Shown here one piece after another: positions 1-64,000 of a stretch of DNA of 64,000 nt. Source of the DNA: Eledone cirrhosa (lineage: Eukaryota); the NCBI GenBank assembly GCA_964016885.1, contig OZ024753.1, positions 42,284,001 to 42,348,000 of the forward strand. Reading direction: 5' to 3'. Position 1 is the first letter of the stretch, and each line of letters begins with the position of its first letter. Made by a program: the position numbers and the translations under genes. The notes below the pieces were generated by a model, which made no database searches, was not told the origin of the DNA, and saw only the letters and a program-made list of their open reading frames with translations.

Positions 1-521
1 AAGCATTGTTCCAGCATGCCCACAGTCTAATGTATGACAACTAGTAAAATAGTACTGGGTTAATATGATCAATTATATCAAAGCATTGTTCCAGCATGCC
101 CACAGTCTAATGTATGACAACTAGTAAAATAGTACTGGGTTAATATGATCAATTCAATCAAAGCATTGCTCCAGCATGCCCACAGTCTAATGTATGACAA
201 CTAGTAAAATAGTACTGGGTTAATATGATCAATTATATCAAAGCATTGTTCCAGCATGCCCACAGTCTAATGTATGACAACTAGTAAAATAGTACTGGGT
301 TAATATGATCAATTATATCAAAGCATTGTTCCAGCACGGCCACAGTCTAATGTATGACAACTAGTAAAATAGTACTGGGTTAATATGATCAATTATATCA
401 AAGCATTGTTCCAGCACGGTCACAGTCTAATGTATGACAACTAGTAAAATAGTACTGGGTTAATATGATCAATTCAATCAAAGCATTGCTCCAGCACGGC
501 CACAGTCTAATGTGTGACAAC
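1..521. repeat. 80-bp tandem minisatellite (~6.5 copies), unit resembles a SINE 3' tail
   Basis: The unit aagcattgttccagcatgcccacagtctaatgtatgacaactagtaaaatagtactgggttaatatgatcaattatatca recurs every 80 nt. It resembles the SINE tails at ~52960-53065 and ~42240-42335. Confidence 0.92.
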
Positions 522-567
522 TTATGAGAGTGAGAGCAAGAAGATATTATAAGATGGTGTTACTGAC

Positions 568-1267
568 CTGCCTCATTTGAGATACTGGACAGTTTTTCTC
601 TGATTTCCACCAGAACATATCGTTGGACAGCTTGGAGGACCACACAAGACACAAACGCTGTACAGTAATCTTCCAGGCTTTCAACTGAAATATACACACA
701 CACAAGAAATATTATATATGTATATATACACACACACACACATATATATTTATATACACACACACACACACACACACATAAATATATATATATATATATA
801 TACACACACATATATATATATATAAACGCACACACATATATATATGTATATATACACACACACACACATATATTTATATACACACACACACACATAAATA
901 TATATATATATATATATATGCACACACATATATATATATATAAACGCACACACATATATATATATGTATATACACACACACACACATATATATACACACA
1001 CACACACACATATATACACACACACACATATATATACACACACACATATATATATACACACACACACATATATATATATACACACACACATATATTTATA
1101 TACACACACACATACATATATTTATATACACACACACACATATATATTTATATACACACACATATTTATATACACACACACATATTTATATACACACACA
1201 TATATATATATACACACACACATATTTATATACACACACGCATATATATATATATATACACACACGC

Positions 1268-1300
<33 letters not shown>

Positions 1301-1416
1301 TATATATATACACACACACATATATATATATACACACACACACACATATATATATACACACACATATATATATATATATACACACACATATACACACACA
1401 CATATATATACACACA

Positions 1417-1458
<42 letters not shown>

Positions 1459-1813
1459 TAATAATGAAATTATTGTGTACAGTGCTCAGGTGCACTACAA
1501 CTCATCAAAGGTGTATGTATGGTACATAGAATAATGTACAAATGTCAGGAAAATGAATAGTGTATGAGTCATGATATAATAATAATAATAATAATGAAAT
1601 ATTGTGTACAGTGCCCAAGTGCACCACAACTCATCAAAAAGTGCATGTACAGTACATAGGGCAATGCACAAACATCATATATATATATATATACATACAT
1701 GTGTGTGTTCCCTCATATTTATATTACATATTTGCACTTTATAATCTATATTCTATTTACCCATGCATTCACATAAACTATAGATGGACACATCCCTACT
1801 TATTACAATTAGT

Positions 1814-1880
<67 letters not shown>

Positions 1881-1889
1881 GAGATAGAG

Positions 1890-1936
<47 letters not shown>

Positions 1937-4900
1937 AAGACCATTAGTAATCTGGTAAAAGTCAACCATTGAACCAACTGTGAAAGGAAGGAGCTGATAC
2001 TGGTGAAATACAGCTTGATGACCATGGCTGGCGTCAACTCTGAAGTGTCTGGGAAACAGAAATAAGTGGACTGTTAGTAATATGATCATGTCTGCCATAA
2101 ACCTCATTAATCAAGATGAGAGGAAGACATCGTTGTTGGCGGTGAAGGAATAGCGAACAACAGCCACCAGCACACACACACACACACACACAGAGTGTAG
2201 TGGTTCCTGTACTGTGTTGGAGTCATGATAAAAAGCACCCAGTCCACACTGTAAAGTGGTCATGTTGGTGTCATAACAAATAAATCCCCAGTCCACACTG
2301 TAAAGTGGCCATGTAGGTGTCATGACAAATAAATCCCCAGTCCACACTGTAAAGTGGTCATGTTGGTGTCATGACAAATAAATCGTTAGTCCACACTGTA
2401 AAGTGGTCATGTAGGTGTCATAACAAATAAGTCCCCAGTCCACACTGTAAAATGGTCATGTAGGTGTCATGACAAATAAGTCCCCAGTCCACACTGTAAA
2501 GTGGTCATGTTGGTGTCATGACAAATAAGTCACCAGTCCACACTGTAAAATGGTCATGTAGGTGTCATAACAAATAAGTCCCCAGTCCACACTGTAAAGT
2601 GGTCATGTTGGTGTCATGACAAATAAGTCACCAGTCCACACTGTAAAGTGGTCATGTAGGTGTCATGACAAATAAGTCACCAGTCCATACTGTAAAATGG
2701 TCATGTAGGTGTCATAACAAATAAGTCCACAGTCCACACTGTAAAGTGGTCACGTAGGTGTCATGACAAATAAGTCCCCAGTCCACACTGTAAAGTGGTC
2801 ACGTAGGTGTCACGACAAAATAAGCACCCAGTACTCACTGGAAAGTGGTCGTGTAGGTGTCATGACAAATAAATCCCCAGTCCACACTGTAAAGTGGTCA
2901 TGTTGGTGTCATAACAAATAAATCCCCAGTCCACACTGTAAAGTGGTCACGTAGGTGTCACGACAAAATAAGCACCCAGTACTCACTGTAAAGTGGTCGT
3001 GTAGGTGTCATGACAAAAAAGTCCCCAGTCCAGACTGTGGTGTCATGTATGTATCATGAAAAAAAAAAAGCACCCAGTCCACACTGTAAAGTGGTTGTGT
3101 AGGTGTCATGACAAAAGCACCCAGTTCTCACTGTAAAGTGGTTGTGTAGGTGTCATGATAAAAAGCACCCAGTCCACACTGTAAAGTGGTCGTGTAGGTG
3201 TCATGACAAAAAATCACACAGTCGACACCATGGTTAAACAAATTTAGTTTGTATTACACAGTACCATGAAAAAAAGTGCCCCAAAACGAGGAGAAATTAG
3301 GGAAAATGGGGAGATTTTACACAATGAAAACTATACCCATTTTCACAAGAGAAATCTGTCATCCACGTCAGACGGTGAGAGTCGACAAGTCTGGTTACTA
3401 TTAATATAACTAATATAGTAATACAATTTACTTTGTATTACTATTAGTATTACTAATATAGTAATTTATATAAATAAAATGGTGTCGAAAAACAATGAAA
3501 TAAGTTTTAATAGATTTATTATTTTCTTAATCAAAATGTTCTTGTAAAATAAAACCAGGGATGGTCTTATACGACGGGTGTCCAATAGGCCAGCAAATAT
3601 ATTAGTTCTTGGTGGTGGTATTTCCTTAAAAGATAAAGTCTTCAGATCTGATCTGTGTCACATTTAGATCAACTCCTCTCAAGTCTTATCTTTTCAGAAA
3701 ATACTACCAGTTTAATGTCCTTCAAAACATCGTATTTTATCCTTCCATTACCATATTTTCTAATAAAAGACACTGCCTTTTCAGTTCCAAATAATTTTGA
3801 AAATATTTAAGAACTTGAAGTGATTTACTAATAATATAATTAACTTTCTCGTTATTTAAGTAGATGCTTGGAACATAACAAAAGTCCTTATATGAAATTA
3901 TGATGCGATTTTAGATAAATATAAACACTTTACGATAAACAGTCTGGTATCGTATAACCAAGGACAGTTTCAGACTATTTTGTTACCAAAATAGTTAAAG
4001 ATTTATCTTTACAGGAAATACCAGAGAATTAATCGTAAAATTATTTTCTATTCATTATATTAACTGTTTAAATGTTTACTGACCAAAAGTGTCGCCATAA
4101 AATGGAATAAATTCTTATTATTACACCCGTCTTGAGTTCAAATCCCGCCGAGGTTAGTTTTGCCTTTTCATCTTTACGGGGGAGGTGTAGAGATAAAATA
4201 AAGTACCAGTAATGCATTGGGGTTGATTTAATCGAGTTTTCCCTCCTCCACAAATTGGTGGCCTTGTGTCTAAATCAGAAACCATTATTTCACCAGTCTT
4301 GGTGACGAGTGTAATGAACTTCTCGAGTAGAGGAATCACAGAAGACAATTTCACCACAAGCGAACAGTTCCGTTGATTGAATCAACTTGAACACTGATCA
4401 TCGTCGACACCGACGCCGGTCTATTCTAATTCCGTTAAAATTGATGTTTGGATATAAAATAGCGATACAAACGCCTGAAAAGGTTTTGTAAACTGAACCG
4501 TTTAAAATAATCAATAGATAACTGGAGGGGTGATATTTAAGAAAATACCGTCTCACAGAACAGAAAAATGATCAATTTTTAATATTTTAATTAATTTAAA
4601 TACGAAGAGTCGTCAACGAATTATTAAATATTTTAATACGAGAAAATAAAACCAAGCTTTAACCCTTTTGATACCAAACACCCAGAAACCACCCTGAGTT
4701 CTATCATACAATGTTAGTTATTTTAAAAGAGTCGTTTGAGAGATCACAACTCCGACATTATGGGCATGTGGTTAGAATGTCTCAGGAAAGAATTGCTGGA
4801 CAGATTTTACGGGTAAAACCAACTGGCAGGAGACCCGGGAGTAGACCCTGAGCAAGGTGCTTAGATAACATCCATGAGCTTGTCTGGTTACGTTTGGGGA

Positions 4901-7013
4901 TCCAACCGGATCAGTTGGAGACAGTTACTTCTGGCAGGACCCGCTGGAAGAAGTGTTTGAGGACTCTGCCCCAACGACCCTCTCAGGAATAAGTGGGAGA
5001 AGAAGAAGAAGAAGAGTCGTTTGAACATTGGATAGAATGATTTGTGATATTTATTGCGGTTCTCAGTATTCTGAGTTTCATCAAATCTCATCGAGGTTAC
5101 TTTGGCCTTTTTCTTCCCAGATCGATAAATACAGTACAAATCCAACACTGAGTCAATTCTTCCTCTATAACTGTTTCCAACTTTATCTCTCTCACTTTCA
5201 TTTCCCCCATAAAGGTATGAGCTATATTTATATCTTCGCTAGTTATATCACAACGGTGCCCCTACGACTCTATGAAGAGTTAAACGTCTAAATGTAATAT
5301 TTATCTAAAACAAACAAACAAAATAACCCCTCTTTCATCATAATTTTATGTAAGAACCTATGTCAAGTTATATTCCAAACACGAACTTAAAAATGAGAAA
5401 ATTAGTTATTACTAAATTAGATATTACTAAATCCCTCTAATTTCTTGATTATTTTCAAAATTATTGCCATTTTGTCCGTGGGGCACGGCCGAGGCACTGC
5501 TCAGACGAGGGTAGGGTTGTGTTTATCCTTTTTCATTTCTTTCGTCGCTTGATCTTTTTTCTACTTCCTCTTCTGTTTCCTTTAATAGTGTGTTTTATTT
5601 TTATTAAATACTGCTCAATTATTTGTATATAATGTCAATGACCTTTCATGGCATTGTGAGATGTTCTTGGCAGTGCCTTCCGTTAGAAATATGATAACGA
5701 AAAGGTTAATAAACAAATAAACAGAGGTAATATACTAAAATGGCTTTTTACTTTTAATTTTTTTTTTCGTGTATTGAAGTTTAGCAGAAATATTTTTAAT
5801 TTTTCTCGAATTCTTTATTAAATACAGCAAATGGATTATGAATCTTATTCAATAATAACTAACACATGGATAGCTACTGAGTTACTTAAAATAAATGTAT
5901 GAAAGGTATGGTCCTATACCATACACGAGGGAGTTGTAGGCGTGCCATATTGACATATGGTGTACCGAGGGTATTTTTTAAAACCTGGCAGAGTCCATCT
6001 CCTCTTCAGGTCTGAATACAGCAAATGTCTTCAAGAGACATTTAGATAGAGAGTAAGATAGTGAGTAACAGAATGGAAGTGAGAAAGGGATATAGAGGAA
6101 GAATCAACCTCAGTACTAGACTGGTACTTTTTTTTATCGACCTCGAAAGGATGAAAAGCAAAGTTGACTTCGGTGGGATTTGAACTCAAAGAGAAGAGAG
6201 TTGGAATGAAAACCACAAACAATTCGTCGCCTCTATTACAGTTGACCACGGTGGGATTTGAACTTAGAGAGCCACAAATCATTCCACCCGGAGTTCTAAC
6301 GACTCTGTCATTTCTAGCAAACAGCAGATGTTCAAATGTTAAAATGTCATTTAACAGCGCTGGAAAAATTCCAATGCTATGTTAATTATTAATTGAGATT
6401 TCTTTTTATCAGGCCAAGCCAGGCCAAGCTAAGAGAGGAGAAAAATACCATTTAACACACATAGACACACTGTGTGGTATCGTGGTGTAATTAATTAATT
6501 CTACAATAGGTAGGTCCATTTAGTAAGCAATATAATATATCATTTTAAAACGATCGACAGTAATTGTATACAACAGGACAATAATAGTATGCATCAAGCT
6601 GGTTAGTGTGACATGGTGACAAAATAGACATAAGGTTAGTTTAAGATTAGTTTTTTAAAAAACCAACCTATGCTAGCTTTGTACTATCTTCTAAGACCAC
6701 CTTGTACTATGTGGCAATGTAGATATATTTATATTTACATAGATTATCAAAAGATTTAATTTGCAATAAGAAAGTAAGTAATGAGTGGGGAATATAAAAT
6801 AAACAAGAAGAAAATATAAATAGAAAGAGAAAATGTTTCTTCTCCAATTTCAAAGCCATACAACTGTCCGTCGTTTCTCTCAGATTTAAGTAATATAAAC
6901 ATGTTTGTTTACTTAACATTAATTAGTTCCAATATACTTCTCTCTCTCTCCCTTACTATCTCTCTTTTTCTTACTCTCTCTATCCCTTTCTTACTCTCTC
7001 CGTCTGTATGTAT

Positions 7014-7046
<33 letters not shown>

Positions 7047-7420
7047 GGGATATATATATATAAGTATATATAAGTATATATATGTGTGTGTGTGTGCGTG
7101 CGTGTATATATATATATATATATGTGTGTGTGGGGATATATATATATATATAAGTATATATATGTGTGTGTGTGTATATGTGCGTGCGTGTGTATATAAA
7201 GGTGGTAGTAATGAAAATAACAATTACATTGTTTCCTCCACAGTCTTCATTCATAACTTGACTAGTGTACACACACACACACACACACACTTATTATAAG
7301 AACTGCAGGCCCTACAGCAAAGCTTAAACCGTTTCTGTGCTTAACCATAGCACCTATATCTCTAATATTTACATTACCATCCTTAGAGTTGATTAACGGT
7401 ATTACTAGTCTCAGATCTTA

Positions 7421-7484
<64 letters not shown>

Positions 7485-7615
7485 GTTATGTAATAAACAA
7501 CATAAGATAATTATTTCATTTACCAGTGGTTTCTTGAAAGCAAACAAAATTTGCTTTCAGTCATCAGAATGAAAAAATCCTGGTGTATTTATTGACAATG
7601 GATTTTAAAAACAAA

Positions 7616-7696
<81 letters not shown>

Positions 7697-7757
7697 TATA
7701 TATAAATATATATATATATATTAATATATATATATATATAAATATATATATTAATAT

Positions 7758-7794
<37 letters not shown>

Positions 7795-8028
7795 AATATA
7801 TATATAAATATATATATATATATTAATATATATATAAATATATATATTAATATATATATATATATATATAAATATATATTAATATATATATATAAATATA
7901 TATATTAATATATATATATAAATATATATATAAATATAAATATATAAATGACAATACATAGCAGAGTATAAATATTTAAAATAGAAATGGCTTCTACAGG
8001 ACTAGAACTGTTTCATCCGGGAGAAATC

Positions 8029-8061
<33 letters not shown>

Positions 8062-8183
8062 CAAAGGAATTGTGGTAAGGAAGCAGATGGACCATAACGC
8101 ACAGAGTACTCAATACTTAGGGTAGTAGAGTGGGAAATAGGAAAAAAGTATGACCCCGACGGCAGAGCTCAAGCCGTTTCGAC

Positions 8184-8217
<34 letters not shown>

Positions 8218-9589
8218 AAGAGGGTTATTGACATAACAATTAGTCACATTACGATAAACATTTTGTCATTATTTGCCTTTCATCGTTACGAGGATCGATA
8301 AAACAAAGTACCAGTAACGTACTGGGGTCGATTTAATCGACTTTCCCCTCTCCCCAAATCTTTTGGCCTTGTATCCAAATCAGAAACCATTATTATTATC
8401 ATTTACCAGTAATACACTGGGCAATTGCTGGCCTTGTGCCAAAAGTAGAAACAATTATTATTATCATCATTTACCTTTCATCCTTACGGGGAAGAGGGGT
8501 CGGTAAAATAAAGTACCAGCAATGTACTGGGGTCGATTTAATTGACTTTCCTCTCCCCTTCAAATTGCTGACCTTGTGCCAAAAGTAGAAACACTTATAT
8601 AATAATAATAATGAAATTATTGTCTACAGTGCTCAGGTGCACTACAACCCTTACGGGGGTGGGGGTCAATAAAATAAAGTACCAGCAATGTACTGGTGTC
8701 GATTTAATTGACTTTCCTCTCCCCTTCAAAATTGCTGGCCTTGTGCCTAAAGTAGAAACGCTTATTATTATTAATTAACAACATCATGTGTTAGTATTTC
8801 CATTTCTAAATCTATTTTCACAGTAATTAGACATCGTTGTTATTCTCACTAGTGTTGAGGTTGGCAATGAAAAAGAAAGATGTTATCGCTACTGCTATGT
8901 TACCTGGGTAGTTTCTTCTGATAAGAAATCGATGGATTTTTTTGTTTTGGGGTATTTTTTTCCCAATCACAGAAACTATATTAAGATTATCTTTCTAATG
9001 AAAGACGTTCTGGCCATGATCAAAATCAATTAAAAAATATTAATAATTCTTGTTGTTGGTTTATTTAGTTCGAGATCTGAGGCGCTCTAGCCATGACTGT
9101 CTCGTCAATTTTGCGGGTATTTAAACCTGTATTATTATTATCAAGTGTCTTTATCCCCGTTTTTTCTGTTTTTTTCTTAAAGTGTATAGGTATAATTTGA
9201 ATGGATTTGGTTGCTATTTCTAGCTGTTGATGTAAACACGTAAAATCTCCCCCTCTTTGGTTCAATGTAGCTATATTATTGTATTTTTATTTTATATTGG
9301 AAATTTTTGGATCGCTTCAAGCCTAAGTATTGCTATGGTAACGGTTAAGACTACTACATCAACCTGTAAGGTGGAACACATTATTCAACCCTCGCAGAAA
9401 CAAAAAAATTGACATCTTCATCAAATGTTTTTTTTTCTTGAAAAAGGAAGAAAAAGAAAAATGTTGATAAAACGACAGTTATAGAACGATATAAATAAGA
9501 AATAAAGAATGGTATTTGAAAAAAAATATATATATATATATATATACATATATATATGAATTATAGATCTTACCATTTTCCAGTTCCAT
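568..9589 (-). CDS. Probable 5' coding exons of an AKAP-like gene (PKA-RII-binding helix), continuing past the left edge
   Basis: Exon 568-684 (117 nt, tttcag|...gcag|gtcagt, phase 1-1) encodes (V)[38 protein letters not shown], which resembles the AKAP7 helix LVENAVLKAVQQY. A putative start exon at 9574-9589 (ATG GAA CTG GAA AAT G|gtaaga) is phase-compatible. Joining the two is inference. Confidence 0.45.
690..1460. repeat. Compound (TA)n/(CA)n microsatellite ending in (AAT)n
   Basis: Directly visible. It generates the spurious [14 protein letters not shown] ORFs. Confidence 0.97.
1817..1932. repeat. (GTA)n(GA)n microsatellite
   Basis: Directly visible. Confidence 0.95.
2230..3230. repeat. 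49-bp minisatellite (~20 copies) derived from a SINE-internal segment
   Basis: Unit ccagtccacactgtaaagtggtcatgtaggtgtcatgacaaataaatcc. It is a reverse-complement homologue of the 48-bp unit at 20805-24654. Confidence 0.9.
7514..7574 (-). ncRNA. Type I hammerhead ribozyme motif in a (TA)n-flanked element
   Basis: Minus strand reads uuucauu CUGAUGA c-ugaaagcaaa-uuuug-uuugcuuuca-a GAAA cc-acu-gg UA aaugaaa. This gives a 7-bp stem I, 10-bp stem II, short stem III and a GUA cleavage triplet. Confidence 0.85.
7620..7930. repeat. Long degenerate (TA)n tract
   Basis: Directly visible. Confidence 0.95.
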
Positions 9590-10259
9590 ATCGCAATCTG
9601 TAGGAAATGCTATGCTAAGGTGATGAGATGTGATACTATATGAAGTCTGATGTGATGTGTTGTGTTGTGTGAAGAGAGAGAACAGGTTACAGTGAGCCAA
9701 TTAGAATAAGGAAGCTATCACTAGAAATTCTTGACAAACGACTGGAAGAGAGAGAGAGAGAGAGAGGCTGTGTTTTTGTAAGAGAAAGAGTGTGTGTGTA
9801 AGTGTGAGAGAAAGAGATTGTGTGTGTGTCTACAGCTGCTGTTTGGAAAGCATGGTTGTTATTGTCAGCCGATTGTGAATTGTCTCCCTTTATATTACCC
9901 CCCCCCCCCACACACACACACCTAGGCTTGTAGCAGGCTCGAGGCTACAGTTAGGGTTAACTTGGCAAAAAACAACAAAAAACAAAAAACAAAAAAATGA
10001 AAGTAACGTAAGTCACACAAAAGAGTAAACAGCTAAGGGAGAGGGAGCAACAGACTCTACTCCTTAGTCTAGGCTGTATGACTGCTGGGCACCATTGACA
10101 AAATGACAATAGTATTGTTATGGAGAACAGCCAGCATTACCTGCTGTATGAACCTCTCCACCTCACAGAGACTGAGGACACCAGAAGGAATAACTCAGTC
10201 AAGTGTATAATATAATTAAATATATAATAATTTTCTGTGAGCAATAAATGAATCATAAA

Positions 10260-10970
10260 ATACCCAGGCACACATAGTAGAGCTAGCCTAGGGTGCTAAA
10301 TACCCAGGTACACATAGTAGAGCTAGACTAGGGTGCTAAATACCCAGGTACACATAGTAGAGCTAGCCTAGGGTGCTAAATACCCAGGTACACATAGTAG
10401 AGCTAGCCTAGGGTGCTAAATACCCAGGTACACATAGTAGAGCTAGACTAGGGTGCTAAATACCCAGGTACACATAGTAGAGCTAGCCTAGGGTGCTAAA
10501 TACCCAGGTACACATAGTAGAGCTAGCCTAGGGTGCTAAATACCCAGGTACACATAGTAGAGCTAGACTAGGGAGCTAAATACCCAGGTACACATAGTAG
10601 AGCTAGCCTAGGGTGCTAAATACCCAGGTACACATAGTAGAGCTAGCCTAGGGTGCTAAATACCCAGGTACACATAGTAGAGCTAGCCTAGGGTGCTACA
10701 TACCCAGGTACACATAGTAGAGCTAGCCTAGGGTGCTAAATACCCAGGTACACATAGTAGAGCTAGCCTAGGGTGCTAAATACCCAGGTACACATAGTAG
10801 AGCTAGCCTAGGGTGCTAAATACCCAGGTACATATAGTAGAGCTAGCCTAGGGTGCTAAATACCCAGGTACACATAGTAGAGCTAGACTAGGGAGCTAAA
10901 TACCCAGGTACACATTGTACACTAAATACCCAGGTACATGTAGAGATAGCCTAGGGTACTAAATACATTC
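10260..10970. repeat. 40-bp minisatellite (~17 copies)
   Basis: Unit tacccaggtacacatagtagagctagcctagggtgctaaa, with near-identical copies. Confidence 0.95.
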
Positions 10971-13900
10971 ATCAATATTGTAGAGATAGTCTAGGGTGTT
11001 AAATAACCCCACTGTCCCTGTCTTTTTGTATTGTCCCCTATATATAGACACTTGTGGCCAATAAAGAAAGAATTATTCTTTTTTTCTTTACCAATGTCAA
11101 TGTGTTTAATTTATACTTACACCCTCCTCCTCTAGCTCCCCCACCCTCCTCCTCTTTACACATTTCTGAACTGAATCTTGTGTACTTTATTACTGCTTTT
11201 GTCTAATGTAACGTTCCGGCAAGTGAATTAACCTTTACCGAGACCAGAAATACCAACACAACGAGACTCGTCGACACAAATCCAGCAGAAAATTACTACA
11301 CAGAAGTAGGAGGTCTACTCAAATATAAATTTGACATTTATATTGAGAACACAATGCCAAGTTTTACAGTCAGTTAGTCAAAACAAATATTATTTATTTT
11401 CTTCAACAACTTTGCCATCATAATATTTCAATTGATTCCATACAAGTTAATGGAGCATGTTTACTAAATAACTTCAATGTTAGGCAAAAGAAGTTTTTGA
11501 GACAGAGTAGCTACACCAGGACATACTGGTGACTTATACTTAGCTAACTCTCTCTCTCATTCATAATAGAATAATTGTTACTATTTTTGGCACAAGGCCA
11601 GCAATTACTCCAGTGTATTACTGGTACTTTTATTTTTTTTGACTCCGCAAGGATGAAAGGTAAAGCTAACCTTGGCGAGATTTGAACATAGAGTGTTAAG
11701 AGCCATAACTCTATGTCACAATGCATTGTGTCCGATGCTCTACTGATTCCTGCCACTCCATAATAACAGTAGTAGTATAGGGCCCCTTTTTAACAAATAA
11801 AATAATTTCAACTTAGTTTTGTAATTAAGCCTGCATTTCACACTACAGTCCACATTCACCCACAATGACAGGTTATGGTTATTTTTTTAAAATTCTTTAT
11901 TTTCTTTACCAATGACAACGTCAGTCTAATTCATACGTTTACACACACACACACATATAATTGAGGCATGTAGATATAGGCAAGACATAAAGTAGAGGTG
12001 AATTTTGGCTAGGGACATATTGAGCAGGAAACCCAAATAATGGATGTACCTTTCAGTTAGAGACTACCACCATTTTAAGGTTCGTTTTGCTTTCCTTCAT
12101 CATCTCTATGGTTTAATTTCCTGAGGTTTCCACTTCATCCCATCTTTTCCTAGGTCTTCCTCTTCCACCACCGCAATCTTCTCTCTTGCAGAACTAAATC
12201 TCATTCCTGTTATACCTATTCTTTCTCTTAGTACCCAGTTTTATTTTGTTGCCTTTTATTTTCTTCAGCTTGTTTTTGCTCCATAAATTCCTGCACACTA
12301 ACATTACATATTAACTGGAACCACTGGAGCATATCAATTTCATTTCTTTCTCCTCTCTGTCAATCTCCATAGGTTAAGTAAATGGCATATAAGAACAGAG
12401 CAAGTCGTGTTATAAAGATGGCAGCAGTAAAGAGAGGGTTGGCAATGAGTTCAGTGAGGAATCTATTCTGAAAGGTGTCTATCAAGGCTCAGTGCCTTCA
12501 ATTTATAATTGTTCTCTTGACCATAACAGAAGTTTAAGACCAACTGTCTATAGGGACTCCTCATTATTTTACAGTGTGCTGGCTACATTTTATCATGGCA
12601 CTGAAACTACTGTCTCACGGTGTAAACTGGGTGCTTTTTGTCGTGTCACCAGCACAACCACTTTACAGTGTGGACTGGGTGTTTTTTGTCGTGTCACCAG
12701 CACCACTTTACAGTGTAGACTGGGTGCTTTTTTTCGTTTCACTAGCACAACCACTTTATAGCTCAGAAGACTCCATAAGAAATTGTTGATAGCTTCTGTT
12801 ATACAGGTAACCTAATTAGCAGTAGAGGTAGGTTTTCTAAATAAGTGTAGAAGTCCTAGATAGACAATGTCTGGGGAGGAGGTGATGGGGTAAGCATATC
12901 TGGAGTGATTTTCATCACAAGTCTGCTCAATTGAAACTGATCTGGTACACAATTTTGCTTAATTTCAGCATCTAAACTATCCTGAATACCTGTCTCTTAC
13001 CTGTATTTTTATGGTGTGAGTTCCTTTTGGGAAATGATGCAACACACACACAAAAAAAGAAAACTAAGTCTTGAAAAAATTGAGAAATGAGTCGAGCGAG
13101 AAATATACAGAGTTAATTCCCTTAGATGAATCAACCGGCATCACATTTTTCTCAGTAATTTTGACAAAAGGTAAATATTTAAAGTTAGTAGATACATTCC
13201 TACTATGAGATACTCAGTTAAAAGAAGTACATATCATCATCACCACCATTTAAAGTCTATTTTCCATGGTTGCATGGTGTAGACGAGGTCACCCACGTCA
13301 TGAGACAAGTCTAGCCATGTACAGAACTGTATTTTAGCTGGGAGCCCTTCCTAATACCAACACTATCATATAAAATGACAAAAGAAAACATTTGAGTATT
13401 TGATAGGTTTTATTTTAACAGATTATACATTTATTATTATTCTATAGTGTACTGTCAATAAGGAATCATACAAATACAATTTTATAAGTGTTTTAACAAT
13501 CAACAATATTTGTTTTTTAATTTAACAGCCAATTAATTAAGTGAATGTAAGCAAAAAGTAATAATAATACTTTGAATGAAAATGCAAGCGTTTCTAATTA
13601 TATTTTCTTAATTCAATGTATACATTTATAATTTAATATATCGAAAAAATGTATTCTCCAAACAATCTTTGTTTAATAATATATTTTTAAAATAATTTTT
13701 TACTCTGCTCTTTAGAAAGCAAGACAATAAGATTTACATTTCCCAATCAGGGTAGATTAAGCCTGCAATGGGGTCCCTGGTTGCAAATATAATTGGGACC
13801 CTTGCATATTATTTATGGTAGCAAAATATTGTGTGGGTCCCTAACTAAAACTGAGTCAGTCCCTCTCCCCCAAACTGCCACTGTTCCCACTGTGTGGGTA

Positions 13901-15049
13901 GTTCCAACTGGTATAATCTAAGGTAGATTTCTTTATTGGCCACAAGTGGAAAACATTAGGATACTATCAAGTGATATATTATTTAGCCAGTCAGCTACAG
14001 TGTGTCTGGTGTTTGTTAGTGACGTTAGTAGGTATGGAATTGGAACAGTCCCTAGTGAACAGCTGATAGAAGCTCTAGGTTATAGCCAAGATATATATAT
14101 GAAATATTCAGTTGGGAGACTGCAAATCATAGTAGTACTCAATAAATGCTAAGTTGCAGAGTAGGTAACAATATACGGTGTAGTTTGAATGGATAGCGCT
14201 TTCCATTTTGACTGTTGCAACTTATATATATATATATATATATAAGAAGGAACGAGGTGTCAGTATCATCATTAAATTTAGTTAGGTGTGATGTGCATTT
14301 CACAATTGATCGGCTGAAGGTTTGATCTGTATTGATCGGGCCAGACTCTGGAATCAATAGCTCATGAGATGCATCAATAGCTCAAGTTAATGAACCAACA
14401 GTAACACAAGGTTACAATATATATATATAGTAACCAGTAATATAGTGGTAATTATTAATATAACATAAACAGTAATTTAAGACTGACAGTATATATCTAT
14501 TATTGTGTTAAATTGTTATCAATGATTGTAGTAACTATCATACTATTAGTAATTCAAAACAACACAGGTTGTCCCTTTGTTCATTATTATACCAAACTAC
14601 TCATATAAGTAAACCGTTAGTATTACATCTAGTGCTGGACTTTACATAAGCTAACACTTAGGGCCACACTCACTCGGGCAGCCTTATTTTTAAAATATAT
14701 TTTTATTATCATTAGTTTTTATTCTTTAACAATAAATCATCAAAAATTATAATTTATACTTTATCATTACATTAATATACAAAAATAATAATTATATTCT
14801 TTTAGAGAAAGGCCTCAAATTTCAGTAGGTGAAAGTTGGACCTCCCTGAAACCAGTCTTGGAGACCCATGGGAAATTTGTTTGTCCTGTGATTTAAAAAA
14901 AAATTTTAATATTTGTTTTGAACGAATATAACATTGAAAAACCTTCATAAATTACTGGTTTTCTGTGGTCCACCCCTCACCCAAGAACTACATAACACTC
15001 GTCTCAGAGACGGCTGCAATAATAAATAAATATTTAAATAAAAAAAAAT

Positions 15050-15270
15050 AATGGTTTCTGATTTAGGCACATGGCCAGCAATTTTAGGGGAGAGGAAAAT
15101 CGATTAAATCGACCTCAGTGCATTACTGGTACTTTATTTTATCGACCCCCGTAAGGATGAAAGCAAAGCTATGCTCAGTGGGATATGAACTCAGACAGTA
15201 AAGGGCCGTAACTCTATGCTGCAAAGCATGGTGTCCGACGCTGTACTGATACTGCCAATCCATCGCCTTT
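15050..15270 (-). mobile_element. tRNA-derived SINE (representative of a high-copy family)
   Basis: B-box-like gagttca(a/t)atccc and conserved body gcctttcatccttacgggggtcgataaaataaagtaccag. Other copies lie at ~4125-4290, 8270-8760 (tandem tails), 11585-11760, 34700-34890, 39495-39670, 55445-55635, 57065-57240 and 63390-63480. Confidence 0.8.
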
Positions 15271-15749
15271 AAATGAAAATAGTAATGTAGCCAATCCACC
15301 TGTTGGTAGGTAAATTATACAGATTTGTCAACATAAGGAGGTGTTAATACGGTAATGAAAGCAACACTGTAGCAGAGTAATGAGACACGGAAATTACATA
15401 GAATACATTATTTTATACCTCACAGAAAGGATATCAGAGTTTTGTTCATATTTAGAGAGGCTGGTCCTATGTTGGGTGGAACAATAGATGTTTGTTCTGT
15501 ATATTGTAATATATCCTTGCATATATACAACATAGGTTGTGTTATATTTAAGAAATGTCCAATGTTCTTATATCCAGTGCCAGTATATAGGAATGGGGCG
15601 AGAGATAAGTCCATGGATGTCCATATTGGAACGGTTACTGTAGTATAAACCTTTTAAATATTGTTTCGTATATTGATTGAGATTTTTGGGTCACCGTGTG
15701 TGTAACAGGTATATGTATGTGTGTGTATTGATTAAGATTTTGGGGGACA

Positions 15750-15791
<42 letters not shown>

Positions 15792-16079
15792 TGATTGAAA
15801 CTTTGAGGACACCATCTGTGTTTGTGTGTATGTATATATATATATATATTAAGACTGTGGAGAGACAATTGTGTATGTGTACACATATATGGGTGTGTTT
15901 GTAAATACACACACACACACACATATATATATATATCATATATACACACATACACATTGTACAGAATCTTTATAATACCTACACCCAACTTTCTTTAAGC
16001 ATAAGTATAAACTACTAAATTGAAAAATGGTCTTACTTGTCTTAACTAGTAAACATCTCACCCACCGACTACACACACG

Positions 16080-16149
<70 letters not shown>

Positions 16150-16321
16150 AAACGAAAATTCAGTGATGCATCTGAACACAATAAATTGATTTCAGATGCA
16201 TCACTGATTTTTCGTTTTCTATTATATCATACTCTGCTCTGTAAGAGCATAGAGTGCTCAACCGGCCCATGGAAGCATCTTAGCTACAATCACACACACA
16301 CATATATAAAGTCTGTAATAT

Positions 16322-17662
16322 TTATTCTATCTGTCCCACGTTAGCATAGATTGTATGTTCTAACCAAACTGTTTGAACCTCTTCCTTTTCACTGGGGAGG
16401 CCGAGTGTAACGTTCTTGTAACTGTGCCGCATAACAAATGCCACCCTCACCTGGCCCTTAGTGTCGACAGGGGTAACCCCAATAATGAAAACAATCTTGT
16501 TCAGCTTACGAGACACAATTACTTCTGGGTCATCATCAAACACATTTTCCAGGGAGTTACTAGCTTCGTATAAAGAATCTTCGTCACGTCTGGCTAGGAC
16601 GATCTGTTTTTTAGGCAGCTCAACTTTAGCAGTTGAATACAAATCTTCTCCTTCGACAGGGCTAAGTTTTATGTCCATGTTGTAAATAGCTGGGTTTGAC
16701 AATGTCAACGTAACTTTCTTCTGTTTGTTTGGGGTAAAGACATTATAGGTAGAGATTCGAAGTTCTGGGACATGGTACATAGCAGTTGATTGGATTTTAA
16801 ATTTGGTTGAAGCAGAGTTGTAGTCCGGCTTGATAAGGTTGTGGTCACATTTCTTACACCTGACCGACTTCCGAACCTGTAAATGTTTGTGTCTGGGGTA
16901 CATATTATTAAACTGTACCGGTTGGAATTCAGGCGATGATAATCTTTGATCAATTGTTGTTATTTTGTTCAACTGTATAGGATTAGTAAAGATTTCTTCG
17001 TTAAGGTCATCGAATTCAGTCACTGTCTCTGCAGGTTCTATCTCCAAGACTGTAGTACAGTCATCATCATGAAGAGCTGCCGAGGGGCTGTTTAATGCCT
17101 TTCTCTTCAGAGCCACAGTCGCCAAACCGAATTTATCGTTATAATAAATATGGCCACGCCTTTTAATAAATTTCTCCCGTTCCTTTTCAGAGTTCTCTTT
17201 CAGGGAAAGCTTCTTATAATATTCTAACAGCATTGTAACTCTATCAAGATGAGGGCTTTCCAAATCTTGCCAGCCTCCCGTAGCAATAGGTTTGTCACCA
17301 ATACCTATATCTCTGGTGGTCCAACGACAAAATCCACAAGCTAAATAGTACATCTTTTTCGGAATATTCTTGGTCGGATCCTCTGGGTTGACAATGAAAG
17401 TATTTGTGGCCCTGGTAGATAATAAATGTCCACAGCTGGGGCAATCAAAACAACTGCCACATCGGTTCTTACGGAGTTTCGCCTCCGTTGATGGTAGATT
17501 TTCAAGACAACATGGACAGAAGTGAGAATCCACTTCGTGTAGAAGACAATCGCCACATCTCAACTTAAAACAATGTCGGCACAGATAAAGCCAACAAATT
17601 GGATGTTTCTTGCCACAATCACAAAGGTATTTCACCTTGCCAATATCTCGGTACGTCGACAT
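16322..17662 (-). CDS. DCTN4: Dynactin subunit 4 (p62), single-exon 446-aa ORF
   Basis: Uninterrupted ORF with dynactin p62 motifs: LYLCRHCFKLRCGDC..HEVDSHFCPCCLENLPSTEAKLRKNRCGSCFDCPSCGHLLSTRA, YYLACGFCRWTTRD, RCKKCDHNLIKPDYN. Confidence 0.96.
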   Translation of the reverse strand: MSTYRDIGKVKYLCDCGKKHPICWLYLCRHCFKLRCGDCLLHEVDSHFCPCCLENLPSTEAKLRKNRCGSCFDCPSCGHLLSTRATNTFIVNPEDPTKNIPKKMYYLACGFCRWTTRDIGIGDKPIATGGWQDLESPHLDRVTMLLEYYKKLSLKENSEKEREKFIKRRGHIYYNDKFGLATVALKRKALNSPSAALHDDDCTTVLEIEPAETVTEFDDLNEEIFTNPIQLNKITTIDQRLSSPEFQPVQFNNMYPRHKHLQVRKSVRCKKCDHNLIKPDYNSASTKFKIQSTAMYHVPELRISTYNVFTPNKQKKVTLTLSNPAIYNMDIKLSPVEGEDLYSTAKVELPKKQIVLARRDEDSLYEASNSLENVFDDDPEVIVSRKLNKIVFIIGVTPVDTKGQVRVAFVMRHSYKNVTLGLPSEKEEVQTVWLEHTIYANVGQIE

Positions 17663-18224
17663 TACTGCAACCGGAAACTACAGTAATGTCAACTTCTCGT
17701 CTTTTCTCCACCAGTTCTCGTTCTTCTATGTCATCTTTGTAGATTCATTATTTTCGTACTTTTTTCTGTATTTTTCTCTCACAGTAAAATTACTTTATCA
17801 ATCGGTTGTAGAAGAAATAAGAAGTAATATAAATTTTAATAGTAAATAACAGAAATATATGTTCCTTTGTGTAGACAAGGAAACTGTCGTACAAAAATTT
17901 AGTCTGCTACAAACATGGAGATTTCAAATGGACAGAATGTTGAGGTAGAATTATTATAATAAAACAGGGATGTGATATAATATAAAGTCAAATGATTATA
18001 TATAACTTTAGTTGGTCGGATTAAAGGCTCTGCGCTCTAAGTTCAAATCCCGCCGAGCTCAACTTCGCCGGTTCCACTTGAGATCGATAAATGAAATACC
18101 AATCCAGTATTAGGCTGAATCACTCTCTCCTAGTTCTTCAATGTATGCCAGGGTATTTATCACCCTATGTTAGCTTTACAATGTGTACCTAGGTATCTAG
18201 CACCCTAGACACCTACTGTCACTT

Positions 18225-18290
18225 TTGCCCCCCCCCCCCACTGCAGGGGCCCGGAGTAACTGCCCCCCCCCCCCATCAAATACGACCCTG
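18225..18290 (-). repeat. Short C/G-tract repeat fragment (CAGGGTCGTATTT...GGGGGCAG...GGGCCCC type, MITE-like)
   Basis: Poly-C tracts around a ggggcccgg core. The family assignment is by resemblance only. Confidence 0.35.
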
Positions 18291-18320
18291 GACTCTACAC
18301 TCGAGTCTGAGTGGTGTTTC

Positions 18321-18705
18321 AGCTGTACCCCTCGAAGAAAATAGCAAAGGTATTGTCGCGGAGAATGATCAGCGACACCCAGTGCTCCTTCCTCAAGTGG
18401 GCTGTTGTCTTTCGAATTTACGAAGGAAATCAGCTGTTCGGAGACTGAGAACACCCGGGGTCTCGACGACAACCGGTACAAAGAGGAAAGAGTCGGCCAA
18501 GCCCCGGTTTTTAATTATCTTCTTTTCCTCTGCACTGCGAGCGGCGGTGCCCCGTATGTGCGGCCGAAGCGACAGGGTTAGATGTAGAGAAAGGATCACA
18601 GCACGTCAGGTCCCAGATTAGGGCATTAATTTCCCTCGAATAGAAACAGGGTTATTAGGTTAGTCATAACGGTTGAGGTCACCTAGTTCTGGCTCACCAA
18701 TCTAC
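18321..18705 (-). ncRNA. Box H/ACA-domain ncRNA; candidate telomerase RNA
   Basis: GC-rich island with no credible ORF. On the minus strand: a 5' hairpin, H box ACAACA (18408-18403), a ~19-bp G-U-rich stem (18402-18383 with 18346-18327) capped by ugucgc/gcgaca, then ACA (18326-18324) plus 3 nt. A long-range helix pairs 18703-18691 with 18503-18489. CUAACCCU lies at 18581-18574 and UAACCCU at 18654-18648. Confidence 0.55.
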
Positions 18706-18957
18706 ACTATGGCGGCATGGTAGCAGATACAGACCAAACTCTGCTACAAAAAGCTGTTGTGTTGTTGATAATTCATCCTATTAACTGATGTTGACAATAT
18801 ACAGTTTCAAGATGGCGCCATATAAAGATATCATTAGCAGATCTATCAGTTATTATATATCTATATATTTATTTAGCAATGTTTTCAGTGTATTCCAGAT
18901 TGTATATTAACTCCTGCGTAGAACATAACACCTGCCTCTAATTGCAACAACACACAG
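18700..18957 (+). promoter_or_regulatory. Probable promoter / non-coding first exon of GPR155, divergent from DCTN4
   Basis: YY1-like motifs atggcggc (~18709) and caagatggcg (~18808), plus a strong donor cacag|gtaagc at 18957/18958. A further possible UTR exon lies at 26768-26903 (ttttcag|...tag|gtaagt). Confidence 0.45.
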
Positions 18958-20004
18958 GTAAGCTATTAATTAATTAAATATCTTTTAACTTTCAATGTAT
19001 CACCTATAGCTCTAAGATTAAAAAATGTAGATAAAAATACAACACTTGCAATTATATATTTTTTCATTTGTTTAACATATCAACTATTTTTATAATCAGC
19101 TTAAAACATTCTCTTATCAATTTATTATTGATTAAATTATATTTTGATACTGGGGATATTATTTACCAAGCAAATGCAGATAAGATATGATATGATATGC
19201 TTCACGTTTTTATAGCTACACACAAACATATAATATATATTGTGTATATATATCTATATATATATACACAAACATTATATAATATATATCACATTATACA
19301 ACTCAACATACGGCATCTCGATATTGTTTAGGTCAACTCGTGAGAAAAGACTATCCTGTTTTTCGTCATTTTTTTCCGTTGTTTTCGCCCGCGAGGGACA
19401 TTATATATATATACATATATACATATTATAATTGAATATAAAAGAAAAATTGATATATATATATATATATATGTTTGAAGTAATTCTGCCAGAAAGGTCC
19501 AGGAAAAAAGAGTGCTCGGTGTAGGTTACAGAGCTTAATAGTTATGTAACAAACAACATAAGATAATTATTTCATTTACCAGTGGTTTCTTGTAAGATAA
19601 ACGTCCATGGTACTTACAAGAAACCACTGGTAAATGAAATAATTATTTTATGTTGTTTATTACATAACTATATATATATAGATATAGTAGAGTGTCGGGG
19701 CCTGACGGCTGAGCTCTTGCCATTTCCACAGCAACATGTGCGTGTGCTGGACCTTCGTCGGTTCTGGCGATGAGTGTTCCAGTTGTTCGAACAATAGAAC
19801 AGTCTGCTCGCAAACATTAACGTGGAAGTGCCCGAGCATTACACAGCCATGTTCCATCAACTAACGTTAATTCTCAGGGAGATTGAAGGTGACACTGTGT
19901 AACATAGAGGCACAACCTAGTTGACTGGAGCAACATGAAATAAAGTGTCTTGCTGAAGGTCACAACACGTTGCAGGGCATTGAACTCATGACTTTACGAT
20001 CGCA

Positions 20005-20066
<62 letters not shown>

Positions 20067-20804
20067 TAGAAGGGGTATTTAATATGTTGGAAGTCCGACA
20101 AATATAAATGTTTATAACTGATTTAGAGCACTCAACAGTTCCTGGAGTAAATATTAAATGATATTAAATAAATGAAAACTATATTTATAAAACATATATA
20201 TATATGTGTGTCTCTCTCTCTATATATATATGAGTGCATAAGGTGTACAGCGTATTACTATATCTAAAAGAGATCTCTATACATTTATAGAGTAATGGTT
20301 ACTATACAATTGCTACACATATATATATATGAAAAGGTTCAGGACCCCAACAGCAGAGCTCAAGCCGTTTCGACGGCTATTTCTGGACCAAATTAGATTT
20401 TTGTATCGGGTACTCTGGTTCTTTACCACACTTCCTTCGTTAAATATATATATTTAATCTCATCATCATCACCGTTTTACGTCCATTCTTCCACTCTAGC
20501 ATGGGTTAGACGGGTTGTCCTGTTGTGGGTCAGGTGACCGTGTCTTGCTCATACGGGAACTGATTTTGGCTTGATTTCTACAGCCTTTCCTGACACCAAC
20601 CTCATTTACAGTGAGGGCTGGGTGCTTTTTTACTGTGGCGCCTACACGACCACCTTTTACACGAGCCTACCCTTCTGGCGTGGGTTATGGGAGTTATGAC
20701 CCAAGCCAGTTCTTATTGGAGTTGCTACCCTCCTAGACGAGTGGGTTACCTCTGGCACGTACCTTCCATTTTTGACAGGGTCTGTACAGCTGGATGCCTG
20801 CCCT

Positions 20805-23800
20805 TCACTTTACAGAGTGTACTGGGTACATTTTATTGTGGCACCAACACAAACACATCACAGAGTGTACTGGGTACATTTTATTGTGGCACCAACACTA
20901 ACACATCACAGAGTGTACTGGGTGCATGTTACCATGACACCAACACTACCACTTTACAGTGTACTGGGTGTATTTTATTGTGGCACCAGCACTACCACTT
21001 TACAGAGTGTACTGGGTACATGTTATTGTGACACCAACACTACCACTTTACAGAGTGTACTGGGTACATATTATTGTGACACCAGCACTACCACTTTACA
21101 GAGTGTACTGGGTACATGTTATTGTGACACCAACACTACCACTTTACAGAGTGTACTGGGTATATGTTATTGTGGCACCAGCACTACCACTTTACAGAGT
21201 GTACTGGGTACATGTTATTGTGACACCAGCACTACCACTTTACAGAGTGTACTGGGTGTATTTTATTGTGGCACCAGCACTACCACTTTACAGAGTGTAC
21301 TGGGTACATGTTATTGTGACACCAGCACTACCACTTTACAGAGTGTACTGGGTACATGTTATTGTGACACCAGCACTACCACTTTACAGAGTGTACTGGG
21401 TGTATTTTATTGTGGCACCAGCACTACCACTTTACAGAGTGTACTGGGTGTATTTTATTGTGGCACCAGCACTACCACTTTACAGAGTGTACTGGGTACA
21501 TGTTATTGTGACACCAGCACTACCACTTTACAGAGTGTACTGGGTACATGTTATTGTGACACCAGCACTACCACTTTACAGAGTGTACTGGGTACATGTT
21601 ATTGTGGCACCAGCACTACCACTTTACAGAGTGTACTGGGTACATGTTATTGTGGCACCAGCACTACCACTTTACAGAGTGTACTGGGTACATGTTATTG
21701 TGGCACCAGCACTACCACTTTACAGAGTGTACTGGGTATAATAATAATAATGAAATTATTGTGTAAAGTGCTCAGGTGCACTACAACTCGTCAATATAGT
21801 ACATAGAATAATACACAAATGTCAGGGAAGTACATGTGTGTATGTGTTAGCTGTTCTGTTGGCGGATCTCGGGCAGCATGGAGGCCTTAAATGTTATTGT
21901 GACACCAACACTACCACTTTACAGAGTGTACTGGGTACATGTTATTGTGACACCAACACTACCACTTTACAGAGTGTACTGGGTACATGTTATTGTGGCA
22001 CCAACACTACCACTTTACAGAGTGTACTGGGTACATGTTATTGTGGCACCAACACTACCACTTTACAGAGTGTACTGGGTACATGTTATTATGACACCAA
22101 CACTACCACTTTACAGAGTGTACTGGGTACATGTTATTGTGACACCAGCACTACCACTTTACAGAGTGTACTGGGTACATGTTATTGTGACACCAGCACT
22201 ACCACTTTACAGAGTGTACTGGGTATATGTTATTGTGACACCAGCACTACCACTTTACAGAGTGTACTGGGTGCATGTTATTGTGACACCAGCACTACCA
22301 CTTTACAGAGTGTACTGGGTACATGTTATTGTGACACCAACACTACCACTTTACAGAGTGTACTGGGTACATGTTATTGTGACACCAACACTACCACTTT
22401 ACAGAGTGTACTGGGTACATGTTATTGTGACACCACCACTACCACTTTACAGAGTGTACTGGGTACATGTTATTGTGACACCAACACTACCACTTTACAG
22501 AGTGTACTGGGTACATGTTATTGTGACACCAGCACTACCACTTTACAGAGTGTACTGGGTACATGTTATTGTGACACCAGCACTACCACTTTACAGAGTG
22601 TACTGGGTACATGTTATTGTGACACCAACACTACCACTTTACAGAGTGTACTGGGTACATGTTATTGTGACACCAGCACTACCACTTTACAGAGTGTACT
22701 GGGTACATGTTATTGTGACACCAACACTACCACTTTACAGAGTGTACTGGGTACATGTTATTGTGACACCACCACTACCACTTTACAGAGTGTACTGGGT
22801 ACATGTTATTGTGGCACCAGCACTACCACTTTACAGAGTGTACTGGGTACATGTTATTGTGACACCAACACTACCACTTTACAGAGTGTACTGGGTACAT
22901 GTTATTGTGACACCAACACTACCACTTTACAGAGTGTACTGGGTACATGTTATTGTGACACCAGCACTACCACTTTACAGAGTGTACTGGGTACATGTTA
23001 TTGTGACACCAACACTACCACTTTACAGAGTGTACTGGGTACATGTTATTGTGACACCAGCACTACCACTTTACAGTGTACTGGGTGCACGGTATTGTGA
23101 CACCAGCACTACCACTTTACAGAGTGTACTGGGTGCACGGTATTGTGACACCAGCACTACCACTTTACAGAGTGTACTGGGTGCACGGTATTGTGACACC
23201 AGCACTACCACTTTACAGAGTGTACTGGGTGCACGGTATTGTGACACCAGCACTACCACTTTACAGAGTGTACTGGGTGCACGGTATTGTGACACCAGCA
23301 CTACCACTTTACAGAGTGTACTGGGTGCACGGTATTGTGACACCACCACTACCACTTTACAGAGTGTACTGGGTACATGTTATTGTGACACCAACACTAC
23401 CACTTTACAGAGTGTACTGGGTACATGTTATTGTGACACCAGCACTACCACTTTACAGAGTGTACTGGGTACATGTTATTGTGACACCAGCACTACCACT
23501 TTACAGAGTGTACTGGGTACATGTTATTGTGACACCAGCACTACCACTTTACAGAGTGTACTGGGTACATGTTATTGTGACACCAGCACTACCACTTTAC
23601 AGAGTGTACTGGGTACATGTTATTGTGACACCAACACTACCACTTTACAGAGTGTACTGGGTACATGTTATTGTGACACCAACACTACCACTTTACAGAG
23701 TGTACTGGGTACATGTTATTGTGACACCAACACTACCACTTTACAGAGTGTACTGGGTACATGTTATTGTGACACCAGCACTACCACTTTACAGAGTGTA

Positions 23801-24654
23801 CTGGGTACATGTTATTGTGACACCAGCACTACCACTTTACAGAGTGTACTGGGTACATGTTATTGTGACACCAACACTACCACTTTACAGAGTGTACTGG
23901 GTACATGTTATTGTGACACCAGCACTACCACTTTACAGAGTGTACTGGGTACATGTTATTGTGACACCAACACTACCACTTTACAGAATGTACTGGGTAC
24001 ATGTTATTGTGACACCACCACTACCACTTTACAGAGTGTACTGGGTACATGTTATTGTGGCACCAGCACTACCACTTTACAGAGTGTACTGGGTACATGT
24101 TATTGTGACACCAACACTACCACTTTACAGAGTGTACTGGGTACATGTTATTGTGACACCAACACTACCACTTTACAGAGTGTACTGGGTACATGTTATT
24201 GTGACACCAGCACTACCACTTTACAGAGTGTACTGGGTACATGTTATTGTGACACCAACACTACCACTTTACAGAGTGTACTGGGTACATGTTATTGTGA
24301 CACCAGCACTACCACTTTACAGAGTGTACTGGGTACATGTTATTGTGACACCAGCACTACCACTTTACAGAGTGTACTGGGTACATGTTATTGTGACACC
24401 AGCACTACCACTTTACAGAGTGTACTGGGTACATGTTATTGTGACACCAACACTACCACTTTACAGAGTGTACTGGGTACATGTTATTGTGACACCAGCA
24501 CTACCACTTTACAGTGTACTGGGTGCACGGTATTGTGACACCAGCACTACCACTTTACAGAGTGTACTGGGTGCACGGTATTGTGACACCAGCACTACCA
24601 CTTTACAGAGTGTACTGGGTGCACGGTATTGTGACACCAGCACTACCACTTTAC
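20805..24654. repeat. 48-bp minisatellite (~77 copies) interrupted by a LINE 3' fragment at ~21738-21890
   Basis: Unit actttacagagtgtactgggtacatgttattgtgacaccagcactacc, with no unique spacers. Confidence 0.97.
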
Positions 24655-25345
24655 GTTTTGTGTTCAAATCCCACCAAGGTTAGATTTGTTTTTCAATAAA
24701 ATATAGTACCAGTTATATACTGGAGTTGATTTAATCGAATTTCCCCTCCCCTTCCACCAAAATTGTGTTGAAATGAGAAAGCATTATTATTTACAACAAT
24801 AAAGCTATTATGGCTATAAATCCACCACAAAAATATTCATATACGCTCTAATTGTTCAGTTAATTAACTTAACGAATATATATCATTCAACAAAAATAAC
24901 TATGATTTTATCTAAAAAAAACAACTAGTTTCATACAAAGTAATTTGACACACATATACATACACACACACTAAAAACCGCTCATACAAAGTAATTTGGT
25001 ACACATATATATATATATATATACACACAAATACCCACTAAAACTATTCATACAAAGTAATTTGACACACACACACACATATATATATATATATCCTCTA
25101 ACCCCTTTGTTTCTTATGTTTTCTACAGTTGCATGCTCTTCTTAATGTCAACCACTTTCCAGAAGGTATTTTCTATTGAGAAATTCTCTATCAACTTCAT
25201 TGAAGTCCTTGAGGCAAGTTTGTTTCATTGATTAGCTTACTGAATTCAGGTATTGTTTGTGTGTTAACCTTTTTACCTCAACAAAAGTTAGGTTTACAAT
25301 TTCTCCTACTTCAAACATGGAGCCCTCTAATATCTTCTGGTTGGT

Positions 25346-25551
25346 TTAACCCTTTAGCATTTAAACCAGCCATATCCGGCCAGAATTCACTTATCTCTTT
25401 CTGTTCAAACTGGCTACTCATACAGATGTTAAGGTATTGTTCTTAAAATAAATAATATCGAAATCTCATAGATTCGATATTATGTGAAGTAAAGCCTTTA
25501 CCACAAAAATACAATAGTATATATAGAGTAATGTAAATGCTAAAGGGTTAA
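25346..25551. mobile_element. TTAA-flanked piggyBac-like MITE (~200 bp; representative of >10 copies)
   Basis: ttaa|ccctttagcattta ... taaatgctaaaggg|ttaa. Other full or partial copies lie at ~37397-37930 (tandem), 38785-38950, 39134-39343, 41110-41620 (SINE-interrupted), 47705-47910, 49592-49780, 50044-50245, 52404-52572, 62333-62533 and 62951-63146. Confidence 0.85.
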
Positions 25552-25644
25552 TAAACAATAATTTCTTTGTGTGTCGTATATTCTGCTTGACATACATGTC
25601 CAATATACTTAAGATGTTGTGAATAGATGAAGTTTTGTAAGGGA

Positions 25645-25880
25645 GTCTAGTTGTGCGTGGCCTAGTGGTAAGGGTGTTGGACTTATGATCATAATGTCGT
25701 GGGTTAGATTCCTGGACTGGGTTGTTGTGTTGTGTTCTTGAGCAAAAGACTTCATTTCACATTGCCCCAGTATACTCAGCTGAGAATGAGTACCAGCAGT
25801 AATAGTTGGAGGTTTAACCCTGTAATGGACTGGTGTCCTATCCAGGAGGCTCAGAAACAAGGATAAGTCTGATGACAAGC
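25645..25880 (+). mobile_element. tRNA-derived SINE (second family)
   Basis: A/B-box-like tggcctagtgg...gggttagattcc followed by tgttgtgttcttgagcaa. Related copies lie at ~58715-58970 and 41905-42335. Confidence 0.75.
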
Positions 25881-26310
25881 CTTTAGAGATTTTAGACTTT
25901 TCTTTTACTATATAACTGTCACTTATTCACCCACTTCAGTGAGATGGAAAAACTAGGTTAACTAACAGTTAGTATTCAGCACAGATCTAGTGTATCCTGT
26001 TATAATAACTCTTAACCTTTTTTATACCAACCACCCAGTATCTGCTATATAATACTGTACTACCCATATATATATATATATATCATTTAACATCCATCTT
26101 CCACGCTAGCATGGGTTAGTATATAATACTGTACTACCCATATATATCTTGTTACTGTGTTCTCATTCTCTTAACTCTTGATACCAACCAACAATTGACA
26201 ATGGTTGGTTCTATAAAAAACATTCCTACTATAAAATTATGCTGGATAGATTTAATTTAAGACATTTTTTATTATGTTACAAAAGCTGTCTTTATTATTA
26301 TATATATATA

Positions 26311-26359
<49 letters not shown>

Positions 26360-27652
26360 ATATATATATGTGTGTGTGTGTGTACATATATATATATATA
26401 TGTGTGTGTGTATGTATATATATATATGTGTGTGTGTGTGTGTATATATATATATGTGTGTGTACATATATATGTGTGTGTACATATATATATATATATA
26501 TTAATATATATATAATTAATTTTCATTAATTAATTGAAATACTTGACACTTGAAGAAATTATTTCAAATAAAAAAGTATTTCTTGAAATATTTATGTCAA
26601 CTAAGAAAAACTCATTTTTTTTTTATTCTCTTGGGTAAAGATAAGGATAGGCTTCATGTGGGGTGGTTGTTATACCACAAGTTTAACCAATCAAAAGAAA
26701 TATATTTAAATCTAAAAGACCAAACACTCCTTTATGTGTTATAATTATATATTTTTACACTTTTCAGGACTGTCAATTAATTAATGGAGTATTTTGAGGA
26801 ATGTATTCAAATTATTTCATTAGTAAGAAGATAGAAATGAAATAATTGTAATACATTTAGAATGTATCAAACATCTTGAATTGAAGTTTTCTAAACCCAG
26901 TAGGTAAGTCACATCTCCATTTTCTATACAACATTTTACAATGTATAATATATTTTGAATTGAGGGTTTGTAGATAAGTTGGATGTTGGTTTTTTAAATG
27001 TCTTTTCTCATGTAAAAAGATACGCATTAAGTATGAGTGTATATGGTAAGTCAGCTTTTATTGGTATTAACAAAAAAATGATCATCTCTGCCAAAAGCTT
27101 TAAAAACGTTCCTCATTTGAGATATACAGGGTGTTCCAAAAATGTATCCACGCTTCAATAACATTCTAATAAATATTACCTGTACAGGTAATCAAAGTGT
27201 ATATATATTTTTTATGTGGTTTAAATAACTTCTTGTTAGTTATATGATTTAAGGTGGAGGTTTCTTGTCTGAAGACATTCTGCTGTTCAGCTCTTCTGAG
27301 AGTAGGGTGGGGTAGAGTAGTGTTGGTGACTTTCATTCTTACATGTGCAGACCTGCCACCTTCTAAAAACCCAAACGGGGAGTACATGAAAAAGAGTCCC
27401 CTAAGATGGGGAGAAATGAGGCAAAATGGGGAGATTTTACATAATGAAAGCTATACCCATTTTCACAAGAGAAGACATTGTTCATTGACTCCAAAGCCGG
27501 TGGGAGATCTCTCTGTCCGACGGGGAGAGTTGACAGGTCTGCTCAATATTTGAAATGTTATTCTTATATTCTGTATATATTTACATTGCTGAAATATTTA
27601 AATTTTAATATTGTTATTCTCTATATATTTATATTGTTGTTTTCCAGTAAAA

Positions 27653-30600
27653 ATGAACAACTCTACGATTGCAACCAACCCAGCCATTTCTTCCATCAAT
27701 AATTTATATCCTGCTATTGTTCAGTGTTTTGCCGTTATCTTCGCTGGTTATTGTGCAGGATGGACGAAAATAATTACTTTAAAAACAGGCAAAAGTATTG
27801 GAATTTTTGTCTGGAATTTCTGTTTACCTGCAATGGTATTGCAAGGAATGTGGGAACTACACTGGGAAGAAGTGAACTACAAGTTTATTTGTTGTGTGTT
27901 AGTCTCTAAACTTATCATCTTCTCTTTAGTTGTGCTAATCACATTTATTACCTACCGACCAATTAACTTTGGTTATGCTGGTATCTTTGGTATTTTTACA
28001 ACATGCAGCAATGATTTCGCCCTTGGCTATCCAATATGTAAGTATAACCTTCATCATCATTTAATGTCCATTTTTCACTCTAGCATGGGTTAGAGGAGTT
28101 TATCCCATTAGAGGCATATATAATATATATAGTTGTTGTAAAGTTGCAATAAATGCGTCTCTAGGCGGTATGCCGTTTAAGCACCCGATGCTCACGCGGA
28201 GCAGAGTATATACTTATAGATAACGAGGAATCGGTGATGCATTAAAACACTATTTATTAACATATTACATATGTCTCTCTGACAATCAGCTCAAGGCAGG
28301 ATCTATTATAGATTGAACCTGACTCTGCACTCGCAAGGTCCTCAGATATGTTTATCGTTTTCATTCCTTGAAAACGATAAACATATCTGAGGACCTTGTC
28401 AGGTCAGGTTCAATCTATAATAGAGCCTGCCTTGAGCTGATTGTCGGAGAAACATATGTAATATGTTAATAAATAGTGTTTTAATGCATCACTGATTTCT
28501 TGTTACCTATAATGATATATACAGTTTTTTTTTAGAAGAGCAAATTCTATATTATATCAAAGCGTTTTAATATTTTGACCTTCACCTCATTGTTTTCTTG
28601 CAGTGAAAGCCTTATACGGTGAAAAGTCAATATACCTGAAATATATCTACCTCTTTGCTCCCATATCGTTGGCATTAATCAACCCTATCTGTTTTGTTCT
28701 CATGGAAATACATAAAAAACGAAATCCTGCTAATTTTCAAGAAAAGAAGAAACAGCCTTATGTATCTTTAATGGTTCTTCTAGATGTAATCAAGAACCCA
28801 ATTGTATTGATGACCATATTAGGAATGATCTTCAACGTACTCTTTAAACAAACCATTCCTATCATTATAAAGAATATTCTAAGTGTGTTAGGTAAGTGAA
28901 CATCTAAATATTCTCCCTTCTTCTCCTTCTTCCATTTATTCCTGAGAGGGTCGAGGGATGGGAAGAGTCCTGTCGGAAGCAACCGTCTCCAACTGGATCC
29001 CCCAAGTGGGACCAGCTGAACTCATGGATATTATCCAACCATCTTGCCCAGGGTCTACCTCTGGGTCTCATGCTGGTTGGTTTTGCTCATAAAACCAGAT
29101 ACATGGGAATATAGTGTAAACCAGGTACACCTGTATAAGTTTGTTCACCTGTTGATGAAATAAATACATTTAAACTCAAATTTCAAGATCAATATACTTT
29201 ATTTTCAATTATAGAAGACTATTTTAAACTTTAGTTATTCAATATTTTTTTCTTGTATTTTATATTGATTTTTTTTCTTTTCCACAGGTAATGCATTTGC
29301 TGCATCTGCTCTCTTCTACCTGGGCCTCAACCTGGTTGGAAAGACTAAGAACCAACTTGGTATCCAATTAGCTGTACCATTTTTACTGGTTCTTGCTAAG
29401 ACGTAGGTGTAGAGTTTTTTTAATTTTTTTTTTATTTCATAAAAAGAAAAAAAATTGCTGAATAATCCCTTGAGTCTCTCCAGGTAGAGCCACTACTTCT
29501 CCTAATTGAGTCTCTCCAGGTAGAGCTGTTATTTCTCCTAATTGAGAGTCTCTCCAGGTAGAGCCACTACTTCTCCTAATTGAGTCTCTCCAGGTAGAGC
29601 TGTTACTTCTCCTAATTGAGAGTCTCTCCAGGTAGAGCCACTACTTCTCCTAATTGAGTCTCTCCAGGTAGAGCTGTTACTTCTCCTAATTGAGTCTCTC
29701 CAGGTAGAGCTGTTATTTCTCCTAATTGAGAGTCTCTCCAGGTAGAGCTGTTACTTCTCCTAATTGAGTCTCTCCAGGTAGAGCCACTACTTCTCCTAAT
29801 TGAGTCTCTCCAGGTAGAGCCACTACTTCTCCTAATTGAGTCTCTCCAGGTAGAGCTGTTACTTCTCCTAATTGAGTCTCTCCAGGTAGAGCCACTACTT
29901 CTCCTAATTGAGTCTCTCCAGGTAGAGCCACTACTTCTCCTAATTGAGTCTCTCCAGGTAGAGCTGTTACTTCTCCTAATTGAGTCTCTCCAGGTAGAGC
30001 CACTACTTCTCCTAATTGAGTCTCTCCAGGTAGAGCCACTACTTCTCCTAATTGAGTCTCTCCAGGTAGAGCTGTTACTTCTCCTAATTGAGTCTCTCCA
30101 GGTAGAGCCACTACTTCTCCTAATTGAGTCTCTCCAGGTAGAGCCACTACTTCTCCTAATTGAGTCTCTCCAGGTAGAGCTGTTACTTCTCCTAATTGAG
30201 TCTCTCCAGGTAGAGCCACTACTTCTCCTAATTGAGTCTCTCCAGGTAGAGCTGTTACTTCTCCTAATTGAGTCTCTCCAGGTAGAGCCACTACTTCTCC
30301 TAATTGAGTCTCTCCAGATAGAGCTGTTACTTCTCCTAATTGAGTCTCTCCAGGTAGAGCTGCTACTTCTCCTAATTGAGTCTCTCCAGGTAGAGCTGCT
30401 ACTTCTCCTAATTGAGTCTCTCCAGGTAGAGCTGCTACTTCTCCTAATTGAGTCTCTCCAGATAGAGCTGTTACTTCTCCTAATTGAGTCTCTCCAGGTA
30501 GAGCCACTACTTCTCCTAATTGAGTCTCTCCAGGTAGAGCTGTTACTTCTCCTAATTGAGTCTCTCCAGGTAGAGCCACTACTTCTCCTAATTGAGTCTC

Positions 30601-33600
30601 TCCAGGTAGAGCTGTTACTTCTCCTAATTGAGTCTCTCCAGGTAGAGCTGCTACTTCTCCTAATTGAGTCTCTCCAGGTAGAGCTGCTACTTCTCCTAAT
30701 TGAGTCTCTCCAGATAGAGCTGTTACTTCTCCTAATTGAGTCTCTCCAGGTAGAGCCACTACTTCTCCTAATTGAGTCTCTCCAGGTAGAGCTGCTACTT
30801 CTCCTAATTGAGAGTCTCTCCAGGTAGAGCCACTACTTCTCCTAATTGAGTCTCTCCAGGTAGAGCTGCTACTTCTCCTAATTGAGTCTCTCCAGGTAGA
30901 GCCACTACTTCTCTTAATTGAGTCTCTCCAGGTAGAGCCACTACTTCTCCTAATTGAGTCTCTCCAGGTAGAGCTGCTACTTCTCCTAATTGAGTCTCTC
31001 CAGGTAGAGCCACTACTTCTCCTAATTGAGTCTCTCCAGGTAGAGCCACTACTTCTCTTAATTGAGTCTCTCCAGGTAGAGCCACTACTTCTCCTAATTG
31101 AGTCTCTCCAGGTAGAGCTGCTACTTCTCCTAATTGAGTCTCTCCAGGTAGAGCCACTACTTCTCTTAATTGAGTCTCTCCAGGTAGAGCCACTACTTCT
31201 CCTAATTGAGTCTCTCCAGGTAGAGCCACTACTTCTCCTAATTGAGTCTCTCCAGGTAGAGCCACTACTTCTCTTAATTGAGTCTCTCCAGGTAGAGCCA
31301 CTACTTCTCCTAATTGAGTCTCTCCAGGTAGAGCTGCTACTTCTCCTAATTGAGTCTCTCCAGGTAGAGCCACTACTTCTCCTAATTGAGTCTCTCCAGG
31401 TAGAGCCACTACTTCTCTTAATTGAGTCTCTCCAGGTAGAGCCACTACTTCTCCTAATTGAGTCTCTCCAGGTAGAGCTGCTACTTCTCCTAATTGAGTC
31501 TCTCCAGGTAGAGCCACTACTTCTCCTAATTGAGAGTCTCTCCAGGTAGAGCCACTACTTCTCCTAATTGAGTCTCTCCAGGTAGAGCCACTACTTCTCC
31601 TAATTGAGTCTCTCCAGGTAGAGCCACTACTTCTCCTAATTGAGTCTCTCCAGGTAGAGCTGTTACTTCTCCTAATTGAGTCTCTCCAGGTAGAGCCACT
31701 ACTTCTCCTAATTGAGTCTCTCCAGGTAGAGCCACTACTTCTCCTAATTGAGTCTCTCCAGGTAGAGCTGTTACTTCTCCTAATTGAGTCTCTCCAGGTA
31801 GAGCCACTACTTCTCCTAATTGAGTCTCTCCAGGTAGAGCCACTACTTCTCCTAATTGAGTCTCTCCAGGTAGAGCTGTTACTTCTCCTAATTGAGTCTC
31901 TCCAGGTAGAGCCACTACTTCTCCTAATTGAGTCTCTCCAGGTAGAGCCACTACTTCTCCTAATTGAGTCTCTCCAGGTAGAGCTGTTACTTCTCCTAAT
32001 TGAGTCTCTCCAGGTAGAGCTGTTACTTCTCCTAATTGAGTCTCTCCAGGTAGAGCCACTACTTCTCCTAATTGAGTCTCTCCAGATAGAGCTGTTACTT
32101 CTCCTAATTGAGTCTCTCCAGGTAGAGCTGCTACTTCTCCTAATTGAGTCTCTCCAGGTAGAGCTGCTACTTCTCCTAATTGAGTCTCTCCAGGTAGAGC
32201 CACTACTTCTCCTAATTGAGTCTCTCCAGATAGAGCTGTTACTTCTCCTAATTGAGTCTCTCCAGGTAGAGCCACTACTTCTCCTAATTGAGTCTCTCCA
32301 GGTAGAGCTGCTACTTCTCCTAATTGAGAGTCTCTCCAGGTAGAGCCACTACTTCTCCTAATTGAGTCTCTCCAGGTAGAGCTGCTACTTCTCCTAATTG
32401 AGTCTCTCCAGGTAGAGCCACTACTTCTCCTAATTGAGTCTCTCCAGGTAGAGCTGCTACTTCTCCTAATTGAGTCTCTCCAGGTAGAGCCACTACTTCT
32501 CCTAATTGAGTCTCTCCAGGTAGAGCCACTACTTCTCCTAATTGAGTCTCTCCAGGTAGAGCTGCTACTTCTCCTAATTGAGAGTCTCTCCAGGTAGAGC
32601 CACTACTTCTCCTAATTGAGTCTCTCCAGGTAGAGCCACTACTTCTCCTAATTGAGTCTCTCCAGGTAGAGCTGCTACTTCTCCTAATTGAGTCTCTCCA
32701 GGTAGAGCCACTACTTCTCCTAATTGAGTCTCTCCAGGTAGAGCCACTACTTCTCCTAATTGAGTCTCTCCAGGTAGAGCTGCTACTTCTCCTAATTGAG
32801 TCTCTCCAGGTAGAGCCACTACTTCTCCTAATTGAGTCTCTCCAGGTAGAGCTGCTACTTCTCCTAATTGAGTCTCTCCAGGTAGAGCCACTACTTCTCC
32901 TAATTGAGTCTCTCCAGGTAGAGCTGTTACTTCTCCTAATTGAGTCTCTCCAGGTAGAGCCACTACTTCTCCTAATTGAGTCTCTCCAGGTAGAGCCACT
33001 ACTTCTCCTAATTGAGTCTCTCCAGGTAGAGCTGTTACTTCTCCTAATTGAGTCTCTCCAGGTAGAGCCACTACTTCTCCTAATTGAGAGTCTCTCCAGG
33101 TAGAGCCACTACTTCTCCTAATTGAGTCTCTCCAGGTAGAGCCACTACTTCTCCTAATTGAGTCTCTCCAGGTAGAGCTGTTACTTCTCCTAATTGAGTC
33201 TCTCCAGGTAGAGCCACTACTTCTCCTAATTGAGTCTCTCCAGGTAGAGCTGCTACTTCTCCTAATTGAGAGTCTCTCCAGGTAGAGCTGCTACTTCTCC
33301 TAATTGAGTCTCTCCAGGTAGAGCCACTACTTCTCCTAATTGAGAGTCTCTCCAGGTAGAGCCACTACTTCTCCTAATTGAGTCTCTCCAGGTAGAGCCA
33401 CTACTTCTCCTAATTGAGTCTCTCCAGGTAGAGCCACTACTTCTCCTAATTGAGTCTCTCCAGGTAGAGCCACTACTTCTCCTAATTGAGTCTCTCCAGG
33501 TAGAGCCACTACTTCTCCTAATTGAGTCTCTCCAGGTAGAGCTGCTACTTCTCCTAATTGAGAGTCTCTCCAGGTAGAGCCACTACTTCTCCTAATTGAG

Positions 33601-36600
33601 TCTCTCCAGGTAGAGCTGTTACTTCTCCTAATTGAGTCTCTCCAGATAGAGCCACTACTTCTCCTAATTGAGTCTCTCCAGGTAGAGCTGTTACTTCTCC
33701 TAATTGAGTCTCTCCAGGTAGAGCTGCTACTTCTCCTAATTGAGTCTCTCCAGGTAGAGCTGTTACTTCTCCTAATTGAGAGTCTCTCCAGGTAGAGCTG
33801 CTACTTCTCCTAATTGAGTCTCTCCAGGTAGAGCTGCTACTTCTCCTAATTGAGTCTCTCCAGGTAGAGCCACTACTTCTCCTAATTGAGTCTCTCCAGG
33901 TAGAGCTGTTCTTTGAATTGAGACATCACAGCCAACAGACAAACATAGAGAAATAGATAGACAGACTGTCACAGGTAGATTGACAGACATATAAATACTT
34001 GTATATTGTTTGTTTTTATTGTATTAAGTTGTTAACTTGAATTTTCCTCTATTTTCAGCCTGTTGTTGCCATTAGTAACCTGGCAGGTAATCAATATAGT
34101 TAAACCTGGTTCCAATACCAATGAAACTAGTGAACTGAGTATGAATGGTTTTCTATACGGGACTTTCCCCACAGCTCCATCAGCCTTTATCTACGCCAGC
34201 CAGTATTCTATTGCTACTAGTATTGTAAGTTGACCAGTTTCTTGGGGTCTGTTCTTTTTCTTTCTTGTTGTTGCCATTGCCATCATCATCATCACCAACA
34301 GCTTTGCCACCTTCACCACCACTAATAGCACCTTCTCCAACACCACCACCATAACTTGTCTTGTTATGAGACAAGTCAGATCAAATGACCATGCCTTGCT
34401 CATACAGAACTGTCTTTGGCTTGGTGTAAATATTTCTTTTCTTTTCTCAGAGATATATCTTTATACCATTCCAGATTGCCAGTGGTTTAGTATTATGTAC
34501 AATTATCTCCGCTCCATTGATGTTCATCTCTGCTAGAATGATGACAGTTCTATCTCATCATCCTTCCATTTATACAAAGATTATTAGAGACACCACGTTT
34601 GATATCAGTACACTTTCTCTTATTTGTTGTGTAAGTAAATTATTTTGTTTTTCCTTATTATTTTTTTATATTAAATATTGTGTTATGGGTAGTTATATAA
34701 TTGTTTCTACTTTAGGCACAAGGCCAGCAATTACCCAGTGCATTACTGGTACTTTATTTTATCGACCCCCGTAAGGATGAAAGGCAAAGTCAACCTCGGT
34801 GGGATTTGAACTCAGATCGTAAAGGGCCGTAACTCTTTGCTGAAAAGCATGGCGTCCGACCCTCTACCGATACTGCCAATCCACCGCTATATTATAATGG
34901 CGGTGAATTGGCAGAGTTGTTAGAACATTGGATGGAATATTTTGCCGTTTTCATTCCAACTCTCTGCTCTCTGAGTTCAAATCCTGCCGAGGTTGATAAA
35001 AAAAGTACCAGTCATGTACTGAGGTCAATTCTTCCTCTATATCTCTTCCTCATTTCCATTCTCTCACTCTTTTATCCTTTACTAGAAATCTGCTGTATTC
35101 CAACCTGGAGAGGAGATGGCCTCTGCCAGGTTTAAAAATGCTCCAGCAACGCCTTATGTCAATACGGCACCCTTACGACTCCTTCAGGAGTTACAAGACC
35201 ATGCATGTTGTTGGTGGCACACCTTACTGAAGTATCTAGCTATTCCAACAGTATAGCCTCACTATCACTTGCAGTAATGTGTGCTTGGCTATTCCAGCAT
35301 CTTAGTCTTGCTATCACTTATGTTGTAGTGTATAAATCAGTTTGTTTCCTCTCCTTTTTTCTTTCTATTTTATCCATGATTAATTTCTATTAATTTATTT
35401 TGTCAATCATATTTATTATACTGTTTTTATCAACCTTCAATGTATGAAAGGCAAAGTTGACTTCATACAGGATGTTAAGAGTTAACTAAATATTTTCTTT
35501 ATATTAAAGGTATGGATTTGTGTGGTATTTATTATCAGCCGTCGTTGGAAGAAAGCTCCACACCTGTTTACCTTATGTCTAGTTATTTCTCAGGTAAGCA
35601 ATATTATCGAGAATGTCTAGAATGGTTCTCTTCTATTCTGATTTCAAATTCTGTCAAACAGTAACCCTAAACAAATTAAACCATTTCTGTGAAAACTATT
35701 TTCATGGGTCAACTTTTTAAGATGAATCCACTCTGTTTCAGTTAATGAAGAATTTTAAGAGATTTACTGAAATTATTAATTATTTCATTACCAAAATTGT
35801 AACTTAACATATGATCCTTATATAAAATTATTTTGCAAGATTTTAATTTAAATAGGAATTCTTTAAAAAGGGCAAAGTTGGTATCTAGACTTAAAACTCC
35901 ATCTACTTTTACCATTCCAGATATTTAGTGCTATTGGGATGATCTGCTGTCATTCTGACCATAAAGCTTTCCACTGGCAGCATTACATTGAATTTATTTT
36001 TATCAATGTTGGTGATTTGTCTTCAAATAGTTGGACCTGTCTCCTCAGCATCTCCATTTGTATTCTACGAACTCAACAGAAAACAGAATGGTTACTAAAC
36101 CGTTTCTTGTTTTCTCTGATTGGATTTGGGTAAGTTATTCCTCTTGTTTAAAAATTGGTTCTTAGAAAAAACCAAACCTCATTTTGTTATCATTGGTGCC
36201 ATGATAAAATGCACCCTGTACTCTCTGTAAAGTGTCTGTGCTGGTAGCATGATAAAACACCCAGTACACTCTATAAATTAGTAGTGTTGGTGCCATGACA
36301 AAACACAGCCAGTACACTCTATAAAGTAATAGTGTTGGTGATATTGTTGTTGATTGAGCAATAAAGAAACTATTAAAATCCTAATAAACCTTTCTCTTTT
36401 GTTAGACTTCCAGTTTTCCTGACCGGAATCCTCTTCTTGCTCAGTTGGAAGTATTATTCTGTTGGTCTAGATCCTACTCTACAATATGGTCTCATTCAGG
36501 TATCTCATTTCTTTTATACATCATCACCACTGTATGTTCCCTTTCCATGCTGGTATGGAGGTCATTGGGTTATCATGGTCCATGATTATACCTCATACGT

Positions 36601-39600
36601 TCCATATCTGGCAGTGTTTCTACAGCTGGGTACCTTTCCAATTATACTGAGTGTAATTTACCATGACACCAGCACTAGGGAGGTTGTCATGTCCTTGACA
36701 TAATTGAAGGGTTCTTTCAACCCTTTGTTTGGCATGGTTTCTAAAGCTGGATACCCTTCTTTACACCAACTGCTTTACTGAATGTACTGGGTACATTTCA
36801 TCATGGAACCAACACTAGAGAGGTTGTCTTTTGAAGCCTTTATTTGACATGGTTTCTACAGCTCAATGCCCCTCCTAACACTAACCATTTTACAGAGTGT
36901 ATTGGGTGTATTTTATTATGTTACCAACACTAGAGAAGTTGTCATATCCTCGGCACAACACAAGAGCTCTCTCAACCCATTATTTGGCAACTTTATATCC
37001 TACAAAGCTGTTACTTTGCTAGATTTTTCTCTTGTCTATTGTTTATTTTCATATTTCTCTCTTTCTAGATAGTGATAAAGTTTATAATCCTCCTGGTATC
37101 AATATCAGTGACCAGTGCTGGCTTAATTATTGGTCATCGTAAACAAAAAGACAAATACCAGCTTGTATCTTCCAAACATAATCAATCTGAAAGATCTGAA
37201 CATGCAGAGTTTAACAATTCAATACAAGAAACTTTACCAACATCTAGTATTAATAACACTGCTGAGGTGAATCATTTCTTTGAAATTGAAAACCACACAA
37301 AACAAACAGGTACACATTGTTTAATTCTTTTGTAACCATCCACCCCCTATACCTGAAACCATCCCTCGTTTCACTATACTAAGCTGTTTATTATGTTTAA
37401 TCCTTTTGCATTTACATTACTCTATATATACTATAATATTTTCACGGTAAAGGCTTTACCTCACATAATATCGAATCTACGAGATTTTGAGAACCATACC
37501 TTAACATCAGTATGAGTGGCTGGTTACAGCTGATTTGAACAGAAAGAGGTGAGAGAATTCTGGCCGGTTTAAATAATAAAGGGTTAACCCTTTAGCATTT
37601 ACATTACTCTATATTTACTATTTCACGTAATATATTGAATTATGAGAACAATCAATACCTTAACATCAGTATGAGCAGCCAGTTATGGTTGGTTTGAAGA
37701 GAAAGAGGTGAGAGAATTCTGGCCGGTTTAAATAATAAAGGGTTAACCCTTTAGCATTTACATTACTCTATATTTACTATTTCACGTAATATATTGAATT
37801 ATGAGATTTAGATATTTATTTTGAGATCAATACCTTAACATCAGTATGAGCAGCCAGTTATGGTTGGTTTGAAGAGAAAGAGGTGAGAGAATTCTGGCTG
37901 GATATGGCAGTTTAAAGGCTAAAGGGTTAATTCTTTTGTAGCCACCCTCTATACCTGAATCTACCATTAGTTTTACTATATTAAGCTGTTCATATTAATT
38001 TTTATTTAAGAACTTTTGTTGAGAGATATGTTTTACCAAATTATATAAAAATATATGAATTTCTTTCAGATTTAAATTTTTCAAGCCTTGAAGAACAACA
38101 TATAGAAGATTTTGATTTATCAAATCCTCTGGAACTGAATGATTCCAGGGTCCATCTTCTTGAGAATTACTTTCATCCAGAACCTTCTACTGCCAATTCT
38201 GATATTGACAAAATAGAAATTACTTCACAGGAAGAATTACCTGAAGAATCTCTACAAATCTCCAAACATATCATCTTATTATTATATCTTCTGTTTTCTA
38301 TGTGTATAGTAAGTACTGTATAGTATTACATCTAGTTACTATGTAGTATAAGTACTATATAGTATTACATCTCGTTACTATGTAGTATAGTAAGTACTTG
38401 TAGTTCTTAATCACCATCACCGCCATCATTGTTTTTACGTCCATTTTTTCCCATGAGTTAGACATGTCTTTCTCAGTAGAGCATCTCTCCATGTCGTGTT
38501 ACTTTATGATCTCCTCTCTGAGTCTCAGTATTTTTTAATATATTTTCAGTCTCTTTTCTTAAACCTGTGGCGACTGATGAGTGGCAATAAGACAGGAACA
38601 TATGTAGAAGTTGTCTTTCTTCATGGAGTCTTATCAAGTGGCTTGGTAATATACCTCAATATTTAACCCTTTTTCTACCAAACTACCTGAAAACAGACCT
38701 GATTCTGTGATACAAAGCTGTTTGCTCTAAAGTGTTTATATTTACCTAAAAGCCTTCCACTATAATTTTATTTAAGAACCTGTGTTAAACCTTTAGCATT
38801 TAAACCGCCCAAAATGGCCACAACTGGTCACTCATACTAATGTTAAAGTATTGTTCTCAAAATAAATAATATAAAAATCTCAGATTCGATATTATGTGAG
38901 GTAAAGCCTTTACCACAAAAATACAATAGTATATATAGAGTAAAGTAAATGCTATATTCCAAACAGCAGCTTAATAATGAGAAAAGTAATTATACTACTA
39001 AATCTCTCCAAAATTATTTGAAAATAATTAGCAATGTCTATTATTAGAAATATAGTAACAAAGAGATTAAGCTCCCTTAACAAAGACATTTCATGTATTT
39101 TAAAGATGTCTTATCAAAGATATCTTATATATTTTAAACCTTTAGCATTTAAACCAGCCGTCTCTGGCCAAAATTCTCTCACCTCTTTCTGTTCACGCCG
39201 GCTGTAACCAAACACTCATACTGATGTTAAGGTATTGTTCTCAAAATAAATAATGTCAAAACCTCATAGTAAAGGCTTTTATTTCACATAATACTGAATC
39301 TGTGAAAATACAGTAATATATATAATAAATGCTAAAGGGTTAAAGCTGTCATAAACATGTCCTTTTTTCTAACATTTACTGTTTTTGTTAATATTTTTTT
39401 CTTTCTTATTTTAGGGATTTATTTTATTTGTCATTTTTGGTTTTGATGTTAAACTGAGGATCAGACATTTTCTTGCCAGGTAATAATATAATTATTGGTT
39501 TCTTATATAGGCACAAGGCCAGCAATTTTGGGGAAGGGGAAGTCGATTAAATCGACCCCATAAGGATGAAAGGCAAAGTTAACCTCGGCGGGATTTGAAC

Positions 39601-41839
39601 TCAGATCATAAAGGGCCGTAACTCTATGCTGCAAAGCATGGCGTCTGACCCTCTACTGATACTGCCAATAATATTATTATAATTATTATAGGTTAACCCC
39701 GTTTTAGTGGGTGAAATGGGCTTTAAACATTTGTTGTTGATAAAAGGATGGAGTCTACGATCTTTTGATACATTCTATGAAATAGAAGCTTCCTCTGGTA
39801 GTCGTCACCAACCAAAAATTGATATAGGTGGTGCTTAACTGTAAAGTGTTTTTGCTTTTTTCTTGTAGCTGTCGTTGTTTGAAGTGTTGTTCTGAAGGTG
39901 AGGGCAACGGTAAACTTGATGAAGCTACACAACTAATATGTCACCAGTTCAAGAAATATCACAAAAAAAATTGTAAAGTTGACGTAGAAAGAGATATAAG
40001 GTAAGTTCTCTTCTATTTGTTGAATAACTTTCCTGCCATTGAGGTGCCACACTAGATGTGCTATTAGTACAGCCAGTGAGGGGGGTGCCACACTAGATGT
40101 ACAGCCAGTGAGGGAGGTGCCACACTAGATGTGCTATTGGTACAGCCAGTGAGGGGGGTGCCACACTAGATGTGCTATTAGTACAGCCAGTGAGGGGGGT
40201 GCCACACTAGATGTGCTATTAGTACAGCCAGTGAGGGGGGTGCCACACTAGATGTGCTATTAGTACAGCCAGTGAGGGGGGGTGCCACACTAGATGTGCT
40301 ATTGGTACAGCCAGTGAGGGAGGTGCCACACTAGATGTGCTATTAGTACAGCCAGTGAGGGGGGTGCCACACTAGATGTGCTATTAGTACAGCCAGTGAG
40401 GGGGGTGCCACACTAGATGTGCTATTAGTACAGCCAGTGAGGGGGGTGCCACACTAGATGTGCTATTAGTACAGCCAGTGAGGGGGGGGTGCCACACTAG
40501 ATGTGCTATTAGTACAGCCAGTGAGGGGGGTGCCACACTAGATGTGCTATTAGTACAGCCAGTGAGGGGGGTGCCACACTAGATGTGCTATTGGTACAGC
40601 CAGTGAGGGGGGTGCCACACTAGATGTGCTATTAGTACAGCCAGTGAGGGGGGTGCCACACTAGATGTGCTATTAGTACAGCCAGTCAGGGGGGTGCCAC
40701 ACTAGATGTACTATTGGTACAGCCAGTGAGGGGGGTGCCACACTAGATGTGCTATTGGTACAGCCAGTTGGTGAGGTGCCACACTAGATGTCCTATTGGT
40801 ACAGCCAGTTGGTGAGGTGCCACTGGTCTCTATTCTACGTTGTGTTTACACCAGTCCAGTCTTTGATGTTGTCGGACCAGGATTATATTTAAACCTTTTG
40901 ATGCCTTGCATCACTGGCTCTAACAAAACCTCTCAAAGGTTTCCTGTAAAAACCTTTTGGTTAAGTTATGTTACAAATTCATTATTAATTAAAATACTGT
41001 GCATCCTATAATAATTTAGCAGAAAATATTTAAAAACAGTTAATTGAAATGTTTATAGTATCTTTACTAGCAGACAGATCATAATACTATCTTACTAATA
41101 TTTATGAGTTTAACCCTTTAGCATTTACATTACTCTATCATTTTACGTCGGCTTTTTCCCTGCTTGCAAGGGTGGGACGGGAACTGATTCTGGCTTGATT
41201 TCTACAGCTGGATGCCCTTCCTAACACCAACCTCATTTACAGTGAGCGCTGGGTGCTTTTTTGCCGTGGCACTTCCACGACCACTTTGCAGTGGAATGAT
41301 AGGGACCCCAGTCCCTATCATCTCATTTCTACAGCTGAGTTTAACTGGAGCAATGTGAAATAAAGTGTCTTGCTCAAGGAAACAACATATCACCCGGTTT
41401 GAGAATTGAACTCACAACCTTTCGATTGCAAGGCCAATGCTCTAACCACTAAGCCATGTGCCTCTATATATATTATTATATTTTCACAGTAAAGACTTTA
41501 TCTCGCATATCAAAGCTATGAGATTTTGATATTATTTTGAGAACAATATTTTAATATCGATATAAGTGGCTGGTTATGGCCAGTTTGAACAGAAAGAAGG
41601 TGAGAGAATTATGGCCGGTTTTAAATAATATAATTGTTTCTTGTTGCAGATATAACCTGAAAGTTTATTATGCAGTATTCCCAGGAAAAGTTCTGTGTAG
41701 CTGGCTTGTGGATGCTGGACTTGCTGTTGACAACTCTGAAGCTATTGAGTACGCTATGAAATTGTTGCGGGGAAATGAGATTAAAAACGTCAACAAAAAG
41801 AAAACAAATTTTGACAAAATGAATTTGTACAGATTTTAA
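27653..41839 (+). CDS. GPR155: GPR155 / LYCHOS-like integral membrane protein (transporter-like + GPCR-like + C-terminal DEP domain), 14 coding exons, 819 aa
   Basis: GT-AG, phase-consistent exons: 27653-28037, 28604-28891, 29288-29402, 34059-34224, 34475-34630, 35510-35593, 35921-36129, 36406-36499, 37069-37309, 38070-38308, 38550-38645, 39415-39479, 39869-40000, 41650-41839 (2460 nt). Motifs: LYPAIVQCFAVIFAGY, SNDFALGYPI, YIYLFAPISLALINPI, FLYGTFPTAP, CHQFKKYH and DEP-like FPGKVLCSWLVDAGLA. Confidence 0.95.
28131..28521. mobile_element. Fold-back element with hammerhead cores (Penelope-like LTR fragment) in a GPR155 intron
   Basis: Arms of ~150 bp (28207-28363 and 28369-28521) flank the loop ttcct. 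The plus-strand arm reads aacauau CUGAGGA [stem II] GAAA c-auau-g UA auauguu at ~28380-28468. Confidence 0.8.
29470..33908. repeat. 36-bp minisatellite (~123 copies) filling a GPR155 intron
   Basis: Unit gagtctctccaggtagagccactacttctcctaatt, with cca/tgt/tgc variants and occasional +2-nt units. Confidence 0.97.
40022..40825. repeat. 41-bp minisatellite (~19 copies) with G6 tracts
   Basis: Unit gccacactagatgtgctattagtacagccagtgaggggggt. Confidence 0.95.
41137..41463 (-). mobile_element. Young SINE copy inserted into a TTAA MITE
   Basis: Near-identical to 44570-44893. It has a tRNA-like head on the minus strand (ggcacatggcttagtggttagagc...gagttcaattc) and an RTE-like tail. Confidence 0.8.
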
Positions 41840-43766
41840 ATGCTGCAAATCTCTTTTTTTTTTCCTTTTTGTATTTATTTTTTAGCGTATATAACGGGCA
41901 CAGACATGGCTGTGTGGTTATCGAGTTTGCTTTCCAACCCCCTGCTGTGTGGCACCTTAGGCAAGTGTCTTCTACTATAACCTAGGGATTACCAATCAAT
42001 GTCTTGTGGCTGGAATTTGCATCATTCTCTCTTGTGAGTTGACACACTGGGGATACTTTTCATCCATATTTGTGTAATTCGCCTAAAGGCAGAACTTGTC
42101 CTGTCACAATGTGCACTGGAATGAATGGTATCAATCTTAAAATTCCCAGGGGTTGACTGAGATGGGACTGTCCTTGTCTTGTGCGCCCCCTATTTTGAAT
42201 ATGTGTGCCCATGTGTCCTACAATTTAACAGTTCAACAAAGAGACTGATAAAATAAATACTGAGATCGATGGTTGAAAAACCAAAGGAGTGCCCTAGCAT
42301 GACCAGTCAAATGACTGAAACCAGTAAAATAAAAGAAATATTTTATTAAAACATTGTAACCTTTTGTTTTTATTCTGAACCCTGTAAATGTTTCAATCAT
42401 GAACTAGTTGGATTTATAGATCATTGGTCCCTAAACTGTGATGTGTGTATTTAAATTATTTATATATAAAGATAAATATTTATCTATCTATCTAAATAAA
42501 TAAATAGATAGATATTTATTTAGGGGGGAAAAAGCAATGGCTGATACAGCCTGGCAGCAGTGACGTTGCAACTAATTTCTACAACTGGGTAAACACTTTA
42601 GAAATAAACTAGTTTGTGTCATAAATCCAGGCTAGTTTCAGGCAAGGGAATATTTTAAAAGACAGCATGTGTAGGAATTTAAGAAAGACTAGTACCAAGC
42701 TTGACTCATGTAAAACAGATATAATTTAATTTACAATGGAGCGTGTATGTTAATATACAATTTGTATAGAAAGTAATGAAAAAAATCTTTTTTTGTATAC
42801 AATGTTTTAAAGCATGAAAATTTCTTGATTAACAAGCTTAAGTAATTTAAATGTCTTATAATGAAAAACTGCAATTTAAAATACAAGAAAAAAAAAATCA
42901 GACTAAAATTGAACATTTAATAATTACATGACTAAAATAGAACATTTAATAATTACATTTCTGGAGATTCAAACCATTTGCAATGTTGAATAATTAATGA
43001 GATTCTACTAAATAATTCGATATGTATATACTAATGTCAACATGAGATATAGGGTCAGAATTAGGTTCTTCGCACAGACATTTACAAATGAGTGCATATA
43101 TATCTATATACATACACACATTTACAAATGAGTGCAATATATATATAGGAATATATGTTCATTTATAAAGATATATTCTGTAGTAAATTAGTCAAAAATA
43201 TAACCATTTATTATTCCTGGGAGTGTTGTGGGGGGGGGGGGGGCAGGGCAGAGTTCTCTCACACTCCTTCCAGCAGGTCCTTTCAGACAAGAAAGATTGC
43301 TCCAATTATACAGGGATCTTGTTAAGCTAACCCAGTAAAGTTTATGCTAAGTGTCTGGCAAAGAGATGTAGGGAGATTGCTGTGTTGAAAGCAAGTCTGG
43401 GAAATCAAGGGAGTATTGCTAAGAGGTGTAAGGTTGCTTTGACTCTATTTCACATTCTAAATAAAAGTTCTCATATTTCTAGAACTGAAGCAAATATAAC
43501 ACAATGTAAAAAAAACTATACAGAAAATATACCAACCTTTGAAAAATACATCAAACTTGATTTACCAACAGTGGAACAGCTTTCAGGTGATATGTTCAGG
43601 TAATGTGATGTCAGAGGTCAGAAACAATGAGAGATCACAGATCATATATAATGAAAGATCATGTGATGTCACGGCTATTACACAATGTTAAGTCAGGTTA
43701 TATATAATGTGGTGTCACAGCCGACATACAATGTAAAGTCATGTTTGAATGAATAATTAAAAAAGA

Positions 43767-43805
<39 letters not shown>

Positions 43806-44244
43806 CAGTGCGGCACATAGAAAAGGCAATGAAAAATCGGACAGTCCCATTCCTTTGGAACTGTCCATGTTTTTTCCCATTATCTTTGTCCTGTGTGCTT
43901 CACGTATTTGATTTCATATTCTAAAGTCTTAGCCCCGCAGGCTTGAAAAAAAAAAAAACTATATATATATATATATGGTATGATATGATCCCATAACTCC
44001 TGACAGAGTCGTAGGGGTGCTATATTGACAGACGGCATTTTTGGGGTATTTTAACCTGACAGAGATCTCTCTCTCCAGGCCCGAGTACAGTAGATTTCTT
44101 CCAAAGAAAGATAGAAAATGAGAAAGAGATAAATAGGAAGAATCGACCTCAGTACTAGACAGGTACTTTTTTTTATTGACCTTGAAAGGTCAGAACTGCC
44201 AATTCGCCGCCTGCAAGTATATATATATATATATATATCGAAAT

Positions 44245-45554
44245 TTAGTGAAAGATTGGAAGATGAGATCGTAATATTGGGGCATCCCAATGAGCAGAAC
44301 TTGAACGATGGTTAAAGCGAGCTTTCTTCTTAGTAAACATGGCATTAAGATCAGGAATTTCTACTGGAGGAAATATGTTATCCAGATTTGGTGGGTTGTA
44401 ATATTGTTCATATAGCGCAATCTTTAGGCTAGGACCTAAACAAAAAGAAAAAGAAAATTATATATATAAAAAGAGTAAAGACCCTAGCAGAATATTTCTT
44501 CAACTAATGTTAACAGAATTTTCACCACTAACCCACCACCATCCACTATATCATTCATCATCATTTCATCATTTTACATCCGCTTTTCCCTGCTTGCAAG
44601 GGTGGGACGGGAACTGATTCTGGCTTGATTTCTACAGCTGGATGCCCTTCCTAACACCAACCTCATTTACAGTGAGTGCTGGGTGCTTTTTTTGCCGTGG
44701 CACCTCCACGACCACTTTGCAGTGGAATGATAGGGACCCCAGTCCCTATCATCTCATTTCTACAGGTGAGTAAACTGGAGCAATGTGAAATAAAGTGTCT
44801 TGCTCAAGGAAACAACACATCACCCGGTCTGAGAATTGAACTCACAACCATTCGATTGCAAGGCCAATGCTCTAACCACTAAGCCATGTGCCTCCATATA
44901 TACATATATATATATATATCAAATCAACTTTTCAAATACAAGTCGATGTTGAACGGTATGTCAAATCTATTTATCTATAAAACTGTCTATATTGTATTTT
45001 GTCTGAGGAAGGCATAGCATATTGTTAATATGATATCCCTGAAATATATATAATGAAATAAATATGGTTTTATAAATATAGTTTCCATTTATTTAATATC
45101 GTAAATATACTCCAAATACTTGTTGAGTGCTTTTATATCAGTTATAAATATTTACTAGTTGTAACCCAACAATTTAAATATAACTTTCCATATATATATA
45201 TATATATATACACATACACATACAGGATAACAGGTTATCGTTATAGGCAGTCAACTTAGATGTAGTCCAGTTAGAGTACTCCGTGTAGTGGATGGTATTA
45301 ACGTGTGGCTTAGTTTGACTCAACAAGACGTTTCCATAGTGATGCTGCGAGTTCGCGGTGATTTCTATGTAGTTTATACTTGGAGTAATAATAATTCAAG
45401 AAAGAAGAGTGACACGGTTCGATTGAGATCGATTGATGCAAAATCAGGTGGGTAGCGAACTCTAGACCTACCAGATCGAAGAAACAATTGTCAGCAATGT
45501 GAATAAAGCCCTTATTGTATAGCGAACCATGTCTCTTCTTTCTTGAATTATATA

Positions 45555-45592
<38 letters not shown>

Positions 45593-45789
45593 ATGTAAAC
45601 AGAAATAACAACACAATTGGTTCAGTATATGGAAGGGATATATTAGGTTAATGCTTGATATAGCAGGATGAGGGTCTTAACGTTTCGGATGCTAGTCCAT
45701 CATCAGAAGAAAGAATGAGAAATAAGATAGATTGGGGGGACGGGTGGGTTGGAATTGGAAAAAATGTCTTTAGATAACAACAAGTCCTC

Positions 45790-45828
<39 letters not shown>

Positions 45829-48800
45829 CCAACCCATGCTAATAGTAAAAATAAACACATGACGATGATGGTGGTGGTAAATGTTAAGGAAAAGTGATTA
45901 CGCCCCAGTCAATGCAAGAAAAGTATTGACTACCAATGAGTGAAGGTACGTGACTTAGGTTTCTATCACTAGCTATCCTTTCTTAGTTCCTATTAGTAAA
46001 CCAAAATCTGTAATTCTTACCTTGAGCCCATTTAGGAATTGGTTTCTGAGGATTGGTTTCTTCATCAGTAGAATCATCCGACTTTAAATCATCAATGTCG
46101 TAACTGTTGTAGGAGCTTCTATGGGGTGTTATTTCATAGCTGGAAACAGAACAAAAAGAAGGGTAATTTACACCTCACACCTATGAAGGTTAATCTGGCC
46201 TTCTAAAATGTTGTACCTTAAAGAAGGTTTACCTGGTGTTTTAATGATAGAGGCCCCGGTCCTAACCTATTGTTACAGCTCGCACCACACCTATGCAGGT
46301 TCAACTGGCTTTCTATAGTCTAACTCATAGGTTTTGCTGGTGTTTTAAGGATAAAGGCTTTATTCCTGGTCCTATTCAGGAATAGACAAGTTAGAGAAGT
46401 CCACATCTTGTTCAAACATTGCATTTTCTCTTATATCAGTTCATATCACTTGTTGGTCACACGATAGAACACACTAAAGTGTTTGGTGACAGAAAGGGCA
46501 TCTGGCAGTAGAAAAGTTACAAAACATGGTTGGGAGGACCCTTCAGTTGTATCAAAGACATGACAACCTCCTTATTGCTGGTGTTATAATAAAATGGATC
46601 CAGTGTACACACTAGAGTGTAGGAACACATGTGGAGTGTAGCTCCTGGTTCATCTGAGAGGCTAGGAGTTACAATTAAGTACTATGATAACTGGTCCGAC
46701 TCCTGCTACAATGACCAGTCTGATTCCTGCTACTATGTGACCAGTACAACCCCTGCTACAATGTGACCAGTCCAAGCCCTGCTACAATGACCAGTCCAAC
46801 CCCTGCTACAATGACCAGTCCAACCCCTGCTACTATGTGACCAGTACAACCCCTGCTACAATGACCAGTACAACCTGCTACAATGACCAGTCCAACCCAT
46901 GCCAGTACACAAGACCAGACATTAAATGATAATGACCACTACTTACCTTTCAACCTTTTCCTCATCTTTAGAGCAGACATCCGGTTTTTCAATGGTGATG
47001 GTCGTGTTGAGGGGTGTCCCTGCTGCTTGAGACAATGGCTGCGTATTAACCAGTCGTTCAATACGTTCGTCTTTCTCAAGTTTTTTCTCTTGCAGACTCT
47101 GTTCATAGACTAAACGTTCTCGCTCCTAAAGGAGAGAGGGGAAGAAAAAGAAAACTTCAGTAAACTTCACAACAGACTTCTAGTTGATGTGTTTTAAAAA
47201 TAATATGAAATTATTGTGTACAGTGCTCAGGTGCACTACAACTCGTCAAAGGTGCATGTATAGTACATAGAATAATATACAAATGTCAGGGAAGTGAATA
47301 GTGTACGAGTCATGATATACATGTGTGCATGGGTATGGAGGGGGAATATTAGGCGTAGTGTTGGTGAATCTCAGGAAGCATGGAGGTTTATATATAGATC
47401 TACCCTAATCTATCGTTAACCCTACAAATATATATGTAAGTTCCCTACTTACCATTTCTCGAATCTTCTCCAGCGCCAATTCTTGTTTCTTTTGTTTCTC
47501 TTTTAAGTAATGTTCACGCTCAGCCCGCTGCTTAGCAAGTTCTTTTTCTCTGAAAATAAAACAATTCAGGAAAATATGAAAAAAAATGAAAAATAATTCA
47601 GAGAACATTCTTTTAGATATTTTAACTTGTTGTCATATTGCTAATGAAAGACACTGACCTGGATTTTCAATTAATGTTGAAAATAATCAAGGATTTGGAG
47701 AGATTTAACCCTTTAGCATTTACATTACTCTATATATACTATTATATTTTCACAGTAAAAGCTTTACCATACACTTATCTCTCACAACATCGAATCTACG
47801 AGATTTTGATGTTATTTATTTTGAGTACATTAGTATGAGCACCCATGTAGAGCCAGTTTGAACAGAACAAAGTGAGAGAATTCTGGCCGGTTTAAATGCT
47901 AAAGAGTTAAAAATATAACTTTCTTGTTTATCTGGTGTAAAGAACATAAAGGTTCTTACATAAAATTATGTTGGAAGGATTTTAGATGAATATAAACACT
48001 TTAATCCATTTGTTGCCATATTTCTAATGAAAGATGCTAAGTTGTTTCTTTTTCAAAATAATTTGAAAACCAAATTTGAGGGATTTAGTAATATAACTAA
48101 CTTTAAGCCAGTGTTTAGACAATACCTTAAAGTTATATAACAATGTCTGGTATAATCCTGTAACCCCTGAGGAAGTAAAAAGAGGTGCCATATTTAAATA
48201 TGGTGTTTCTTGACTATTTTAACACCTGACAGAGCCCATCTGTTCTTCTGGTCTGAGTACAGCATATTTCATCCAGAGAAAGTAAGAAAGAGCTATAGTA
48301 TGAGACTGGTACTTTTTTTTTATTTTATTGATCTCGAAAGGATGAAAGGCAAAATTGACCTCGGCAGGAGTTGAACTGAGAGAGTAGAAAGCCGGAGTAC
48401 CTCAAAGCATTCTATCTGACATTCTAACAACTCTGTTAATTCACCACTGTCTATATAATATAACAATAACGAACTCAATAAAGAATCAAACCTTTCTGCT
48501 TTCATGCAAAGTCTTTCTTTCTCTCGTTCTTCTTCTAGACGTTTCCGTTTTTCTAAATCAATTATCTTCTCTCGTTCAGCTTCTAATTTCCTTTCCTTCT
48601 GCTCTTCAAGTTTACGTTTTTCTTCAGCAACTTTCTTCAATCTCTCTTGTTCTTCAAACTCCTTCTTCCTCTGAAGCATCGATTGATGTCGCATCTGATG
48701 TTCTTCCTGGTTTTAACAAACAATAAAATTCTTAGTTTGTTGGAAGAAGTGAAATATTTTACACTGAGAACACAGCAAACCACCAAATGAAACAGGAATT

Positions 48801-49333
48801 CCTAACAGTTGCTATTTTACCATTTTTATATATATATTTATTGTCATTTTATATGTCTCCCAAACTGGCATGGGTTGAACAGGTTCCTAATGTACCAGGC
48901 TAGACGGATCTGAGGATCACATCTTGCTCATATATTCCATGCCTTTCATAACACCAACAAATCTACAGCACATACTGGGTGCACGTTGCCATGGCACCAG
49001 CACTACTACTTTACAGGATGGACTGTGTATATTTTATCACGGCACCAACACTACCATTTTACAGTGTACCAGGTGCATATTATAATGGCACCAGCGTGTA
49101 CTGGGTGCATACTACAGTAGCACCAACATCACCACTTTACAGAGCATAAAGGAGGCAGTTCAGTCCTTAATGCAACTAAGGTGCTTTCTCAACCCTTTTG
49201 GTATGGTTTCTCATATATATATATCGTGCACGGAAAATTCCCAGTGCTTTAGGTTTTGAATCTATTTATCTGACAGTGATTTGGAATGTGTGTGTTTATG
49301 TCTTAATTTGTCAATGCCAATTTTCATAGAACC

Positions 49334-49364
<31 letters not shown>

Positions 49365-52300
49365 CTTACATACAGCTACTAATTACTGTATAACTATTTG
49401 ATGTTAGAGTTACATCTGTGGCCAGCAGTTCCTGGATATTTTAATGGCAAGGGTTCCATCCCAATCATGAAAAAAAAACTTCCATGGGGAAAAAGACCCT
49501 ACATTGCTACTGAGTGGTGTAGAGAAATACAGAATGAAGTGTCTTGCTCAAGAACACAATGTATCACACTTCCATAAAATACTGCCTTGTTTTAACCCTT
49601 TAGTATTTATATTACTCTATATTTACTATTGTACTTTCATGGTAAACACTTTACCTTACATATCAAATCTACCTGATTTTGATATTTCTTCCGAGAACAA
49701 TACCTCAACATAAGTATGAATGGCTGGTTTGAACAGAAAAAGATGAGAGAATTCGGGCCAGATACACTTGGTTTAAATAGAAATTATCAACCTTACTACA
49801 CTCACCTGTTCTTTAAGTTTGCGACTTCTCTCTTTCTCTTCCATTTTTCTTCGTTCTTCTGCCTCTTGTTGTTTCTTTATTCTATAAATACCAGAATAAG
49901 ACATTCAGTTAAACCATCAACAAAAACATAAATCACTGATACACAAAAGGTTGAAGAAAAAAATATTCTAAATGTTTTTCATATTCTTACACTTGTCTTT
50001 TCTTCTCTCTCTCTTCCCCACCCAAGGGTTGTTGCCATGTGTTTAACCCTTTAGCATTCACATTACACTATGTATACTATTGTATTTTTGTGGTAAAGGC
50101 TTTACCTCACATAATTATCTCACAATATCGAATCTATGAGATTTTGAAAGTATTTATTTTGAGAACAATACCTTAACATCAGTATGAGTGACCAGTTAGT
50201 CAGTTTCAACAGAAACAGGTAGAGAATTCTGGCCGGTTTGAACATTAAAAAGCTCTCTTTACATGTACATCGCTATATTCTGGTGTCACCTTATACACAA
50301 AGAGGCAATAGGGCTGGTACTATACAAAAAGAAATAGGATATATTAAATAGAGAAATTAGTTTACCTAAAGCGCTGCCTTTCCCTCTCTTCCTGTAGTTT
50401 CACTTCCCTGAAACGGTCGGTGGAGTTGAACCTCTCTTCAAGTTTTCTAGTACTCTTGTCTTTTTTCTCTTGCTCCCGAATATCCCTGATTTGCCGAGCT
50501 TCAGCAACCTTTCGCATACGTTCTTCTCGTTTCCTGAAATACAAAACAGATTATACAGTGTGCGGGAGAGAAGACTGCGATGGTATGGACATGTGATGCG
50601 CATGGAGGATGACCGCTGGGTAAAGAAGTGCTAGTAGAAGGAAGACGCAGTAGAGGAAGACCATGAAAAACATGGGTGGAGGTGGTGAGAGCAGACCTCG
50701 GATCGCTGAAGCTCACGGAGGAGATGACGAAGGGCCGTGACAAGTGGAGAGATGTTGTGCTGAATAGGACCCGTCCCACCCTTGCAAGCAGGGAAAAGCG
50801 GACGTAAAATGATGATGAAACTAGGATCTCTTACCATCAAGAAACCCGAGAAACCCTCTATGAAATACAACACTAAGAGAACAGCTAAAACTTGAGGTGT
50901 GAGCTATAACAACAACATGATTAGAAAAGGGCCCCCATTATTAAAACATTTGAGAAACCTCCTCCGAGATGTAACTTCAGCGGCTAGATAATCTTGTATA
51001 AGTGAAAGCTGTAACATGATAAAAGTTGGGCCCTATCATTAACATACACAAGTTAGCAATGAGATACAACCTCAACAGAGACCAGCTAAACCTACAGAAG
51101 TGTAACAACATTATAGGGTTAGGGTCCTTTATCATTAAAACAGCCAAGAAACCTCCTATAAGCTACAACCTAGTGGAAAGCAAGCTAAATATTTAAAAAG
51201 GGGTTAAGACAGCAGATTAAAATCAAACTTGAGATGGTTTGGTTTAAAGAGGGGTTAATATGGTAGATTAAAGCTAAACTTGAGATGGTTTGGTTTAAAA
51301 AGGGGTTAAGAGGGTAGATTAAAGCTAAACTTGAGATGGTTTGGTTTAAAAAGGGGTTAATATGGTAGATTAAAGGTAAACTTGAGATGGTTTGGTTTAA
51401 AAAGGGGTTAAGAGGCTAGATTAAAGCTAAACTTCACACAATTTAATTTACTTTTTCTGTTCTTCCAACTTCAACCGTTGAATTTCCTCTCTCATCATCA
51501 GCCTCTCTCTATCTTTACGTTGTTTGTTCTCCAATTCACGTTTCTTCATCTCCTGCAAGAAAACAACAAAATTACAAACACATCAAACCCAACAACCTAA
51601 CACATAACTATATTTAATATTTACCATACATACCTAACATACTATATTGAGTATCTACTATATATATACGTAACATACTATAATGAGTATTTACCATATA
51701 TACCTAACATAACTATATTGAGTATCTACCATATATATACGTAACATACTATAATGAGTATTTACCATATATACCTAACATAACTATATTGAGTATTTAC
51801 CATATATAAGCAGAAAAATATTTGACCCACAAAAAATTTGATAGTAAAACGGTAGGGTGGGTGTGTATGGAGAGGGCTTGGGTGTCAGCTTATATCCAAG
51901 GTCAATATTTTGCTGATTTTCACCAACTTCAAAATTCTACATAAATGAAATGCTAAAATATTTTCTCTTTGGAGGTGAATATTTCACCGGTTTCACTTTG
52001 GAAGTGAATATTCCACCGGTTTCACTTGAAATTTGTTTCTGAGGTGTTTTGAATGAACATGGTCTTCAAAATGGTAGGAAATTGGTTTTAAAAAAATCAT
52101 TATGTAATGGAATTGTGAAATAAGTACTGGGGGTTGATATGACTAAATCCCTTCAAAATAGGTTCCGTAACATGGCAGAAGTCTAACGACTGAAAAGAAA
52201 CAAAACAAACATCTTACCTGTGAAATTATAGATTTTATTGGAGTTACAGATTTTATTGAAGTTTTCTTCAGGTAAGACTTAAAGTTGCCAAAACTTGCTA

Positions 52301-55300
52301 ACATATTCAAGCGAGAGTGAGTACTGTGCTTCTGAGCAGAGCCGGTCAAGGCACCAGTTCGGATATACTGAAACAATGAAACAAAACATTTTATCATACA
52401 TATTTAACCCCTTAGCATTTACATTACTCTATATAAACTATCATATTTTTGTGGCAAAGGCTTTACCTCACATAACATTGAATCTATGAGATTTTTATGT
52501 TATTTATTTTAAGAATACCTTAACATCAGTATGAGTGGCTAATTACAGCCGGTTTAAATGCTAAAGGGTTAACAGATGTACAAAAAGTCTAATTGCTTGA
52601 AACCAGTAAAAGACTATATCTTACCTTTCTTAAGCTGCAGTCATTTTTATTAAAGCTTCTGTTAGCCAAGGAATAACTGGAGTTCAAACTAGTAACAAAC
52701 AAATACAATAAAAACATCAAGTATTTGCAACTTCGAGAAATAATTTAATCTCATATTTTAACTTGTTTTTGTTAACAAACTGAACCCCTTTAAAAAACTT
52801 CCATCATAATTTTATATAAGAACCAAGTTATGTTCCAAATATCAACTTAATAATGAGAAAGTTAGTCATATATATATATAGAGAGAGAGAGAGGGAGGGG
52901 GCTGTCCTTGGCTATATTTACATTTGTGTGTGTCTTTACTTAGCAGTTTGACAAAAACAGAGATTGATAAAATAATTACTGGAATTGTATTAAGTACTAT
53001 GATTGATTAAATCAAGGCAGTGCCCCAGCATGGTCACAGTCTTAATGACTTAAAACAGTAAAATAAATAACGTATCGCCAACTGCTAAAACATCTCATTA
53101 CGATACATAAATAAATTGTAAAGAAAAAATAATTAAATTTGAAGTGAGAAATACTTACAGAAAACTATGGATTCCTGTTAAAAGATAATAAAAATAAACA
53201 TTAAAATACATATATAAATATAAGTTTAATGTTTTAAGAAATACAGAGCCTCTGGTCATAGAAATCCCCACACAAAACAAGCTTGTCTCTCAAGCCTGGA
53301 AGCTCAGCAGGCCAGTGCTTATTCCTGGTCTTCATGGCATGAAGCGACTGAGAGTACAAGACTTCCTCCAGGATAGGACACCAGTCTATCACAGGGTTAA
53401 ACCCTCAGTTATTGCTGGTACTCATTTTCAGCTGAGTATACTGAAATGATATGTATGAAGCCTGTTACAAGGGCTACATGGCCACATGGCCAAACTCTGA
53501 TTTAGCAGTGAAAATTACCTTAAAATACTAAAATACCTAAAAACGGCCCCGAAGTACTTGAACTTCTCCACCTGCTTCAGTGTAACCCCATTCAAGTGCA
53601 GAGCATACTGGGCAGGCTTTCTTGAGTGAATGAGCCCCGTAGTTTTTGTAGCAAACCTACCTATCAGGTGCATGTCAGAGATCACCTTCCAATGAGTTAA
53701 GAAGCATCACCATGTTGTTTGCAAATATCAGCTGACCAATCCTACACCTCATGGTCTTCACAACACCTCAATTCTGGCTGACTCAATAAAAAGCACCTGG
53801 TCCACACTGTAACGTAAATAGGGTCTGGAAGGGCATCCAGCCGTAGAAACCAAGCCAAAATACAGATCCTTATGAGAAAGACATGGTCACCTGACCTGAA
53901 TTGTCTCACAAGGTGACAACCTGTCTAACCCATGAAGGTGTGGGAAATGGATGTTAAATGATGATGATGATGATGATGATGATAATGATGATGATTCATT
54001 GACTTTGTTAATATGTTGAAATAAAAGTACAAGGAACTCACCATTCTGTTTGGGTGTAGAATGTGTTGATGGAGCTGTGTATACGTTAATCAAGGTTTCA
54101 ATTTTCGCCTACAATAAATAGATTAAAAAAATATAAACATATGAAAAGGGCTGAATATAAGTTTAATGTTTTAAGAAATACAGAGCCTCTGGTCATAGAA
54201 ATCCCCACACAAAACAAGCTTGTCTCTCAAGCCTGGAAGCTCAGCAGGCCAGTGCTTATTCCTGGTCTTCATGGCATGAAGCGACTGAGAGTACAAGACT
54301 TCCTCCAGGATAGGACACCAGTCTATCACAGGGTTAAACCCTCAGTTATTGCTGGTACTCATTTTCAGCTGAGTATACTGAAATGATATGTATGAAGCCT
54401 GTTACAAGGGCCACATGGCCACATGGCCAAACTCTGATTTAGCAGTGAAAATTACCTTAAAATACTTTGTGTCCCCCGTCCCCCCCAGAAGTGTGTGTTT
54501 ATGTGCATGTGTTCATGTACCTGTATTCCAGGGTGTGTGTGTGCTCATGTACATGTATTTGTGAGAGTGGGTGTGTGTTCATTTACATGTATTTGGGAGT
54601 GTTTGTGTTCGTCTACATGTACATGTACGTGTGCATGTGATAGAATAAAGCAAAGGTGTTTCAGGAATCTCCACTAACCATTCCACAATTGAAAGTAAAA
54701 TCTGAAAGACTAAACTTCAAAAGACTTACTTCACTTTCATCCTCGTCAGAATCCTCAACATCAGCATCATCATCTTGGTCCTCGCGACCCACATTTCCGT
54801 TGCTCAACCGATCTTTCTCCTCCTTGGTACAATGTCGTTTGCTCTCAGCATTATATACATTTTCCACCTCTTCACTCATTCTTTTGCGAGCACGGCTCCT
54901 GAAAGTTTAGTAGTGTCATTTTTCCATTATATATATATATACATTTCACAAGTTAGAAAGTATTTGCACAACGTCCGTACACATACACACACACACGTAT
55001 CATAATCACCATCATCATCATTTGCAAGGGTGGGACGGGTCTTATTCAGCACAGCATCTCTCCACTTGTCACGGTCCTTCGTCATCTCCACCGTGAGCAT
55101 CAACGATCTGAGGTCTGTTCTCACCACCTCCGCCCATGTTTTTCGTGGTCTACCTCTACCACGTCTTCCTTCAACTGGCATTTCCTGGCACTTCTTCACC
55201 CATCGGTCATCCTCCACGCGCATCACATGTCCATACCACCTCAGTCTCCTCTCCTGTACACTACATTCTATCCCTCTCAGACACAGTTTCTTTCTCAACA

Positions 55301-58300
55301 CATTTATGCTGGGTCGTTCACGCACATTTACACTGCACATCCAACGGAGCATGCTTGCCTCATTTCTCTCCAGCCGTCGCATATCCTCTGCAGTTGCTGC
55401 CCATGTCTCACTACCATGCAGTAATAATATATATATTATGATTAGCAGTGGATCGGCAGTATCGGTTGAGTGTCGGACGCCATGCTTTCCAGCAGAGATA
55501 TGGCCCTTTACAGTCTGAGTTCAAATCCCGCCGATGTTAACTTTGCCTTTCATCCTTACGAGGGGTTGATAAAATAAAGTACCAGTAATGCACTGGGGTA
55601 ATTGCTGACCTTGTGCCAAAAGTAGAAACCATTACAGCACAGGTGCCACTTTAAGGTGAAAGATCTACAAGTTTATAAATACTCATGTATGTGTCTGTAT
55701 ATATATATATATATATATTACACATACATACACACCTCTTTGGATTTTGGTCTTTGTATTTATCATTACTATATATATCATCATCATCGTTTAACGTCCA
55801 TCTTCCATGCTGGCATGGGTTAGACAGGAATTGTCCCACATGAGGCAAGATTGGTCAGGAGATGTGTCTCGCTCGTAGAGGACTATCTGGCAGGTTTTCT
55901 ACAGTTAGATGCCCTTCCTAACACCAACCACATTTACAGTGTGGACTGGGAGCCTTTTACTGTGTTACCTACACGACCATATTACAATGTGGACCGTTTC
56001 TTTTTTCTTTTCCCCTTCTCTCTTTCCGCCTTTTTTTTCTCTCTCGAGAGATTTCTGGTGAGAATGAAAGCATTTTAGAATAGTTAAAACATTAGCTCCC
56101 TCCCTTGGCTTCTTACTTTAAAAAATGTTGACATTTGCTGCCACCGACAGGAGCACCACCACTGTACACACACATACACACTCTCACCATCTCTTTTCCA
56201 CAGATACAACCACTTTCATAAAATAAAACAGATTGTAACCCACCTTGTACATGGTCTGGAAGCTGTAGCTTCGTCAGCAGTTGCAACAGCAGCAGTCTGG
56301 CTGCTGTCTTTAAGTGCAGTGGCAGCAACCTTAGCTTGTTGATGCATTCGCCTGGTTCTGGTCCGCGGTTTCGTGGGACTTGAGGCTCGTTGGACTTCCA
56401 GGGAAGACGCAGATGATGAGGAGGTCACAGATATTCCGGCCTCGTGGGTCAGTTCCGAGTTACAGCTACTGGTAGTGGAGATCTTGCCCTCACTTGTTAC
56501 TTCATAACCAGAGTCAGATTCCCTACGAGTCTTAACATGGACATGTTCCTCACAATCTGGAGCATCAGCTGTCTGAGAGGCATCCTGCTTATTTGGACAT
56601 TCCTCGGTCTTGGGACTATCCTGGATTTTTGGACATTCCTCAGTCTTAGGACTACCCTGGCTTTTCGGACATTCCTCGGTCTTGGAACTACCCTGGATTT
56701 TTGGACATTCCTCGGTCTTGGAACTACCCTGGATTTTTGGACATTCCTCGGTCTTGGAACTACCCTGGATTTTTGGACATTCCTCGGTCTGAGGATTATC
56801 CCGATTTTTTGGAGAAACATCAATTTTGGGGATCTCTAATGAAGTATTTTCCTTTTTTATAACATAACTGCTGTTGTCAACTCTGTGTTCACTTTCTACA
56901 GGAGAAGCTGTTGGGGTCACTCTCTGGTTTGGAGAAATTTCATCAGGTTTACTGCAGCTAGGGACAGGACTTTTGATCTCAGCTTCTGATTCCTACAGAG
57001 ATAAAATAAAAATTGAATTTAAACAGCAATGTAGAATAATAATAACAACAATAATAAAAGTAATAATTGTTTCTACATTTGGCACAAGGCCAGCAATTTT
57101 GGGGGAGGGGAAAGTCAATTAAATCGACCGCAGTGCATTACTGGTACTTTATTTCATCAACCCTAGTGCATTACTGGTACTTTATTTCATCGACCCTGTA
57201 ACAATGAAAGGCAAAGCTAACCTCGGCTGGATTTGAAATAGCGTAACAAAAGGGTAAAAGTGTTTATAGTTATCTTAAAAAAAACCCAAAACATTCCATC
57301 AAAATTTCATGTCAGAACCTTTGTTAAGTTATATCCCAGACACCAGCTTGGCAATGAGAAAGTGAGCTGCTATATTACTAAATCTCTTGAAATTCTCAAT
57401 TAATTTCAAAACGTTAAGAAACATGGTAATGAAATGGTTAATAAAAATTGTCATTATCATCATCATCATCTAGTGTCCATATTTCCATGCTAGCATGGGT
57501 TGGACGAGTTGTCCCTTTGTGAGACAAGTTAGAAAGAAAACTAAAAGAAATAAACATACAATTTTCTAACATTTGTAAGACATACATACTTTGGTGTTGG
57601 TGGAAGACGTCTGAAGAGACGGAGGAGGTTCTTTGGATGAGGAGGAAAACGCAGGAGCTTCAGGATTAGAGGCATCAGACACTTGGTCATTTTTGGCCTC
57701 AGACACTTGGTCATTTTTGGCCTCAGACACTCGGTCATTTTTGGCCTCAGACACTCGGTCATCTTTGGCCTCAGAGACTTGGTTATTTTTGGAAGATGTA
57801 GAACATGTTTTAGATATTCCTCTAGCAGGTTGTTTCCTTGGTTTTACGGCAATCTGCACAGTTTTTTGTCTGGTAGAACGTTTTGTGTAGCTGTGGTTCA
57901 CATTATCATCTGATTCTGAATCTGGTGGGACATTCTCATCATTGCAAGTTGAAGGATAAGTTTCAAAGAAACAGAGAGGCCTTCCTGTAAAATTGCTGCA
58001 ATGGACAAAATGAAATGTGAAAAGAAATTCACTCCTCGGTACATCATCATCATCATCATTTAACGTCTATCTTCCATGCTAGCATGGGTTAGATGGGAGT
58101 TGTCCCACTTGAGGCAAGATTGGTCGGGTGACCGTATCTCGCTCGTATAGGACTGTCTGGCAGCATTTCTACAGCTGGATGCCCTTCCTAACACCAACCA
58201 CATCTACAGTGTGGACTGGGGCCTTTTTACCGTGTTACCTACATGGCCACATTACAGTGTAGACTGTGTTTTTTTTTGTCGTGACACCTACACGATCTCA

Positions 58301-60041
58301 GTTTGGACTGGATGTTGTGGTATCAACATAATTTTATAGAGAAAAGGTGGTGTTGGCAGGAGTGGGAGGATGGAGTAGGGGTAGTGGGTTGGGGTGTGTA
58401 TTTGGTTAATAAAAATATCTTAATATATTTGATACAACAACCAAACAATTTTATAATGGTCTCAGAAATCAGCAAAATATTCTTTACACCAAAGAGAGAA
58501 GAATCCCAGACATGTTCCTGATAGCAGGTATGGAACTCCTCCCATCTTTTTAATTTTCTCTTTGTTTTTGTCACTTCTATAAACTGTATTCTTGTTAATA
58601 AAGTCCATATTAAATAATGTTTGTTGTTTTTATAAAATTTCTAAAGCTTAGCATTTCCATCCTTGAATTTATTAAAATGTTTGTTAATCATTAAAATTAA
58701 TGTAAATGTAAACGAAGGCATGTACGTGGCCTAGTGGTTACAGTGTTAAACTCATAACCATAAGGCCGTGGGTTTGATTCCTGGACCCAGTGGTTTGTTG
58801 TGTTCTTGAGCAAGACACTTAATTCCACATCACACCAGTCCACTCAGTTGGGTGTTAACTAACTCCTGCAATGGACAGGCATCCTGTCCAGGTGGGGTGT
58901 CTTTCCCTGATAGAACTAGGAGCCCCTCTCATTAAATCACTTGATATACCCCCTATGAGGCTGGTTAAACCTACAAATGTGTGAGCTGTAAAACAAAAAA
59001 ATAACATGGAAAGAGACCCCTTTGTAGTCATGGATACACCCATGACTGAATGAAAAAAAAAACAAAAAAAAACACACACCTAACAAAGTTAATGTAAAAC
59101 AATTTTCACTAATTAATTAATTCAGGTAAAAGAAATGTCTTCTGCTCACCTGGATCGACGTATAAATGAAGGTAGTTCACTCCGTTTATTTCGGATACGG
59201 CGCTGTCTAGCTGATGGTGTCTTGGGTAACACTTGGAGTTGAGAACTGCAAAAAAAAAAACGAAATTACTAAAAATTGAAGTTGACCCTTTTGTATGACC
59301 TTATTTTTTATGAAATAAACCCTATTTTAATTTATTGAGGAAAAATTTTGAGGGATTTACTGAAATTATTAATCAATTCATTACTAAGGTTGTAGCTTAA
59401 TATAGGGGCTATTATATGAAATTATGTTGGAAGATTCTAATTTTAAAAAATGAAGGACCCGTCGGAAGGAATGTATAAGAGGAATCAGATGTAATGTGCC
59501 TCATTTTTAATCAACCCTGAAAGGACAAAAGCCAAAATTGACCTTGGTGGGATTTGAACTCATGGCAAAGCATTCTATCTGATGTTCTAACAACTCAGTC
59601 ATTTCACCATCTTTGACAACTGAGAGAACTGCATGAGGAGAATTTGGTAGAAGCTAGTATGGTCAGAATCATGTAATGACTTCCAGGAATTTAACAAAGA
59701 AATAAAACCAGTTGCCACCAATGAAGGAAGAAGAGAAAATGTCAATGTGGAAAATTTGGAAGAATTCCTGGAGTCTCAGGAAAATATCCATGATATAACA
59801 ACAGATTTTTTTTATGAATTAATGGTAAGAAGGCCAGTCTACTCCTTAACCTGGTTCATAATTTCATTACTATATCAGATCTTAATTAAACTTGTCTTTT
59901 TGTTTATTTAATTTTATCAAACCTGTTGAAGTACAATGTCTAACATGACATTGTCTGAGATTATCAGTTAATGTTGGCGGATTATGTGAGGTGGGAAGGT
60001 TTTATCATGTCACCACAACTGAGTGGATGAATTTAGTAGTA

Positions 60042-60090
<49 letters not shown>

Positions 60091-62146
60091 AAGGAAAAGC
60101 GAAGTAGTTTCAGATGTTCAAGTCCTTTAATAATAATGCTGTGATATATATTTCAGTGACGACACTGGCCACACTGTTCTGTGTGCGAGTGTCGTGTCAT
60201 CATCAGACAGCTTGTTACATAATAAGGTTATGTTTCCGAGGCAATCCAAATTGGATCGACAAGGGAACGGATGAATTGCGTGTTCTTGGGTTTTTCATCC
60301 GCTCCCTTGTGAGCACCAATTCATCCCCACCGGCTTGCGCAAGCGCATGTCCGAAGGAAGTTGACCATTCTCCACCGCAGACTTCAACGAAATATATGTA
60401 CTCTGTGTTTTTGCATTTATTCACTGTTGGTTCTGTTCTTTTCTTTTGTGTACTTTATGTCTGTTTTTCTTTGATTTTGTTCCATGTGATGGAAATTAGG
60501 ACTGTGTACCAGATTCACTAATGCCTGGAGCCCTGTAGTTATAATGCACGACACTGTCATTCAATATGTGGATAGAGTAACTGTGACACTAGAATCCCTC
60601 TCAGAACATATTACTTAAACACCTCTCTCCATATTATTTACTCACTTCAGTCTATATTTTTACGCACCTCAATCCGAATTATCACCTGAAAAGAATTTTT
60701 TAAATTCTTTTTTAATTCTTTAATTTCTAATTGTTAATTTCTTAATTGTTTAATTTATAATTTCTGATATTTGATTTAGGATTTTAATTTTTATTTCCAA
60801 CTCTCACTCTTAACTTCCAACGTAAAACCATGATACCTAGAATAAGTTTATTTTCCCTAATAAGGTGATGGTCAGTCGTACCGTCAACGCTTAGTGAGGG
60901 GTAGTATTATGACCTGTAAAAACTAACACTCTCCCATCTCCTCCGGCTCTCGGCTGACTGCCACAGCCGTGATGGGTAGCAGTAAAATATGGTACAGGCA
61001 TTGGTGGGCCATTGTTTTGGATGACAGGGTGAACTGACTAAGCAAATTTCGTTGAAGTCTGCGGTGGAGAATGGTCAACTTCCTGCGGACATGCGCTTGC
61101 GCAGACCGGTGGGGATGAATTGGTGCTCACAAGGGAGCGGATGAAAAACCCAAGAACACGCAATTCGTCCGTTCCCTTGTCGATCCAATTTGGATTGCCT
61201 CGGAAACATAACCTTATTATGTAACAAGCTGTCTGATGATGACACGACACTCGCACACAGAACAGTGTGGCCAGTGTCGTCACTGAAATATATATCACAG
61301 CATTATTATTAAAGGACTTGAACATCTGAAACTACTTCGCTTTTCCTTATTCGATATTTACTCCGTCACTCCTATGTGGAAAAAGTAGGTTGAATTGAAT
61401 TGCATCAATGTTTACCCTAATATATATATATATATATATATATATAATCATAATCGTTTAACGTCCATTTTCCATGCTTGCATGGGTTTCATGAGTTGTC
61501 ATATATATTTATATCCACTCTCTTGCTCTGGGACCCTGACTCCAGCCTGACTAGGAGTAGGAAGCTGTCATTCCCTGACATTATCTCAAGGGATACGGGA
61601 ATCAGTAGACAGGACCTGGGAGCAGCGATGGGGGACAGGGAATTCTGGGGCATGAGAGTGAGATCCATCATCTCGACAGTAGTCGACGAATGATGATGAT
61701 GATGATATAGATATCATCATCATCATCAAACGCCTGCTTTCTCTGCAAGCAATATTGGATCGTGTGAGATGGAAAGGTTTTATCATGTCACCACAAACAA
61801 GTGAATGAATTCAGTAGTAGTATTAGTAGTAGTAGTAGTATTAGTAGTAGTTGTAGTTTAGTGCACTTGTCGGACACCCATGTTCTAGACAGTTACCTAG
61901 TTGGTCTTATGGCAATAAACAAGTTTAAGAAAGGAGTATAACATACCTCTGACACTAACCTAGTTCACCTTATGGCAATAAACAAGTTTAAGAAACAACA
62001 TACCTTTGAAAAGCAGCTTTAGCTGTCTCCAGAATCTCATCAAGCCATGTGAAATGCTCTTCAAAGCCTTCCAAACATTCGTGAACAAACAAATCACTCT
62101 GCTGCACTAAATCCAAACCCAAGGTATGGGGGATTGTTATAGCCAT
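44245..62146 (-). CDS. INCENP: Inner centromere protein (INCENP), 17 coding exons, 1001 aa
   Basis: GT-AG, phase-consistent exons: 62146-62004, 59245-59150, 57995-57590, 56992-56244, 54898-54730, 54108-54042, 53174-53159, 52688-52625, 52367-52218, 51552-51452, 50533-50366, 49881-49806, 48706-48492, 47549-47453, 47125-46947, 46139-46021, 44435-44245 (3006 nt). It has N-terminal WLDEILETAKAAF and LPKTPS, an E/K/R-rich single alpha-helix, and an IN-box YDIDDLKSDDSTDEE..KPIPKWAQG...PDLNAMF..RFNHRSSSAHW. Confidence 0.93.
44570..44893 (-). mobile_element. Young SINE copy (twin of 41137-41463)
   Basis: About 325 bp, with only scattered substitutions relative to the 41.1-kb copy. Confidence 0.8.
44995..45060 (+). 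ncRNA. Minimal type I hammerhead ribozyme motif in a (TA)n-flanked element
   Basis: uauuuugu CUGAGGA agg...ccu GAAA u-auau-a UA augaaaua. The downstream tail (45070-45190) is homologous to the minus-strand fragment at ~20065-20195. Confidence 0.75.
45675..45710 (-). ncRNA. Very compact hammerhead-like motif
   Basis: Minus strand reads ucuu CUGAUGA u-gga-cuagca-ucc GAAA cg UU aaga. Palindromic AACGUU replaces stem III, suggesting a dimer-type motif. Confidence 0.55.
46685..46910. repeat. ~23-25-bp minisatellite
   Basis: Unit tgaccagtccaacccctgctacaa, ~9 imperfect copies. Confidence 0.85.
47200..47390 (-). mobile_element. 3' end of a LINE (CR1/L2-like) with an (ATT)n tail
   Basis: The same gagttgtagtgcacctgagcactgtacacaataatttcat tail occurs at ~1455-1670 (twice), 8605-8650 and 21738-21890. 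The clade assignment is tentative. Confidence 0.6.
50550..50815 (+). mobile_element. RTE-clade LINE 3' fragment
   Basis: Encodes a decayed ERRLRWYGHVMRMEDDRWVKKC...RGRP*KTW; homologous to 55020-55420. Confidence 0.8.
51195..51435. repeat. ~50-bp minisatellite (~4.7 copies) next to an INCENP donor
   Basis: Unit aaaaggggttaa...gtagattaaagctaaacttgagatggtttggttt. Confidence 0.85.
55020..55420 (-). mobile_element. RTE-clade LINE ORF2 C-terminal fragment (5'-truncated)
   Basis: Peptide HGSETWA...RRLERNEASMLRWMC...ERRLRWYGHVMR...GRRGRGRPRKTW...DRDKWR followed by a (GAT)n tail. Confidence 0.88.
60087..61420. mobile_element. (TA)n-flanked element with 307-bp inverted arms, each carrying a hammerhead core (Penelope/retrozyme-like)
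   Basis: 60087-60393 is the near-perfect reverse complement of 61046-61352. The hammerhead gcugu CUGAUGA [long stem II] GAAA u-auau-a UC acagc lies at 61228-61301 (+) and 60138-60211 (-). Confidence 0.85.
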
Positions 62147-64000
62147 ATTCTTAGCGAATCAATTTTCAAATGTTGAATGTTAAAAAAAAAATTTTTTAAA
62201 TCTTAAACTGAAACAGAAAAAAATATAAAACCTATAACATCAATGAAGTAGAGAAAAATACAAACAAAATAACAGCAATTAATTATCATTAATACAAGTG
62301 AACAGATCGTTGTCAAGTGAAAATTTTCAGTATTAACCCTTTAACATTTACATTACTCTATATTTACTATTGTATTTTCATATCTCACATAATATCAAAT
62401 CTATGAGATTTTGATATTTATTTTGAGAACAATACCTTAACATCATTATGAGGGGCCTGTTATGGCCAGTTTAAACAGAAAGAGGTGAGAGAGTTCCGGC
62501 CAGATACAGCCAGTTTAAATGCTAAAGGGCTAAAGTAAAGATTTTAATCTTTAATGTGATGCGGTCATAGTGCTGTTTTGTCTTGACTGTAGTTAAATGT
62601 GATAGCGAACTGTCTGATTTTTCTATTCCAAAATAAAATTTGTTTGAGAAGCTTTAGTGACCTGTTCATTGGTATGGAGGGATAGTTATAGAAAGTCTAG
62701 CAACAATGGTGTTGCTTCAGCCCAGTGGCAGGAACAAGTAAAAGAATCTATACTATAACCATTTGAATTAATCTAGTTTTTAGATGTTTTCTGCTAAACC
62801 ATTAAAGGATGTTAAGAGTTAATATCAATATATCAACTAGGGAAATGAAAGTAGCACCAAAATTCTTGAAAATAAATCTAGTTCTGCTTTATTTCTACAA
62901 ACATTTATTCTTTTGATATGAAACCTCCCCCATGGGTCTATAGGAACCCTTTAACTCTTTAATGTTCAAACCGGTCAGAATTCTCTAACCTCTTTCTGTT
63001 CAAACCGGCCACTTAAACTGATGTTAAGGTATTTTTCTCAAAATAAATACACTCAAAATCTTTTAGATTCGATATTATATGAGGTAAAGCCTTTACCATG
63101 AAAATATAATAGTATATATAGAGTAATGTAAATACTAAATGGTTAAAATGGGTCCTTTGGGTTTTAATTAAACCCGTTGATACCGAACTGTGATTGGGTC
63201 TACAGGAACCCTTTAAAATGGGTGGTATGGTTTTTTTTTAAATTTAACCTTTTGATACCAAATCACCCAATTATAGGTTTTTATATAAATATAAACACTT
63301 TAACTGCCCTGCTTGTTAAAGTGTTTATATTTATATAAAAACCTATAATAATTTGAAATGTGTGTGCCCCAATACAAATGGCCATAATAATTGTTTCTAC
63401 TTTGGCACAAGGCCAGCAATTATCCCAGTGTATTACTGGTACTTTATTTTATGAATCCCGTAAGGATGAAAGGCAAAGTTAATAATAATAGTTGTAGAGA
63501 AACAATTGAGTAAGTACTCCTGGATATGGAAAAAGTGGGGATACTCCCTCTCTATTCCCAAGATGCTTTATTCGATTTTTTTCAACTATTATTATGGTCA
63601 TTTGCTTTGGGGTGCACACATTTCAAATATAATTTTCTCAATGCTTCGTATGTCAACCGTTTATATAGCAATATACTATAACTGTTTAAGTTTTACTTTG
63701 TGTGTGTGTTTGTTTTGACACGAGAGAGAGGTGGACAGACAGATAGAGACCGAAAGAGAGATGTGTGGAGAGACAGACAGACAGAGCACTAGCAATCAAA
63801 ATTAGACATTAAATAAAAAAAATGTTAATTATTATCGAGGGGTTTACTGCAGAAAACAAAATGACAATTTTCCCCTCACTCTTCAGAAGAAGAAAAGAAA
63901 AAGAAAATGACCCCCTGCCCTCTTCTCTATCTGGGTCAGTCTGGAAAGATGTCATAGGCATCGTTTTTCTTCTCAGACCAGAAATATGTTGCACTTAAAA

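Follow-up and report, generated by a model that had tools for sequence, protein, structure and literature searches.

Head-to-head inserts in an Eledone cirrhosa contig are probably truncated ends of Hydra-type Penelope-like elements

Penelope-like elements (PLEs) can carry an inverted, 5′-truncated copy at the 5′ end and a tail at one end only (PMC8557442). In the Penelope of Adineta vaga, head-to-head arms come with junction palindromes and self-priming (PMC3846280), and work on anole Poseidon PAc describes the tail as the stretch between two reverse transcriptase (RT) start sites (PMC11167929). The Hydra clade belongs to the PLEs with a C-terminal endonuclease (EN+) and is marked by its RT phylogeny and a CxCX5C linker. 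As described by Craig et al. 2021 (PMC8557442), a (TA)n preference is listed for 26 of 27 of its families, octopus has a family of its own, Hydra-1_Obim, and the annotation of Penelope-13_HM gives an inverted 5′-truncated copy with a hammerhead on either strand. Those minimal hammerheads of metazoan PLEs that have been assayed scarcely cut on their own, and in Schistosoma they form opposite-strand pairs 100–700 bp apart (Cervera and de la Pena 2014, PMC4209133).

Here we analyse a window of 64,000 nucleotides (nt) from the octopus Eledone cirrhosa (OZ024753.1, 42,284,001–42,348,000, forward strand; coordinates below are those of the window), in which the original prediction had seen a new class of self-inverting hammerhead elements. 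We recognise 13 inserts, and it is very likely that they are 5′-truncated 3′ ends (pLTR parts) of several EN-type PLE families, most likely of the Hydra clade, inserted in the way set out below. Their head-to-head architecture is already published for PLEs, and a new class is not supported. The features are as follows.

7290–7423, minus strand: decayed single copy from the 8061 family; a hammerhead 3′ half lies at 7335
7485–7616, minus strand: single copy, full hammerhead at 7514–7574; shares its tail-less end point with the short arm of 19538; no host gene found
8061–8184, minus strand: single copy, hammerhead 3′ half, 5-bp helix III, tail hairpin at 8104–8131
14245–14412, minus strand: decayed tail-less single copy, related to 28131 (z = 11)
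16150–16290, plus strand: head-to-head insert without hammerhead, about 30 nt beyond the DCTN4 stop and antisense to DCTN4; inverted short arm 16150–16180, 6-nt loop, main arm 16187–16290, tail about 70 nt
16231–16259, plus strand: tail hairpin with a 2-nt bulge, then a GRGYRCTY motif
19472–19668, minus strand: head-to-head insert, hammerhead 3′ half only in each arm; main arm 19472–19596 (minus), 69-nt tail, 16-nt loop, short arm 19613–19668 (plus)
19510–19534 and 28179–28207: tail hairpins of the 19472 and 28131 inserts, respectively
19681–19800, minus strand: decayed single copy from the 8061 family with an intact 3′ half and an altered 5′ core; 5′ limit approximate
20065–20194, minus strand: single copy, tail only, hairpin at 20126–20148, same family as 44995
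20330–20446, no single strand: head-to-head insert, short arm (minus) with hammerhead 3′ half, 5-bp turn
28131–28521, minus strand: head-to-head insert in the GPR155 intron 28043–28602; main arm 28131–28363 (minus), 74-nt tail, 5-nt loop, short arm 28369–28521 (plus)
28380–28467, plus strand: type I hammerhead core in the sense orientation of GPR155; the arm upstream pairs with it
44919–45190, plus strand: single copy, antisense in the last INCENP intron; hammerhead core from 45003 with bulged helix I, tail hairpin at 45109–45132
45591–45789, minus strand: single copy, minimal hammerhead at 45675–45710 with 4-bp helix I and U at the cleavage site
60087–60393, minus strand: inverted tail-less short arm in the INCENP intron 59254–62005, hammerhead at 60138–60211 sense to INCENP
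60394–61420, plus strand: main 5′-truncated copy with 834 non-coding bases, hammerhead at 61228–61301, tail-less end at about 61352–61357, tail to 61420

Self-BLAST of the window recovered local inverted repeats at all four sites where fold-backs had been predicted. The arms agree at 26 of 27 aligned bases in the 16150 insert, 57 of 59 in the 19538 insert, 141 of 151 from 28207 in the 28131 insert and 303 of 307 (98.7%) in the 60087 insert, and inserts of this type account for four of the window's six local inverted repeats that reach 50 nt and 85% identity. The single shared layout that had been proposed is looser than described: insertion into (TA)n is seen generally, but 28131 has a short imperfect TA run on its left and none on its right, and 60087 has no tight turn, its arms being separated by 652 nt that are part of the plus-strand copy. 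At 19538–19671 the fold-back is real, but the tail had been omitted and the true span is 19472–19668. The insert at 20330–20446, absent from the earlier list, lacks most of the duplicated part in its tail-bearing arm (plus). Fold-back is the minority state, with five of the 13 inserts head to head and eight single-copy; all five pairs consist of one tailed and one tail-less arm. Direct tandem copies (direct pLTRs), which are optional in truncated PLE copies, occur in none of the 13. Nor are all the families unrelated in sequence, as had been supposed: 16149 is related to 28131 (z = 19.9), 7482 to 19538 (z = 18.1) and 44995 to 20065 (z = 15.2). A stretch at 14101–14222 with a weak likeness to 8061 (z = 5) was excluded from the 13, as was a hairpin at 63270 that has no hammerhead and no (TA)n flank.

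A structure-aware scan of the window found six type I hammerhead cores (−7514, +28380, +44995, −45675, −60138 and +61228), compared with 0.31 on average and at most 3 in 100 block-wise dinucleotide shuffles; a stricter scan recovered four of the six. No hammerhead or ribozyme family of Rfam matched in the window at gathering and E-value thresholds, and weak miRNA-like Rfam matches on hairpins and microsatellites were put down to chance. The cores include the lone unpaired hammerheads predicted at 7514, 44995 and 45675. As a description of the four predicted fold-backs, 'hammerhead elements' fits two, which hold a whole core; 19538 has 3′ halves only and 16149–16290 has none. The hammerheads are in sense with their elements and close to the 3′ end, 29, 51 and 54 nt from tail-less ends and 98, 119, 128 and 130 nt from tailed ones. 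By our arithmetic on the published Hydra table, this distance is 25–42 nt in 10 of 25 families, 80–148 nt in 11 and of other lengths in four (PMC8557442).

Compared by eye, the cores at 7514, 28380, 44995, 60138 and 61228 fit the Hydra-type hammerheads of that table (PMC8557442), with which they agree in one extra base flanking helix II on each side and a 4-bp helix III; the loop base is the sole difference between helix III at 7514 and that of Hydra-1_Obim. The Hydra clade further resembles the window inserts in its (TA)n targets, extra bases by helix II, 3–4-bp helix III, two 3′-end groups, a tail motif at three consensus termini, presence in octopus and the inverted arrangement of Penelope-13_HM. 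It differs in that the window inserts have no linked ORF, that their tails measure 68–74 nt rather than the 30–40 bp stated for PLEs generally (PMC8557442), and that in the 60087 family the leader is long and non-coding and the tail degenerate. Insertion into (TA)n, found at the window inserts as in Hydra, is shared with Naiads, octopus PLEs that also have inverted copies and tails; Naiads, however, have no canonical hammerhead, whereas the window contains full helix I–III cores, and they are described as old remnants in cephalopods (PMC8557442), unlike the closely matching 60087 arms. Minimal type I hammerheads (PMC4209133) are likewise mostly single dispersed motifs, with some opposite-strand pairs, and share the extra base on the 5′ side of helix II as well as a helix III that is short or palindromic, but most window cores lack the G10.1–C11.1 pair directly at the core, with 45675 fitting best. 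None of ten window k-mers, one of them taken from a loose contig end, matched a published consensus, although line breaks may mask matches; since neither Hydra-1_Obim nor any other consensus was matched, the inserts would belong to other, apparently uncatalogued octopus families.

The tail is one-sided, 68–74 nt long in three inserts and about 70 nt at 16150. A descriptor scan of the window placed a tail hairpin at six loci, 31–61 nt ahead of the microsatellite, against a mean of 0.075 and a maximum of 1 in 200 shuffles, the descriptor having been derived from the window's own tails; the 60087 tail does not fit it. The tail motif also occurs at the termini of Hydra-1_Ajap, Hydra-2_Ajap and Hydra-2_Amil, and one 11-mer of the motif search matches within a Naiad consensus as well. 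The tails aligned poorly with MAFFT; covariation over six of them was equalled in 48 of 500 shuffles, with one alignment row misaligned, and none of ten tails folded singly went beyond z = −2. The hairpin is possibly undescribed. Because it is common to unrelated window families and to coral and sea-cucumber Hydra ends, it offers a concrete cis element to mutate in vitro, and it is relevant because the origin of PLE inverted arms and tails is an open question in PMC8557442.

The 60087 family was followed in sequencing contigs over 60394–61420 alone, using DNA runs X1–X3 from one sample, which may be the assembly's own. Per run, 2218–2318 contigs map to these 1027 bases, confirming the dense repeat population that had been predicted, and 19–20 contigs exit at 61357 into (TA)n; together with the (TA)n flanks, these exits uphold microsatellite targeting. 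Summed depth, which is not copy number, reaches 240–254k at 61304–61338, 44–58k in the tail and 1.4–26k upstream, and four other opposite-strand joints are listed, the window's own junction at 60393/60394 lying at the edge of the stretch covered. An origin of the hairpins as MITE-like DNA elements, or as artefacts of assembly, is extremely improbable: short, palindromic and TA-flanked as they are, their arms differ at 1–10 sites, their tail is asymmetric and fixed, single-arm relatives exist, and the 60087 family shows 3′-biased depth and those further inverted joints.

Whether the elements are non-autonomous, as had been proposed, can be judged for the 60087 family, where the claim is partly supported. 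The 834-nt leader ahead of the hammerhead is present in multiple copies in 30 of 30 bins of the DNA runs, with contigs bridging 61046, and exceeds the Hydra 3′ UTR length as judged by eye. Another subfamily, of higher abundance and with different letters upstream, joins at 61167 (27–31 contigs). No Pfam match above threshold was found in the 22 short frames of the insert (one match, at E = 0.23, fell below the cut-off), and nine short Hydra ORF motifs gave three chance-like matches across the window, all outside it. A minus-strand frame near 60420, faintly like a Hydra C-terminal motif by eye, was dropped because contigs tie the stretch to the plus-strand copy. At least this family might then be a dedicated passenger of PLEs, comparable to a SINE or retrozyme and possibly inserted in the same way, a reading to which we give somewhat less than an even chance. 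Against it, the copy is cut at 60394, so that an ORF may lie further upstream; depth climbs toward the 3′ end, as in 5′-truncated retroelements; and no tandem array overlapping a hammerhead core, the retrozyme arrangement, was found in the window. Non-LTR retrozymes (bioRxiv 10.64898/2026.07.22.740005) are also non-coding, carry a type I hammerhead and derive from PLE ends, but form head-to-tail arrays with a hammerhead per unit, at least two successive units being required by definition, whereas the window copies are single or head to head. The autonomous partner that had been sought did not appear: the inserts in the window have neither an RT nor a GIY-YIG sequence attached, as expected for truncated ends, and pattern scans with each of two motifs returned no loci in metagenome or viral contigs. 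The other families are too short to judge for autonomy.

Hammerhead cores, a one-sided tail and inverted 5′-truncated copies thus bear out the predicted Penelope-like origin. Canonical PLE insertions (PMC3846280, PMC11167929) likewise show head-to-head pLTRs, junction palindromes, an optional one-sided tail and AT-rich targets; the window inserts differ in being stump-sized, in lying in microsatellites and in having no discernible target-site duplication. By analogy with PLE biochemistry, the element protein would nick the (TA)n tract and RNA copying would be primed at one of two family-fixed points, about 30–55 or about 100–130 nt past the hammerhead; the two ends themselves are seen in the data. 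Copying would mostly halt early. For a minority of inserts, the newly made cDNA would fold back, or switch onto itself, and be copied toward its own start, yielding a head-to-head arm that ends at the tail boundary and joins the opposite side of the TA tract. The tail hairpin starts at this boundary and is a probable recognition site of the element protein.

Two arms could instead arise if a dimeric protein primed both (TA)n strands and two truncated cDNAs, each from its own RNA molecule, were joined head to head. For the anole protein, cleavage and extension of both strands and a dimer model are described (PMC11167929), the 60087 arms start 652 nt apart with merely about 3 nt of junction homology, and single copies share the tail-less end (7485 and contigs of the 60087 family), which marks it as a true start site. 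We nevertheless regard this route as unlikely. The arms meet within 5–16 nt in three of four cases, rare for two independent truncations, and the consistent pairing of one tailed with one tail-less arm would have a chance of about 0.003–0.03 if arms were independent (assuming a tail fraction of 0.2–0.5, in a small, ascertained sample). The 60087 arms moreover have in common 13 of 15 listed family-minority alleles; carrying the same rare alleles, both come from one source, and the inverted arm was most likely copied at insertion. Gene conversion between arms could also give shared rare alleles. On balance we lean towards fold-back rather than two transcripts of one source locus.

The original prediction also held that fold-back would neutralise sense ribozymes in introns and that ADAR editing might unlock them; a weaker form of the idea is that selection removes fewer locked than unlocked copies from introns. 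The folding model reproduces the predicted masking of a sense hammerhead by its partner arm; in it, four of five helix I pairs of 60138 and 61228 have probabilities of 0.94–0.96 alone and helix I is abolished (0.0) inside the insert; arm pairing would therefore mask the hammerhead in host pre-mRNA. Of three cores in sense orientation within a mapped intron, two are paired; the third, 45675 in the last intron of INCENP (about 44446–46020), is unpaired and the weakest. Whichever strand is transcribed, head-to-head order also makes the antisense arm emerge first in nascent RNA. Octopus RNAs and palindromic repeats are heavily hyper-edited, with lizard Penelope a major target (PMC5625713), and bioRxiv 2026.07.22.740005 reports Xenopus introns depleted of retrozymes. 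Yet that sense implies paired is built in, because one arm of any inverted pair must lie in sense. In both intronic pairs (GPR155 and INCENP) the main copy, which bears the tail, runs antisense to the host gene; it was therefore the inversion that supplied the sense hammerhead in two of two cases, rather than silencing one, and 45675 remains sense and unpaired. At 28131 it is the antisense-side core, in the main arm, that is mutated (GAAA box to GAGA), and in three of the five head-to-head inserts there is no whole core that could be locked. No cleavage was seen with one isolated Schistosoma motif (PMC4209133), and the anole hammerhead cut only with protein (PMC11167929). With a rough A-to-G proxy, which overstates I–U pairing, even full editing leaves the duplex at −109 to −114 kcal/mol, compared with −23 to −26 kcal/mol for a monomer, and the editing targets include five adenosines of the core, making unlocking by editing unlikely in this model. 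A functional lock, in either form, is very improbable. The pairing of a sense ribozyme by an antisense arm, tempting to read as regulation, is an automatic outcome of head-to-head insertion: a by-product and likely an ordinary ADAR substrate, not a switch.

By analogy with edited repeats elsewhere, ADAR editing of the fold-backs is plausible. Run X4, consisting of contigs of unknown kind, covers 24 of 30 bins of 60394–61420, and its changes (A>G 11, T>C 4, C>T 12, G>A 8) are similar to those in the DNA runs; contigs drop rare variants, so these counts are uninformative on editing. Tentatively, and with more doubt than confidence, we suggest that self-inverted Hydra-type PLE ends could be a main source of the unusually abundant near-perfect double-stranded RNA, and hence of the hyper-editing, in octopus pre-mRNA, their geometry set by the conserved bulged tail hairpin; such a hairpin would both start copying and resolve the fold-back, leaving one tailed and one tail-less arm per pair. 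A literature search listed no paper on PLE ends as a source of hyper-editing or on a role of the tail hairpin, and repeat classes are not annotated in the octopus hyper-editing data of PMC5625713. With duplexes of 151 and 307 bp located in GPR155 and INCENP pre-mRNA, the share of octopus hyper-editing that falls on PLE fold-backs becomes testable.

The inverted repeats claimed by the original prediction were present by self-BLAST at all four named sites, with 26/27 aligned bases alike between the arms at 16149, 57/59 at 19538, 141/151 at 28131 and 303/307 at 60087, and a further head-to-head insert, absent from its list, lies at 20330. Altogether, 13 inserts of this kind were recognised in the window (5 head-to-head, 8 single). 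The arm 5′ ends face each other in all pairs, and all five pairs combine a tail-less arm with one carrying a tail of 68–74 nt (roughly 70 nt at 16150). The lone copy at 7485 stops at the tail-less point of its relative's short arm. Six tails open with a bulged hairpin, then a near-palindromic octamer, 31–61 nt ahead of the microsatellite; a descriptor derived from these same tails averaged 0.075 matches in 200 shuffles, and the 60087 tail does not match it. In a covariation test on six tails, with one row misaligned, 48 of 500 shuffles scored at least as high as the real alignment. The families had been called sequence-unrelated, which does not hold for all of them: alignments link 16149 to 28131, 7482 to 19538 and 44995 to 20065 (z 15–20).

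Scanning for the core plus helices I and III found six hammerhead motifs in the window (7514, 28380, 44995, 45675, 60138 and 61228; 100 shuffles gave a mean of 0.31 and a maximum of 3), whereas Rfam search results for the window contained none. All three proposed unpaired hammerheads (7514, 44995, 45675) are among the six. Of the proposed hammerhead fold-backs, those at 28131, in which one arm has an altered GAAA box, and 60087 do contain the motif; there is none at 16149, and 19538 has only 3′ halves. One family comprises hammerhead 3′ halves with a 5-bp helix III and a 9-nt loop:

7290–7423, minus strand, hammerhead 3′ half
8061–8184, minus strand, hammerhead 3′ half
19681–19800, minus strand, hammerhead 3′ half
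20330–20446, minus strand, hammerhead 3′ half

Helix III may be stable enough here for monomeric action; the window contains no complete, undamaged core of this family.

There is a strong case that these inserts work like insertions of Penelope-like elements (PLEs), in which an inverted, 5′-truncated copy sits at the 5′ end and only one end bears a tail (PMC8557442). The architecture put forward as a class-level pattern was already published for PLEs (PMC8557442, PMC3846280), and Schistosoma has hammerhead pairs on opposite strands, 100–700 bp apart (PMC4209133). The inserts probably belong to the Hydra clade, membership being weakest for the 60087 family. The PMC8557442 supplement tabulates (TA)n targets for 26/27 Hydra-clade families, includes a family from O. 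bimaculoides, and describes Penelope-13_HM as having an inverted copy with hammerheads on both strands. Both in the Hydra cores (PMC8557442) and in the window, helix II is flanked by one additional base on either side and helix III spans 3–4 bp. Hammerhead-to-end distances computed from the tables of that paper are 25–42 nt in 10/25 families, 80–148 nt in 11/25 and other values in 4/25; those in the window are 29–54 and 98–130 nt. Three Hydra consensus sequences also carry the tail motif at their termini; one of the 11-mers tested matches inside a Naiad sequence as well. Ten window k-mers gave 0 matches to published consensus sequences, and motif scans of metagenome and viral contigs found no outside locus. 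For the suggested autonomous partner with RT and GIY-YIG domains, Pfam on short frames of the 60087 insert and short Hydra ORF motifs across the window revealed no RT or endonuclease; the 60087 family may be non-autonomous. What may be new here, modestly, is these octopus families, the greater length of their tail and a Hydra-type cis element held in common, the tail hairpin. A literature search covering few subscription journals found no report of this hairpin, or of PLE fold-backs as a source of octopus hyper-editing.

The main copy of the 60087 insert (60394–61420, 1,027 bases) was compared with four sequencing runs, of which X1–X3 come from one sample, possibly the assembly's own source. 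Each DNA run gave 2,218–2,318 contigs. Because coverage extends to 30/30 bins and contigs bridge 61046, the apparent spacer belongs to the plus-strand copy and forms its upstream part. Depth summed over contigs (not a measure of copy number) was 1.4–26k upstream, 66–254k around the hammerhead and 34–58k in the tail. Among the loose ends listed, 19–20 contigs per DNA run exit at 61357 into (TA)n, and the tail-less end is therefore a feature of the family; 4 of the 11 joints listed are other opposite-strand joints. Of 15 listed arm positions where the main arm departs from the majority allele of the family, the short arm has the same minority allele at 13, indicating a single source. A long hairpin (61130–61181) lies directly upstream of hammerhead 61228; upstream of 61167 the dominant subfamily has different letters, with pairing apparently kept (by eye, from contig loose ends and a fold). 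A direct repeat of about 65 nt (59979–60043 and 61757–61821, 86%), possibly an old target duplication, flanks the insert plus a neighbouring repeat piece.

Two fixed 3′ ends, 5′ truncation and this common origin of the 60087 arms are established, and turns measure 5–16 nt in 3/4 inserts. On balance we favour a route in which the element would nick (TA)n and prime there, the nascent cDNA would fold back on itself, and the fold-back would be resolved at the tail boundary. Self-priming has been proposed for head-to-head arms with junction palindromes (PMC3846280), and the PLE tail is described as the segment separating two start sites of the RT (PMC11167929). A less likely route, in which both target strands would be primed on two transcripts from one locus, would fit the 652-nt offset and short junction homology at 60087.

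The source animal is, on sequence grounds, an octopodid mollusc; a GPR155 exon shares 91% identity with Octopus bimaculoides and 82% with Argonauta, and the named relatives of DCTN4 come from other molluscs (50–55%). Insert-bearing introns are bordered by splice signals. The host genes are:

16322–17677, minus strand, DCTN4, intronless
27653–41836, plus strand, GPR155 coding exons
62146–44257, minus strand, INCENP

An AATAAA signal sits directly 3′ of the DCTN4 stop codon, so the DCTN4 mRNA may end just ahead of the 16150 hairpin.

The fold-backs had been proposed to neutralise sense-strand ribozymes in introns. Pairing itself was borne out in the folding model for 60138 and 61228, whose helix I probability falls from 0.94–0.96 (4/5 pairs) alone to 0.0 within the insert, and on either strand the antisense arm is transcribed first; for 28380, helix I is disfavoured even alone (0.01–0.04). 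A functional lock does not follow. Every pair has one sense arm by construction, and the tailed main copy runs antisense to the host gene in each of the two intronic pairs, meaning that inversion introduced the sense ribozyme. At 28131 the sense core (28380) is the intact one. The last INCENP intron contains 45675, sense and unpaired, though it is the weakest motif, and 3/5 pairs lack a whole core. Moreover, metazoan PLE hammerheads tested in the cited work showed no monomer cleavage (PMC4209133) or needed protein (PMC11167929). Nor would editing readily unlock them: under a rough editing proxy the duplex stays >80 kcal/mol below the monomer, with five core adenosines exposed to editing. Editing of the fold-backs is nevertheless plausible by analogy, as the modelled dsRNA fraction is highest in octopus, and heavy editing affects both lizard Penelope and a palindromic repeat of frog (PMC5625713). 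A weak selective filter on intronic inserts is conceivable (n = 4 in mapped introns); retrozymes are depleted from Xenopus introns (bioRxiv 10.64898/2026.07.22.740005).

Elsewhere in the window, 63270–63349 forms a perfect AT-rich hairpin (35 bp, 10-nt loop) with neither hammerhead nor (TA)n flank. Segments at 54930–55520 (minus), for which a Pfam search gave no match, and about 50400–50900 (plus) are presumably remnants resembling a LINE ORF at its C-terminus. There are five long minisatellites, whose 48/49-nt units look like portions of a dispersed repeat:

2215–3210, 49-nt unit, 20 copies
10258–10919, 40-nt unit, 16 copies
20806–24654, 48-nt unit, 80 copies
29470–33906, 36-nt unit, 123 copies
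40043–40823, 41-nt unit, 19 copies

Within INCENP introns, 53217–53529 and 54154–54466 are a 313-nt direct duplication (99.7% identity). Two tRNA-like matches slightly below the Rfam gathering score (41399–41456 and 44829–44886, minus) are probably SINE heads.
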